A stretch of 64,000 nucleotides of DNA. It comes from Eledone cirrhosa. Its lineage: Eukaryota. Numbering within the stretch: position 1 is the stretch's first letter; each line of letters opens with the position of its first letter. The stretch covers positions 130,448,001-130,512,000 of the forward strand of contig OZ024744.1 in NCBI GenBank assembly GCA_964016885.1, written 5' to 3'. The notes beneath the pieces are model-generated. The model did not search any database. It was not told the origin of the DNA and was given only the letters and a program-made list of their open reading frames with translations. Shown piece after piece: positions 1-64,000 of this stretch. The position numbers and the translations under genes were made by a program.

Positions 1-1327
1 TTTGGGGTTAAGTTAAGTTGGGGTTAAGTTAAGTTGGGTTTAAGTTAAGTTGGGGTTAAATTAAGTTGGGGTTAAAATAAGTTGGGGTTAAGTTAAGTTG
101 GGGGTAAGTTAAGTTGGGGGCAAGTTAAGTTGGGGTTAATTTAAGTTGGGGTTAAATTAAGTTGGGGTTACGTTAAGTTGGTGTTAAGTTAAGTTGGGGT
201 TAATTTAAGTTGGGGTTAATTAAGTTGGGGTTAAGTTAAGTTGGGGTTAAGTTAAGTTGGGGTTAATTTAAGTTGGGGTTGAGTTAAGTTGGGGTTAAGT
301 TAAGTTGGGGTTATATTAAGTTGGGGTTAAGTTAAGTTGGGGTTAATTTAAGTTGGGGTTAAGTTAAGTTGGGGTTAAGTTAAGTTGGTGTTAAGTTAAG
401 TTTGGGCTAAGTTAAGTTGGGGTTGAGTTAAGTTGGGGTTAAGTTGGGGTTAAATTAAGTTAGGTTTAAGTTAAGTTGGGGTTAAGTTAAGTTGGGGTTA
501 AGTTAAGTTGTGGTTAAGTTAAGTTGGGGTTAAGTTAAGTTGGGGTTAAGTTAAGTCGGGGTTGAGTTAAGTTGGGGTTAAGTTAAGTTGGGGTTAATTT
601 AAGTTGGGGTTAAGTTAAGTTGGGGTTAAGTTAAGTTGGGGTTAAGTTAATTGGGGTTAAGTTAAGTTGGGGTTAAGTTAAGTTGAGGTTAAGTTAAGTT
701 GGGGTTAAATTAAGTTTGGGTTAAGTTAAGTTGGGGTTAAGTTAAGTTGGGGATAAGTTAAGTTGGGGATAATTTAAGTTGGGGTTAAGTTAAGTTGGGT
801 TTAAGTTAAGTTGGGGTTAAGTTAAGTTGGGGTTAAGTTAAGTTGGGGTTAAGTTAAGTTGGGGTTAAGTTAAGTTGGGGCTAAGTTAAGTTGGGGCTGA
901 GTTAAGTTGGGGTTAAGTTAAGTTGGGGTTAAGTTAAGTTGGGGTTAAGTTAAGTTGGGGTTAATTTAAGTTGGGGTTAAGTTAAGTTGCGGGTAATTTA
1001 AGTTGGGGTTAAGTTAAGTTGGGGTTAAGTTAAGTTGGGGTTAAGTTAAGTTGGGGTTAAGTTAAGTTGGGGTTAAGTTAAGTTGGGGTTTATTTAAGTT
1101 GGGGTTAAGTTAAGTTGGGGTTCAGTTAAGTTGCAGTTAAGTCAAGTTGAGGTTAAGTTAAGGTGCGGTTAAGTTAAGTTGGGGTTAATTTAAGTTGGGG
1201 TTAAGTTAAGTTGGGGTTAAGTTAAGTTGGTTAGTTAAGTTGAGTTTAAGTTAAGTTGGGGTTAATTTAAGTTGGGGTTAAGTTAAGTTGGGGTTAAGTT
1301 AAGTTGGGGTTAAGTTAAGTTGGAGTT

Positions 1328-1502
1328 AACCCCAACTTAACTTAACCCCAACTTCACTCAACCCCAACGTAACTCAACCCCAACTTAACTTAACCCCAAC
1401 TTCACTCAACCCCAACTTAACTTAACCCCAACTTCACTCAACCCCAACTTCCAACTTGACTTAACCCCAACTTAACTTAGCCCCAACTTAACTTAAGCCC
1501 AA
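1328..1502 (-). repeat. Inverted satellite island 1 (175-bp class)
   Basis: C-rich AACTTAACTTAACCCC units; entry GGAGTT|AACCCC (one G>A in the palindrome centre); carries AACTTCCAACTTGAC; exit TTAAGCCCAAAGTCGGGG. Confidence 0.95.
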
Positions 1503-3632
1503 AGTCGGGGTTAAGTTAAGTTGGCGTTAAGTTAAGTTGGCGTTAAGTTAAGTTAGGCTTAACTTAAGTTGGGGTTCAGTTAAGTTGGGGGTAAGTTAAG
1601 TTGGGGGTAAGTTAAGTTGGGGGTAAGTTAAGTTGGGGTTAAGTTAAGTTGCGGTTAAGTTGGGGTTAAGTTAAGTTAGGGTTAAGTTAAGTTGGGGTTG
1701 AGTTAAGTTGGGGTTAATTAAGTGGTGGTTATGTTAAGTTGGGGTTAAGTTAAGTTGGGGTTAATTTAAATTGGGGTTAAGTTAACTTTGTGGTTAAGTT
1801 AAGTTGGGGTTAAGTTAAGTTGGGGTAAAGTTGGGGTTGAGTTAAGTTGGGGTTGAGTGAAGTTGGGGTTAAGTTAAGTTGGGGTTAAGTTAAGTTGGGG
1901 TTAAGATAAGTCGGGGTTAAGTTAAGTTGTGGTTGAGTTAAGTTGGGGTTAATTTAAGTTGGGGCTAAGTTAATTTGTGGTTAAGTTAAGTTGGGGTTAA
2001 GTTAAGTTGGGGTTAAGTTAAGTTGGGGTTGAGTTAAGTTGGGGTTGAGTTAATTTGGGGTTAAGTTAAGTTGGGGTTAAGTTAAGTTGGGTTTAAGTTA
2101 AGTTGGGGTTAAATTAAGTTGGGGTTAAATTAAGTTGGGGTTAAGTTAAGTTGGGGGTAAGTTAAGTTGGGGGCAAGTTAAGTTGGGGTTAATGTAAGTT
2201 GGGGTTAAATTAAGTTGGGGTTACGTTAAGTTGGGGTTAAGTTAAGTTGGGGCTAAGTTAAGTTGGGGCTGAGTTAAGTTGGGGCTGAGTTAAGTTGGGG
2301 CTAAGTTAATTTGGTGTTGAGTTAAGTTGGGGTTAAGTTGGGGTTAAGTTAAGTTAGGTTTAAGTTAAGTTGGGGTTAAGTTAAGTTGGGGTTACGTTAA
2401 GTTGGGGTTAAGTTAAGTTGGGGTTAAGTTAAGTTGGGGTTAAGTTAATTCGTGGTTAAGTTAAGTTGTGGTTAAGTTAAGTTGGGGTTAAGTTAAGTTG
2501 GGCTTAAGTTAAGTCGGGGTTAAGTTAAGTTGGGGTTAAGTTAAGTTGGGGTTAATTTAAGTTGGGGTTAAGTTAAGTTGGGGTTATGTTAAGTTGGGTT
2601 TAAGTTAAGTTGGGGTTAAGTTAAGTTGAGGTTAAGTTAAGTTGGGGTTAAATTAAGTTGGGGTTAAGTTAAGTTGGGGTTAAGTTAAGTTGGGGTTAAG
2701 TTAAGTTGGGGATAAGTTAAGTTGGGGATAATTTAAGTTGGGGTTAAGTTAAGTTGGGTTTAAGTTAAGTTGGGTTTAAGTTAAGTTGGGGTTAAGTTAA
2801 GTTGGGGTTAAGTTAAGTTGGGGTTAAGTTAAGTTGGGGCTAAGTTAAGTTGGGGCTGAGTTAAGTTGGGGTTAAGTTAAATTGGGGTTAAGTTAAGTTG
2901 GGGTTAAGTTAAGTTGGGGTTAAGTTAAGTTGGGGTTTATTTAAGTTGGGGTTAAGTTAAGTTGGGGTTCAGTTAAGTTGGGGTTCAGTTAAATGGGGTT
3001 AAGTTAAGTTGGGGTTAAGATGGGGTTAAATTAAGTTGGGGTTAAGTTAAGTTGGGGTTAAGTTAAGTTGGGGTTAAGCTAAGTTGGGGTTAGGTTAAGT
3101 CGGGGTTAAGTTAAGTCGGGGTTAAGTTAAGTTAGGGTTCAGTTAAGTTGGGGTTAAGTTAAGTTGGGGTTGAGTTAAGTTGGGGTTGAGTTAAGTTGGG
3201 GTTAAGTTAAGTCGGGGTTAAGTTAAGTTGCAGTTAAGTTAAGTTGAGGTTAAGTTAAGGTGCGGTTAAGTTAAGTTGGGGTTAAGTTAAGTTGGGGCTA
3301 AGTTAAGTTGGGGCTAAGTTAAGTTGGGGCTAAGTTAAGTTGGGGTTAAGTTAAGTCGGGGTTAAGTTAAGTTGGGGTTAAGTTAAGTTGGGGTTAATTT
3401 AAGTTGGGGTTAAGTTAAGTTGGGGTTAAGTTAAGTTGGGGTTAAGTTAAGTTGGGGTTGAGTTAAGTTGGGTTTAATTTAAGTTGGGGTTAAGTTAAGT
3501 TGGGGTCAAGTTAAGTTGGGGTTAAGTTAAGTTGGTTAGTTAAGTTGAGTTTAAGTTAAGTTGGGGTTAATTTATGTTGGGGTTAAGTTAAGTTGGGGTT
3601 AAGTTAAGTTGGGGTTAAGTTAAGTTGGGGTT

Positions 3633-3833
3633 AACCCCAACTTAACTTAACCCCAACTTCACTCAACCCCAACGTAACTCAACCCCAACTTAACTTAACC
3701 CCAACTTCACTCAACCCCAACTTAACTTAACCCCAACTTCACTCAACACCAACTTAAGTCAACCCCAACTTAACTTAACCCCAACTTGACTTAACCCCAA
3801 CTTAAATTAGCCCCAACTTAACTTAAGCCCCAA
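3633..3833 (-). repeat. Inverted satellite island 2 (~200-bp class)
   Basis: Entry GGGGTT|AACCCC; private variants CTCAACACCAA and CTTAAATTAGCC; exit GCCCCAAATCGGGG followed by GGCGTTATGTTCAGTCAGGC. Confidence 0.95.
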
Positions 3834-6800
3834 ATCGGGGTTAAGTTAAGTTGGCGTTATGTTCAGTCAGGCTTAACTTAAGTTGGGGTTCAGTTAAGTT
3901 GGGGTTAAGTTAAGTTGCAGTTAAGTTGGGGTTAAGTTAAGTTAGGGTTAAGTTAAGTTGGGGTTGAGTTAAGTTGGGGTTAATTAAGTGGTGGTTATGT
4001 TAAGTTGGGGTTAATTTAAATTGGGGTTAAGTTAACTTTGTGGTTAAGTTAAGTTGGGGTTAAGTTAAGTTGGGGTTAAGTTGGGGTTAAGTTGGGGTTG
4101 AGTTAAGTTGGGGTTGAGTGAAGTTGGGGTTAAGTTAAGTTGGGGTAAAGTTAAGTTGGGGTTAAGTTAAGTCGGGGTTAAGTTAAGTTGTGGTTGAGTT
4201 AAGTTGGGGTTAATTTAAGTTGGGGCTAAGTTAATTTGTGGTTAAGTTAAGTTGGGGTTAAGTTAAGTTGGCGTTGAGTTAAGTTGGGGTTGAGTTAAGT
4301 TGGGGTTAAGTTAAGTTGGGGTCAAGTTAAGTTGGGGTTAAGTTGGGGTTAAGTTAAGTTAGGTTTAAGTTAAATTGGGGTTAAGTTAAGTTGGGGTTAA
4401 GTTAAGTTGGGGTTAAGTTAAGTTGGGGTTAAGTTAAGTTGGGGTTAAGTTAATTTGTGGTTAAGTTAAGTTGGGGTTAAGTTAAGTTGGGGTTAAGTTA
4501 AGTTGGGGTTAAGTTAAGTTGGGGTTAATTTAAGTTGGGGTTAAGTTAAGTTGGGGTTAAGCTAAGTTGGGGTTAAGTTAAGTTGGGGTTAAGTTAAGTT
4601 GGGGTTAAATTAAGTTGGGGTTAAGTTAAGTTGGGGTTAAGTTAAGTTGGTGTTAAATTAAGTTGGGGCTAAGTTAAGTTGGGGCTGAGTTAAGTTGGGG
4701 TTAAGTTGGGGTTAAGTTAAGTTAGGTTTAAGTTAAGTTGGGGTTAAGTTAAGTTGGGGTTAAGTTAAGTTGTGGTTAAGTTAAGTTGGGGTTAAGTTAA
4801 GTTGGGGTTAAGTTAAGTCGGGGTTAAATTAAGTTGGGGTTAAGTTAAGTTGGGGTTAATTTAAGTTGGGGTTAAGTTAAGTTGGGGTTAAGTTAAGTTG
4901 GGGTTAAGTTAATTGGGGTTAAGTTAAGTTGAGGTTAAGTTAAGTTGGGGTTAAATTAAGTTGGGGTTAAGTTAAGTTGGGGTTAAGTTAAGTTGGGGTT
5001 AAGTTAAGTTGGGGATAAGTTAAGTTGGGGATAATTTAAGTTGGGGTTAATTTAAGTTGGGGTTGAGTTAAGTTGGTGTTAAGTTAAGTTGCAGTTAAGT
5101 TAAGTTGAGGTTAAGTTAAGTTGGGGTTAAGTTAAGTTGGGGTTAAGTTAAGTTGGGGCTAAGTTAAGTTGGGGCTAAGTTAAGTTGGGGCTAAGTTAAG
5201 TTGGGGTTAAGTTAAGTTGGGGTTAAGTTAAGTTGGGGTTAAGTTAAGTTGGGGTTAAGTTAAGTTGGTGTTAAGTTAAGTTGGGGCTAAGTTAAGTTGG
5301 GGCTGAGTTAAGTTGGGGCTGAGTTAAGTTGGGGTTAAGTTAAGTTGGGGTTAAGTTAAGTTGGGGATAATTTAAGTTGGGGTTAAGTTAAGTTTGGGTT
5401 TAAGTTAAGTTGGGGTTAAGTTAAGTTGGGGTTAAGTTAAGTTGGGGTTAAGTTAATTTGTGGTTAAGTTAAGTTGGGGTTAAGTTAAGTTGGGGTTGAG
5501 TTAAGTTGGGGCTGAGTTAATTTGGGGTTAAGTTAAGTTGGGGTTAAGTTAAGTTGGGTTTAATTTAAGTTGGGGTTAAATTAAGTTGGGGTTAAATTAA
5601 GTTGGGGTTAAGTTAAGTTGGGGGTAAGTTAAGTTGGGGGCAAGTTAAGTTGGGGTTAATTTAAGTTGGGGTTAAATTAAGTTGGGGTTACGTTAAGTTG
5701 GTGTTAAGTTAAGTTGGGGTTAATTTAAGTTGGGGTTAATTAAGTTGGGGTTAAGTTAAGTTGGGGTTAAGTTAAGTTGGGGTTAATTTAAGTTGGGGTT
5801 GAGTTAAGTTGGGGTTAAGTTAAGTTGGGGTTATATTAAGTTGGGGTTAAGTTAAGTTGGGGTTCAGTTAAGTTGGGGTTAAGTTAAGTTGGTGTTAAGT
5901 TAAGTTGGGGCTAAGTTAAGTTGGGGCTGAGTTAAGTTGGGGCTGAGTTAAGTTGGGGCTAAGTTAAGTTGGGGTTGAGTTAAGTTGGGGTTAAGTTGGG
6001 GTTAAGTTAAGTTAGGTTTAAGTTAAGTTGGGGTTAAGTTAAGTTGGGGTTAAGTTAAGTTGGGGTTAAGCTAAGTTGGGGTTAAGTTAAGTTGGGGTTA
6101 AGTTAAGTTGGGGTTGAGTTAATTTGTGGCTAAGTTAAGTTGTGGTTAAGTTAAGTTGGGGTTAAGTTAAGTTGGGGTTAAGTTAAGTCGGGGTTAAGTT
6201 AAGTTGGGGTTAAGTTAAGTTGGGGTTAATTTAAGTTGGGGTTAAGTTAAGTTGGGGTTAAGTTAAGTTGGGGTTAAGTTAAGTCGGGGTTAAGTTAAGT
6301 TGGGGTTAAGTTAAGTTGGGGTTAATTTAAGTTGGGGTTAAGTTAAGTTGGGGTTAAGTTAAGTTGGGGTTAAGTTAAGTTGGGGTTAAGTTAAGTTGGG
6401 GATAATTTAAGTTGGGGTTAAGTTAAGTTTGAGTTTAAGTTAAGTTGGGGTTAAGTTAAGTTGGGGTTAAGTTAAGTTGGGGTTAATTTAAGTTGGTTAG
6501 TTAAGTTGAGTTTAAGTTAAGTTGGGGTTAATTTAAGTTGGGGTTAAGTTAAGCTGGGGTTAAGTTAAGTTGGGGTTAAGTTAAGTTGGGATTAATTTAA
6601 GTTGGGGTTAATTTAAGTCGGGGTTAAGTTAAGTTGTGGTTGAGTTAAGTTTGGGTTAATTTAAGTTGGGGCTAAGTTAATTTGTGGTTAAGTTAAGTTG
6701 GGGTTAAGTTAAGTTGGGGTTAAGTTAAGTTGGGGTTGAGTTAAGTTGGGGTTGAGTTAATTTGGGGTTAAGTTAAGTTGGGGTTAAGTTAAGTTGGGTT

Positions 6801-9800
6801 TAAGTTAAGTTGGGGTTAAATTAAGTTGGGGTTAAATTAAGTTGGGGTTAAGTTAAGTTGGGGGTAAGTTAAGTTGGGGGCAAGTTAAGTTGGGGTTAAT
6901 TTAAGTTGGGGTTAAATTAAGTTGGGGTTACGTTAAGTTGGTGTTAAGTTAAGTTGGGGTTAATTTAAGTTGGGGTTGAGTTAAGTTGGGGTTCAGTTAA
7001 GTTGGGGATAAGTTAAGTTGGGGTTAAGTTAAGTTGGGGTTAATTAAGTTGGGGTTAAGTTAAGTTGGGGTTAAGTTAAGTTGGGGCTAAGTTAAGTTGG
7101 GGCTGAGTTAAGTTGGGGCTGAGTTAAGTTGGGGTTAAGTTAAGTTGGGGTTGAGTTAAGTTGGGGTTAAGTTAAGTTGGGGTCAAGTTAAGTTGGGGTT
7201 AAGTTGGGGTTAAGTTAAGTTAGGTTTAAGTTAAGTTGGGGTTAAGTTAAGTTGGGGTTAAGTTAAGTTGGGGTTAAGTTAAGTTGGGGTTAAGTTAAGT
7301 TGGGGTTAAGTTAAGTTGGGGTTAAGTTAATTTGTGGTTTATTTAAGTTGGGGTTAATTTAAGTTGGGGTTAAGTTAAGTTGGGGTTAAGTTAAGTCGGG
7401 GTTAAGTTAAGTTGGGGTTAAGTTAAGTTGGGGTTAAGTTAAGTTGGGGTTAAGTTAAGTTGGGGTTAAGTTAAGTTGGGGTTAAGTTAAGTTGGGGTTA
7501 AGTTAAGTTGGGGTTAAATTAAGTTGGGGTTAAGTTAAGTTGGGGTTAAGTTAAGTTGGGGTTAAGTTAAGTTGGGGATAAGTTAAGTTGGGTTTAAGTT
7601 AAGTTGGGGTTAAGTTAAGTTGGGGATAAGTTAAGTTGGGGTTAAGTTAAGTTGGGGTTAATTTAAGTTGGGGTTAAGTTAAGTTGGGTCTAAGTTAAGT
7701 TGGGGCTGAGTTAAGTTGGGGTTAAGTTAAGTTGGGGTTAAGTTAAGTTGGGGTTAATTTAAGTTGGGGTTTATTTAAGTTGGGGTTAAGTTAAGTTGGG
7801 GTTCAGTTAAGTTGGGGTTAAGTTAAGTTGGGGTTAAGATGGGGTTAAATTAAGTTGGGGTTAAGTTATGTTTGAGTTTAAGTTAAGTTGGGGTTAAGTT
7901 AAGTTGGGGTTAAGTTAAGTTGGGATTAAGTTAAGTTGGTTAGTTAAGTTGAGTTTAAGTTAAGTTGGGGTTAATTTAAGTTGGGGTTAAGTTAAGCTGG
8001 GGTTAAGTTAAGTTGGGGTTAAGTTAAGTTGGGGTTAATTTAAGTTGGGGTTAATTTAAGTCGGGGTTAAGTTAAGTTGTGGTTGAGTTAAGTTGGGGTT
8101 AATTTAAGTTGGGGCTAAGTTAATTTGTGGTTAAGTTAAGTTGGGGTTAAGTTAAGTTGGGGTTAAGTTAAGTTGGGGTTGAGTTAAGTTGGGGTTGAGT
8201 TAATTTGGGGTTAAGTTAAGTTGGGGTTAAGTTAAGTTGGGTTTAAGTTAAGTTGGGGTTAAATTAAGTTGGGGTTAAATTAAGTTGGGGTTAAGTTAAG
8301 TTGGGGGTAAGTTAAGTTGGGGGCAAGTTAAGTTGGGGTTAATTTAAGTTGGGGTTAAATTAAGTTGGGGTTACGTTAAGTTGGTGTTAAGTTAAGTTGG
8401 GGTTAATTTAAGTTGGGGTTGAGTTAAGTTGGGGTTCAGTTAAGTTGGGGATAAGTTAAGTTGGGGTTAAGTTAAGTTGGGGTTAATTAAGTTGGGGTTA
8501 AGTTAAGTTGGGGTTAAGTTAAGTTCGGGCTAAGTTAAGTTGGGGCTGAGTTAAGTTGGGGCTGAGTTAAGTTGGGGTTAAGTTAAGTTGGGGTTGAGTT
8601 AAGTTGGGGTTAAGTTAAGTTGGGGTCAAGTTAAGTTGGGGTTAAGTTGGGGTTAAGTTAAGTTAGGTTTAAGTTAAGTTGGGGTTAAGTTAAGTTGGGG
8701 TTAAGTTAAGTTGGGGTTAAGTTAAGTTGGGGTTAAGTTAAGTTGGGGTTAAGTTAATTTGTGGTTTAGTTAAGTTTGGGTTAAGTTAAGTTGGGGTTAA
8801 GTTAAGTTGGGGTTAAGTTAAGTCGTGGTTAAGTTAAGTTGGGGTTAAGTTAAGTTGGAGTTAAGTTAAGTTGGGGTTAAGTTAAGTTGGGGTTAAGTTA
8901 AGTTGGGGTTAAGTTAAGTTGGGGTTAAGTTAAGTTGAGGTTAAGTTAAGTTGGGGTTAAATTAAGTTGGGGTTAAGTTAAGTTGGGGTTAAGTTAAGTT
9001 GGGGATAAGTTAAGTTGGGGATAATTTAAGTTGGGGTTAAGTTAAGTTGGGGTTAAGTTAAGTTGGGGTTAAGTTAAGTTGGGGATAAGTTAAGTTGGGG
9101 TTAAGTTAAGTTGGGGTTAAGTTAAGTTGGGGTTAAGTTAAGTTGGGGCTAAGTTAAGTTGGGGCTGAGTTAAGTTGGGGTTAAGTTAAGTTGGGGGTTA
9201 AGTTAAGTTGGGGTTAATTTAAGTTGGGGTTTATTTAAGTTGGGGTTAAGTTAAGTTGGGGTTCAGTTAAGTTGGGGTTAAGTTAAGTTGGGGTTAAGAT
9301 GGGGTTAAATTAAGTTGGGGTTAAGTTAAGTTGGGGTTAAGTTAAGTTGGGGTTAAGTTAAGTTGGGGTTAAGTTAAGTCGGGGTTAAGTTAAGTCGGGG
9401 GTAAGTTAAGTTAGGGTTCAGTTAAGTTGGGGTTAAGTTAAGTTGGGGTTGAGTTAAGTTGGGGTTGAGTTAAATTGGGGTTGTGTTAAGTTGGGGTTGA
9501 GTTAAGTTGGTGTTGAGTTAAGTTGGGGTTAAGTTAAGTTGGGGTTAAGTTAAGTTGCAGTTAAGTTAAGTTGAGGTTAAGTTAAGGTGCGGTTAAGTTA
9601 AGTTGGGGTTAAGTTAAGTTGGGGCTAAGTTAAGTTGGGGCTAAGTTAAGTTGGGGCTAAGTTAAGTTGGGGTTAAGTTACGTTGGGGTTAAGTTAAGTC
9701 GGGGTTAAGTTAAGTTGGGGTTAAGTTAAGTTGGGGTTAATTTAAGTTGGGGTTAAGTTAAGTTGGGGTTAAGTTAAGTTGGGGTTAAGTTAAGTTGGGG

Positions 9801-9954
9801 TTAAGTTGGGTTTAAGTTAAGTTGGGGTTAAGTTAAGTTGGGGTCAAGTTAAGTTGGGGTTAAGTTAAGTTGGTTAGTTAAGTTGAGTTTAAGTTAAGTT
9901 GGGGTTAATTTAAGTTGGGGTTAAGTTAAGTTGGGGTTAAGTTAAGTTGGGGTT

Positions 9955-10170
9955 AACCCCAACTTAACTTAACCCCAACTTAACTTAACCCCAACTTCAC
10001 TCAACCCCAACGTAACTCAACCCCAATTTAACTTAACCCCAACTTCACTCAACCCCAACTTAACTTAACCCCAACTTCACTCAATCCCAACTTAAGTCAA
10101 CCCCAACTTAACTTAACCCCAACTTGACTTAACCCCAACTTAACTTAGCCCCAACTTAACTTAAGCCCAA
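9955..10170 (-). repeat. Inverted satellite island 3 (216-bp class)
   Basis: Entry GGGGTT|AACCCC; variants CCCCAATTTAAC and CTCAATCCCAA; exit GCCCAAAGTCGGGG. Confidence 0.95.
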
Positions 10171-12369
10171 AGTCGGGGTTAAGTTAAGTTGGCGTTAAGT
10201 TAAGTTAGGCTTAACTTAAGTTGGGGGTAAGTTAAGTTGGGGGTAAGTTAAGTTGGGGTTAAGTTAAGTTGCGGTTAAGTTGGGGTTAAGTTAAGTTAGG
10301 GTTAAGTTAAGTTGGCGTTGAGTTAAGTTGGGGTTAATTAAGTGGTGGTTATGTTAAGTTGGGGTTAATTTAAATTGGGGTGAAGTTAACTTTGTGGTTA
10401 AGTTAAGTTGGGGTTAAGTTAAGTTGGGGTTAAGTTGGGGTTGAGTTAAGTTGGGGTTGAGTGAAGTTGGGGTTAAGTTAAGTTGGGGTAAAGTTAAGTT
10501 GGGGTTAAGTTAAGTCGGGGTTAAGTTAAGTTGTGGTTGAGTTAAGTTGGGGTTAATTTAAGTTGGGGCTAAGTTAATTTGTGGTTAAGTTAAGTTGGGG
10601 TTAAGTTAAGTTGGGGTTAAGTTAAGTTGGGGTTAAGTTAAGTTGCAGTTAAGTTAAGTTGAGGTTAAGTTAAGTTGGGGTTAAGTTAAGTTGGGGTTAA
10701 GTTAAGTTGGGGCTAAGTTAAGTTGGGGCTAAGTTAAGTTGGGGCTAAGTTAAGTTGGGGTTAAGTTAAGTTGGGGTTAAGTTAAGTTGGGGTTAAGTTA
10801 AGTTGGGGTTAAGTTAAGTTGGTGTTAAGTTAAGTTGGGGCTAAGTTAAGTTGGGGCTGAGTTAAGTTGGGGCTGAGTTAAGTTGGGGTTAAGTTAAGTT
10901 GGGGTTGAGTTAAGTTGGGGTTAAGTTAAGTTGGGGTCAAGTTAAGTTGGGGTTAAGTTGGGGTTAATTTAAGTTAGGCTTAAGTTAAGTTGGGGTTAAG
11001 TTAAGTTGGGGTTAAGTTAAGTTGGGGTTAAGTTAAGTTGGGGTTAAGTTAAGTTGGGGTTAAGTTAATTTGTGGTTAAGTTAAGTTGGGGTTAATTTAA
11101 GTTGGGGTTAAGTTAAGTTGGGGTTAAGTTAAGTCGGGGTTAAGTTAAGTTGGGGTTAAGTTAAGTTGGGGTTAATTTAAGTTGGGGTTAAGTTAAGTTG
11201 GGGTTAAGTTAAGTTGGGGATAATTTAAGTTGGGGTTAAGTTAAGTTTGGGTTTAAGTTAAGTTGGGGTTAAGTTAAGTTGGGGTTAAGTTAAGTTGGGG
11301 TTAAGTTAATTTGTGGTTAAGTTAAGTTGGGGTTAAGTTAAGTTGGGGTTGAGTTAAGTTGGGGCTGAGTTAATTTGGGGTTAAGTTAAGTTGGGGTTAA
11401 GTTAAGTTGGGTTTAAGTTAAGTTGGGGTTAAATTAAGTTGGGGTTAAATTAAGTTGGGGTTAAGTTAAGTTGGGGGTAAGTTAAGTTGGGGGCAAGTTA
11501 AGTTGGGGTTAATTTAAGTTGGGGTTAAATTAAGTTGGGGTTACGTTAAGTTGGTGTTAAGTTAAGTTGGGGTTAATTTAAGTTGGGGTTAATTAAGTTG
11601 GGGTTAAGTTAAGTTGGGGTTAAGTTAAGTTGGGGTTAATTTAAGTTGGGGTTGAGTTAAGTTGGGGTTAAGTTAAGTTGGGGTTATATTAAGTTGGGGT
11701 TAAGTTAAGTTGGGGTTCAGTTAAGTTGGGGTTAAGTTAAATTGGGGTTAAGTTAAGTTGAGGTTAAGTTAAGTTGGGGTTAAGTTAAGTTGGTGTTAAG
11801 TTAAGTTGGGGCTAAGTTAAGTTGGGGCTGAGTTAAGTTGGGGCTGAGTTAAGTTGGGGCTAAGTTAAGTTGGGGTTGAGTTAAGTTGAGGTTAAGTTGG
11901 GGTTAAGTTAAGTTAGGTTTAAGTTAAGTTGGGGTTAAGTTAAGTTGGGGTTAAGTTAAGTTGGGGTTAAGTTAAGTTGGGGTTAAGTTAAGTTGGGGTT
12001 AAGTTAAGTTGGGGTTGAGTTAATTTGTGGTTAAGTTAAGTTGTGGTTAAGTTAAGTTGGGGTTAAGTTAAGTTGGGGTTAAGTTAAGTCGGGGTTAAGT
12101 TAAGTTGGGGTTAAGTTAAGTTGGGGTTAATTTAAGTTGGGGTTAAGTTAAGTTGGGGTTAAGATAAGTTGGGGTTAAGTTAAGTCGGGGTTAAGTTAAG
12201 TTGGGGTTAAGTTAAGTTGGGGTTAATTTAAGTTGGGGTTAAGTTAAGTTGGGGTTAAGTTAAGTTGGGGTTAAGTTAAGTTGGGGTTAAGTTAAGTTGG
12301 GGATAATTTAAGTTGGGGTTAAGTTAAGTTTGAGTTTAAGTTAAGTTGGGGTTAAGTTAAGTTGGGGTT

Positions 12370-15300
12370 AAGTTAAGTTGGGGTTAATTTAAGTTGGTTA
12401 GTTAAGTTGAGTTTAAGTTAAGTTGGGGTTAATTTAAGTTGGGGTTAAGTTAAGCTGGGGTTAAGTTAAGTTGGGGTTAAGTTAAGTTGGGGTTAATTTA
12501 AGTTGGGGTTATTTAAGTCGGGGTTAAGTTAAGTTGTGGTTGAGTTAAGTTTGGGTTAATTTAAGTTGGGGCTAAGTTAATTTGTGGTTAAGTTAAGTTT
12601 GGGTTAAGTTAAGTTGGGGTTAAGTTAAGTTGGGGTTGAGTTAAGTTGGGGTTGAGTTAATTTGGGGTTAAGTTAAGTTGGGGTTAAGTTAAGTTGGGTT
12701 TAAGTTAAGTTGGGGTTAAATTAAGTTGGGGTTAAATTAAGTTGGGGTTAAGTTAAGTTGGGGGTAAGTTAAGTTGGGGGCAAGTTAAGTTGGGGTTAAT
12801 TTAAGTTGGGGTTAAATTAAGTTGGGGTTACGTTAAGTTGGTGTTAAGTTAAGTTGGGGTTAATTTAAGTTGGGGTTGAGTTAAGTTGGGTTTCAGTTAA
12901 GTTGGGGATAAGTTAAGTTGGGGTTAAGTTAAGTTGGGGTTAATTAAGTTGGGGTTAAGTTAAGTTGGGGTTAAGTTAAGTTGGGGCTGAGTTAAGTTGG
13001 GGCTGAGTTAAGTTGGGGCTGAGTTAAGTTGGGGTTAAGTTAAGTTGGGGTTGAGTTAAGTTGGGGTTAAGTTAAGTTGGGGTCAAGTTAAGTTGGGGTT
13101 AAGTTGGGGTTAAGTTAAGTTAGGTTTAAGTTAAGTTGGGGTTAAGTTAAGTTGGGGTTAAGTTAAGTTGGGGTTAAGTTAAGTTGGGGTTAAGTTAAGT
13201 TGGGGTTAAGTTAAGTTGGGGTTAAGTTAAGTCGGAGTTAAGTTAAGTTGGGGTTAAGTTAAGTTGGGGTTAAGTTAAGTTGGGGTTAAGTTAAGTTGGG
13301 GTTAAGTTAAGTTGGGGTTAAGTTAAGTTGGGGTTAAGTTAAGTTGAGGTTAAGTTAAGTTGGGGTTAAATTTAGTTGGGGTTAAGTTAAGTTGGGGTTA
13401 AGTTAAGTTGGGGTTAAGTTAAGTTGGGGATAAGTTAAGTTGGGGATAATTTAAGTTGGGGTTAAGTTAAGTTGGGTTTAAGTTAAGTTGGGGTTAAGTT
13501 AAGTTGGGGATAAGTTAAGTTGGGGTTAAGTTAAGTTGGGGTTAAGTTAAGTTGGGGTTAAGTTAAGTTGGGGCTAAGTTAAGTTGGGGCTGAGTTAAGT
13601 TGGGGTTAAGTTAAGTTGGGGTTAAGTTAAGTTGGGGTTAATTTAAGTTGGGGTTTATTTAAGTTGGGGTTAAAATAAGTTGGGGTTCAGTTAAGTTGGA
13701 GTTAAGTTAAGTTGGGGTTAAGATGGGGTTAAATTAAGTTGGGGTTAAGTTAAGTTTGAGTTTAAGTTAAGTTGGGGTTAAGTTAAGTTGGGATTAAGTT
13801 AAGTTGGTTAGTTAAGTTGAGTTTAAGTTAAGTTGGGGTTAATTTAAGTTGGGCTTAAGTTAAGCTGGGGTTAAGTTAAGTTGGGGTTAAGTTAAGTTGG
13901 GGTTAATTTAAGTTGGGGTTAATTTAAGTCGGGGTTAAGTTAAGTTGTGGTTGAGTTAAGTTGGGGTTAATTTAAGTTGGGGCTAAGTTAATTTGTGGTT
14001 AAGTTAAGTTGGGGTTAAGTTAAGTTGGGGTTAAGTTAAGTTGGGGTTGAGTTAAGTTGGGGTTGAGTTAATTTGGGGTTAAGTTAAGTTGGGGTTAAGT
14101 TAAGTTGGGTTTAAGTTAAGTTGGGGTTAAATTAAGTTGGGGTTAAATTAAGTTGGGGTTAAGTTAAGTTGGGGGTAAGTTAAGTTGGGGGCAAGTTAAG
14201 TTGGGGTTAATTTAAGTTGGGGTTAAATTAAGTTGGGGTTACGTTAATTTGGTGTTAAGTTAAGTTGGGGTTAATTTAAGTTGGGGTTGAGTTAAGTTGG
14301 GGTTCAGTTAAGTTGGGGATAAGTTAAGTTGGGGTTAAGTTAAGTTGGGGTTAATTAAGTTGGGGTTAAGTTAAGTTGGGGTTAAGTTAAGTTGGGGCTA
14401 AGTTAAGTTGGGGCTGAGTTAAGTTGGGGCTGAGTTAATTTGTGGTTAAGTTAAGTTGTGGTTAAGTTAAGTTGGGGTTAAGTTAAGTTGGGGTTAAGTT
14501 AAGTCGGGGTTAAGTTAAGTTGGGGTTAAGTTAAGTTGGGGTTAATTTAAGTTGGGGTTAAGTTAAGTTGGGGTTAAGTTAAGTTGGGGTTAAGTTAAGT
14601 CGGGGTTAAGTTAAGTTGGGGTTAATTTAAGTTGGGGTTAAGTTAAGTTGGGGTTAATTTAAGTTGGTTAGTTAAGTTGAGTTTAAGTTAAGTTGGGGTT
14701 AATTTAAGTTGGGGTTAAGTTAAGCTGGGGTTAAGTTAAGTTGGGGTTAAGTTAAGTTGGGGTTAATTTAAGTTGGGGTTATTTAAGTCGGGGTTAAGTT
14801 AAGTTGTGGTTGAGTTAAGTTTGGGTTAATTTAAGTTGGGGCTAAGTTAATTTGTGGTTAAGTTAAGTTTGGGTTAATTTAAGTTGGGGTTAAGTTAAGT
14901 TGGGGTTGAGTTAAGTTGGGGTTGAGTTAATTTGGGGTTAAGTTAAGTTGGGGTTAAGTTAAGTTGGGTTTAAGTTAAGTTGGGGTTAAATTAAGTTGGG
15001 GTTAAATTAAGTTGGGGTTAAGTTAAGTTGGGGGTAAGTTAAGTTGGGGGTAAGTTAAGTTGGGGTTAATTTAAGTTGGGGTTAAATTAAGTTGGGGTTA
15101 CGTTAAGTTGGTGTTAAGTTAAGTTGGGGTTAATTTAAGTTGGGGTTGAGTTAAGTTGGGTTTCAGTTAAGTTGGGGATAAGTTAAGTTGGGGTTAAGTT
15201 AAGTTGGGGTTAATTAAGTTGGGGTTAAGTTAAGTTGGGGTTAAGTTAAGTTGGGGCTGAGTTAAGTTGGGGCTGAGTTAAGTTGGGGCTGAGTTAAGTT

Positions 15301-16700
15301 GGGGTTAAGTTAAGTTGGGGTTGAGTTAAGTTGGGGTTAAGTTAAGTTGGGGTCAAGTTAAGTTGGGGTTAAGTTGGGGTTAAGTTAAGTTAGGTTTAAG
15401 TTAAGTTGGGGTTAAGTTAAGTTGGGGTTAAGTTAAGTTGGGGTTAAGTTAAGTTGGGGTTAAGTTAAGTTGGGGTTAAGTTAAGTTGGGGTTAAGTTAA
15501 GTCGGAGTTAAGTTAAGTTGGGGTTAAGTTAAGTTGGGGTTAAGTTAAGTTGGGGTTAAGTTAAGTTGGGGTTAAGTTAAGTTGGGGTTAAGTTAAGTTG
15601 GGGTTAAGTTAAGTTGAGGTTAAGTTAAGTTGGGGTTAAATTAAGTTGGGGTTAAGTTAAGTTGGGGTTAAGTTAAGTTGGGGTTAAGTTAAGTTGGGGA
15701 TAAGTTAAGTTGGGGATAATTTAAGTTGGGGTTAAGTTAAGTTGGGTTTAAGTTAAGTTGGGGTTAAGTTAAGTTGGGGATAAGTTAAGTTGGGGTTAAG
15801 TTAAGTTGGGGTTAAGTTAAGTTGGGGTTAAGTTAAGTTGGGGCTAAGTTAAGTTGGGGCTGAGTTAAGTTGGGGTTAAGTTAAGTTGGGGTTAAGTTAA
15901 GTTGGGGTTAATTTAAGTTGGGGTTTATTTAAGTTGGGGTTAAAATAAGTTGGGGTTCAGTTAAGTTGGAGTTAAGTTAAGTTGGGGTTAAGATGGGGTT
16001 AAATTAAGTTGGGGTTAAGTTAAGTTTGAGTTTAAGTTAAGTTGGGGTTAAGTTAAGTTGGGATTAAGTTAAGTTGGTTAGTTAAGTTGAGTTTAAGTTA
16101 AGTTGGGGTTAATTTAAGTTGGGCTTAAGTTAAGCTGGGGTTAAGTTAAGTTGGGGTTAAGTTAAGTTGGGGTTAATTTAAGTTGGGGTTAATTTAAGTC
16201 GGGGTTAAGTTAAGTTGTGGTTGAGTTAAGTTGGGGTTAATTTAAGTTGGGGCTAAGTTAATTTGTGGTTAAGTTAAGTTGGGGTTAAGTTAAGTTGGGG
16301 TTAAGTTAAGTTGGGGTTGAGTTAAGTTGGGGTTGAGTTAATTTGGGGTTAAGTTAAGTTGGGGTTAAGTTAAGTTGGGTTTAAGTTAAGTTGGGGTTAA
16401 ATTAAGTTGGTGTTAAATTAAGTTGGGGTTAAGTTAAGTTGGGGGTAAGTTAAGTTGGGGGCAAGTTAAGTTGGGGTTAATTTAAGTTGGGGTTAAATTA
16501 AGTTGGGGTTACGTTAAGTTGGTGTTAAGTTAAGTTGGGGTTAATTTAAGTTGGGGTTGAGTTAAGTTGGGGTTCAGTTAAGTTGGGGATAAGTTAAGTT
16601 GGGGTTAAGTTAAGTTGGGGTTAATTAAGTTGGGGTTAAGTTAAGTTGGGGTTAAGTTAAGTTGGGGCTAAGTTAAGTTGGGGCTGAGTTAAGTTGGGGC
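12370..16700 (+). repeat. Higher-order tandem duplication, offset 2270 bp (boundaries approximate)
   Basis: Rare variants recur at +2270: ATTTAAGTCG 12511/14781, TTTCAGTTAA 12891/15161, GTCGGAGTTA 13231/15501. Confidence 0.85.
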
Positions 16701-18044
16701 TGAGTTAAGTTGGGGTTAAGTTAAGTTGGGGTTGAGTTAAGTTGGGGTTAAGTTAAGTTGGGGTCAAGTTAAGTTGGGGTTAAGTTGGGGTTAAGTTAAG
16801 TTAGGTTTAAGTTAAGTTGGGGTTAAGTTAAGTTGGGGTTAAGTTAAGTTGGGGTTAAGTTAAGTTGGGGTTAAGTTAATTTGTGGTTTAGTTAAGTTTG
16901 GGTTAAGTTAAGTTGGGGTTAAGTTAAGTTGGGGTTAAGTTAAGTCGTGGTTAAGTTAAGTTGGGGTTAAGTTAAGTTGGAGTTAAGTTAAGTTGGGGTT
17001 AAGTTAAGTTGGGGTTAAGTTAAGTTGGGGTTAAGTTAAGTTGGGGTTAAGTTAAGTTGAGGTTAAGTTAAGTTGGGGTTAAATTAAGTTGGGGTTAAGT
17101 TAAGTTGGGGTTAAGTTAAGTTGGGGATAAGTTAAGTTGGGGATAATTTAAGTTGGGGTTAAGTTAAGTTGGGGTTAAGTTAAGTTGGGGTTAAGTTAAG
17201 TTGGGGATAAGTTAAGTTGGGGTTAAGTTAAGTTGGGGTTAAGTTAAGTTGGGGTTAAGTTAAGTTGGGGCTAAGTTAAGTTGGGGCTGAGTTAAGTTGG
17301 GGTTAAGTTAAGTTGGGGGTTAAGTTAAGTTGGGGTTAATTTAAGTTGGGGTTTATTTAAGTTGGGGTTAAGTTAAGTTGGGGTTAAGATGGGGTTAAAT
17401 TAAGTTGGGGTTAAGTTAAGTTGGGGTTAAGTTAAGTTGGGGTTAAGTTAAGTTGGGGTTAAGTTAAGTCGGGGTTAAGTTAAGTTAGGGTTGAGTTAAG
17501 TTGGGGTTAAGTTAAGTTGGGGTTGAGTTAAGTTGGGGTTGAGTTAAATTGGGGTTGAGTTAAGTTGGGGTTGAGTTAAGTTGGTGTTGAGTTAAGTTGG
17601 GGTTAAGTTAAGTTGGGGTTAAGTTAAGTTGCAGTTAAGTTAAGTTGAGGTTAAGTTAAGGTGCGGTTAAGTTAAGTTGGGGTTAAGTTAAGTTGGGGCT
17701 AATTTAAGTTGGGGCTAAGTTAAGTTGGGGCTAAGTTAAGTTGGGGTTAAGTTACGTTGGGGTTAAGTTAAGTCGGGGTTAAGTTAAGTTGGGGTTAAGT
17801 TAAGTTGGGGTTAATTTAAGTTGGGGTTAAGTTAAGTTGGGGTTAAGTTAAGTTGGGGTTAAGTTAAGTTGGGGTTAAGTTGGGTTTAAGTTAAGTTGGG
17901 GTTAAGTTAAGTTGGGGTCAAGGTAAGTTGGGGTTAAGTTAAGTTGGTTAGTTAAGTTGAGTTTAAGTTAAGTTGGGGTTAATTTAAGTTGGGGTTAAGT
18001 TAAGTTGGGGTTAAGGTAAGTTGGGGTTAAGTTAAGTTGGGGTT

Positions 18045-18260
18045 AACCCCAACTTAACTTAACCCCAACTTAATTTAACCCCAACTTCACTCAACCCCAA
18101 CGTAACTCAACCCCAATTTAACTTAACCCCAACTTCACTCAACCCCAACTTAACTTAACCCCAACTTCACTCAATCCCAACTTAAGTCAACCCCAACTTA
18201 ACTTAACCCCAACTTGACTTAACCCCAACTTAACTTAGCCCCAACTTAACTTAAGCCCAA
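18045..18260 (-). repeat. Inverted satellite island 4 (216-bp class)
   Basis: Same junctions and variants as island 3 plus AACTTAATTTAAC. Confidence 0.95.
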
Positions 18261-21190
18261 AGTCGGGGTTAAGTTAAGTTGGGGTTAAGTTAAGTTGCGG
18301 TTAAGTTGGGGTTAAGTTAAGTTAGGGTTAAGTTAAGTTGGGGTTAAGTTGGGGTTAAGTTAAGTTAGGGTTAAGTTAAGTTGGCGTTGAGTTAAGTTGG
18401 GGTTAATTAAGTGGTGGTTATGTTAAGTTGGGGTTAATTTAAATTGGGGTGAAGTTAACTTTGTGGTTAAGTTAAGTTGGGGTTAAGTTAAGTTGGGGTT
18501 AATTTGGGGTTGAGTTAAGTTGGGGTTGAGTGAAGTTGGGGTTAAGTTAAGTTGGGGTTAAGTTAAGTTGGGGATAAGTTAAGTTGGGGATAATTTAAGT
18601 TGGGGTTAAGTTAAGTTGGGTTTAAGTTAAGTTGGGGTTAAGTTAAGTTGGGGATAAGTTAAGTTGGGGTTAAGTTAAGTTGGGGTTAAGTTAAGTTGGG
18701 GTTAAGTTAAGTTGGGGCTAAGTTAAGTTGGGGCTGAGTTAAGTTGGGGTTAAGTTAAGTTGGGGTTAAGTTAAGTTGGGGTTAATTTAAGTTGGGGTTT
18801 ATTTAAGTTGGGGTTAAGTTAAGTTGGGGTTCAGTTAAGTTGGAGTTAAGTTAAGTTGGGGTTAAGATGGGGTTAAATTAAGTTGGGGTTAAGTTAAGTT
18901 TGAGTTTAAGTTAAGTTGGGGTTAAGTTAAGTTGGGGTTAAGTTAAGTTGGGATTAAGTTAAGTTGGTTAGTTAAGTTGAGTTTAAGTTAAGTTGGGGTT
19001 AATTTAAGTTGGGGTTAAGTTAAGCTGGGGTTAAGTTAAGTTGGGGTTAAGTTAAGTTGGGGTTAATTTAAGTTGGGGTTAATTTAAGTCGGGGTTAAGT
19101 TAAGTTGTGGTTGAGTTAAGTTGGGGTTAATTTAAGTTGGGGCTAAGTTAATTTGTGGTTAAGTTAAGTTGGGGTTAAGTTAAGTTGGGGTTAAGTTAAG
19201 TTGGGGTTGAGTTAAGTTGGGGTTGAGTTAATTTGGGGTTAAGTTAAGTTGGGGTTAAGTTAAGTTGGGTTTAAGTTAAGTTGGGCTTAAATTAAGTTGG
19301 GGTTAAGTTAAGTTGGGGGTAAGTTAAGTTGGGGGCAAGTTAAGTTGGGGTTAATTTAAGTTGGGGTTAAATTAAGTTGGGGTTACGTTAAGTTGGTGTT
19401 AAGTTAAGTTGGGGTTAATTTAAGTTGGGGTTGAGTTAAGTTGGGGTTCAGTTAAGTTGGGGATAAGTTAAGTTGGGGTTAAGTTAAGTTGGGGTTAATT
19501 AAGTTGGGGTTAAGTTAAGTTGGGGTTAAGTTAAGTTGGGGCTAAGTTAAGTTGGGGCTGAGTTAAGTTGGGGCTGAGTTAAGTTGGGGTTAAGTTAAGT
19601 TGGGGTTGAGTTAAGTTGGGGTTAAGTTAAGTTGGGGTCAAGTTAAGTTGGGGTTAAGTTGGGGTTAAGTTAAGTTAGGTTTAAGTTAAGTTGGGGTTAA
19701 GTTAAGTTGGGGTTAAGTTAAGTTGGGGTTAAGTTAAGTTGGGGTTAAGTTAATTTGTGGTTTAGTTAAGTTTGGGTTAAGTTAAGTTGGGGTTAAGTTA
19801 AGTTGGGGTTAAGTTAAGTCGTGGTTAAGTTACGTTGGGGTTAAGTTAAGTTGGAGTTAAGTTAAGTTGGGGTTAAGTTAAGTTGGGGTTAAGTTAAGTT
19901 GGGGTTAAGTTAAGTTGGGGTTAAGTTAAGTTGAGGTTTAGTTAAGTTGGGGTTAAATTAAGTTGGGGTTAAGTTAAGTTGGGGTTAAGTTAAGTTGGGG
20001 ATAAGTTAAGTTGGGGATAATTTAAGTTGGGGTTAAGTTAAGTTGGGGTTAAGTTAAGTTGGGGTTAAGTTAAGTTGGGGTTAAGTTAAGTCGTGGTTAA
20101 GTTAAGTTGGGGTTAAGTTAAGTTGGAGTTAAGTTAAGTTGGGGTTAAGTTAAGTTGGGGTTAAGTTAAGTTGGGGTTAAGTTAAGTTGGGGTTAAGTTA
20201 AGTTGAGGTTAAGTTAAGTTGGGGTTAAATTAAGTTGGGGTTAAGTTAAGTTGGGGTTAAGTTAAGTTGGGGATAAGTTAAGTTGGGGATAATTTAAGTT
20301 GGGGTTAAGTTAAGTTGGGGTTAAGTTAAGTTGGGGTTAAGTTAAGTTGGGGATAAGTTAAGTTGGGGTTAAGTTAAGTTGGGGTTAAGTTAAGTTGGGG
20401 TTAAGTTAAGTTGGGGCTAAGTTAAGTTGGGGCTGAGTTAAGTTGGGGTTAAGTTAAGTTGGGGGTTAAGTTAAGTTGGGGTTAATTTAAGTTGGGGTTT
20501 ATTTAAGTTGGGGTTAAGTTAAGTTGGGGTTAAGATGGGGTTAAATTAAGTTGGGGTTAAGTTAAGTTGGGGTTAAGTTAAGTTGGGGTTAAGTTAAGTT
20601 GGGGTTAAGTTAAGTCGGGGTTAAGTTAAGTTAGGGTTGAGTTAAGTTGGGGTTAAGTTAAGTTGGGGTTGAGTTAAGTTGGGGTTGAGTTAAATTGGGG
20701 TTGAGTTAAGTTGGGGTTGAGTTAAGTTGGTGTTGAGTTAAGTTGGGGTTAAGTTAAGTTGGGGTTAAGTTAAGTTGCAGTTAAGTTAAGTTGAGGTTAA
20801 GTTAAGGTGCGGTTAAGTTAAGTTGGGGTTAAGTTAAGTTGGGGCTAATTTAAGTTGGGGCTAAGTTAAGTTGGGGCTAAGTTAAGTTGGGGTTAAGTTA
20901 CGTTGGGGTTAAGTTAAGTCGGGGTTAAGTTAAGTTGGGGTTAAGTTAAGTTGGGGTTAATTTAAGTTGGGGTTAAGTTAAGTTGGGGTTAAGTTAAGTT
21001 GGGGTTAAGTTAAGTTGGGGTTAAGTTGGGTTTAAGTTAAGTTGGGGTTAAGTTAAGTTGGGGTCAAGGTAAGTTGGGGTTAAGTTAAGTTGGTTAGTTA
21101 AGTTGAGTTTAAGTTAAGTTGGGGTTAATTTAAGTTGGGGTTAAGTTAAGTTGGGGTTAAGGTAAGTTGGGGTTAAGTTAAGTTGGGGTT

Positions 21191-21406
21191 AACCCCAACT
21201 TAACTTAACCCCAACTTAATTTAACCCCAACTTCACTCAACCCCAACGTAACTCAACCCCAATTTAACTTAACCCCAACTTCACTCAACCCCAACTTAAC
21301 TTAACCCCAACTTCACTCAATCCCAACTTAAGTCAACCCCAACTTAACTTAACCCCAACTTGACTTAACCCCAACTTAACTTAGCCCCAACTTAACTTAA
21401 GCCCAA
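21191..21406 (-). repeat. Inverted satellite island 5 (216-bp class)
   Basis: Matches island 4 including AACTTAATTTAAC; offset 3146 bp. Confidence 0.95.
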
Positions 21407-24112
21407 AGTCGGGGTTAAGTTAAGTTGGGGTTAAGTTAAGTTGCGGTTAAGTTGGGGTTAAGTTAAGTTAGGGTTAAGTTAAGTTGGGGTTAAGTTGGGG
21501 TTAAGTTAAGTTAGGGTTAAGTTAAGTTGGCGTTGAGTTAAGTTGGGGTTAATTAAGTGGTGGTTATGTTAAGTTGGGGTTAATTTAAATTGGGGTGAAG
21601 TTAACTTTGTGGTTAAGTTAAGTTGGGGTTAAGTTAAGTTGGGGTTAATTTGGGGTTGAGTTAAGTTGGGGTTGAGTGAAGTTGGGGTTAAGTTAAGTTG
21701 GGGTTAAGTTAAGTTGGGGATAAGTTAAGTTGGGGATAATTTAAGTTGGGGTTAAGTTAAGTTGGGTTTAAGTTAAGTTGGGGTTAAGTTAAGTTGGGGA
21801 TAAGTTAAGTTGGGGTTAAGTTAAGTTGGGGTTAAGTTAAGTTGGGGTTAAGTTAAGTTGGGGCTAAGTTAAGTTGGGGCTGAGTTAAGTTGGGGTTAAG
21901 TTAAGTTGGGGTTAAGTTAAGTTGGGGTTAATTTAAGTTGGGGTTTATTTAAGTTGGGGTTAAGTTAAGTTGGGGTTCAGTTAAGTTGGAGTTAAGTTAA
22001 GTTGGGGTTAAGATGGGGTTAAATTAAGTTGGGGTTAAGTTAAGTTTGAGTTTAAGTTAAGTTGGGGTTAAGTTAAGTTGGGGTTAAGTTAAGTTGGGAT
22101 TAAGTTAAGTTGGTTAGTTAAGTTGAGTTTAAGTTAAGTTGGGGTTAATTTAAGTTGGGGTTAAGTTAAGCTGGGGTTAAGTTAAGTTGGGGTTAAGTTA
22201 AGTTGGGGTTAATTTAAGTTGGGGTTAATTTAAGTCGGGGTTAAGTTAAGTTGTGGTTGAGTTAAGTTGGGGTTAATTTAAGTTGGGGCTAAGTTAATTT
22301 GTGGTTAAGTTAAGTTGGGGTTAAGTTAAGTTGGGGTTAAGTTAAGTTGGGGTTGAGTTAAGTTGGGGTTGAGTTAATTTGGGGTTAAGTTAAGTTGGGG
22401 TTAAGTTAAGTTGGGTTTAAGTTAAGTTGGGGTTAAATTAAGTTGGGGTTAAGTTAAGTTGGGGGTAAGTTAAGTTGGGGGCAAGTTAAGTTGGGGTTAA
22501 TTTAAGTTGGGGTTAAATTAAGTTGGGGTTACGTTAAGTTGGTGTTAAGTTAAGTTGGGGTTAATTTAAGTTGGGGTTGAGTTAAGTTGGGGTTCAGTTA
22601 AGTTGGGGATAAGTTAAGTTGGGGTTAAGTTAAGTTGGGGTTAATTAAGTTGGGGTTAAGTTAAGTTGGGGTTAAGTTAAGTTGGGGCTAAGTTAAGTTG
22701 GGGCTGAGTTAAGTTGGGGCTGAGTTAAGTTGGGGTTAAGTTAAGTTGGGGTTGAGTTAAGTTGGGGTTAAGTTAAGTTGGGGTCAAGTTAAGTTGGGGT
22801 TAAGTTGGGGTTAAGTTAAGTTAGGTTTAAGTTAAGTTGGGGTTAAGTTAAGTTGGGGTTAAGTTAAGTTGGGGTTAAGTTAAGTTGGGGTTAAGTTAAT
22901 TTGTGGTTTAGTTAAGTTTGGGTTAAGTTAAGTTGGGGTTAAGTTAAGTTGGGGTTAAGTTAAGTCGTGGTTAAGTTACGTTGGGGTTAAGTTAAGTTGG
23001 AGTTAAGTTAAGTTGGGGTTAAGTTAAGTTGGGGTTAAGTTAAGTTGGGGTTAAGTTAAGTTGGGGTTAAGTTAAGTTGAGGTTTAGTTAAGTTGGGGTT
23101 AAATTAAGTTGGGGTTAAGTTAAGTTGGGGTTAAGTTAAGTTGGGGATAAGTTAAGTTGGGGATAATTTAAGTTGGGGTTAAGTTAAGTTGGGGTTAAGT
23201 TAAGTTGGGGTTAAGTTAAGTTGGGGATAAGTTAAGTTGGGGTTAAGTTAAGTTGGGGTTAAGTTAAGTTGGGGTTAAGTTAAGTTGGGGCTAAGTTAAG
23301 TTGGGGCTGAGTTAAGTTGGGGTTAAGTTAAGTTGGGGGTTAAGTTAAGTTGGGGTTAATTTAAGTTGGGGTTTATTTAAGTTGGGGTTAAGTTAAGTTG
23401 GGGTTCATTTAAGTTGGGGTTAAGTTAAGTTGGGGTTAAGATGGGGTTAAATTAAGTTGGGGTTAAGTTAAGTTGGGGTTAAGTTAAGTTGGGGTTAAGT
23501 TAAGTTGGGGTTAAGTTAAGTCGGGGTTAAGTTAAGTTGGGGTTAAGTTAAGTTAGGGTTGAGTTAAGTTGGGGTTAAGTTAAGTTGGGGTTGAGTTAAG
23601 TTGGGGTTGAGTTAAATTGGGGTTGAGTTAAGTTGGGGTTGAGTTAAGTTGGTGTTGAGTTAAGTTGGGGTTAAGTTAAGTTGGGGTTAAGTTAAGTTGC
23701 AGTTAAGTTAAGTTGAGGTTAAGTTAAGGTGCGGTTAAGTTAAGTTGGGGTTAAGTTAAGTTGGGGCTAAGTTAAGTTGGGGCTAAGTTAAGTTGGGGCT
23801 AAGTTAAGTTGGGGTTAAGTTACGTTGGGGTTAAGTTAAGTCGGGGTTAAGTTAAGTTGGGGTTAAGTTAAGTTGGGGTTAATTTAAGTTGGGGTTAAGT
23901 TAAGTTGGGGTTAAGTTAAGTTGGGGTTAAGTTAAGTTGGGGTTAAGTTGGGTTTAAGTTAAGTTGGGGTTAAGTTAAGTTGGGGTCAAGGTAAGTTGGG
24001 GTTAAGTTAAGTTGGTTAGTTAAGTTGAGTTTAAGTTAAGTTGGGGTTAATTTAAGTTGGGGTTAAGTTAAGTTGGGGTTAAGTTAAGTTGGGGTTAAGT
24101 TAAGTTGGGGTT

Positions 24113-24328
24113 AACCCCAACTTAACTTAACCCCAACTTAACTTAACCCCAACTTCACTCAACCCCAACGTAACTCAACCCCAATTTAACTTAACCCCAA
24201 CTTCACTCAACCCCAACTTAACTTAACCCCAACTTCACTCAATCCCAACTTAAGTCAACCCCAACTTAACTTAACCCCAACTTGACTTAACCCCAACTTA
24301 ACTTAGCCCCAACTTAACTTAAGCCCAA
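24113..24328 (-). repeat. Inverted satellite island 6 (216-bp class)
   Basis: Entry GGGGTT|AACCCC, variants CCCCAATTTAAC and CTCAATCCCAA, standard exit. Confidence 0.95.
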
Positions 24329-26687
24329 AGTCGGGGTTAAGTTAAGTTGGCGTTAAGTTAGGCTTAACTTAAGTTGGGGGTAAGTTAAGTTGGGGGTAAG
24401 TTAAGTTGGGGTTAAGTTAAGTTGCGGTTAAGTTGGGGTTAAGTTAAGTTGGGGCTAAGTTAAGTTGGGGCTGAGTTAAGTTGGGGTTAAGTTAAGTTGG
24501 GGTTAAGTTAAGTTGGGGTTAATTTAAGTTGGGGTTTATTTAAGTTGGGGTTAAGTTAAGTTGGGGTTCAGTTAAGTTGGAGTTAAGTTAAGTTGGGGTT
24601 AAGATGGGGTTAAATTAAGTTGGGGTTAAGTTAAGTTTGAGTTTAAGTTAAGTTGGGGTTAAGTTAAGTTGGGGTTAAGTTAAGTTGGGATTAAGTTAAG
24701 TTGGTTAGTTAAGTTGAGTTTAAGTTAAGTTGGGGTTAATTTAAGTTGGGGTTAAGTTAAGCTGGGGTTAAGTTAAGTTGGGGTTAAGTTAAGTTGGGGT
24801 TAATTTAAGTTGGGGTTAATTTAAGTCGGGGTTAAGTTAAGTTGTGGTTGAGTTAAGTTGGGGTTAATTTAAGTTGGGGCTAAGTTAATTTGTGGTTAAG
24901 TTAAGTTGGGGTTAAGTTAAGTTGGGGTTAAGTTAAGTTGGGGTTGAGTTAAGTTGGGGTTGAGTTAATTTGGGGTTAAGTTAAGTTGGGGTTAAGTTAA
25001 GTTGGGTTTAAGTTAAGTTGGGGTTAAATTAAGTTGGGGTTAAGTTAAGTTGGGGGTAAGTTAAGTTGGGGGCAAGTTAAGTTGGGGTTAATTTAAGTTG
25101 GGGTTAAATTAAGTTGGGGTTACGTTAAGTTGGTGTTAAGTTAAGTTGGGGTTAATTTAAGTTGGGGTTGAGTTAAGTTGGGGTTCAGTTAAGTTGGGGA
25201 TAAGTTAAGTTGGGGTTAAGTTAAGTTGGGGTTAATTAAGTTGGGGTTAAGTTAAGTTGGGGTTAAGTTAAGTTGGGGCTAAGTTAAGTTGGGACTGAGT
25301 TAAGTTGGGGCTGAGTTAAGTTGGGGTTAAGTTAAGTTGGGGTTGAGTTAAGTTGGGGTTAAGTTAAGTTGGGGTCAAGTTAAGCTGGGGTTAAGTTGGG
25401 GTTAAGTTAAGTTAGGTTTAAGTTAAGTTGGGGTTAAGTTAAGTTGGGGTTAAGTTAAGTTGGGGTTAAGTTAAGTTGGGGTTAAGTTAATTTGTGGTTT
25501 AGTTAAGTTTGGGTTAAGTTAAGTTGGGGTTAAGTTAAGTTGGGGTTAAGTTAAGTCGTGGTTAAGTTACGTTGGGGTTAAGTTAAGTTGGAGTTAAGTT
25601 AAGTTGGGGTTAAGTTAAGTTGGGGTTAAGTTAAGTTGGCGTTAAGTTAAGTTGGGGTTAAGTTAAGTTGAGGTTTAGTTAAGTTGGGGTTAAATTAAGT
25701 TGGGGTTAAGTTAAGTTGGGGTTAAGTTAAGTTGGGGATAAGTTAAGTTGGGGATAATTTAAGTTGGGGTTAAGTTAAGTTGGGGTTAAGTTAAGTTGGG
25801 GTTAAGTTAAGTTGGGGATAAGTTAAGTTGGGGTTAAGTTAAGTTGGGGTTAAGTTAAGTTGGGGTTAAGTTAAGTTGGGGCTAAGTTAAGTTGGGGCTG
25901 AGTTAAGTTGGGGTTAAGTTAAGTTGGGGGTTAAGTTAAGTTGGGGTTAATTTAAGTTGGGGTTTATTTAAGTTGGGGTTAAGTTAAGTTGGGGTTCATT
26001 TAAGTTGGGGTTAAGTTAAGTTGGGGTTAAGATGGGGTTAAATTAAGTTGGGGTTAAGTTAAGTTGGGGTTAAGTTAAGTTGGGGTTAAGTTAAGTTGGG
26101 GTTAAGTTAAGTCGGGGTTAAGTTAAGTCGGGGTTAAGTTAAGTTAGGGTTGAGTTAAGTTGGGGTTAAGTTAAGTTGGGGTTGAGTTAAGTTGGGGTTG
26201 AGTTAAATTGGGGTTGAGTTAAGTTGGGGTTGAGTTAAGTTGGTGTTGAGTTAAGTTGGGGTTAAGTTAAGTTGGGGTTAAGTTAAGTTGCAGTTAAGTT
26301 AAGTTGAGGTTAAGTTAAGGTGCGGTTAAGTTAAGTTGGGGTTAAGTTAAGTTGGGGCTAAGTTAAGTTGGGGCTAAGTTAAGTTGGGGCTAAGTTAAGT
26401 TGGGGTTAAGTTACGTTGGGGTTAAGTTAAGTCGGGGTTAAGTTAAGTTGGGGTTAAGTTAAGTTGGGGTTAATTTAAGTTGGGGTTAAGTTAAGTTGGG
26501 GTTAAGTTAAGTTGGGGTTAAGTTAAGTTGGGGTTAAGTTGGGTTTAAGTTAAGTTGGGGTTAAGTTAAGTTGGGGTCAAGGTAAGTTGGGGTTAAGTTA
26601 AGTTGGTTAGTTAAGTTGAGTTTAAGTTAAGTTGGGGTTAATTTAAGTTGGGGTTAAGTTAAGTTGGGGTTAAGTTAAGTTGGGGTT

Positions 26688-26810
26688 AACCCCAACTTAA
26701 CTTAACCCCAACTTAACTTAACCCCAACTTCACTCAACCCCAACGTAACTCAACCCCAATTTAACTTAACCCCAACTTCACTCAACCCCAACTTAACTTA
26801 ACCCCAACTT
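26688..26810 (-). repeat. Inverted satellite island 7 (truncated 216-bp class, ~123 bp)
   Basis: Has CCCCAATTTAAC but lacks the distal units and the standard exit; leaves through the perfect palindrome CCCCAACTT|AAGTTGGGG. Confidence 0.93.
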
Positions 26811-28035
26811 AAGTTGGGGGTAAGTTAAGTTGGGGGTAAGTTAAGTTGGGGTTAAGTTAAGTTGCGGTTAAGTTGGGGTTAAGTTAAGTTAGGGTTAAGT
26901 TAAGTTGGCGTTGAGTTAAGTTGGGGTTAATTAAGTGGTGGTTATGTTAAGTTGGGGTTAATTTAAATTGGGGTGAAGTTAACTTTGTGGTTAAGTTAAG
27001 TTGGGGTTAAGTTAAGTTGGGGTTAAGTTGGGGTTGAGTTAAGTTGGGGTTGAGTGAAGTTGGGGTTAAGTTAAGTTGGGGTAAAGTTAAGTTGGGGTTA
27101 AGTTAAGTCGGGGTTAAGTTAAGTTGTGGTTGAGTTAAGTTGGGGTTAATTTAAGTTGGGGCTAAGTTAATTTGTGGTTAAGTTAAGTTGGGGTTAAGTT
27201 AAGTTGGGGTTAAGTTAAGTTGGGGTTAAGTTAAGTTGCAGTTAAGTTAAGTTGAGGTTAAGTCAAGTTGGGGTTAAGTTAAGTTGGGGTTAAGTTAACT
27301 TGGGGTTCAGTTAAGTTGGGGCTAAGTTAAGTTGGGGTTAAGATGGGGTTAAATTAAGTTGGGGTTAAGTTAAGTTGGGGTTAAGTTAAGTTGGGGTTAA
27401 GTTAAGTTGGGGTTAAGTTAAGTCGGGGTTAAGTTAAGTCGGGGTTAAGTTAAGTTAGGGTTCAGTTAAGTTGGGGTTAAGTTAAGTTGGGGTTGAGTTA
27501 AGTTGGGGTTGAGTTAAATTGGGGTTGAGTTAAGTTGGGGTTGAGTTAAGTTGGTGTTGAGTTAAGTTGGGGTTAAGTTAAGTTGGGGTTAAGTTAAGTT
27601 GCAGTTAAGTTAAGTTGAGGTTAAGTTAAGGTGCGGTTAAGTTAAGTTGGGGTTAAGTTAAGTTGGGGCTAAGTTAAGTTGGGGCTAAGTTAAGTTGGGG
27701 CTAAGTTAAGTTGGGGTTAAGTTACGTTGGGGTTAAGTTAAGTCGGGGCTAAGTTAAGTTGGGGTTAAGTTAAGTTGGGGTTAATTTAAGTTGGGGTTGA
27801 GTTAAGTTGGGGTTAAGTTTAGTTGGGGTTAAGTTAAGTTGGGGTTAAGTTAAGTTGGGTTTAAGTTAAGTTGGGGTTAAGTTAAGTTGGGGTCAAGTTA
27901 AGTTGGGGTTAAGTTAAATTGGTTAGTTAAGTTGAGTTTAAGTTAAGTTGGGATTAATTTAAGTTGGGGTTAAGTTAAGTTGGGGTTAAGTTAATTTGGG
28001 GTTAAGTTAAGTTGGGGTTAAGTTAAGTTGGGGTT

Positions 28036-28219
28036 AACCCCAACTTAACTTAACCCCAACTTCACTCAACCCCAACGTAACTCAACCCCAACTTAACTTA
28101 ACCCCAACTTCACTCAACCCCAAATTAACTTAACCCCAACTTCACTCAACCCCAACTTAAGTCAACCCCAACTTAACTTAACCCCAACTTGACTTAACCC
28201 CAACTTAACTTAAGCCCAA
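28036..28219 (-). repeat. Inverted satellite island 8 (184-bp class)
   Basis: Lacks the TTAGCCCC unit; exit GCCCAAAGTCGGAG. Confidence 0.95.
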
Positions 28220-30316
28220 AGTCGGAGTTAAGTTAAGTTGGCGTTAAGTTAAGTTAGGTTTAACTTAAGTTGGGGGTAAGTTAAGTTGGGGGTAAGTTAA
28301 GTTGGGGTTAAGTTAAGTTGCGGTTAAGTTGGGGTTAAGTTAAGTTAGGGTTAAGTTAAGTTGGCGTTGAGTTAAGTTGGGGTTAATTAAGTGGTGGTTA
28401 TGTTAAGTTGGGGTTAATTTAAATTGGGGTGAAGTTAACTTTGTGGTTAAGTTAAGTTGGGGTTAAGTTAAGTTGGGGTTAAGTTGGGGTTGAGTTAAGT
28501 TGGGGTTGAGTGAAGTTGGGGTTAAGTTAAGTTGGGGTAAAGTTAAGTTGGGGTTAAGTTAAGTCGGGGTTAAGTTAAGTTGTGGTTGAGTTAAGTTGGG
28601 GTTAATTTAAGTTGGGGCTAAGTTAATTTGTGGTTAAGTTAAGTTGGGGTTAAGTTAAGTTGGGGTTAAGTTAAGTTGGGGTTAAGTTAAGTTGCAGTTA
28701 AGTTAAGTTGAGGTTAAGTTAAGTTGGGGTTAAGTTAAGTTGGGGTTAAGTTAAGTTGGGGCTAAGTTAAGTTGGGGCTAAGTTAAGTTGGGGCTAAGTT
28801 AAGTTGGGGTTAAGTTAAGTTGGGGTTAAGTTAAGTTGGGGTTAAGTTAAGTTGGGGTTAAGTTAAGTTGGGGTTAAGTTAAGTTGGTGTTAAGTTAAGT
28901 TGGGGCTAAGTTAAGTTGGGGCTGAGTTAAGTTGGGGCTGAGTTAAGTTGGGGTTAAGTTAAGTTGGGGTTGAGTTAAGTTGGGGTTAAGTTAAGTTGGG
29001 GTCAAGTTAAGTTGGGGTTAAGTTGGGGTTAAGTTAAGTTAGGTTTAAGTTAAGTTGGGGTTAAGTTAAGTTGGGGTTAAGTTAAGTTGGGGTTAAGTTA
29101 AGTTGGGGTTAAGTTAATTTGTGGTTAAGTTAAGTTGGGGTTAAGTTAAGTTGGGGTTAAGTTAAGTCGGGGTTAAGTTAAGTTGGGGTTAAGTTAAGTT
29201 GGGGTTAATTTAAGTTGGGGTTAAGTTAAGTTGGGGTTAAGTTAAGTTGGGGATAATTTAAGTTGGGGTTAAGTTAAGTTTGGGTTTAAGTTAAGTTGGG
29301 GTTAAGTTAAGTTGGGGTTAAGTTAAGTTGGGGTTAAGTTAAGTTGGTTAGTTAAGTTGAGTTTAAGTTAAGTTGGGGTTAATTTAAGTTGGGGTTAAGT
29401 TAAGCTGGGGTTAAGTTAAGTTGGGGTTAAGTTAAGTTGGGGTTAATTTAAGTTGGGGTTAAGTTAAGTTGCGGGTAATTTAAGTTGGGGTTAAGTTAAG
29501 TTGGGGTTAAGTTAAGTTGGGGTTAAGTTAAGTTGGGATTAAGTTAAGTTGGGGCTAATTTAAGTTGGGGCTGAGTTAAGTTGGGGTTAAGTTAAGTTGG
29601 GGTTAAGTTAAGTTGGGGTTAAGTTAAGTTGGGGTTAAGTTAAGTTGGGGTTTATTTAAGTTGGGGTTAAGTTAAGTTGGGGTTCAGTTAAGTTGGGGTT
29701 CAGTTAAGTTGGGGTTAAGTTAAGTTGGGGTTAAGATGAGGTTAAATTACGTTGGAGTTAAGTTAAGTTGGGGTTAAGTTAAGTTGGGGTTAAGTTAAGT
29801 TGGGGTTAAGTTAAGTCGGGGTTAATTTAAGTCGGGGTTAAGTTAAGTTAGGGTTCAGTTAAGTTGGGGTTAAGTTAAGTTGGGCTTGAGTTAAGTTGGG
29901 GTTGAGTTAAATTGGGGTTGAGTTAAGTTGGGGTTGAGTTAAGTTGGTGTTGAGTTAAGTTGGGGTTAAGTTAAGTTGGGGTTAAGTTAAGTTGCAGTTA
30001 AGTTAAGTTGAGGTTAAGTTAAGGTGCGGTTAAGTTTAGTTGGGCTTAAGTTAAGTTGGGGCTAAGTTAAGTTGGGGCTAAGTTAAGTTGGGGCTAAGTT
30101 AAGTTGGGGTTAAGTTAAGTTGGGGTTAAGTTAAGTCGGGGTTAAGTTAAGTTGGGGTTAAGTTAAGTTGGGGTTAAGTTAAGTTGGGGTTAAGTTAAGT
30201 TGGTTAGTTAAGTTGAGTTTAAGTTAAGTTGGGGTTAATTTAAGTTGGGGTTAAGTTAAGTTGGGGTTGAGTTACGTTGGGGTTGAGTGAAGTTGGGGTT
30301 AAGTTAAGTTGGGGTT

Positions 30317-30459
30317 AACCCCAACTTAACTTAACCCCAACTTAACTTAACCCCAACTTCACTCAACCCCAACTTAACTTAACCCCAACTTCACTCAACC
30401 CCAACTTCCAACTTGACTTAACCCCAACTTAACTTAGCCCCAACTTAACTTAAGCCCAA
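30317..30459 (-). repeat. Inverted satellite island 9 (175-bp class with flipped centre, ~143 bp)
   Basis: Has AACTTCCAACTTGAC; lacks the AACGTAACTC unit, whose reverse complement GAGTTACGTT lies just left of the centre (30263-30278 unit). Confidence 0.94.
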
Positions 30460-32068
30460 AGTCGGGGTTAAGTTAAGTTGGCGTTAAGTTAAGTTGGCGT
30501 TAAGTTAAGTTAGGCTTAACTTAAGTTGGGGTTCAGTTAAGTTGGGGGTAAGTTAAGTTGGGGTTAAGTTAAGTTAGGGTTAAGTTAAGTTGGGGTTGAG
30601 TTAAGTTGGGGTTAATTAAGTGGTGGTTATGTTAAGTTGGGGTTAAGTTAAGTTGGGGTTAATTTAAATTGGGGTTAAGTTAACTTTGTGGTTAAGTTAA
30701 GTTGGGGTTAAGTTAAGTTGGGGTAAAGTTGGGGTTGAGTTAAGTTGGGGTTGAGTGAAGTTGGGGTTAAGTTAAGTTGGGGTTAAGTTAAGTTGGGGTT
30801 AAGATAAGTCGGGGTTAAGTTAAGTTGTGGTTGAGTTAAGTTGGGGTTAATTTAAGTTGGGGCTAAGTTAATTTGTGGTTAAGTTAAGTTGGGGTTAAGT
30901 TAAGTTGGGGTTAAGTTAAGTTGGGGTTGAGTTAAGTTGGGGCTAAGTTAATTTGGGGTTAAGTTAAGTTGGGGTTAAGTTAAGTTGGGTTTAAGTTAAG
31001 TTGGGGTTAAATTAAGTTGGGGTTAAATTAAGTTGGGGTTAAGTTAAGTTGGGGGTAAGTTAAGTTGGGGCTGAGTTAAGTTGGGGTTAAGTTAAGTTGA
31101 GGTTAAGTTAAGTTGGGGTTAAATTAAGTTGGGGTTAAGTTAAGTTGGGGTTAAGTTAAGTTGGGGATAAGTTAAGTTGGGGATAATTTAAGTTGGGGTT
31201 AAGTTAAGTTGGGGTTAAGTTAAGTTGGGGTTAAGTTAAGTTGGGGATAAGTTAAGTTGGGGTTAAGTTAAGTTGGGGTTAAGTTAAGTTGGGGTTAAGT
31301 TAAGTTGGGGCTAAGTTAAGTTGGGGCTGAGTTAAGTTGGGGTTAAGTTAAGTTGGGGGTTAAGTTAAGTTGGGGTTAATTTAAGTTGGGGTTTATTTAA
31401 GTTGGGGTTAAGTTAAGTTGGGGTTCAGTTAAGTTGGGGTTAAGTTAAGTTGGGGTTAAGATGGGGTTAAATTAAGTTGGGGTTAAGTTAAGTTGGGGTT
31501 AAGTTAAGTTGGGGTTAAGTTAAGTTGGGGTTAAGTTAAGTCGGGGTTAAGTTAAGTCGGGGTTAAGTTAAGTTAGGGTTCAGTTAAGTTGGGGTTAAGT
31601 TAAGTTGGGGTTGAGTTAAGTTGGGGTTGAGTTAAATTGGGGTTGAGTTAAGTTGGGGTTGAGTTAAGTTGGTGTTGAGTTAAGTTGGGGTTAAGTTAAG
31701 TTGGGGTTAAGTTAAGTTGCAGTTAAGTTAAGTTGAGGTTAAGTTAAGGTGCGGTTAAGTTAAGTTGGGGTTAAGTTAAGTTGGGGCTAAGTTAAGTTGG
31801 GGCTAAGTTAAGTTGGGGTTAAGTTACGTTGGGGTTAAGTTAAGTCGGGGTTAAGTTAAGTTGGGGTTAAGTTAAGTTGGGGTTAATTTAAGTTGGGGTT
31901 AAGTTAAGTTGGGGTTAAGTTAAGTTGGGGTTAAGTTAAGTTGGGGTTAAGTTGGGTTTAAGTTAAGTTGGGGTTAAGTTAAGTTGGTTAGTTAAGTTGA
32001 GTTTAAGTTAAGTTGGGGTTAATTTAAGTTGGGGTTAAGTTAAGTTGGGTTTAAGTTAAGTTGGGGTT

Positions 32069-32284
32069 AACCCCAACTTAACTTAACCCCAACTTAACTT
32101 AACCCCAACTTCACTCAACCCCAACGTAACTCAACCCCAATTTAAATTAACCCCAACTTCACTCAACCCCAACTTAACTTAACCCCAACTTCACTCAATC
32201 CCAACTTAAGTCAACCCCAACTTAACTTAACCCCAACTTGACTTAACCCCAACTTAACTTAGCCCCAACTTAACTTAAGCCCAA
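32069..32284 (-). repeat. Inverted satellite island 10 (216-bp class)
   Basis: Variants CCCCAATTTAAATTAA and CTCAATCCCAA; standard junctions. Confidence 0.95.
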
Positions 32285-33556
32285 AGTCGGGGTTAAGTTA
32301 AGTTGGCGTTAAGTTAAGTTAGGCTTAACTTAAGTTGGGGGTAAGTTAAGTTGGGGGTAAGTTAAGTTGGGGTTAAGTTAAGTTGCGGTTAAGTTGGGGT
32401 TAAGTTAAGTTAGGGTTAAGTTAAGTTGGCGTTGAGTTAAGTTGGGGTTAATTAAGTGGTGGTTATGTTAAGTTGGGGTTAATTTAAATTGGGGTGAAGT
32501 TAACTTTGTGGTTAAGTTAAGTTGGGGTTAAGTTAAGTTGGGGTTAAGTTGGGGTTGAGTTAAGTTGGCGTTGAGTGAAGTTGGGGTTAAGTTAAGTTGG
32601 GGTAAAGTTAAGTTGGGGTTAAGTTAAGTCGGGGTTAAGTTAAGTTGTGGTTGAGTTAAGTTGGGGTTAATTTAAGTTGGGGCTAAGTTAATTTGTGGTT
32701 AAGTTAAGTTGGGGTTAAGTTAAGTTGGGGTTAAGTTAAGTTGGGGTTAAGTTAAGTTGCAGTTAAGTTAAGTTGAGGTTAAGTCAAGTTGGGGTTAAGT
32801 TAAGTTGGGGTTAAGTTAACTTGGGGTTCAGTTAAGTTGGGGCTAAGTTAAGTTGGGGTTAAGATGGGGTTAAATTAAGTTGGGGTTAAGTTAAGTTGGG
32901 GTTAAGTTAAGTTGGGGTTAAGTTAAGTTGGGGTTAAGTTAAGTCGGGGTTAAGTTAAGTCGGGGTTAAGTTAAGTTAGGGTTCAGTTAAGTTGGGGTTA
33001 AGTTAAGTTGGGGTTGAGTTAAGTTGGGGTTGAGTTAAATTGGGGTTGAGTTAAGTTGGGGTTGAGTTAAGTTGGTGTTGAGTTAAGTTGGGGTTAAGTT
33101 AAGTTGGGGTTAAGTTAAGTTGCAGTTAAGTTAAGTTGAGGTTAAGTTAAGGTGCGGTTAAGTTAAGTTGGGGTTAAGTTAAGTTGGGGCTAAGTTAAGT
33201 TGGGGCTAAGTTAAGTTGGGGCTAAGTTAAGTTCGGGTTAAGTTACGTTGGGGTTAAGTTAAGTCGGGGCTAAGTTAAGTTGGGGTTAAGTTAAGTTGGG
33301 GTTAATTTAAGTTGGGGTTGAGTTAAGTTGGGGTTAAGTTTAGTTGGGGTTAAGTTAAGTTGGGGTTAAGTTAAGTTGGGTTTAAGTTAAGTTGGGGTTA
33401 AGTTAAGTTGGGGTCAAGTTAAGTTGGGGTTAAGTTAAGTTGGTTAGTTAAGTTGAGTTTAAGTTAAGTTGGGGTTAATTTAAGTTGGGGTTAAGTTAAG
33501 TTGGGGTTAAGTTAATTTGGGGTTAAGTTAAGTTGGGGTTAAGTTAAGTTGGGGTT

Positions 33557-33740
33557 AACCCCAACTTAACTTAACCCCAACTTCACTCAACCCCAACGTA
33601 ACTCAACCCCAACTTAACTTAACCCCAACTTCACTCAACCCCAACTTAACTTAACCCCAACTTCACTCAACCCCAACTTAAGTCAACCCCAACTTAACTT
33701 AACCCCAACTTGACTTAACCCCAACTTAACTTAAGCCCAA
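33557..33740 (-). repeat. Inverted satellite island 11 (184-bp class)
   Basis: Lacks the TTAGCCCC unit; exit GCCCAAAGTCGGAG. Confidence 0.95.
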
Positions 33741-35554
33741 AGTCGGAGTTAAGTTAAGTTGGCGTTAAGTTAAGTTAGGCTTAACTTAAGTTGGGGGTAA
33801 GTTAAGTTGGGGGTAAGTTAAGTTGGGGTTAAGTTAAGTTGCGGTTAAGTTGGGGTTAAGTTAAGTTAGGGTTAAGTTAAGTTGGCGTTGAGTTAAGTTG
33901 GGGTTAATTAAGTGGTGGTTATGTTAAGTTGGGGTTAATTTAAATTGGGGTGAAGTTAACTTTGTGGTTAAGTTAAGTTGCAGTTAAGTTAAGTTGAGGT
34001 TAAGTTAAGTTGGGGTTAAGTTAAGTTGGGGTTAAGTTAAGTTGGGGCTAAGTTAAGTTGGGGCTAAGTTAAGTTGGGGCTAAGTTAAGTTGGGGTTAAG
34101 TTAAGTTGGGGTTAAGTTAAGTTGGGGTTAAGTTAAGTTGGGGTTAAGTTAAGTTGGTGTTAAGTTAAGTTGGGGCTAAGTTAAGTTGGGGCTGAGTTAA
34201 GTTGGGGCTGAGTTAAGTTGGGATTAAGTTAAGTTGGGGTTGAGTTAAGTTGGGGTTAAGTTAAGTTGGGGTCAAGTTAAGTTGGGGTTAAGTTGGGGTT
34301 AAGTTAAGTTAGGTTTAAGTTAAGTTGGGGTTAAGTTAAGTTGGGGTTAAGTTAAGTTGGAGTTAAGTTAAGTTGGGGTTAAGTTAAGTTGGGGTTAAGT
34401 TAATTTGTGGTTAAGTTAAGTTGGGGTTAAGTTAAGTTGGGGTTAAGTTAAGTCGGGGTTAAGTTAAGTTGGGGTTAAGTTAAGTTGGGGTTAATTTAAG
34501 TTGGGGTTAAGTTAAGTTGGGGTTAAGTTAAGTTGGGGATAATTTAAGTTGGGGTTAAGTTAAGTTTGGGTTTAAGTTAAGTTGGGGTTAAGTTAAGTTG
34601 GGGTTAAGTTAAGTTGGGGTTAAGTTAAGTTGGTTAGTTAAGTTGAGTTTAAGTTAAGTTGGGGTTAATTTAAGTTGGGGTTAAGTTAAGCTGGGGTTAA
34701 GTTAAGTTGGGGTTAAGTTAAGTTGGGGTTAATTTAAGTTGGGGTTAAGTTAAGTTGCGGGTAATTTAAGTTGGGGTTAAGTTAAGTTGGGGTTAAGTTA
34801 AGTTGGGGTTAAGTTAAGTTGGGGTTAAGTTAAGTTGGGGTTAAGTTAAGTTGGGGCTAATTTAAGTTGGGGCTGAGTTAAGTTGGGGTTAAGTTAAGTT
34901 GGGGTTAAGTTAAGTTGGGGTTAAGTTAAGTTGGGGTTTATTTAAGTTGGGGTTAAGTTAAGTTGGGGTTCAGTTAAGTTGGGGTTCAGTTAAGTTGGGG
35001 TTAAGATGGGGTTAAATTACGTTGGAGTTAAGTTAAGTTGGGGTTAAGTTAAGTTGGGGTTAAGTTAAGTTGGGGTTAAGTTAAGTCGGGGTTAATTTAA
35101 GTCGGGGTTAAGTTAAGTTAGGGTTCAGTTAAGTTGGGGTTAAGTTAAGTTGGGCTTGAGTTAAGTTGGGGTTGAGTTAAATTAGGGTTGAGTTAAGTTG
35201 GGGTTGAGTTAAGTTGGTGTTGAGTTAAGTTGGGGTTAAGTTAAGTTGGGGTTAAGTTAAGTTGCAGTTAAGTTAAGTTGAGGTTAAGTTAAGGTGCGGT
35301 TAAGTTAAGTTGGGCTTAAGTTAAGTTGGGGCTAAGTTAAGTTGGGGCTAAGTTAAGTTGGGGCTAAGTTAAGTTGGGGTTAAGTTAAGTTGGGGTTAAG
35401 TTAAGTCGGGGTTAAGTTAAGTTGGGGTTAAGTTAAGTTGGGGTTAAGTTAAGTTGGGGTTAAGTTAAGTTGGTTAGTTAAGTTGAGTTTAAGTTAAGTT
35501 GGGGTTAATTTAAGTTGGGGTTAAGTTAAGTTGGGGTTAAGTTAAGTTGGGGTT

Positions 35555-35729
35555 AACCCCAACTTAACTTAACCCCAACTTCACTCAACCCCAACGTAAC
35601 TCAACCCCAACTTAACTTAACCCCAACTTCACTCAACCCCAACTTAACTTAACCCCAACTTCACTCAACCCCAACTTCCAACTTGACTTAACCCCAACTT
35701 AACTTAGCCCCAACTTAACTTAAGCCCAA
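35555..35729 (-). repeat. Inverted satellite island 12 (175-bp class)
   Basis: AACTTCCAACTTGAC; standard junctions. Confidence 0.95.
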
Positions 35730-38700
35730 AGTCGGGGTTAAGTTAAGTTGGCGTTAAGTTAAGTTGGCGTTAAGTTAAGTTAGGCTTAACTTAAGTTGGG
35801 GTTCAGTTAAGTTGGGGGTAAGTTAAGTTGGGGTTAAGTTAAGTTAGGGTTAAGTTAAGTTGGGGTTGAGTTAAGTTGGGGTTAATTAAGTGGTGGTTAT
35901 GTTAAGTTGGGGTTAAGTTAAGTTGGGGTTAATTTAAATTGGGGTTAAGTTAACTTTGTGGTTAAGTTAAGTTGGGGTTAAGTTAAGTTGGGGTAAAGTT
36001 GGGGTTGAGTTAAGTTGGGGTTGAGTGAAGTTGGGGTTAAGTTAAGTTGGGGTTAAGTTAAGTTGGGGTTAAGATAAGTCGGGGTTAAGTTAAGTTGTGG
36101 TTGAGTTAAGTTGGGGTTAATTTAAGTTGGGGCTAAGTTAATTTGTGGTTAAGTTAAGTTGTGGTTAAGTTAAGTTGGGGTTAAGTTAAGTTGGGGTTGA
36201 GTTAAGTTGGGGCTAAGTTAATTTGGGGTTAAGTTAAGTTGGGGTTAAGTTAAGTTGGGTTTAAGTTAAGTTGGGGTTAAATTAAGTTGGGGTTAAATTA
36301 AGTTGGGGTTAAGTTAAGTTGGGGGTAAGTTAAGTTGGGGGCAAGTTAAGTTGGGGTTAATTTAAGTTGGGGTTAAATTAAGTTGGGGTTACGTTAAGTT
36401 GGTGTTAAGTTAAGTTGGGGTTAATTTAAGTTGGGGTTAATTAAGTTGGGGTTAAGTTAAGTTGGGGTTAAGGTAAGTTGGGGTTAATTTAAGTTGGGGT
36501 TGAGTTAAGTTGGGGTTAAGTTAAGTTGGGGTTATATTAAGTTGGGGTTAAGTTAAGTTGGGGTTCAGTTAAGTTGGGGTTAAGTTAAGTTGGGGTTAAG
36601 TTAAGTTGAGGTTAAGTTAAGTTGGGGTTAAGTTAAGTTGGTGTTAAGTTAAGTTGGGGCTAAGTTAAGTTGGGGCTGAGTTAAGTTGGGGCTGAGTTAA
36701 GTTGGGGCTAAGTTAAGTTGGGGTTGACTTAAGTTGGGGTTAAGTTGGGGTTAAGTTAAGTTAGGTTTAAGTTAAGTTGGGGTTAAGTTAAGTTGGGGTT
36801 AAGTTAAGTTGGGGTTAAGTTAAGTTGGGGTTAAGTTAAGTTGGGGTTAAGTTAAGTTGGGGTTAAGTTAATTTGTGGTTAAGTTAAGTTGTGGTTAAGT
36901 TAAGTTGGGGTTAAGTTAAGTTGGGGTTAAGTTAAGTCGGGGTTAAGTTAAGTTGGGGTTAAGTTAAGTTGGGGTTAATTTAAGTTGGGGTTAAGTTAAG
37001 TTGGGGTTAAGTTAAGTTGGGGTTAAGTTAAGTCGGGGTTAAGTTAAGTTGGGGTTAAGTTAAGTTGGGGTTAATTTAAGTTGGGGTTAAGTTAAGTTGG
37101 GGTTAAGTTAAGTTGGGGTTAAGTTAAGTTGGGGTTAAGTTAAGTTGGGGATAATTTAAGTTGGGGTTAAGTTAAGTTTGAGTTTAAGTTAAGTTGGGGT
37201 TAAGTTAAGTTGGGGTTAAGTTAAGTTGGGGTTAAGTTAAGTTGGTTAGTTAAGTTGAGTTTAAGTTAAGTTGGGGTTAATTTAAGTTGGGGTTAAGTTA
37301 AGCTGGGGTTAAGTTAAGTTGGGGTTAAGTTAAGTTGGGGTTAATTTAAGTTGGGGTTAAGTTAAGTTGCGGGTAATTTAAGTTGGGGTTAAGTTAAGTT
37401 GGGGTTAAGTTAAGTTGGGGTTAAGTTAAGTTGGGGTTAAGTTAAGTTGGGGTTAAGTTAAGTTGGGGCTAATTTAAGTTGGGGCTGAGTTAAGTTGGGG
37501 TTAAGTTAAGTTGGGGTTAAGTTAAGTTGGGGTTAAGTTAAGTTGGGGTTTATTTAAGTTGGGGTTAAGTTAAGTTGGGGTTCAGTTAAGTTGGGGTTCA
37601 GTTAAGTTGGGGTTAAGTTAAGTTGGGGTTAAGATGGGGTTAAATTACGTTGGAGTTAAGTTAAGTTGGGGTTAAGTTAAGTTGGGGTTAAGTTAAGTTG
37701 GGGTTAAGTTAAGTCGGGGTTAATTTAAGTCGGGGTTAAGTTAAGTTAGGGTTCAGTTAAGTTGGGGTTAAGTTAAGTTGGGGTTGAGTTAAGTTGGGGT
37801 TGAGTTAAATTGGGGTTCAGTTAAGTTGGGGTTGAGTTAAGTTGGTGTTGAGTTAAGTTGGGGTTAAGTTAAATTGGGGTTAAGTTAAGTTGCAGTTAAG
37901 TTAAGTTGAGGTTAAGTTAAGGTGCGGTTAAGTTAAGTTGGGCTTAAGTTAAGTTGGGGCTAAGTTAAGTTGGGGCTCAGTTAAGTTGGGGCTAAGTTAA
38001 GTTGGGGTTAAGTTAAGTTGGGGTTAATTTAAGTTGGGGTTAAGTTAAGTTGGGGTTAAGTTAAGTTGGGGTTAAGTTAAGTTGGGTTTAAGTTAAGTTG
38101 GGGTTAAGTTAAGTTGGGTTTAAGTTAAGTTGGGGTTAAATTAAGTTGGGGTTAAAATAAGTTGGGGTTAAGTTAAGTTGGGGGTAAGTTAAGTTGGGGG
38201 CAAGTTAAGTTGGGGTTAATTTAAGTTGGGGTTAAATTAAGTTGGGGTTACGTTAAGTTGGTGTTAAGTTAAGTTGGGGTTAATTTAAGTTGGGGTTAAT
38301 TAAGTTGGGGTTAAGTTAAGTTGGGGTTAAGTTAAGTTGGGGTTAATTTAAGTTGGGGTTGAGTTAAGTTGGGGTTAAGTTAAGTTGGGGTTATATTAAG
38401 TTGGGGTTAAGTTAAGTTGGGGTTAATTTAAGTTGGGGTTAAGTTAAGTTGGGGTTAAGTTAAGTTGGTGTTAAGTTAAGTTTGGGCTAAGTTAAGTTGG
38501 GGTTGAGTTAAGTTGGGGTTAAGTTGGGGTTAAATTAAGTTAGGTTTAAGTTAAGTTGGGGTTAAGTTAAGTTGGGGTTAAGTTAAGTTGTGGTTAAGTT
38601 AAGTTGGGGTTAAGTTAAGTTGGGGTTAAGTTAAGTCGGGGTTGAGTTAAGTTGGGGTTAAGTTAAGTTGGGGTTAATTTAAGTTGGGGTTAAGTTAAGT

Positions 38701-38787
38701 TGGGGTTAAGTAAAGTTGGGGTTAATTTAAGTTGGGGTTAAGTTAAGTTGGGGTTAAGTTAAGTTGGGGTTAAGTTAAGTTGGGGTT

Positions 38788-38971
38788 AACCCCAACTTAA
38801 CTTAACCCCAACTTCACTCAACCCCAACGTAACTCAACCCCAACTTAACTTAACCCCAACTTCACTCAACCCCAACTTAACTTAACCCCAACTTCACTCA
38901 ACCCCAACTTAAGTCAACCCCAACTTAACTTAACCCCAACTTGACTTAACCCCAACTTAACTTAAGCCCAA
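38788..38971 (-). repeat. Inverted satellite island 13 (184-bp class)
   Basis: Matches island 11 at offset 5231 bp; exit GCCCAAAGTCGGAG. Confidence 0.95.
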
Positions 38972-40785
38972 AGTCGGAGTTAAGTTAAGTTGGCGTTAAG
39001 TTAAGTTAGGCTTAACTTAAGTTGGGGGTAAGTTAAGTTGGGGGTAAGTTAAGTTGGGGTTAAGTTAAGTTGCGGTTAAGTTGGGGTTAAGTTAAGTTAG
39101 GGTTAAGTTAAGTTGGCGTTGAGTTAAGTTGGGGTTAATTAAGTGGTGGTTATGTTAAGTTGGGGTTAATTTAAATTGGGGTGAAGTTAACTTTGTGGTT
39201 AAGTTAAGTTGCAGTTAAGTTAAGTTGAGGTTAAGTTAAGTTGGGGTTAAGTTAAGTTGGGGTTAAGTTAAGTTGGGGCTAAGTTAAGTTGGGGCTAAGT
39301 TAAGTTGGGGCTAAGTTAAGTTGGGGTTAAGTTAAGTTGGGGTTAAGTTAAGTTGGGGTTAAGTTAAGTTGGGGTTAAGTTAAGTTGGTGTTAAGTTAAG
39401 TTGGGGCTAAGTTAAGTTGGGGCTGAGTTAAGTTGGGGCTGAGCTAAGTTGGGATTAAGTTAAGTTGGGGTTGAGTTAAGTTGGGGTTAAGTTAAGTTGG
39501 GGTCAAGTTAAGTTGGGGTTAAGTTGGGGTTAAGTTAAGTTAGGTTTAAGTTAAGTTGGGGTTAAGTTAAGTTGGGGTTAAGTTAAGTTGGGGTTAAGTT
39601 AAGTTGGGGTTAAGTTAAGTTGGGGTTAAGTTAATTTGTGGTTAAGTTAAGTTGGGGTTAAGTTAAGTTGGGGTTAAGTTAAGTCGGGGTTAAGTTAAGT
39701 TGGGGTTAAGTTAAGTTGGGGTTAATTTAAGTTGGGGTTAAGTTAAGTTGGGGTTAAGTTAAGTTGGGGATAATTTAAGTTGGGGTTAAGTTAAGTTTGG
39801 GTTTAAGTTAAGTTGGGGTTAAGTTAAGTTGGGGTTAAGTTAAGTTGGGGTTAAGTTAAGTTGGTTAGTTAAGTTGAGTTTAAGTTAAGTTGGGGTTAAT
39901 TTAAGTTGGGGTTAAGTTAAGCTGGGGTTAAGTTAAGTTGGGGTTAAGTTAAGTTGGGGTTAATTTAAGTTGGGGTTAAGTTAAGTTGCGGGTAATTTAA
40001 GTTGGGGTTAAGTTAAGTTGGGGTTAAGTTAAGTTGGGGTTAAGTTAAGTTGGGGTTAAGTTAAGTTGGGGTTAAGTTAAGTTGGGGCTAATTTAAGTTG
40101 GGGCTGAGTTAAGTTGGGGTTAAGTTAAGTTGGGGTTAAGTTAAGTTGGGGTTAAGTTAAGTTGGGGTTTATTTAAGTTGGGGTTAAGTTAAGTTGGGGT
40201 TCAGTTAAGTTGGGGTTCAGTTAAGTTGGGGTTAAGATGGGGTTAAATTACGTTGGAGTTAAGTTAAGTTGGGGTTAAGTTAAGTTGGGGTTAAGTTAAG
40301 TTGGGGTTAAGTTAAGTCGGGGTTAATTTAAGTCGGGGTTAAGTTAAGTTAGGGTTCAGTTAAGTTGGGGTTAAGTTAAGTTGGGCTTGAGTTAAGTTGG
40401 GGTTGAGTTAAATTAGGGTTGAGTTAAGTTGGGGTTGAGTTAAGTTGGTGTTGAGTTAAGTTGGGGTTAAGTTAAGTTGGGGTTAAGTTAAGTTGCAGTT
40501 AAGTTAAGTTGAGGTTAAGTTAAGGTGCGGTTAAGTTAAGTTGGGCTTAAGTTAAGTTGGGGCTAAGTTAAGTTGGGGCTAAGTTAAGTTGGGGCTAAGT
40601 TAAGTTGGGGTTAAGTTAAGTTGGGGTTAAGTTAAGTCGGGGTTAAGTTAAGTTGGGGTTAAGTTAAGTTGGGGTTAAGTTAAGTTGGGGTTAAGTTAAG
40701 TTGGTTAGTTAAGTTGAGTTTAAGTTAAGTTGGGGTTAATTTAAGTTGGGGTTAAGTTAAGTTGGGGTTAAGTTAAGTTGGGGTT

Positions 40786-40960
40786 AACCCCAACTTAACT
40801 TAACCCCAACTTCACTCAACCCCAACGTAACTCAACCCCAACTTAACTTAACCCCAACTTCACTCAACCCCAACTTAACTTAACCCCAACTTCACTCAAC
40901 CCCAACTTCCAACTTGACTTAACCCCAACTTAACTTAGCCCCAACTTAACTTAAGCCCAA
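40786..40960 (-). repeat. Inverted satellite island 14 (175-bp class)
   Basis: Matches island 12 at offset 5231 bp. Confidence 0.95.
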
Positions 40961-43900
40961 AGTCGGGGTTAAGTTAAGTTGGCGTTAAGTTAAGTTGGCG
41001 TTAAGTTAAGTTAGGCTTAACTTAAGTTGGGGTTCAGTTAAGTTGGGGGTAAGTTAAGTTGGGGTTAAGTTAAGTTAGGGTTAAGTTAAGTTGGGGTTGA
41101 GTTAAGTTGGGGTTAATTAAGTGGTGGTTATGTTAAGTTGGGGTTAAGTTAAGTTGGGGTTAATTTAAATTGGGGTTAAGTTAACTTTGTGGTTAAGTTA
41201 AGTTGGGGTTAAGTTAAGTTGGGGTAAAGTTGGGGTTGAGTTAAGTTGGGGTTGAGTGAAGTTGGGGTTAAGTTAAGTTGGGGTTAAGTTAAGTTGGGGT
41301 TAAGATAAGTCGGGGTTAAGTTAAGTTGTGGTTGAGTTAAGTTGGGGTTAATTTAAGTTGGGGCTAAGTTAATTTGTGGTTAAGTTAAGTTGTGGTTAAG
41401 TTAAGTTGGGGTTAAGTTAAGTTGGGGTTGAGTTAAGTTGGGGCTAAGTTAATTTGGGGTTAAGTTAAGTTGGGGTTAAGTTAAGTTGGGTTTAAGTTAA
41501 GTTGGGGTTAAATTAAGTTGGGGTTAAATTAAGTTGGGGTTAAGTTAAGTTGGGGGTAAGTTAAGTTGGGGGCAAGTTAAGTTGGGGTTAATTTAAGTTG
41601 GGGTTAAATTAAGTTGGGGTTACGTTAAGTTGGTGTTAAGTTAAGTTGGGGTTAATTTAAGTTGGGGTTAATTAAGTTGGGGTTAAGTTAAGTTGGGGTT
41701 AAGTTAAGTTGGGGTTAATTTAAGTTGGGGTTGAGTTAAGTTGGGGTTAAGTTAAGTTGGGGTTATATTAAGTTGGGGTTAAGTTAAGTTGGGGTTCAGT
41801 TAAGTTGGGGTTAAGTTAAGTTGGGGTTAAGTTAAGTTGAGGTTAAGTTAAGTTGGGGTTAAGTTAAGTTGGTGTTAAGTTAAGTTGGGGCTAAGTTAAG
41901 TTGGGGCTGAGTTAAGTTGGGGCTGAGTTAAGTTGGGGCTAAGTTAAGTTGGGGTTGACTTAAGTTGGGGTTAAGTTGGGGTTAAGTTAAGTTAGGTTTA
42001 AGTTAAGTTGGGGTTAAGTTAAGTTGGGGTTAAGTTAAGTTGGGGTTAAGTTAAGTTGGGGTTAAGTTAAGTTGGGGTTAAGTTAAGTTGGGGTTAAGTT
42101 AATTTGTGGTTAAGTTAAGTTGTGGTTAAGTTAAGTTGGGGTTAAGTTAAGTTGGGGTTAAGTTAAGTCGGGGTTAAGTTAAGTTGGGGTTAAGTTAAGT
42201 TGGGGTTAATTTAAGTTGGGGTTAAGTTAAGTTGGGGTTAAGTTAAGTTGGGGTTAAGTTAAGTCGGGGTTAAGTTAAGTTGGGGTTAAGTTAAGTTGGG
42301 GTTAATTTAAGTTGGGGTTAAGTTAAGTTGGGGTTAAGTTAAGTTGGGGTTAAGTTAAGTTGGGGTTAAGTTAAGTTGGGGATAATTTAAGTTGGGGTTA
42401 AGTTAAGTTTGAGTTTAAGTTAAGTTGGGGTTAAGTTAAGTTGGGGTTAAGTTAAGTTGGGGTTAAGTTAAGTTGGTTAGTTAAGTTGAGTTTAAGTTAA
42501 GTTGGGGTTAATTTAAGTTGGGGTTAAGTTAAGCTGGGGTTAAGTTAAGTTGGGGTTAAGTTAAGTTGGGGTTAATTTAAGTTGGGGTTAAGTTAAGTTG
42601 CGGGTAATTTAAGTTGGGGTTAAGTTAAGTTGGGGTTAAGTTAAGTTGGGGTTAAGTTAAGCTGGGGTTAAGTTAAGTTGGGGTTAAGTTAAGTTGGGGC
42701 TAATTTAAGTTGGGGCTGAGTTAAGTTGGGGTTAAGTTAAGTTGGGGTTAAGTTAAGTTGGGGTTAAGTTAAGTTGGGGTTTATTTAAGTTGGGGTTAAG
42801 TTAAGTTGGGGTTCAGTTAAGTTGGGGTTCAGTTAAGTTGGGGTTAAGTTAAGTTGGGGTTAAGATGGGGTTAAATTACGTTGGAGTTAAGTTAAGTTGG
42901 GGTTAAGTTAAGTTGGGGTTAAGTTAAGTTGGGGTTAAGTTAAGTCGGGGTTAATTTAAGTCGGGGTTAAGTTAAGTTAGGGTTCAGTTAAGTTGGGGTT
43001 AAGTTAAGTTGGGGTTGAGTTAAGTTGGGGTTGAGTTAAATTGGGGTTCAGTTAAGTTGGGGTTGAGTTAAGTTGGTGTTGAGTTAAGTTGGGGTTAAGT
43101 TAAATTGGGGTTAAGTTAAGTTGCAGTTAAGTTAAGTTGAGGTTAAGTTAAGGTGCGGTTAAGTTAAGTTGGGCTTAAGTTAAGTTGGGGCTAAGTTAAG
43201 TTGGGGCTCAGTTAAGTTGGGGCTAAGTTAAGTTGGGGTTAAGTTAAGTTGGGGTTAATTTAAGTTGGGGTTAAGTTAAGTTGGGGTTAAGTTAAGTTGG
43301 GGTTAAGTTAAGTTGGGTTTAAGTTAAGTTGGGGTTAAGTTAAGTTGGGTTTAAGTTAAGTTGGGGTTAAATTAAGTTGGGGTTAAAATAAGTTGGGGTT
43401 AAGTTAAGTTGGGGGTAAGTTAAGTTGGGGGCAAGTTAAGTTGGGGTTAATTTAAGTTGGGGTTAAATTAAGTTGGGGTTACGTTAAGTTGGTGTTAAGT
43501 TAAGTTGGGGTTAATTTAAGTTGGGGTTAATTAAGTTGGGGTTAAGTTAAGTTGGGGTTAAGTTAAGTTGGGGTTAATTTAAGTTGGGGTTGAGTTAAGT
43601 TGGGGTTAAGTTAAGTTGGGGTTAATTTAAGTTGGGGTTGAGTTAAGTTGGGGTTAAGTTAAGTTGGGGTTATATTAAGTTGGGGTTAAGTTAAGTTGGG
43701 GTTAATTTAAGTTGGGGTTAAGTTAAGTTGGGGTTAAGTTAAGTTGGTGTTAAGTTAAGTTTGGGCTAAGTTAAGTTGGGGTTGAGTTAAGTTGGGGTTA
43801 AGTTGGGGTTAAATTAAGTTAGGTTTAAGTTAAGTTGGGGTTAAGTTAAGTTGGGGTTAAGTTAAGTTGTGGTTAAGTTAAGTTGGGGTTAAGTTAAGTT

Positions 43901-44782
43901 GGGGTTAAGTTAAGTCGGGGTTGAGTTAAGTTGGGGTTAAGTTAAGTTGGGGTTAATTTAAGTTGGGGTTAAGTTAAGTTGGGGTTAAGTAAAGTTGGGG
44001 TTAAGTTAATTGGGGTTAAGTTAAGTTGGGGTTAAGTTAAGTTGAGGTTAAGTTAAGTTGGGGTTAAATTAAGTTTGGGTTAAGTTAAGTTGGGGTTAAG
44101 TTAAGTTGGGGATAAGTTAAGTTGGGGATAATTTAAGTTGGGGTTAAGTTAAGTTGGGTTTAAGTTAAGTTGGAGTTAAGTTAAGTTGGGGTTAAGTTAA
44201 GTTGGGGTTAAGTTAAGTTGGGGTTAAGTTAAGTTGGGGCTAAGTTAAGTTGGGGCTGAGTTAAGTTGGGGTTAAGTTAAGTTGGGGTTAAGTTAAGTTG
44301 GGGTTAAGTTAAGTTGGGGTTAATTTAAGTTGGGGTTAAGTTAAGTTGCGGGTAATTTAAGTTGGGGTTAAGTTAAGTTGGGGTTAAGTTAAGTTGGGGT
44401 TAAGTTAAGTTGGGGTTAAGTTAAGTTGGGGTTAAGTTAAGTTGGGGCTAATTTAAGTTGGGGCTGAGTTAAGTTGGGGTTAAGTTAAGTTGGGGTTAAG
44501 TTAAGTTGGGGTTAAGTTAAGTTGGGGTTAAGTTAAGTTGGGGTTTATTTAAGTTGGGGTTAAGTTAAGTTGGGGTTCAGTTAAGTTGCAGTTAAGTCAA
44601 GTTGAGGTTAAGTTAAGGTGCGGTTAAGTTAAGTTGGGGTTAATTTAAGTTGGGGTTAAGTTAAGTTGGGGTTAAGTTAAGTTGGTTAGTTAAGTTGAGT
44701 TTAAGTTAAGTTGGGGTTAATTTAAGTTGGGGTTAAGTTAAGTTGGGGTTAAGTTAAGTTGGGGTTAAGTTAAGTTGGGGTT

Positions 44783-44957
44783 AACCCCAACTTAACTTAA
44801 CCCCAACTTCACTCAACCCCAACGTAACTCAACCCCAACTTAACTTAACCCCAACTTCACTCAACCCCAACTTAACTTAACCCCAACTTCACTCAACCCC
44901 AACTTCCAACTTGACTTAACCCCAACTTAACTTAGCCCCAACTTAACTTAAGCCCAA
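44783..44957 (-). repeat. Inverted satellite island 15 (175-bp class)
   Basis: AACTTCCAACTTGAC; standard junctions. Confidence 0.95.
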
Positions 44958-47900
44958 AGTCGGGGTTAAGTTAAGTTGGCGTTAAGTTAAGTTGGCGTTA
45001 AGTTAAGTTAGGCTTAACTTAAGTTGGGGTTCAGTTAAGTTGGGGTTCAGTTAAGTTGGGGGTAAGTTAAGTTGGGGGTAAGTTAAGTTGGGGTTAAGTT
45101 AAGTTGCGGTTAAGTTGGGGTTAAGTTAAGTTAGGGTTAAGTTAAGTTGGGGTTGAGTTAAGTTGGGGTTAATTAAGTGGTGGTTATGTTAAGTTGGGGT
45201 TAAGTTAAGTTGGGGTTAATTTAAATTGGGGTTAAGTTAACTTTGTGGTTAAGTTAAGTTGGGGTTAAGTTAAGTTGGGGTAAAGTTGGGGTTGAGTTAA
45301 GTTGGGGTTGAGTGAAGTTGGGGTTAAGTTAAGTTGGGGTTAAGTTAAGTTGGGGTTAAGATAAGTCGGGGTTAAGTTAAGTTGTGGTTGAGTTAAGTTG
45401 GGGTTAATTTAAGTTGGGGCTAAGTTAATTTGTGGTTAAGTTAAGTTGCGGTTAAGTTAAGTTGGGGTTAAGTTAAGTTGGGGTTGAGTTAAGTTGGGGT
45501 TGAGTTAATTTGGGGTTAAGTTAAGTTGGGGTTAAGTTAAGTTGGGTTTAAGTTAAGTTGGGGTTAAATTAAGTTGGGGTTAAATTAAGTTGGGGTTAAG
45601 TTAAGTTGGGGGTAAGTTAAGTTGGGGGCAAGTTAAGTTGGGGTTAATGTAAGTTGGGGTTAAATTAAGTTGGGGTTACGTTAAGTTGGTGTTAAGTTAA
45701 GTTGGGGTTAATTTAAGTTGGGGTTAATTAAGTTGGGGTTAAGTTAAGTTGGGGTTAAGTTAAGTTGGGGTTAATTTAAGTTGGGGTTGAGTTAAGTTGG
45801 GGTTAAGTTAAGTTGGGGTTATATTAAGTTGGGGTTAAGTTAAGTTGGGGTTCAGTTAAGTTGGGGTTAAGTTAAGTTGGGGTTAAGTTAAGTTGGGGCT
45901 AAGTTAAGTTGGGGCTGAGTTAAGTTGGGGCTGAGTTAAGTTGGGGCTAAGTTAAGTTGGTGTTGAGTTAAGTTGGGGTTAAGTTGGGGTTAAGTTAAGT
46001 TAGGTTTAAGTTAAGTTGGGGTTAAGTTAAGTTGGGGTTACGTTAAGTTGGGGTTAAGTTAAGTTGGGGTTAAGTTAAGTTGGGGTTAAGTTAATTTGTG
46101 GTTAAGTTAAGTTGTGGTTAAGTTAAGTTGGGGTTAAATTAAGTTGGGCTTAAGTTAAGTCGGGGTTAAGTTAAGTTGGGGTTAAGTTAAGTTGGGGTTA
46201 ATTTAAGTTGGGGTTAAGTTAAGTTGGGGTTATGTTAAGTTGGGTTTAAGTTAAGTTGGGGTTAAGTTAAGTTGAGGTTAAGTTAAGTTGGGGTTAAATT
46301 AAGTTGGGGTTAAGTTAAGTTGGGGTTAAGTTAAGTTGGGGTTAAGTTAAGTTGGGGATAAGTTAAGTTGGGGATAATTTAAGTTGGGGTTAAGTTAAGT
46401 TGGGTTTAAGTTAAGTTGGGTTTAAGTTAAGTTGGGGTTAAGTTAAGTTGGGGTTAAGTTAAGTTGGGGTTAAGTTAAGTTGGGGCTAAGTTAAGTTGGG
46501 GCTGAATTAAGTTGGGGTTAAGTTAAATTGGGGTTAAGTTAAGTTGGGGTTAAGTTAAGTTGGGGTTAAGTTAAGTTGGGGTTTATTTAAGTTGGGGTTA
46601 AGTTAAGTTGGGGTTCAGTTAAGTTGGGGTTCAGTTAAATGGGGTTAAGTTAAGTTGGGGTTAAGATGGGGTTAAATTAAGTTGGGGTTAAGTTAAGTTG
46701 GGGTTAAGTTAAGTTGGGGTTAAGCTAAGTTGGGGTTAAGTTAAGTCGGGGTTAAGTTAAGTCGGGGTTAAGTTAAGTTAGGGTTCAGTTAAGTTGGGGT
46801 TAAGTTAAGTTGGGGTTGAGTTAAGTTGGGGTTGAGTTAAGTGGGGGTTAAGTTAAGTTGGGGTTAAGTTAAGTTGCAGTTAAGTTAAGTTGAGGTTAAG
46901 TTAAGGTGCGGTTAAGTTAAGTTGGGCTTAAGTTAAGTTGGGGCTAAGTTAAGTTGGGGCTCAGTTAAGTTGGGGCTAAGTTAAGTTGGGGTTAAGTTAA
47001 GTTGGGGTTAATTTAAGTTGGGGTTAAGTTAAGTTGGGGTTAAGTTAAGTTGGGGTTAAGTTAAGTTGGGTTTAAGTTAAGTTGGGGTTAAGTTATGTTG
47101 GGGTTGAGTTAAGTTGGGGCTGAGTTAATTTGGGGTTAAGTTAAGTTGGGGTTAAGTTAAGTTGGGTTTAAGTTAAGTTGGGGTTAAATTAAGTTGGGGT
47201 TAAAATAAGTTGGGGTTAAGTTAAGTTGGGGGCAAGTTAAGTTGGGGTTAATTTAAGTTGGGGTTAAATTAAGTTGGGGTTACGTTAAGTTGGTGTTAAG
47301 TTAAGTTGGGGTTAATTTAAGTTGGGGTTAATTAAGTTGGGGTTAAGTTAAGTTGGGGTTAAGTTAAGTTGGGGTTAATTTAAGTTGGGGTTGAGTTAAG
47401 TTGGGGTTAAGTTAAGTTGGGGTTATATTAAGTTGGGGTTAAGTTAAGTTGGGGTTAATTTAAGTTGGGGTTAAGTTAAGTTGGGGTTAAGTTAAGTTGG
47501 TGTTAAGTTAAGTTTCGGCTAAGTTAAGTTGGGGTTGAGTTAAGTTGGGGTTAAGTTGGGGTTAAATTAAGTTAGGTTTAAGTTAAGTTGGGGTTAAGTT
47601 AAGTTGGGGTTAAGTTAAGTTGTGGTTAAGTTAAGTTGGGGTTAAGTTAAGTTGGGGTTAAGTTAAGTCGGGGTTGAGTTAAGTTGGGGTTAAGTTAAGT
47701 TGGGGTTAATTTAAGTTGGGGTTAAGTTAAGTTGGGGTTAAGTTAAGTTGGGGTTAAGTTAATTGGGGTTAAGTTAAGTTGGGGTTAAGTTAAGTTGAGG
47801 TTAAGTTAAGTTGGGGTTAAATTAAGTTTGGGTTAAGTTAAGTTGGGGTTAAGTTAAGTTGGGGATAAGTTAAGTTGGGGATAATTTAAGTTGGGGTTAA

Positions 47901-48439
47901 GTTAAGTTGGGTTTAAGTTAAGTTGGGGTTAAGTTAAGTTGGGGTTAAGTTAAGTTGGGGTTAAGTTAAGTTGGGGTTAAGTTAAGTTGGGGCTAAGTTA
48001 AGTTGGGGCTGAGTTAAGTTGGGGTTAAGTTAAGTTGGGGTTAAGTTAAGTTGGGGTTAAGTTAAGTTGGGGTTAATTTAAGTTGGGGTTAAGTTAAGTT
48101 GCGGGTAATTTAAGTTGGGGTTAAGTTAAGTTGGGGTTAAGTTAAGTTGGGGTTAAGTTAAGTTGGGGTTAAGTTAAGTTGGGGTTAAGTTAAGTTGGGG
48201 TTTATTTAAGTTGGGGTTAAGTTAAGTTGGGGTTCAGTTAAGTTGCAGTTAAGTCAAGTTGAGGTTAAGTTAAGGTGCGGTTAAGTTAAGTTGGGGTTAA
48301 TTTAAGTTGGGGTTAAGTTAAGTTGGGGTTAAGTTAAGTTGGTTAGTTAAGTTGAGTTTAAGTTAAGTTGGGGTTAATTTAAGTTGGGGTTAAGTTAAGT
48401 TGGGGTTAAGTTAAGTTGGGGTTAAGTTAAGTTGGGGTT

Positions 48440-48614
48440 AACCCCAACTTAACTTAACCCCAACTTCACTCAACCCCAACGTAACTCAACCCCAACTTAA
48501 CTTAACCCCAACTTCACTCAACCCCAACTCAACTTAACCCCAACTTCACTCAACCCCAACTTCCAACTTGACTTAACCCCAACTTAACTTAGCCCCAACT
48601 TAACTTAAGCCCAA
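48440..48614 (-). repeat. Inverted satellite island 16 (175-bp class)
   Basis: AACTTCCAACTTGAC plus private variant CCCCAACTCAACTTAA. Confidence 0.95.
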
Positions 48615-50871
48615 AGTCGGGGTTAAGTTAAGTTGGCGTTAAGTTAAGTTGGCGTTAAGTTAAGTTAGGCTTAACTTAAGTTGGGGTTCAGTTAAGTTGG
48701 GGGTAAGTTAAGTTGGGGGTAAGTTAAGTTGGGGGTAAGTTAAGTTGGGGTTAAGTTAAGTTGCGGTTAAGTTGGGGTTAAGTTAAGTTAGGGTTAAGTT
48801 AAGTTGGGGTTGAGTTAAGTTGGGGTTAATTAAGTGGTGGTCATGTTAAGTTGGGGTTAAGTTAAGTTGGGGTTAATTTAAATTGGGGTTAAGTTAACTT
48901 TGTGGTTAAGTTAAGTTGGGGTTAAGTTAAGTTGGGGTAAAGTTGGGGTTGAGTTAAGTTGGGGTTGAGTGAAGTTGGGGTTAAGTTAAGTTGGGGTTAA
49001 GTTAAGTTGGGGTTAAGATAAGTCGGGGTTAAGTTAAGTTGTGGTTGAGTTAAGTTGGGGTTAATTTAAGTTGGGGCTAAGTTAATTTGTGGTTAAGTTA
49101 AGTTGGGGTTAAGTTAAGTTGGGGTTAAGTTAAGTTGGGGTTGAGTTAAGTTGGGGTTGAGTTAATTTGGGGTTAAGTTAAGTTGGGGTTAAGTTAAGTT
49201 GGGTTTAAGTTAAGTTGGGGTTAAATTAAGTTGGGGTTAAATTAAGTTGGGGTTAAGTTAAGTTGGGGGTAAGTTAAGTTGGGGGCAAGTTAAGTTGGGG
49301 TTAATGTAAGTTGGGGTTAAATTAAGTTGGGGTTACGTTAAGTTGGTGTTAAGTTAAGTTGGGGTTAATTTAAGTTGGGGTTAATTAAGTTGGGGTTAAG
49401 TTAAGTTGGGGTTAAGTTAAGTTGGGGTTAATTTAAGTTGGGGTTGAGTTAAGTTGGGGTTAAGTTAAGTTGGGGTTAAGTTAAGTTGGGGTTAATTTAA
49501 GTTGGGGCTAAGTTAAGTTGGGGCTGAGTTAAGTTGGGGCTGAGTTAAGTTGGGGCTAAGTTAAGTTGGTGTTGAGTTAAGTTGGGGTTAAGTTGGGGTT
49601 AAGTTAAGTTAGGTTTAAGTTAAGTTGGGGTTAAGTTAAGTTGGGGTTACGTTAAGTTGGGGTTAAGTTAAGTTGGGGTTAAGTTAATTTGTGGTTAAGT
49701 TAAGTTGTGGTTAAGTTAAGTTGGGGTTAAGTTAAGTTGGGCTTAAGTTAAGTCGGGGTTAAGTTAAGTTGGGGTTAAGTTAAGTTGGGGTTAATTTAAG
49801 TTGGGGTTAAGTTAAGTTGGGGTTGAGTTAAGTTGGGGTTAAGTTAAGTTGGGGTTATATTAAGTTGGGGTTAAGTTAAGTTGGGGTTAATTTAAGTTGG
49901 GGTTAAGTTAAGTTGGGGTTAAGTTAAGTTGGTGTTAAGTTAAGTTTCGGCTAAGTTAAGTTGGGGTTGAGTTAAGTTGGGGTTAAGTTGGGGTTAAATT
50001 AAGTTAGGTTTAAGTTAAGTTGGGGTTAAGTTAAGTTGGGGTTAAGTTAAGTTGTGGTTAAGTTAAGTTGGGGTTAAGTTAAGTTGGGGTTAAGTTAAGT
50101 CGGGGTTGAGTTAAGTTGGGGTTAAGTTAAGTTGGGGTTAATTTAAGTTGGGGTTAAGTTAAGTTGGGGTTAAGTTAAGTTGGGGTTAAGTTAATTGGGG
50201 TTAAGTTAAGTTGGGGTTAAGTTAAGTTGAGGTTAAGTTAAGTTGGGGTTAAATTAAGTTTGGGTTAAGTTAAGTTGGGGTTAAGTTAAGTTGGGGATAA
50301 GTTAAGTTGGGGATAATTTAAGTTGGGGTTAAGTTAAGTTGGGTTTAAGTTAAGTTGGGGTTAAGTTAAGTTGGGGTTAAGTTAAGTTGGGGTTAAGTTA
50401 AGTTGGGGTTAAGTTAAGTTGGGGCTAAGTTAAGTTGGGGCTGAGTTAAGTTGGGGTTAAGTTAAGTTGGGGTTAAGTTAAGTTGGGGTTAAGTTAAGTT
50501 GGGGTTAATTTAAGTTGGGGTTAAGTTAAGTTGCGGGTAATTTAAGTTGGGGTTAAGTTAAGTTGGGGTTAAGTTAAGTTGGGGTTAAGTTAAGTTGGGG
50601 TTAAGTTAAGTTGGGGTTAAGTTAAGTTGGGGTTTATTTAAGTTGGGGTTAAGTTAAGTTGGGGTTCAGTTAAGTTGCAGTTAAGTCAAGTTGAGGTTAA
50701 GTTAAGGTGCGGTTAAGTTAAGTTGGGGTTAATTTAAGTTGGGGTTAAGTTAAGTTGGGGTTAAGTTAAGTTGGTTAGTTAAGTTGAGTTTAAGTTAAGT
50801 TGGGGTTAATTTAAGTTGGGGTTAAGTTAAGTTGGGGTTAAGTTAAGTTGGGGTTAAGTTAAGTTGGGGTT

Positions 50872-51046
50872 AACCCCAACTTAACTTAACCCCAACTTCA
50901 CTCAACCCCAACGTAACTCAACCCCAACTTAACTTAACCCCAACTTCACTCAACCCCAACTCAACTTAACCCCAACTTCACTCAACCCCAACTTCCAACT
51001 TGACTTAACCCCAACTTAACTTAGCCCCAACTTAACTTAAGCCCAA
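50872..51046 (-). repeat. Inverted satellite island 17 (175-bp class)
   Basis: Matches island 16 including CCCCAACTCAACTTAA; offset 2432 bp. Confidence 0.95.
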
Positions 51047-52229
51047 AGTCGGGGTTAAGTTAAGTTGGCGTTAAGTTAAGTTGGCGTTAAGTTAAGTTAG
51101 GCTTAACTTAAGTTGGGGTTCAGTTAAGTTGGGGGTAAGTTAAGTTGGGGGTAAGTTAAGTTGGGGGTAAGTTAAGTTGGGGTTAAGTTAAGTTGCGGTT
51201 AAGTTGGGGTTAAGTTAAGTTAGGGTTAAGTTAAGTTGGGGTTGAGTTAAGTTGGGGTTAATTAAGTGGTGGTCATGTTAAGTTGGGGTTAAGTTAAGTT
51301 GGGGTTAATTTAAATTGGGGTTAAGTTAACTTTGTGGTTAAGTTAAGTTGGGGTTAAGTTAAGTTGGGGTAAAGTTGGGGTTGAGTTAAGTTGGGGTTGA
51401 GTGAAGTTGGGGTTAAGTTAAGTTGGGGTTAAGTTAAGTTGGGGTTAAGATAAGTCGGGGTTAAGTTAAGTTGTGGTTGAGTTAAGTTGGGGTTAATTTA
51501 AGTTGGGGCTAAGTTAATTTGTGGTTAAGTTAAGTTGGGGTTAAGTTAAGTTGGGGTTAAGTTAAGTTGGGGTTGAGTTAAGTTGGGGTTGAGTTAATTT
51601 GGGGTTAAGTTAAGTTGGGGTTAAGTTAAGTTGGGTTTAAGTTAAGTTGGGGTTAAATTAAGTTGGGGTTAAATTAAGTTGGGGTTAAGTTAAGTTGGGG
51701 GTAAGTTAAGTTGGGGGCAAGTTAAGTTGGGGTTAATGTAAGTTGGGGTTAAATTAAGTTGGGGTTACGTTAAGTTGGTGTTAAGTTAAGTTGGGGTTAA
51801 TTTAAGTTGGGGTTAATTAAGTTGGGGTTAAGTTAAGTTGGGGTTAAGTTAAGTTGGGGTTAATTTAAGTTGGGGTTGAGTTAAGTTGGGGTTAAGTTAA
51901 GTTGGGGTTATATTAAGTTGGGGTTAAGTTAAGTTGGGGTTCAGTTAAGTTGGGGTTAAGTTAAGTTGGGGTTAAGTTAAGTTGGGGCTAAGTTAAGTTG
52001 GGGCTGAGTTAAGTTGGGGCTGAGTTAAGTTGGGGCTAAGTTAAGTTGGTGTTGAGTTAAGTTGGGGTTAAGTTGGGGTTAAGTTAAGTTAGGTTTAAGT
52101 TAAGTTGGGGTTAAGTTAAGTTGGGGTTACGTTAAGTTGGGGTTAAGTTAAGTTGGGGTTAAGTTAATTTGTGGTTAAGTTAAGTTGTGGTTAAGTTAAG
52201 TTGGGGTTAAGTTAAGTTGGGCTTAAGTT

Positions 52230-53830
52230 AAGTCGGGGTTAAGTTAAGTTGGGGTTAAGTTAAGTTGGGGTTAATTTAAGTTGGGGTTAAGTTAAGTTGG
52301 GGTTATGTTAAGTTGGGTTTAAGTTAAGTTGGGGTTAAGTTAAGTTGAGGTTAAGTTAAGTTGGGGATAAATTAAGTTGGGGTTAAGTTAAGTTGGGGTT
52401 AAGTTAAGTTGGGGTTAAGTTAAGTTGGGGATAAGTTAAGTTGGGGATAATTTAAGTTGGGGTTAAGTTAAGTTGGGTTTAAGTTAAGTTGGGTTTAAGT
52501 TAAGTTGGGGTTAAGTTAAGTTGGGGTTAAGTTAAGTTGGGGTTAAGTTAAGTTGGGGCTAAGTTAAGTTGGGGCTGAGTTAAGTTGGGGTTAAGTTAAA
52601 TTGGGGTTAAGTTAAGTTGGGGTTAAGTTAAGTTGGGGTTAAGTTAAGTTGGGGTTTATTTAAGTTGGGGTTAAGTTAAGTTGGGGTTCAGTTAAGTTGG
52701 GGTTCAGTTAAATGGGGTTAAGTTAAGTTGGGGTTAAGATGGGGTTAAATTAAGTTGGGGTTAAGTTAAGTTGGGGTTAAGTTAAGTTGGGGTTAAGCTA
52801 AGTTGGGGTTAAGTTAAGTCGGGGTTAAGTTAAGTCGGGGTTAAGTTAAGTTAGGGTTCAGTTAAGTTGGGGTTAAGTTAAGTTGGGGTTGAGTTAAGTT
52901 GGGGTTGAGTTAAGTTGGGGTTAAGTTAAGTTGGGGTTAAGTTAAGTTGCAGTTAAGTTAAGTTGAGGTTAAGTTAAGGTGCGGTTAAGTTAAGTTGGGG
53001 TTAAGTTAAGTTGGGGCTAAGTTAAGTTGGGGCTAAGTTAAGTTGGGGCTAAGTTAAGTTGGGGTTAAGTTAAGTCGGGGTTAAGTTAAGTTGGGGTTAA
53101 GTTAAGTTGGGGTTAATTTAAGTTGGGGTTAAGTTAAGTTGGGGTTATGTTAAGTTGGGTTTAAGTTAAGTTGGGGTTAAGTTAAGTTGAGGTTAAGTTA
53201 AGTTGGGGTTAAATTAAGTTGGGGTTAAGTTAAGTTGGGGTTAAGTTAAGTTGGGGTTAAGTTAAGTTGGGGATAAGTTAAGTTGGGGATAATTTAAGTT
53301 GGGGTTAAGTTAAGTTGGGTTTAAGTTAAGTTGGGTTTAAGTTAAGTTGGGGTTAAGTTAAGTTGGGGTTAAGTTAAGTTGGGGTTAAGTTAAGTTGGGG
53401 CTAAGTTAAGTTGGGGCTGAGTTAAGTTGGGGTTAAGTTAAATTGGGGTTAAGTTAAGTTGGGGTTAAGTTAAGTTGGGGTTAAGTTAAGTTGGGGTTTA
53501 TTTAAGTTGGGGTTAAGTTAAGTTGGGGTTCAGTTAAGTTGGGGTTCAGTTAAATGGGGTTAAGTTAAGTTGGGGTTAAGATGGGGTTAAATTAAGTTGG
53601 GGTTAAGTTAAGTTGGGGTTAAGTTAAGTTGGGGTTAAGCTAAGTTGGGGTTAAGTTAAGTCGGGGTTAAGTTAAGTCGGGGTTAAGTTAAGTTAGGGTT
53701 CAGTTAAGTTGGGGTTAAGTTAAGTTGGGGTTGAGTTAAGTTGGGGTTGAGTTAATTTGGGGTTAAGTTAAGTTGGGGTTAAGTTAAGTTGCAGTTAAGT
53801 TAAGTTGAGGTTAAGTTAAGGTGCGGTTAA
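52230..53830 (+). repeat. Higher-order tandem duplication, offset 842 bp (boundaries approximate)
   Basis: TTATG 52303/53145 and AATGGGG 52711/53553 are offset by 842 with matching variant order. Confidence 0.8.
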
Positions 53831-55295
53831 GTTAAGTTGGGCTTAAGTTAAGTTGGGGCTAAGTTAAGTTGGGGCTCAGTTAAGTTGGGGCTAAGTTAAG
53901 TTGGGGTTAAGTTAAGTTGGGGTTAATTTAAGTTGGGGTTAAGTTAAGTTGGGGTTAAGTTAAGTTGGGGTTAAGTTAAGTTGGGTTTAAGTTAAGTTGG
54001 GGTTAAGTTATGTTGGGGTTGAGTTAAGTTGGGGCTGAGTTAATTTGGGGTTAAGTTAAGTTGGGGTTAAGTTAAGTTGGGTTTAAGTTAAGTTGGGGTT
54101 AAATTAAGTTGGGGTTAAAATAAGTTGGGGTTAAGTTAAGTTGGGGGCAAGTTAAGTTGGGGGCAAGTTAAGTTGGGGTTAAATTAAGTTGGGGTTACGT
54201 TAAGTTGGTGTTAAGTTAAGTTGGGGTTAATTTAAGTTGGGGTTAATTAAGTTGGGGTTAAGTTAAGTTGGGGTTAAGTTAAGTTGGGGTTAATTTAAGT
54301 TGGGGTTGAGTTAAGTTGGGGTTAAGTTAAGTTGGGGTTATATTAAGTTGGGGTTAAGTTAAGTTGGGGTTAATTTAAGTTGGGGTTAAGTTAAGTTGGG
54401 GTTAAGTTAAGTTGGTGTTAAGTTAAGTTTGGGCTAAGTTAAGTTGGGGTTGAGTTAAGTTGGGGTTGAGTTAAGTTGTGGTTAAGTTAAGTTGGGGTTA
54501 AGTTAAGTTGGGGTTAAGTTAAGTCGGGGTTGAGTTAAGTTGGGGTTAAGTTAAGTTGGGGTTAATTTAAGTTGGGGTTAAGTTAAGTTGGGGTTAAGTT
54601 AAGTTGGGGTTAAGTTAATTGGGGTTAAGTTAAGTTGGGGTTAAGTTAAGTTGAGGTTAAGTTAAGTTGGGGTTAAATTAAGTTTGGGTTAAGTTAAGTT
54701 GGGGTTAAGTTAAGTTGGGGATAAGTTAAGTTGGGGATAATTTAAGTTGGGGTTAAGTTAAGTTGGGTTTAAGTTAAGTTGGGGTTAAGTTAAGTTGGGG
54801 TTAAGTTAAGTTGGGGTTAAGTTAAGTTGGGGTTAAGTTAAGTTGGGGCTAAGTTAAGTTGGGGCTGAGTTAAGTTGGGGTTAAGTTAAGTTGGGGTTAA
54901 GTTAAGTTGGGGTTAAGTTAAGTTGGGGTTAATTTAAGTTGGGGTTAAGTTAAGTTGCGGGTAATTTAAGTTGGGGTTAAGTTAAGTTGGGGTTAAGTTA
55001 AGTTGGGGTTAAGTTAAGTTGGGGTTAAGTTAAGTTGGGGTTAAGTTAAGTTGGGGTTTATTTAAGTTGGGGTTAAGTTAAGTTGGGGTTCAGTTAAGTT
55101 GCAGTTAAGTCAAGTTGAGGTTAAGTTAAGGTGCGGTTAAGTTAAGTTGGGGTTAATTTAAGTTGGGGTTAAGTTAAGTTGGGGTTAAGTTAAGTTGGTT
55201 AGTTAAGTTGAGTTTAAGTTAAGTTGGGGTTAATTTAAGTTGGGGTTAAGTTAAGTTGGGGTTAAGTTAAGTTGGGGTTAAGTTAAGTTGGGGTT

Positions 55296-55470
55296 AACCC
55301 CAACTTAACTTAACCCCAACTTCACTCAACCCCAACGTAACTCAACCCCAACTTAACTTAACCCCAACTTCACTCAACCCCAACTTAACTTAACCCCAAC
55401 TTCACTCAACCCCAACTTCCAACTTGACTTAACCCCAACTTAACTTAGCCCCAACTTAACTTAAGCCCAA
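55296..55470 (-). repeat. Inverted satellite island 18 (175-bp class)
   Basis: AACTTCCAACTTGAC; standard junctions. Confidence 0.95.
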
Positions 55471-57791
55471 AGTCGGGGTTAAGTTAAGTTGGCGTTAAGT
55501 TAAGTTGGCGTTAAGTTAAGTTAGGCTTAACTTAAGTTGGGGTTCAGTTAAGTTGGGGGTAAGTTAAGTTGGGGGTAAGTTAAGTTGGGGGTAAGTTAAG
55601 TTGGGGTTAAGTTAAGTTGCGGTTAAGTTGGGGTTAAGTTAAGTTAGGGTTAAGTTAAGTTGGGGTTGAGTTAAGTTGGGGTTAATTAAGTGGTGGTCAT
55701 GTTAAGTTGGGGTTAAGTTAAGTTGGGGTTAATTTAAATTGGGGTTAAGTTAACTTTGTGGTTAAGTTAAGTTGGGGTTAAGTTAAGTTGGGGTAAAGTT
55801 GGGGTTGAGTTAAGTTGGGGTTGAGTGAAGTTGGGGTTAAGTTAAGTTGGGGTTAAGTTAAGTTGGGGTTAAGATAAGTCGGGGTTAAGTTAAGTTGTGG
55901 TTGAGTTAAGTTGGGGTTAATTTAAGTTGGGGCTAAGTTAATTTGTGGTTAAGTTAAGTTGGGGTTAAGTTAAGTTGGGGTTAAGTTAAGTTGGGGTTGA
56001 GTTAAGTTGGGGTTGAGTTAATTTGGGGTTAAGTTAAGTTGGGGTTAAGTTAAGTTGGGTTTAAGTTAAGTTGGGGTTAAATTAAGTTGGGGTTAAATTA
56101 AGTTGGGGTTAAGTTAAGTTGGGGGTAAGTTAAGTTGGGGGCAAGTTAAGTTGGGGTTAATGTAAGTTGGGGTTAAATTAAGTTGGGGTTACGTTAAGTT
56201 GGTGTTAAGTTAAGTTGGGGTTAATTTAAGTTGGGGTTAATTAAGTTGGGGTTAAGTTAAGTTGGGGTTAATTTAAGTTGGGGTTAATTTAAGTTGGGGT
56301 TGAGTTAAGTTGGGGTTAAGTTAAGTTGGGGTTATATTAAGTTGGGGTTAAGTTAAGTTGGGGTTCAGTTAAGTTGGGGTTAAGTTAAGTTGGGGTTAAG
56401 TTAAGTTGGGGCTAAGTTAAGTTGGGGCTGAGTTAAGTTGGGGCTGAGTTAAGTTGGGGCTAAGTTAAGTTGGTGTTGAGTTAAGTTGGGGTTAAGTTGG
56501 GGTTAAGTTAAGTTAGGTTTAAGTTAAGTTGGGGTTAAGTTAAGTTGGGGTTACGTTAAGTTGGGGTTAAGTTAAGTTGGGGTTAAGTTAAGTTGGGGTT
56601 AAGTTAATTTGTGGTTAAGTTAAGTTGTGGTTAAGTTAAGTTGGGGTTAAGTTAAGTTGGGCTTAAGTTAAGTCGGGGTTAAGTTAAGTTGGGGTTAAGT
56701 TAAGTTGGGGTTAATTTAAGTTGGGGTTAAGTTAAGTTGGGGTTATGTTAAGTTGGGTTTAAGTTAAGTTGGGGTTAAGTTAAGTTGAGGTTAAGTTAAG
56801 TTGGGGTTAAATTAAGTTGGGGTTAAGTTAAGTTGGGATTAAGTTAAGTTGGGGTTAAGTTAAGTTGGGGATAAGTTAAGTTGGGGATAATTTAAGTTGG
56901 GGTTAAGTTAAGTTGGGTTTAAGTTAAGTTGGGTTTAAGTTAAGTTGGGGTTAAGTTAAGTTGGGGTTAAGTTAAGTTGGGGTTAAGTTAAGTTGGGGCT
57001 AAGTTAAGTTGGGGCTGAGTTAAGTTGGGGTTAAGTTAAATTGGGGTTAAGTTAAGTTGGGGTTAAGTTAAGTTGGGGTTAAGTTAAGTCGGGGTTTATT
57101 TAAGTTGGGGTTAAGTTAAGTTGGGGTTCAGTTAAGTTGGGGTTCAGTTAAATGGGGTTAAGTTAAGTTGGGGTTAAGATGGGGTTAAATTAAGTTGGGG
57201 TTAAGTTAAGTTGGGGTTAAGTTAAGTTGGGGTTAAGCTAAGTTGGGGTTAAGTTAAGTCGGGGTTAAGTTAAGTCGGGGTTAAGTTAAGTTAGGGTTCA
57301 GTTAAGTTGGGGTTAAGTTAAGTTGGGGTTGAGTTAAGTTGGGGTTGAGTTAAGTTGGGGTTAAGTTAAGTTGGGGTTAAGTTAAGTTGCAGTTAAGTTA
57401 AGTTGAGGTTAAGTTAAGGTGCGGTTAAGTTAAGTTGGGGTTAAGTTAAGTTGGGGCTAAGTTAAGTTGGGGCTAAGTTAAGTTGGGGCTAAGTTAAGTT
57501 GGGGTTAAGTTAAGTCGGGGTTAAGTTAAGTTGGGGTTAAGTTAAGTTGGGGTTAATTTAAGTTGGGGTTAAGTTAAGTTGGGGTTAAGTTAAGTTGGGG
57601 TTAAGTTAAGTTGGGGTTGAGTTAAGTTGGGTTTAATTTAAGTTGGGGTTAAGTTAAGTTGGGGTCAAGTTAAGTTGGGGTTAAGTTAAGTTGGTTAGTT
57701 AAGTTGAGTTTAAGTTAAGTTGGGGTTAATTTATGTTGGGGTTAAGTTAAGTTGGGGTTAAGTTAAGTTGGGGTTAAGTTAAGTTGGGGTT

Positions 57792-57991
57792 AACCCCAAC
57801 TTAACTTAACCCCAACTTCACTCAACCCCAACGTAACTCAACCCCAACTTAACTTAACCCCAACTTCACTCAACCCCAACTTAACTTAACCCCAACTTCA
57901 CTCAACACCAACTTAAGTCAACCCCAACTTAACTTAACCCCAACTTGACTTAACCCCAACTTAAATTAGCCCCAACTTAACTTAAGCCCAA
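57792..57991 (-). repeat. Inverted satellite island 19 (~200-bp class)
   Basis: Shares CTCAACACCAA, CTTAAATTAGCC and downstream GGCGTTATGTTCAGTCAGGC with island 2 only. Confidence 0.95.
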
Positions 57992-60900
57992 AATCGGGGT
58001 TAAGTTAAGTTGGCGTTATGTTCAGTCAGGCTTAACTTAATTTGGGGTTCAGTTAAGTTGGGGGTAAGTTAAGTTGGGGTTAAGTTAAGTTGCGGTTAAG
58101 TTGGGGTTAAGTTAAGTTAGGGTTAAGTTAAGTTGGGGTTGAGTTAAGTTGGGGTTAATTAAGTGGTGGTTATGTTAAGTTGGGGTTAATTTAAATTGGG
58201 GTTAAGTTAACTTTGTGGTTAAGTTAAGTTGGGGTTAAGTTAAGTTGGGGTTGAGTTAAGTTGGGGTTGAGTGAAGTTGGGGTTAAGTTAAGTTGGGGTA
58301 AAGTTAAGTTGGGGTTAAGTTAAGTCGGGGTTAAGTTAAGTTGTGGTTGAGTTAAGTTGGGGTTAATTTAAGTTGGGGCTAAGTTAATTTGTGGTTATGT
58401 TAAGTTGGGGTTAAGTTAAGTTGGGGTTGAGTTAAGTTGGGGTTGAGTTAAGTTGGGGTTAAGTTAAGTTGGGGTCAAGTTAAGTTGGGGTTAAGTTGGG
58501 GTTAAGTTAAGTTAGGTTTAAGTTAAATTGGGGTTAAGTTAAGTTGGGGTTAAGTTAAGTTGGGGTTAAGTTAAGTTGGGGTTAAGTTAAGTTGGGGTTA
58601 AGTTAATTTGTGGTTAAGTTAAGTTGGGGTTAAGTTAAGTTGGGGTTAAGTTAAGTCGGGGTTAAGTTAAGTTGGGGTTAAGTTAAGTTGGGGTTAATTT
58701 AAGTTGGGGTTAAGTTAAGTTGGGGTTAAGCTAAGTTGGGGTTAAGTTAAGTTGGGGTTAAGTTAAGTTGGGGTTAAATTAAGTAGGGGTTAAGTTAAGT
58801 TGGGGTTAAGTTAAGTTGGTGTTAAATTAAGTTGGGGCTAAGTTAAGTTGGGGCTGAGTTAAGTTGGGGTTAAGTTGGGGTTAAGTTAAGTTAGGTTTAA
58901 GTTAAGTTGGGGTTAAGTTAAGTTGGGGTTAAGTTAAGTTGTGGTTAAGTTAAGTTGGGGTTAAGTTAAGTTGGGGTTAAGTTAAGTCGGGGTTAAATTA
59001 AGTTGGGGTTAAGTTAAGTTGGGGTTAATTTAAGTTGGGGTTAAGTTAAGTTGGGGTTAAGTTAAGTTGGGGTTAAGTTAATTGGGGTTAAGTTAAGTTG
59101 AGGTTAAGTTAAGTTGGGGTTAAATTAAGTTGGGGTTAAGTTAAGTTGGGGTTAAGTTAAGTTGGGGATAAGTTAAGTTGGGGATAATTTAAGTTGGGGT
59201 TAATTTAAGTTGGGGTTGAGTTAAGTTGGTGTTGAGTTAAGTTGGGGTTAAGTTAAGTTGGGGTTAAGTTAAGTTGCAGTTAAGTTAAGTTGAGGTTAAG
59301 TTAAGGTGCGGTTAAGTTAAGTTGGGGTTAAGTTAAGTTGGGGCTAAGTTAAGTTGGGGCTAAGTTACGTTGGGGTTAAGTTAAGTTGGGGTTAAGTTAA
59401 GTCGGGGTTAAGTTAAGTTGGGGTTAAGTTAAGTTGGGGTTAATTTAAGTTGGGGTTAAGTTAAGTTGGGGTTGAGTTAAGTTGGGGTTAAGTTAAGTTG
59501 GGGTTAAGTTAAGTCGGGGTTAATTTAAGTCGGGGTTAAGTTAAGTTAGGGTTCAGTTAAGTTGGGGTTAAGTTAAGTTGGGGTTGAGTTAAGTTGGGGT
59601 TGAGTTAAATTGGGGTTGAGTTAAGTTGGGGTTGAGTTAAGTTGGTGTTGAGTTAAGTTGGGGTTAAGTTAAGTTGGGGTTAAGTTAAGTTGCAGTTAAG
59701 TTAGTTGAGGTTAAGTTAAGGTGGGGTTAAGTTAAGTCGGGGTTAAGTTAAGTTGTGGTTGAGTTAAGTTGGGGTTAATTTAAGTTGGGGCTAAGTTAAT
59801 TTGTGGTTAAGTTAAGTTGGGGTTAAGTTAAGTTGGGGTTAAGTTAAGTTGGGGTTGAGTTAAGTTGGGGTTGAGTTAATTTGGGGTTAAGTTAAGTTGG
59901 GGTTAAGTTAAGTTGGGTTTAAGTTAAGTTGGGGTTAAATTAAGTTGGGGTTAAATTAAGTTGGGGTTAAGTTAAGTTGGGGGTAAGTTAAGTTGGGGGC
60001 AAGTTAAGTTGGGGTTAATTTAAGTTGGGGTTAAATTAAGTTGGGGTTACGTTAAGTTGGTGTTAAGTTAAGTTGGGGTTAATTTAAGTTGGGGTTAATT
60101 AAGTTGGGGTTAAGTTAAGTTGGGGTTAAGTTAAGTTGGGGTTAATTTAAGTTGGGGTTGAGTTAAGTTGGGGTTATATTAAGTTGGGGTTAAGTTAAGT
60201 TGGGGTTCAGTTAAGTTGGGGATAAGTTAAGTTGGGGTTAAGTTAAGTTGGGGTTATTTAAGTTGGGGTTAAGTTAAGTTGGGGTTAAGTTAAGTTGGGG
60301 CTAAGTTAAGTTGGGGCTGAGTTAAGTTGGGGCTGAGTTAAGTTGGGGTTAAGTTAAGTTGGGGTTGAGTTAAGTTGGGGTTAAGTTAAGTTGGGGTCAA
60401 GTTAAGTTGGGGTTAAGTTGGGGTTAAGTTAAGTTAGGTTTAAGTTAAGTTGGGGTTAAGTTAAGTTGGGGTTAAGTTAAGTTGGGGTTAAGTTAAGTTG
60501 GGGTTAAGTTAAGTTGGGGTTAAGTTAATTTGTGGTTTAGTTAAGTTGGGTTTAAGTTAAGTTGGGGTTAAGTTAAGTTGGGGTTAAGTTAAGTCGGGGT
60601 TAAGTTAAGTTGGGGTTAAGTTAAGTTGGGGTTAAGTTAAGTTGGGGTTAAGTTAAGTTGGGGTTAAGTTAAGTTGGGGTTAAGTTAAGTTGAGGTTAAG
60701 TTAAGTTGGGGTTAAATTAAGTTGGGGTTAAGTTAAGTTGGGGTTAAGTTAAGTTGGGGTTAAGTTAAGTTGGGGATAAGTTAAGTTGGGGATAATTTAA
60801 GTTGGGGTTAAGTTAAGTTGGGTTTAAGTTAAGTTGGGTTTAAGTTAAGTTGGGGTTAAGTTAAGTTGGGGTTAAGTTAAGTTGGGGCTAAGTTAAGTTG

Positions 60901-61849
60901 GGGCTGAGTTAAGTTGGGGTTAAGTTAAGTTGGGGTTAAGTTAAGTTGGGGTTAATTTAAGTTGGGGTTTATTTAAGTTGGGGTTAAGTTAAGTTGGGGT
61001 TCAGTTAAGTTGGGGTTAAGTTAAGTTGGGGTTAAGATGGGGTTAAATTAAGTTGGGGTTTATTTAAGTTGGGGTTAAGTTAAGTTGGGGTTAAGTTAAG
61101 TTGGGGTTAAGTTAAGTCGGGGTTAAGTTAAGTCGGGGTTAAGTTAAGTTAGGGTTCAGTTAAGTTGGGGTTAAGTTAAGTTGGGGTTGAGTTAAGTTGG
61201 GGTTGAGTTAAATTGGGGTTGAGTTAAGTTGGGGTTGAGTTAAGTTGGTGTTGAACTAAGTTGGGGTTAAGTTAAGTTGGGGTTAAATTAAGTTGGGGTT
61301 AAATTAAGTTGGGGTTAAGTTAAGTTGGGGGTAAGTTAAGTTGGGGGCAAGTTAAGTTGGGGTTAATTTAAGTTGGGGTTAAATTAAGTTGGGGTTACGT
61401 TAAGTTGGTGTTAAGTTAAGTTGGGGTTAATTTAAGTTGGGGTTAATTAAGTTGGGGTTAAGTTAAGTTGGGGTTAAGTTAAGTTGGGGTTAATTTAAGT
61501 TGGGGTTGAGTTAAGTTGGGGTTAAGTTAAGTTGGGGTTATATTAAGTTGGGGTTAAGTTAAGTTGGGGTTCAGTTAAGTTGGGGTTAAGTTAAGTTGGG
61601 GTTAAGTTAAGTTGAGGTTAAGTTAAGTTGGGGTTAAGTTAAGTTGGTGTTAAGTTAAGTTGGGGCTAAGTTAAGTTGGGGCTGAGTTAAGTTGGGGCTG
61701 AGTTAAGTTGGGGCTAAGTTAAGTTGGGGTTGAGTTAAGTTGGGGTTAAGTTGGGGTTAAGTTAAGTTAGGTTTAAGTTAAGTTGGGGTTAAGTTAAGTT
61801 GGGGTTAAGTTAAGTTGGGGTTAAGTTAAGTTGGGGTTAAGTTAAGTTG

Positions 61850-64000
61850 GGGTTAAGATAAGTCGGGGTTAAGTTAAGTTGTGGTTGAGTTAAGTTGGGG
61901 TTAATTTAAGTTGGGGCTAAGTTAATTTGTGGTTAAGTTAAGTTGGGGTTAAGTTAAGTTGGGGTTAAGTTAAGTTGGGGTTGAGTTAAGTTGGGGTTGA
62001 GTTAATTTGGGGTTAAGTTAAGTTGGGGTTAAGTTAAGTTGGGTTTAAGTTAAGTTGGGGTTAAATTAAGTTGGGGTTAAATTAAGTTGGGGTTAAGTTA
62101 AGTTGGGGGTAAGTTAAGTTGGGGGCAAGTTAAGTTGGGGTGAATGTAAGTTGGGGTTAAATTAAGTTGGGGTTACGTTAAGTTGGTGTTAAGTTAAGTT
62201 GGGGTTAATTTAAGTTGGGGTTAATTAAGTTGGGGTTAAGTTAAGTTGGGGTTAAGTTAAGTTGGGGCTGAGTTAAGTTGGGGCTGAGTTAAGTTGGAGC
62301 TAAGTTAAGTTGGGGTTGAGTTAAGTTGGGGTTAAGTTGGGGTTAAGTTAAGTTAGGTTTAAGTTAAGTTGGGGTTAAGTTAAGTTGGGGTTAAGTTAAG
62401 TTGGGGTTAAGTTAAGTTGGGGTTAAGTTAAGTTGGGGTTAAGTTAATTTGTGGTTAAGTTAAGTTGTGGTTAAGTTAAGTTGGGGTTAAGTTAAGTTGG
62501 GGTTAAGTTAAGTCGGGGTTAAGTTAAGTTGGGGTTAAGTTAAGTTGGGGTTAATTTAAGTTGGGGTTAAGTTAAGTTGGGGTTATGTTAAGTTGGGTTT
62601 AAGTTAAGTTGGGGTTAAGTTAAGTTGAGGTTAAGTTAAGTTGGGGTTAAATTAAGTTGGGGTTAAGTTAAGTTGGGGTAAAGTTAAGTTGGGGTTAAGT
62701 TAAGTTGGGGATAAGTTAAGTTGGGGATAATTTAAGTTGGGGTTAAGTTAAGTTGGGTTTAAGTTAAGTTGGGGTTAAGTTAAGTTGGGGTTAAGTTAAG
62801 TTGGCTTAAGTTAAGTTGGGGTTAAGTTAAGTTGGGGCTAAGTTAAGTTGGGGCTGAGTTAAGTTGGGGTTAAGTTAAATTGGGGTTAAGTTAAGTTGGG
62901 GTTAAGTTAAGTTGGGGTTAAGTTAAGTTGGGGTTTATTTAAGTTGGGGTTAAGTTAAGTTGGGGTTCAGTTAAGTTGGGGTTCAGTTAAGTTGGGGTTA
63001 AGTTAAGTTGGGGTTAAGATGGGGTTAAATTAAGTTGGGGTTAAGTTAAGTTGGGGTTAAGTTAAGTTGGGGTTAAGATAAGTCGGGGTTAAGTTAAGTT
63101 GTGGTTGAGTTAAGTTGGGGTTAATTTAAGTTGGGGCTAAGTTAATTTGTGGTTAAGTTAAGTTGGGGTTAAGTTAAGTTGGGGTTAAGTTAAGTTGGGG
63201 TTGAGTTAAGTTGGGGTTGAGTTAATTTGGGGTTAAGTTAAGTTGGGGTTAAGTTAAGTTGGGTTTAAGTTAAGTTGGGGTTAAATTAAGTTGGGGTTAA
63301 ATTAAGTTGGGGTTAAGTTAAGTTGGGGGTAAGTTAAGTTGGGGGCAAGTTAAGTTGGGGTGAATGTAAGTTGGGGTTAAATTAAGTTGGGGTTACGTTA
63401 AGTTGGTGTTAAGTTAAGTTGGGGTTAATTTAAGTTGGGGTTAATTAAGTTGGGGTTAAGTTAAGTTGGGGTTAAGTTAAGTTGGGGTTAATTTAAGTTG
63501 GGGTTGAGTTAAGTTGGGGTTAAGTTAAGTTGGGGTTATATTAAGTTGGGGTTAAGTTAAGTTGGGGTTCAGTTAAGTTGGGGTTAAGTTAAGTTGGGGT
63601 TAAGTTAAGTTGGGGCTAAGTTAAGTTGGGGCTGAGTTAAGTTGGGGCTGAGTTAAGTTGGAGCTAAGTTAAGTTGGGGTTGAGTTAAGTTGGGGTTAAG
63701 TTGGGGTTAAGTTAAGTTAGGTTTAAGTTAAGTTGGGGTTAAGTTAAGTTGGGGTTAAGTTAAGTTGGGGTTAAGTTAAGTTGGGGTTAAGTTAAGTTGG
63801 GGTTAAGTTAATTTGTGGTTAAGTTAAGTTGTGGTTAAGTTAAGTTGGGGTTAAGTTAAGTTGGGGTTAAGTTAAGTCGGGGTTAAGTTAAGTTGGGGTT
63901 AAGTTAAGTTGGGGTTAATTTAAGTTGGGGTTAAGTTAAGTTGGGGTTATGTTAAGTTGGGTTTAAGTTAAGTTGGGGTTAATTTAAGTTGAGGTTAAGT
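61850..64000 (+). repeat. Higher-order tandem duplication, offset ~1220 bp (boundaries approximate)
   Basis: GATAAGTCGGGG 61857/63077 and TGAATGTAAG 62141/63361 are offset by 1220; GGAGC variant 62296/63660 is offset by 1364 after a 144-bp (9 monomer) length difference. Confidence 0.8.

What the first reader, a model, noticed from the sequence alone, without database searches (positions are those of the whole stretch)
1328..57991. A satellite array punctuated by 19 copies of one short inversion, each creating a spacer-less palindrome
Seen: every 1.3-8 kb the G-rich strand switches to C-rich for about 8-13 monomers. Entry is always at the monomer's internal TTAA (GGGGTT|AACCCC), giving roughly 27-43 bp of perfect arm in most copies, and the whole island can pair imperfectly with either flank. 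The islands share ordered private variants (TTCACTC, AACGTAACTC, TTGAC) and 18 share the exit, so they are copies of one event rather than independent inversions. Established: spacer-less palindromes with AT centres extrude hairpins/cruciforms and are usually unstable; dyad symmetries have been proposed as non-B-DNA marks of centromeric satellites. Inference: retention of many nearly intact palindromes may reflect either a structural role (cruciform/protein-binding punctuation) or a role as drivers of array amplification. This is the best candidate for an undescribed system here; passive hitch-hiking in duplicated blocks remains a valid null.
Basis: partly seen in the sequence, partly recalled or inferred. 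Interest (0 to 1): 0.75.

Follow-up and report, generated by a model that had tools for sequence, protein, structure and literature searches.

The report
One satellite inversion, copied hundreds-fold
The 19 back-to-front patches in this 16-letter repeat are real copies of one old inversion that has hundreds of copies in the array; it likely arose as a DNA-copying slip and was likely carried along passively by duplications, not kept as a working landmark.

Summary
Observation confirmed: 19 inverted islands (127-212 bp) in a 16-bp satellite, 17 with perfect arms of 27-43 bp. They belong to one family with 679 perfect centres in the genome, inside a roughly 8.5-Mb array of which over 3 Mb lacks them. 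Tests on 317 islands in 866 kb favour hitch-hiking: copy number is mid-range among 17 ordinary markers (182-496), recent duplication breakpoints are not enriched at islands (30 of 354, on 11.6% of positions), the centre changes at the bulk rate, and an island-free block is as young as island-rich ones. The missing spacer is geometry: two other, independent island families are mirror copies of their left flank, offset by 2 or 4 whole monomers, and 6 of 7 independent junctions lie at the monomer's TTAA. The palindrome is not inert: three arm exchanges were seen (one in the window) and the left arm changes monomer number 1.4-3.5 times too often. Raw reads and chromatin were not tested. The scan reported this family before on neighbouring DNA (e1-10311094, e1-10311134). 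Close precedents: Tribolium inversion sites, small inverted triplications.

The parts
1..64000 (+). 16-bp satellite array (unit TTGGGGTTAAGTTAAG), mosaic of duplicated blocks of variant monomers; part of a roughly 8.5-Mb array
1326..1496 (-). island 1 (171 type; substitution beside the centre)
3631..3826 (-). island 2 (196 type)
9953..10164 (-). island 3 (212 type)
18043..18254 (-). island 4 (212 type)
21189..21400 (-). island 5 (212 type)
24111..24322 (-). island 6 (212 type)
26686..26812 (-). island 7, 212 type shortened by a deletion that removed the shared exit and left a new palindromic exit at 26802-26819
28034..28213 (-). island 8 (180 type)
30263..30316 (+). left arm of island 9 carrying two island-private monomers in G-strand orientation: arm exchange across the palindrome centre
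30315..30453 (-). island 9 (171 type shortened by two monomers through the arm exchange)
32067..32278 (-). island 10 (212 type)
33555..33734 (-). island 11 (180 type)
35553..35723 (-). island 12 (171 type)
38786..38965 (-). island 13 (180 type)
40784..40954 (-). island 14 (171 type)
44781..44951 (-). island 15 (171 type)
48438..48608 (-). island 16 (171 type)
50870..51040 (-). island 17 (171 type)
55294..55464 (-). island 18 (171 type)
57790..57985 (-). island 19 (196 type)

Best explanation
The islands are copies of one old inversion, which likely arose by a polymerase template switch at the monomer's self-complementary TTAA and was then likely multiplied passively by the block duplications that build this array. 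The centre has no spacer because a strand switch between in-register TTAA sites of a tandem repeat gives a perfect-looking palindrome however many monomers were skipped (shown for two sister families, inferred for this one). Once present, the island gives inverted homology to its neighbours, so its arms occasionally exchange sequence across the centre, slip in monomer number, and serve as one end of larger inverted copies; exchanges would keep the centre intact and the arms alike without selection. Recombination does not appear to cut inside the island often, so it travels as a cassette.
For: One origin: 131 of 135 islands in 552 kb share the exit, and longer relatives up to about 480 bp share the exit position and downstream marker. 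The downstream marker monomer also occurs without an island in 23 places elsewhere, so it predates the island. Passive copying: 317 islands against 182-496 copies for 17 other markers, dipping in the same bin as its neighbours; 30.4 of 354 recent breakpoints fall on the 11.6% of positions in or next to islands, interior 11.4 against 24.9 expected; island-free 86-kb block 5.9 jumps and 19.4 mismatches per 1000 monomers against 5.1-24.8 and 9.1-64.7 in ten island-bearing blocks; central 16 bp 3-4 private changes against 3.1 expected; no perfect centre listed between 124.69 and 130.247 Mb. Template switch: family 2 (29 copies) and family 3 (3 copies on contig C18) are exact mirrors of their left flank over 52-82 and 64-74 bp, offset by 67 and 34 bp; 6 of 7 independent junctions not picked by a TTAA-directed search sit at TTAA. 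Secondary activity: exchanges at window 30263, at C28:130513014/130570374 and near C28:131061400; a 2-kb inverted piece at C28:132857203 has one end inside an island.
Against: For the window's own family no donor was found: island-private variants never occur in bulk orientation (0 of 153, 0 of 34) except at exchanged arms, so the template-switch origin is by analogy and a plain two-break inversion is possible; its exit is not at TTAA. Signs that the site is not fully neutral: private substitutions within 27 bp of the centre are low (10 against 17.2, P 0.044; 3 of 848 arm monomers against 187 of 19019 bulk; nearest monomers only, Fisher P 0.13), and 0 of 267 downstream markers in the island zone have lost their island, although hairpin slippage removes such structures in E. 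coli (PMC13334657). One genome, one assembly, my own copying model with fixed penalties; it sees only recent, unique events.
Confidence: 0.8

Rival explanations
1. The palindromes are kept by selection as cruciform or protein-binding punctuation, for example in centromeric chromatin.
For: Hundreds of near-perfect centres (294 of 317 unchanged in the central 12 bp); slight deficit of arm substitutions; no loss of the island from its downstream marker (0 of 267); strong predicted hairpin; the same idea is proposed, untested, for Tribolium (PMC13081366).
Against: Centre changes at the bulk rate and damaged centres are themselves duplicated (11 and 6 copies); spacing 238 bp to 36 kb; over 3 Mb of the array has none of this family; the satellite seems largely confined to this one array (83,328 exact dimers at 8-9 per kb is about 10 Mb), so it is not a shared centromere repeat.
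Confidence: 0.07
2. The palindromes drive array growth by stalling forks or being cut, so that island-bearing blocks amplify faster.
For: Left arm shows 17.5 breakpoints against 10.1 expected and 20 monomer-number changes against 5.8, the highest of 31 anchor classes; the island-bearing unit has replaced the island-less one throughout 866 kb; islands end larger inverted copies.
Against: Left-arm breakpoints are not significant after matching for run length (11.2 against 7.5, P 0.14); the slip excess falls to 20 against 9.6 (P 0.002) or 13.9 (P 0.07) with stricter controls; over 90% of breakpoints lie away from islands; blocks with 0, 6, 48 and 49 islands show 5.9, 10.1, 7.8 and 12.6 jumps per 1000 monomers; copy number is not above other markers.
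Confidence: 0.08
3. The islands are sequencing or assembly artefacts (fold-back chimeras, or one island duplicated by mis-assembly).
Against: Fixed junctions, 18 length classes with inherited variants, both orientations, diverged long forms, and private differences of about 1 per kb between nearest copies.
Confidence: 0.03

Closest known systems
Conserved inversion sites / macro-dyad symmetries in Tribolium madens TmSat1 and TmSat2 (PMC13081366; abstract, passages and first part of Discussion read)
   Same: One or few orientation-switch junctions present in thousands of near-identical copies in a satellite array; hairpin or cruciform role proposed but untested.
   Different: There the inverted subarrays are kilobases long, roughly symmetric, on all chromosomes, with degenerate subunits at the switch; here a 0.1-0.5 kb cassette with two junctions, a zero-spacer centre and one main locus, and the neutral tests can be run.
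Small inverted triplications (SIT) and four-point template switches (PMC13334657, abstract and passages; PMC5453318, passages)
   Same: Inverted piece of about 160 bp, about 30-bp offset and about 6-bp reverse-complement junction in SITs; families 2 and 3 here have 145-230-bp islands, 34-67-bp offsets and TTAA junctions and mirror their left flank.
   Different: SITs are somatic or mutant-strain events that are eliminated in E. coli; here the product is fixed in the assembly and amplified. The right-hand duplicate was not found for family 3 and no duplicate at all for the window's family.
Strand switches in human HSat3B5 (chr9) and beta-satellite arrays (10.1101/2021.07.12.452052, passages read)
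   Same: Simple-sequence satellite arrays with over 200 inversion breakpoints.
   Different: The passages read give counts only, not junction ancestry or arm exchange.
Dyad-symmetry model of centromeres (PMC5889037, search listing only) and cichlid centroids (PMC13652916, passages)
   Same: Inverted symmetry within satellite DNA.
   Different: Those concern sub-10-bp dyads in every monomer or one pair of 15-kb elements around the active centromere; no centromere evidence exists here.

Membership tests
Amplified satellite inversion site (Tribolium macro-dyad type) | Same orientation-switch junction in many near-identical copies | tested here: met
   679 perfect centres; 131 of 135 share the exit
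Amplified satellite inversion site (Tribolium macro-dyad type) | Kilobase-long, roughly symmetric inverted subarrays | tested here: not met
   islands 52-483 bp between kilobase flanks
Amplified satellite inversion site (Tribolium macro-dyad type) | Dominant (peri)centromeric satellite on all chromosomes | tested here: inconclusive
   about 10 Mb in all, most in the C28 array, small arrays on C2 and C18; only first places are listed; centromere position unknown
Small inverted triplication / template switch | Inverted piece mirrors the sequence just upstream, with an offset | tested here: inconclusive
   met for families 2 and 3, not met for the window's family
Small inverted triplication / template switch | Short reverse-complement microhomology at both junctions | tested here: inconclusive
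   window family: TTAA at entry, about 1 bp at exit; families 2 and 3: TTAA at both ends
Small inverted triplication / template switch | Second direct duplicate to the right of the inverted piece | tested here: not met
   family 3 markers absent from the right flank, family 2 only one marker, window family none
Functional centromeric non-B DNA | CENP-A occupancy or in vivo cruciform signal | not testable with these tools
   no chromatin or probing data
Functional centromeric non-B DNA | Centre conserved beyond neutral markers | tested here: not met
   3-4 private changes against 3.1 expected in the central 16 bp; weak deficit in arms only
Palindrome-driven amplification (fragile-site, BFB or ODIRA-like growth) | Duplication breakpoints cluster at the palindrome | tested here: not met
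   30.4 of 354 on 11.6% of positions

The most novel reading that the evidence does not exclude
The islands are self-maintaining cruciform punctuation: a satellite whose monomer carries its own dyad keeps spawning inversion cassettes, arm exchange repairs their symmetry, and the island-rich zone marks a distinct chromatin domain (possibly this chromosome's centromere) that depends on them.
Probability: 0.07. Interest if true: 0.75.

Novelty: new member of a known kind. Interest (0 to 1): 0.3.

Why it matters
Conserved inversion sites in satellites are being read as signs of function (PMC13081366). This array shows that hundreds of near-identical, spacer-less palindromes can be matched in number, spacing and centre conservation by ordinary hitch-hiking markers, and that the lack of a spacer can be an effect of tandem geometry. 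It offers a neutral yardstick for such claims, three independent births of the same kind of scar, and a small set of arm exchanges that would be testable in population long reads. It is not a new functional system on present evidence.

Tried and rejected
Raw-read confirmation: no reads were laid on the array, so this is open. Donor of the window's family: searched in all fetched loci, not found. The 23.5-kb inverted block at C28:131964579 seemed to end in an island, but a 200-N gap lies in that end, so it was dropped as evidence. One search's count of one palindromic exit holds only for that exact pattern; family 3 has such an exit with another flank. The first 466-kb run suggested a 2.4-fold excess of breakpoints in the left arm; it fell to 1.7 with 866 kb and was not significant after matching. 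Telomere reading: the array ends about 1 Mb before the contig end, which carries other repeats; a search for long telomere-type hexamer runs found many interstitial ones and did not bear on the question. Rfam on 8 flank and spacer loci: one histone 3' stem-loop, nothing in the satellite. ORFs beside the 124.7-Mb cluster are repeat-derived. Paper searches listed no description of this satellite or of a neutral test of amplified inversion sites; the library lacks most subscription journals, and no supplements were read.
Full report
Observation. The whole window is a 16-bp tandem repeat. A strand-labelling script finds 19 C-rich islands of 127-212 bp, 1,348-8,090 bp apart. All enter at the first TTAA of the monomer; perfect arms are 27-43 bp in 17 of 19; 18 share the exit. 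A strand with an island is predicted to fold far more stably than bulk array (-178.8 against -40.5 kcal/mol over 481 nt); this is a computed property of any inverted repeat, not evidence of folding in the cell.

Setting. The window is C28:130,448,001-130,512,000 of a 3.0-Gb genome. Samples show satellite from 127.0 to 135.2 Mb and none at 126.5 or 135.5 Mb of the 136.5-Mb contig. The genome holds 83,328 exact dimers; at 8-9 per kb that is about 10 Mb, so most of the satellite lies in this one array, with small arrays on C2 and C18. The organism is not established; flanking repeats resemble octopus elements from memory, and an earlier scan note says the same, both unverified. There are 679 perfect 26-bp centres: 23 listed in a reversed block at 124.6-124.7 Mb, none listed from there to 130.247 Mb, and the rest beyond (only the first 100 rows are shown). 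So over 3 Mb of array grew without this family.

One family. In 552 contiguous kb, 131 of 135 islands share the exit. Further along, longer forms of 230-480 bp have the same entry, the same exit position and the same downstream marker monomer; the 124.6-Mb cluster is the same family in a reversed block. The short forms look like internal deletions of a longer ancestor (inference). The downstream marker also occurs without an island in 23 places outside the island zone, so the island arrived in an older context.

How such islands arise. Two other families were found. Family 2 has 29 copies at 128.57-129.60 Mb; family 3 has 3 copies on C18. In both the island is an exact mirror of the left flank's private variants (52-82 bp and 64-74 bp in two copies each), beginning 67 and 34 bp, that is 4 and 2 monomers, into the island. 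This is the signature of a template switch: synthesis moves to the opposite strand a few monomers ahead and copies backwards. Because the skipped part is made of monomers, the junction looks like a spacer-less palindrome. Of 7 independent junctions not picked by a TTAA-directed search (window family entry and exit, family 2 entry and exit, family 3 exit, the junctions at 131,964,579 and 132,859,239), 6 lie at TTAA; by my count about 8% of phase combinations would do so by chance. Sizes match small inverted triplications (160-bp inverted piece, 30-bp spacer, 6-bp junction; PMC13334657, abstract and passages) and the four-point model (PMC5453318, passages). For the window's family the donor was not found: its private variants occur only against the bulk strand (153 of 153, 34 of 34), so the same origin is inferred, not shown.

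Hitch-hiker or driver. I parsed 866 kb (130.246-131.112 Mb, 55,369 monomers, 317 islands) and ran a copying model that explains each stretch by its closest other copy on either strand; switches mark recent unique junctions. Copy number: 317 islands against 182-496 for 17 distinctive variant monomers that I chose as likely single-origin markers, with a shared dip in the fourth of eight bins for its neighbours. Breakpoints: of 362 switches, 8 involve the opposite strand and were set apart; 30.4 of the other 354 fall on the 11.6% of positions in or beside islands, and the interior is under-hit (11.4 against 24.9). Age: the one island-free 86-kb block lies within the range of ten island-bearing blocks, with no clear trend by island number. 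Centre: 4 private changes listed in the central 16 bp, one of them an alignment artefact, against 3.1 expected; damaged centres were themselves duplicated 11 and 6 times. Spacing runs from 238 bp to 35.7 kb.

Results against pure neutrality. The run of consensus monomers left of the centre changed length 20 times against 5.8 expected, the top of 31 anchor classes; counting the half monomer and near-consensus neighbour as part of the run gives 9.6 (P 0.002) or 13.9 (P 0.07). Private substitutions within 27 bp of the centre are low (10 against 17.2, P 0.044). No downstream marker in the zone has lost its island (0 of 267). Three separate arm exchanges were seen among 317 islands: window 30263, a pair at 130,513,014/130,570,374 on another island type, and one near 131,061,400; no new inversion arose in bulk array in the same 866 kb. 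A 2-kb inverted piece at 132,857,203 has one end inside an island and the other at a fresh TTAA junction, and a reversed family 2 copy at 128.585 Mb looks similar. So the palindrome is a modest local rearrangement site. Exchange across the centre would keep the centre and even out the arms, which may explain the substitution deficit without selection; this step is inferred. Hairpin-related sequencing error could also inflate the slip count.

Comparison. Amplified conserved inversion sites are described in Tribolium madens, with an untested hairpin or centromere proposal (PMC13081366; abstract, passages, first part of Discussion). Human HSat3B5 and beta-satellite arrays hold over 200 strand switches (10.1101/2021.07.12.452052, passages). 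Inverted triplications cluster in AT-rich centromeric and subtelomeric DNA of Aspergillus (10.1101/2025.01.14.632981, abstract). Cichlid centroids are a different, paired 15-kb design (PMC13652916, passages). The scan has reported this island family on neighbouring windows with a like verdict; those notes are unchecked and were not counted as support, though one led me to fetch the 132.8-Mb region.

Verdict. Real, one origin, most likely passive, mildly unstable; a new member of a known kind. Limits: one assembly, no raw reads, no chromatin data, about 1.5 Mb of an 8.5-Mb array read, and a home-made model that sees only recent events.

Noticed in passing
G000:C28:128.57-129.60 Mb (L115, L117, L129-L138): Second, independent island family, 29 copies, 1-bp-spacer centre, mirror copy of its left flank offset by 4 monomers; one copy (L131) is reversed as part of a larger inverted duplication around an AT-rich insert.
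   Followed up: yes
G000:C18:10.13-10.19 Mb (L140-L142): Third independent family, 3 copies, perfect palindromes at both ends, mirror of the left flank offset by 2 monomers.
   Followed up: yes
window, 2-4 monomers after most exits (e.g. about 1553-1568): Variant monomer that differs from consensus as if 6 bp around TTAA had been inverted; older than the island.
   Followed up: partly
L066-L068 (C2:209.19-209.31 Mb) and L059:2800-6500: On C2 the 16-mer occurs as runs of about 250 bp inside a 520-bp unit with a GC-richer spacer; a related spacer forms long inverted repeats beside the 124.7-Mb cluster. Possibly the source of the satellite.
   Followed up: no
L059:1839-1883: Rfam histone 3' stem-loop just after an assembly gap, with no histone ORF seen in the locus.
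   Followed up: partly
L026, L027, L040, L117, L118, L132: AT-rich inserts of about 1.6-2.5 kb recur within the array and are duplicated with it.
   Followed up: no
C28:131,964,579-131,988,064 and about 132.8-133.3 Mb (L039, L184-L202, L028, L124): Large reversed blocks of the array containing reversed islands; the smaller one has a 200-N gap at one end.
   Followed up: partly
C28:130,418,255 and 130,422,464: Two islands cut to 52 bp by a deletion with a new exit, each 238 bp before the next island.
   Followed up: no
L123:7320-8700: About 1.3 kb of degenerate telomere-like hexamers at 126.5 Mb, just outside the array.
   Followed up: no

What the first reader, a model, noticed from the sequence alone, without database searches (positions are those of the whole stretch)
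30263..30338. Palindrome centre caught after a flip: a length-conserving micro-inversion across the dyad
Seen: sister copies (35555, 40786) read plain,plain | plain,TTCACTC,AACGTAACTC,plain,TTCACTC,plain,TTCACTC,TTCCAAC. Here the left arm reads plain,GAGTTACGTT,GAGTGAAGTT,plain and the right arm plain,plain,TTCACTC,plain,TTCACTC,TTCCAAC. This is exactly the result of inverting one left monomer plus the centre plus three right monomers (~76 bp), shifting the dyad by two monomers with no net length change. Inference: out-of-register recombination or double template switch between the arms of the palindrome, direct evidence that the junctions are recombination-active, resembling hairpin-associated flip-flop inversions.
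Basis: partly seen in the sequence, partly recalled or inferred. Interest (0 to 1): 0.7.

Follow-up and report, generated by a model that had tools for sequence, protein, structure and literature searches.

The report
Rare flip across a satellite palindrome
Inside a long array of a 16-letter DNA repeat, a 64-118-letter stretch across a palindrome centre is reversed relative to its sister copies, likely through a copying error between matching back-to-back repeats, and such flips are rare here, so this is likely an ordinary mutation rather than a junction that keeps flipping.

Summary
The inversion is real in the assembly. Re-inverting 30263-30338 turns 26 mismatches into 0 over 501 bp against the sister at +5270. 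Its ends can only be bracketed (64-118 bp) because they lie in a perfect 27-bp inverted repeat. 'No net length change' holds only against its chosen sisters; the closest relatives by flank are 16 and 32 bp longer. 'Flip-flop' is not supported: a whole-assembly search found 3 flipped loci (2 events) among 491 marker copies, and of 176 islands with an asymmetric mark near the dyad only one is mirrored, inside a separate 2.45-kb inversion. The second event carries an 80-bp deletion, is duplicated, and fits one non-reciprocal switch, which favours switch-and-return copying over a crossover. Reads could not test it. This is a known mutation type (inverted-repeat spacer inversion) in an unusual setting. 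The scan noted the island family, and larger inversions seeded by it, before on other parts of this array; no note on this centre flip came up.

The parts
30269..30332 (-). Minimal inverted segment (64 bp); carries the ACG-marked and GTG-marked monomers, one plain monomer and the palindrome centre
   Evidence: All 26 mismatches to the sister lie here and vanish on re-inversion
30242..30268 (+). Left arm of the perfect 27-bp inverted repeat; the left breakpoint lies somewhere in it
   Evidence: homology 27 at switch 1
30333..30359 (-). Right arm of the perfect 27-bp inverted repeat; the right breakpoint lies somewhere in it
   Evidence: homology 27 at switch 2
30267..30298 (+). Two island-type monomers (ACG-marked, GTG-marked) now reading forward on the left arm: the visible trace of the flip
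   Evidence: Pair occurs once forward and 18 times reversed in the window
30290..30343 (.). Present head-to-head palindrome, perfect arms 27 bp, dyad at 30316/30317 (32 bp right of its place in the sisters)
30317..30460 (-). Remaining inverted island (two monomers shorter than the sister islands)
30452..30467 (.). Tail junction of the island, asymmetric, in the usual orientation
35512..35629 (+). Unflipped sister with the same span (inverted-repeat arms 35512-35538 and 35603-35629)
40743..40860 (+). Second unflipped sister with the same span (offset 10501)
2..64000 (+). Host array: 16-bp satellite, about 4,032 monomers, with 19 short inverted islands

Best explanation
A 64-118-bp segment spanning the palindrome centre of one inverted island is reversed between two perfect 27-bp inverted repeats, likely made once in the germline by a replication template switch to the opposite strand and back. 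Shown: the reversal, the 27-bp repeats at both ends, the 32-bp dyad shift, its single copy, and a second independent centre flip nearby. Inferred: the polymerase left the left arm inside a plain monomer, re-primed on the complementary strand at the matching plain monomer of the right arm (out of register by two monomers), copied back across the centre, and returned at the other matching arm (switch order 1-3-2-4). Inferred: whether the event was length-neutral depends on the parent, which had two to four plain monomers on the left arm; with the nearest relative as parent, one monomer was lost in the same switch or by separate slippage. The event has no apparent function; it is a rare by-product of an array in which forward and reversed monomers lie side by side.
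For: One four-point switch explains the locus from every parent type tried (5 of 5), with 27/27 bp homology for 4 of 5. Second event at C28:130,512,958 and 130,570,318: same marker pair moved to the left arm in another island lineage, 80 bp shorter than its parent type, fitted by one switch pair with 25 and 13 bp homology against 3 of 4 candidate parents (the fourth has a flank substitution); a reciprocal crossover cannot give that in one step. Its two copies differ at 5 of 3,000 bp, so it was inherited and duplicated. A 2.45-kb inversion with a 31-bp perfect repeat at its ends lies 0.85 Mb away. Published: type 1-3-2-4 only inverts a fragment and made up 45% of high-confidence human-chimp switch events (PMC5453318, passages and model section); template switching fits micro-inversions with long perfect flanking repeats, and 27 bp is below the 50-250 bp quoted for homologous recombination (PMC8755829, Discussion).
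Against: Sequence alone cannot separate a fork switch from microhomology-mediated break repair on the sister chromatid (PMC8755829), nor a local template from any of about 490 near-identical islands read on the other strand. The second event may be a clean flip plus a later deletion; arm-length changes are common (21 of 234 islands differ from every nearest relative). The locus is single-copy and no read support was obtainable. The smallest predicted switch product, inversion of the single G between the two TTAA words of the monomer, is not enriched: 1 of 33 rare changes at that base.
Confidence: 0.55

Rival explanations
1. Break repair: a break at or near the hairpin-prone centre was repaired by invasion of the 27-bp repeat into the opposite arm of the sister chromatid, or into another island copy, copying across the centre and re-annealing (microhomology-mediated BIR or SDSA-like conversion).
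For: Gives the same product; proposed for all 59 definite human-chimp micro-inversions (PMC8755829, Discussion). Explains loss of sequence around the centre in the second event (perfect arm cut from 27 to 11 bp). About 490 potential donors exist. Both short flips cross the perfect head palindrome and none crosses the imperfect tail, though 2 versus 0 is not significant.
Against: No donor-specific letter or junction insertion in the copied segment (0 mismatches). The few private flank substitutions are about what the background predicts (61 in 64 kb), so no repair-associated cluster is seen.
Confidence: 0.25
2. Reciprocal crossover between the left and right arms of one molecule, out of register, as in classical inverted-repeat inversion.
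Against: 27 bp is below the 50-250 bp quoted for homologous recombination, and matching positions of the two arms are only 91 bp apart, under the 145-bp persistence length used as an argument in PMC8755829 (that argument was made for segments under 33 bp). The second event is non-reciprocal. The nearest relatives are longer, so reciprocity is not established.
Confidence: 0.09
3. Assembly, library or somatic artefact: one molecule was inverted at the hairpin in vitro or in one cell lineage and became the contig sequence.
For: Single copy in the assembly; no read support obtained; no 31-mer in 30200-30420 is rare enough to tell the forms apart.
Against: The same kind of event is present in two diverged copies 57 kb apart (5 differences in 3,000 bp), which an artefact would not give; both junctions are clean and in monomer register.
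Confidence: 0.08
4. No inversion: the forward HG-type monomer pair found elsewhere in the array was inserted on the left arm, mutated by one base, and the matching pair was deleted from the right arm.
For: The ACG monomer differs from a common forward monomer by one base, and a forward ACG-GTG pair without any island exists at C28:131,413,632. A deletion join brought a forward pair next to a centre at C28:130,419,007.
Against: Needs three events that exactly mimic one. The right-arm string left after the loss occurs in no other island of the 399 listed, and the left flank here is the ordinary island flank, not the context of the forward pair.
Confidence: 0.02

Closest known systems
Inverted-repeat spacer inversion by short-range template switching (Ripley model; four-point type 1-3-2-4, PMC5453318: passages and model section read)
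   Same: Exact reverse complement of the parent segment, flanked by inverted repeats, explained by one switch-and-return with order 1-3-2-4.
   Different: Here the repeats are satellite monomers, so several registers are possible; the spacer itself holds a palindrome, so the dyad moves; hundreds of sister copies supply the ancestral state.
Definite human-chimpanzee micro-inversions (PMC8755829: abstract and whole Discussion read)
   Same: Clean inversion whose ends abut perfect inverted repeats; mechanism undecided between template switch and microhomology-mediated BIR.
   Different: Those are 17-33 nt in alignable sequence and about five orders of magnitude rarer than substitutions; this one is 64-118 bp inside a satellite, and per island roughly as frequent as a few single-base changes (rough).
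Hairpin-associated small inversions and flip-flop in chloroplast DNA (PMC12928735: passages; PMC2903610: abstract)
   Same: Small inversion bounded by short inverted repeats at a stem-loop.
   Different: There both orientations recur or coexist and the loop turns inside its own stem; here the flip is out of register and the flipped form is 3 of 491 copies, with no free mirror images.
Conserved, amplified inversion sites of Tribolium madens satellites (macro-dyad symmetries, PMC13081366: passages)
   Same: A satellite array with hundreds of near-identical strand-switch junctions (346 of 455 centres match one 20-nt consensus exactly).
   Different: Tribolium arms are kilobases long and roughly symmetric; here most islands are 8-30 monomers in a forward array. 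The passages read describe no secondary micro-inversion across a site.

Membership tests
Inverted-repeat spacer micro-inversion | Segment is the exact reverse complement of the parental segment | tested here: met
   0 of 501 mismatches after re-inversion
Inverted-repeat spacer micro-inversion | Perfect or near-perfect inverted repeats abut both ends | tested here: met
   27-bp perfect arms 30242-30268 and 30333-30359
Inverted-repeat spacer micro-inversion | Derived state, with the unflipped state ancestral | tested here: met
   3 flipped of 491 marker copies; all nearest relatives unflipped
Four-point template switch, type 1-3-2-4 | Sequence is explained by one switch pair in order 1,3,2,4 | tested here: met
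   Order 1-3-2-4 for 4 of 5 parent types tried; the shortest parent needs order 3-1-2-4
Four-point template switch, type 1-3-2-4 | Arises at a replication fork rather than in break repair | not testable with these tools
   Both routes give the same letters (PMC8755829)
Hairpin flip-flop inversion | Both orientations recur or coexist at appreciable frequency | tested here: not met
   0 of 107 and 1 of 176 marked centres mirrored, the one inside a larger inversion; 2 of 438 oriented tail junctions reversed, same inversion. Caveat: a mark breaks the perfect arm and may itself lower flipping
Hairpin flip-flop inversion | Loop turns within its own in-register stem, dyad fixed | tested here: not met
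   Dyad moved 32 bp
Hairpin flip-flop inversion | Both isomers of one locus seen in reads of one individual | tested here: inconclusive
   RAD reads do not cover the island; contigs cannot separate the forms
Site-specific invertase switch | Dedicated recombination sites with a recombinase gene or unique site nearby | tested here: not met
   The window is one satellite array from 2 to 64000; the breakpoints are ordinary monomers
Tribolium-type macro-dyad satellite | Conserved, amplified inversion junction | tested here: met
   346 of 455 centres identical, 435 within one mismatch
Tribolium-type macro-dyad satellite | Multi-kilobase, roughly symmetric arms | tested here: not met
   Island lengths mostly 8-30 monomers
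Tribolium-type macro-dyad satellite | (Peri)centromeric location or function | not testable with these tools
   No chromatin data; array sampled from 128.5 to 135.0 Mb of a 136.5-Mb contig

The most novel reading that the evidence does not exclude
The perfect head-to-head palindrome of each island is itself a trigger (cruciform stall or break), so the dyads slide along the array by repeated out-of-register flips, most of them silent because they move only plain monomers. Each island would then invert about as often as a few bases mutate, on the order of a thousand times the per-base hominid micro-inversion rate, and the array with its hundreds of replicate junctions would be a natural reporter for the germline rate and register of inverted-repeat inversions in an animal.
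Probability: 0.2. Interest if true: 0.5.

Novelty: new member of a known kind. Interest (0 to 1): 0.24.

Why it matters
As it stands it is a clean example of a known mutation. Its value is the setting: about 490 replicate junctions give an ancestral state and a denominator, so a rate can be put on it (1 private flip in 399 islands against 569 private substitutions in 1.0 Mb; wide error, and the index event is ascertained). It also bears on the open question whether conserved satellite inversion sites are active structures or passengers: here they are mostly passive, with flips far rarer than monomer slippage at the same spot (18 private left-arm length changes in 234 islands), yet they do seed inversions from 0.1 to 2.5 kb.

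Tried and rejected
Reads. One run search returned 11 rows: 3 contig sets of one sample that hold about 70% of the words, 3 raw RAD runs added by species label, 5 with small shares. RAD reads laid on 30150-30560 (241, 342, 222 reads) mostly ran on into unlike sequence, gave no depth at 30402-30499, and all 24 reads over 30275 lacked the marker base, so they come from other repeat copies and say nothing about this locus. Contigs cannot decide, since none of the 31-mers in 30200-30420 has 2 or fewer copies. No contig in 4 runs covered the 31-mers specific to the second flip; the tool warns that holes prove nothing. Single-base spacer inversion inside the monomer: not enriched (1 of 33). Folding: perfect arm 27 bp before and after; predicted energy for centre +/-100 bp is -90.6 against -77.1 (sister) and -82.7 (three-monomer type) kcal/mol, and the gap narrows to about 6 at +/-130 bp, so no clear gain; the larger gap was a window-placement effect. 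Silent dyad shifts: left and right plain-run counts vary, but flips cannot be told from slippage. Rows dropped: 8 islands whose left flank normally holds a C-type monomer, and the deletion join at C28:130,419,007, were flagged by the screen and rejected as flips; 2 of 455 rows were mis-centred. Of the 48 opposite-strand marker copies, 5 were inspected (3 flips, 1 ordinary island in an inverted block, 1 lone pair); the other 43 were covered only by the pattern search, which sees only flips that carry the ACG-GTG pair across and keep a GTG monomer close on the right. Literature: no paper in the held library holds the monomer (0 hits); some searches returned 1, 0 and 2 papers, none on this by title or abstract start. 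No supplements were opened.

Full report
Setting. The whole window is one 16-bp satellite, about 4,032 copies, with 19 short reversed islands. It lies at G000:C28:130,448,001-130,512,000 of a 3.0-Gb assembly. Twenty spaced samples show the array from at least 128.5 to 135.0 Mb of the 136.5-Mb contig, with large reversed blocks and an AT-rich second repeat near 132.05-132.65 Mb. I tiled 1,244,000 bp around the window (130.228-131.472 Mb) and found 455 islands; 346 share a 20-nt head-to-head centre exactly and 435 within one mismatch. The islands are therefore likely copies of one old inversion. Below, P is a plain monomer, G and A the GTG- and ACG-marked ones, T a left-flank marker, lower case means reversed, and | is the dyad.

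Observation. The sisters read T P P | p g a p g p g; the locus reads T P A G P | p p g p g. Against the sister at +5270, 30100-30600 has 26 mismatches, all in 30269-30332; reverse-complementing 30263-30338 leaves 0 of 501. Twenty-eight nested intervals fit equally, 64 to 118 bp, because both ends lie in a perfect 27-bp inverted repeat (30242-30268, 30333-30359). The dyad moves 32 bp. The A monomer is forward once and reversed 18 times in the window; the flipped junction has one match in the assembly. The inversion is confirmed.

Length conservation is not established. The left plain run is hypervariable: 18 of 234 islands with a near-identical relative differ from it in left-arm length alone. 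Every parent type gives the locus either by one switch pair or by a clean inversion plus one monomer indel (5 of 5). So the flip is certain and its net length change is 0, -16 or -32 bp depending on the parent.

Recurrence. A whole-assembly pattern for the A-G pair on the left of a centre with g close on the right found 3 loci among 491 copies of the A-G marker (48 + 443); the tool warns that repeat counts are lower bounds, and the pattern misses flips that do not carry this pair. Two of the three (C28:130,512,958, just beyond the window, and 130,570,318) are copies of one other event in another island lineage: M P A G P | g, 80 bp shorter than its parent type. It fits one switch pair with 25 and 13 bp of homology for 3 of 4 candidate parents. 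The two copies differ at 5 of 3,000 bp, so this event was inherited and duplicated, which argues that such flips are biological. A strand scan of the tiled region also found a 2.45-kb inversion at about 131,323,830-131,326,300 that starts inside an island; re-inverting it restores 157 of 162 junction 40-mers and shows a 31-bp perfect repeat at the ends.

Not a flip-flop. Asymmetric marks near the dyad record any flip whose ends lie outside them. 107 of 453 centres carry a mark within 11 bp, with no mirror image; 176 carry one within 27 bp, with one mirror image, inside the 2.45-kb inversion. Tail junctions are asymmetric by nature: 436 point the usual way and 2 are reversed, both in that inversion. 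A mark weakens the arm and may reduce flipping, and flips that move only plain monomers across an unmarked centre leave no trace, so this bounds visible flipping only. As a rough rate: 1 private flip in 399 islands against 569 private substitutions in 1,007,288 callable bp, that is about 4 base-equivalents per island (Poisson range about 0.1-25, limits); the index event is ascertained and the substitution count includes conversions and errors. Slippage at the same spot is about an order of magnitude commoner.

Mechanism. Shown: exact reversal, 27-bp homology at both ends, out-of-register pairing, a second non-reciprocal case. Inferred: a polymerase left the left arm in a plain monomer, re-primed on the opposite strand at the matching plain monomer between a and g, copied back over the centre and returned. 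This is type 1-3-2-4 of the four-point model, which only inverts a fragment and made up 45% of high-confidence human-chimp events (PMC5453318, passages and model section). PMC8755829 (abstract and Discussion) accepts template switching for long perfect flanking repeats, puts the homology needed for recombination at 50-250 bp, and offers microhomology-mediated BIR as an alternative that gives the same letters. I give 0.55 to a fork switch, 0.25 to break repair or conversion from another island, 0.09 to crossover, 0.08 to artefact and 0.02 to mimicry by indels. Against a general excess of local switching, the predicted one-base spacer inversion inside the monomer is 1 of 33 rare changes at that base. 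The flip leaves the perfect arm at 27 bp and improves predicted folding only modestly.

Reads. Neither laying could test the locus. RAD reads of other samples miss the island, contigs built on 31-mers cannot separate the two forms, and no contig covered the second flip's specific words. Artefact is thus not excluded for this single copy.

Comparison and novelty. It works like, and passes the sequence tests for, an inverted-repeat spacer micro-inversion. It fails the tests for chloroplast-type flip-flop (PMC12928735 passages; PMC2903610 abstract). The island family resembles the conserved inversion sites of Tribolium madens (PMC13081366 passages) but with short arms. Searches of the held library found no paper with this monomer and none, by title or abstract start, on a micro-inversion across a satellite dyad; most subscription papers are not in that library and no supplements were opened. 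Earlier unreviewed notes of this scan describe the same island family and larger inversions ending in islands elsewhere in this array; look-ups near the locus and by words for a centre flip returned nothing. Verdict: real, correctly spotted, a new member of a known kind; interest 0.24.

Noticed in passing
G000:C28:130,512,958 (L012:958) and 130,570,318: Second, independent centre flip with an 80-bp deletion, present in two copies 57,360 bp apart that differ at 5 of 3,000 bp.
   Followed up: yes
G000:C28:about 131,323,830-131,326,300 (L105): 2.45-kb single-copy inversion that begins inside one island and carries two tail junctions and one head in reversed orientation; 31-bp perfect repeat at the ends.
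   Followed up: partly
G000:C28:131,394,157 and 131,404,280 (L112, L113): About 170 bp of normally forward flank sequence sits reversed in the middle of an island, in two copies 10,123 bp apart; donor not identified.
   Followed up: partly
window 26685-26830: Truncated island joined to the downstream flank through a short shared word, creating a new tail junction; another truncated type occurs twice at C28:130,418,253 and 130,422,462.
   Followed up: partly
G000:C28:131,385,422 and 131,397,386: Tail junction changed by one base into a perfect palindrome (2 copies against 67 of the usual form): possible quasi-palindrome correction, or a plain substitution.
   Followed up: no
G000:C28:131,413,632 (L114): Forward ACG-GTG pair with no island beside it, followed by a marker normally found just downstream of an island: a point mutation, a conversion, or a flip whose island was then deleted.
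   Followed up: no
G000:C28:131.96-133.3 Mb (L120, L121, L130-L135): Large reversed blocks of the array (from about 131.965 Mb, and at 132.9 and 133.3 Mb) and an AT-rich second repeat (19-31% GC) mixed in at 132.05-132.65 Mb.
   Followed up: no
reads laid on window 30150-30400: About 90% of RAD reads with this 16-mer run on into unrelated AT-rich sequence, some sharing one flank, which suggests short dispersed copies of the monomer outside the array, perhaps in a mobile element.
   Followed up: no
G000:C28:128.5-130.24 Mb: Five 3-kb samples and the first 19 kb of the tiled region hold the same satellite without islands, so islands are confined to part of the array.
   Followed up: partly
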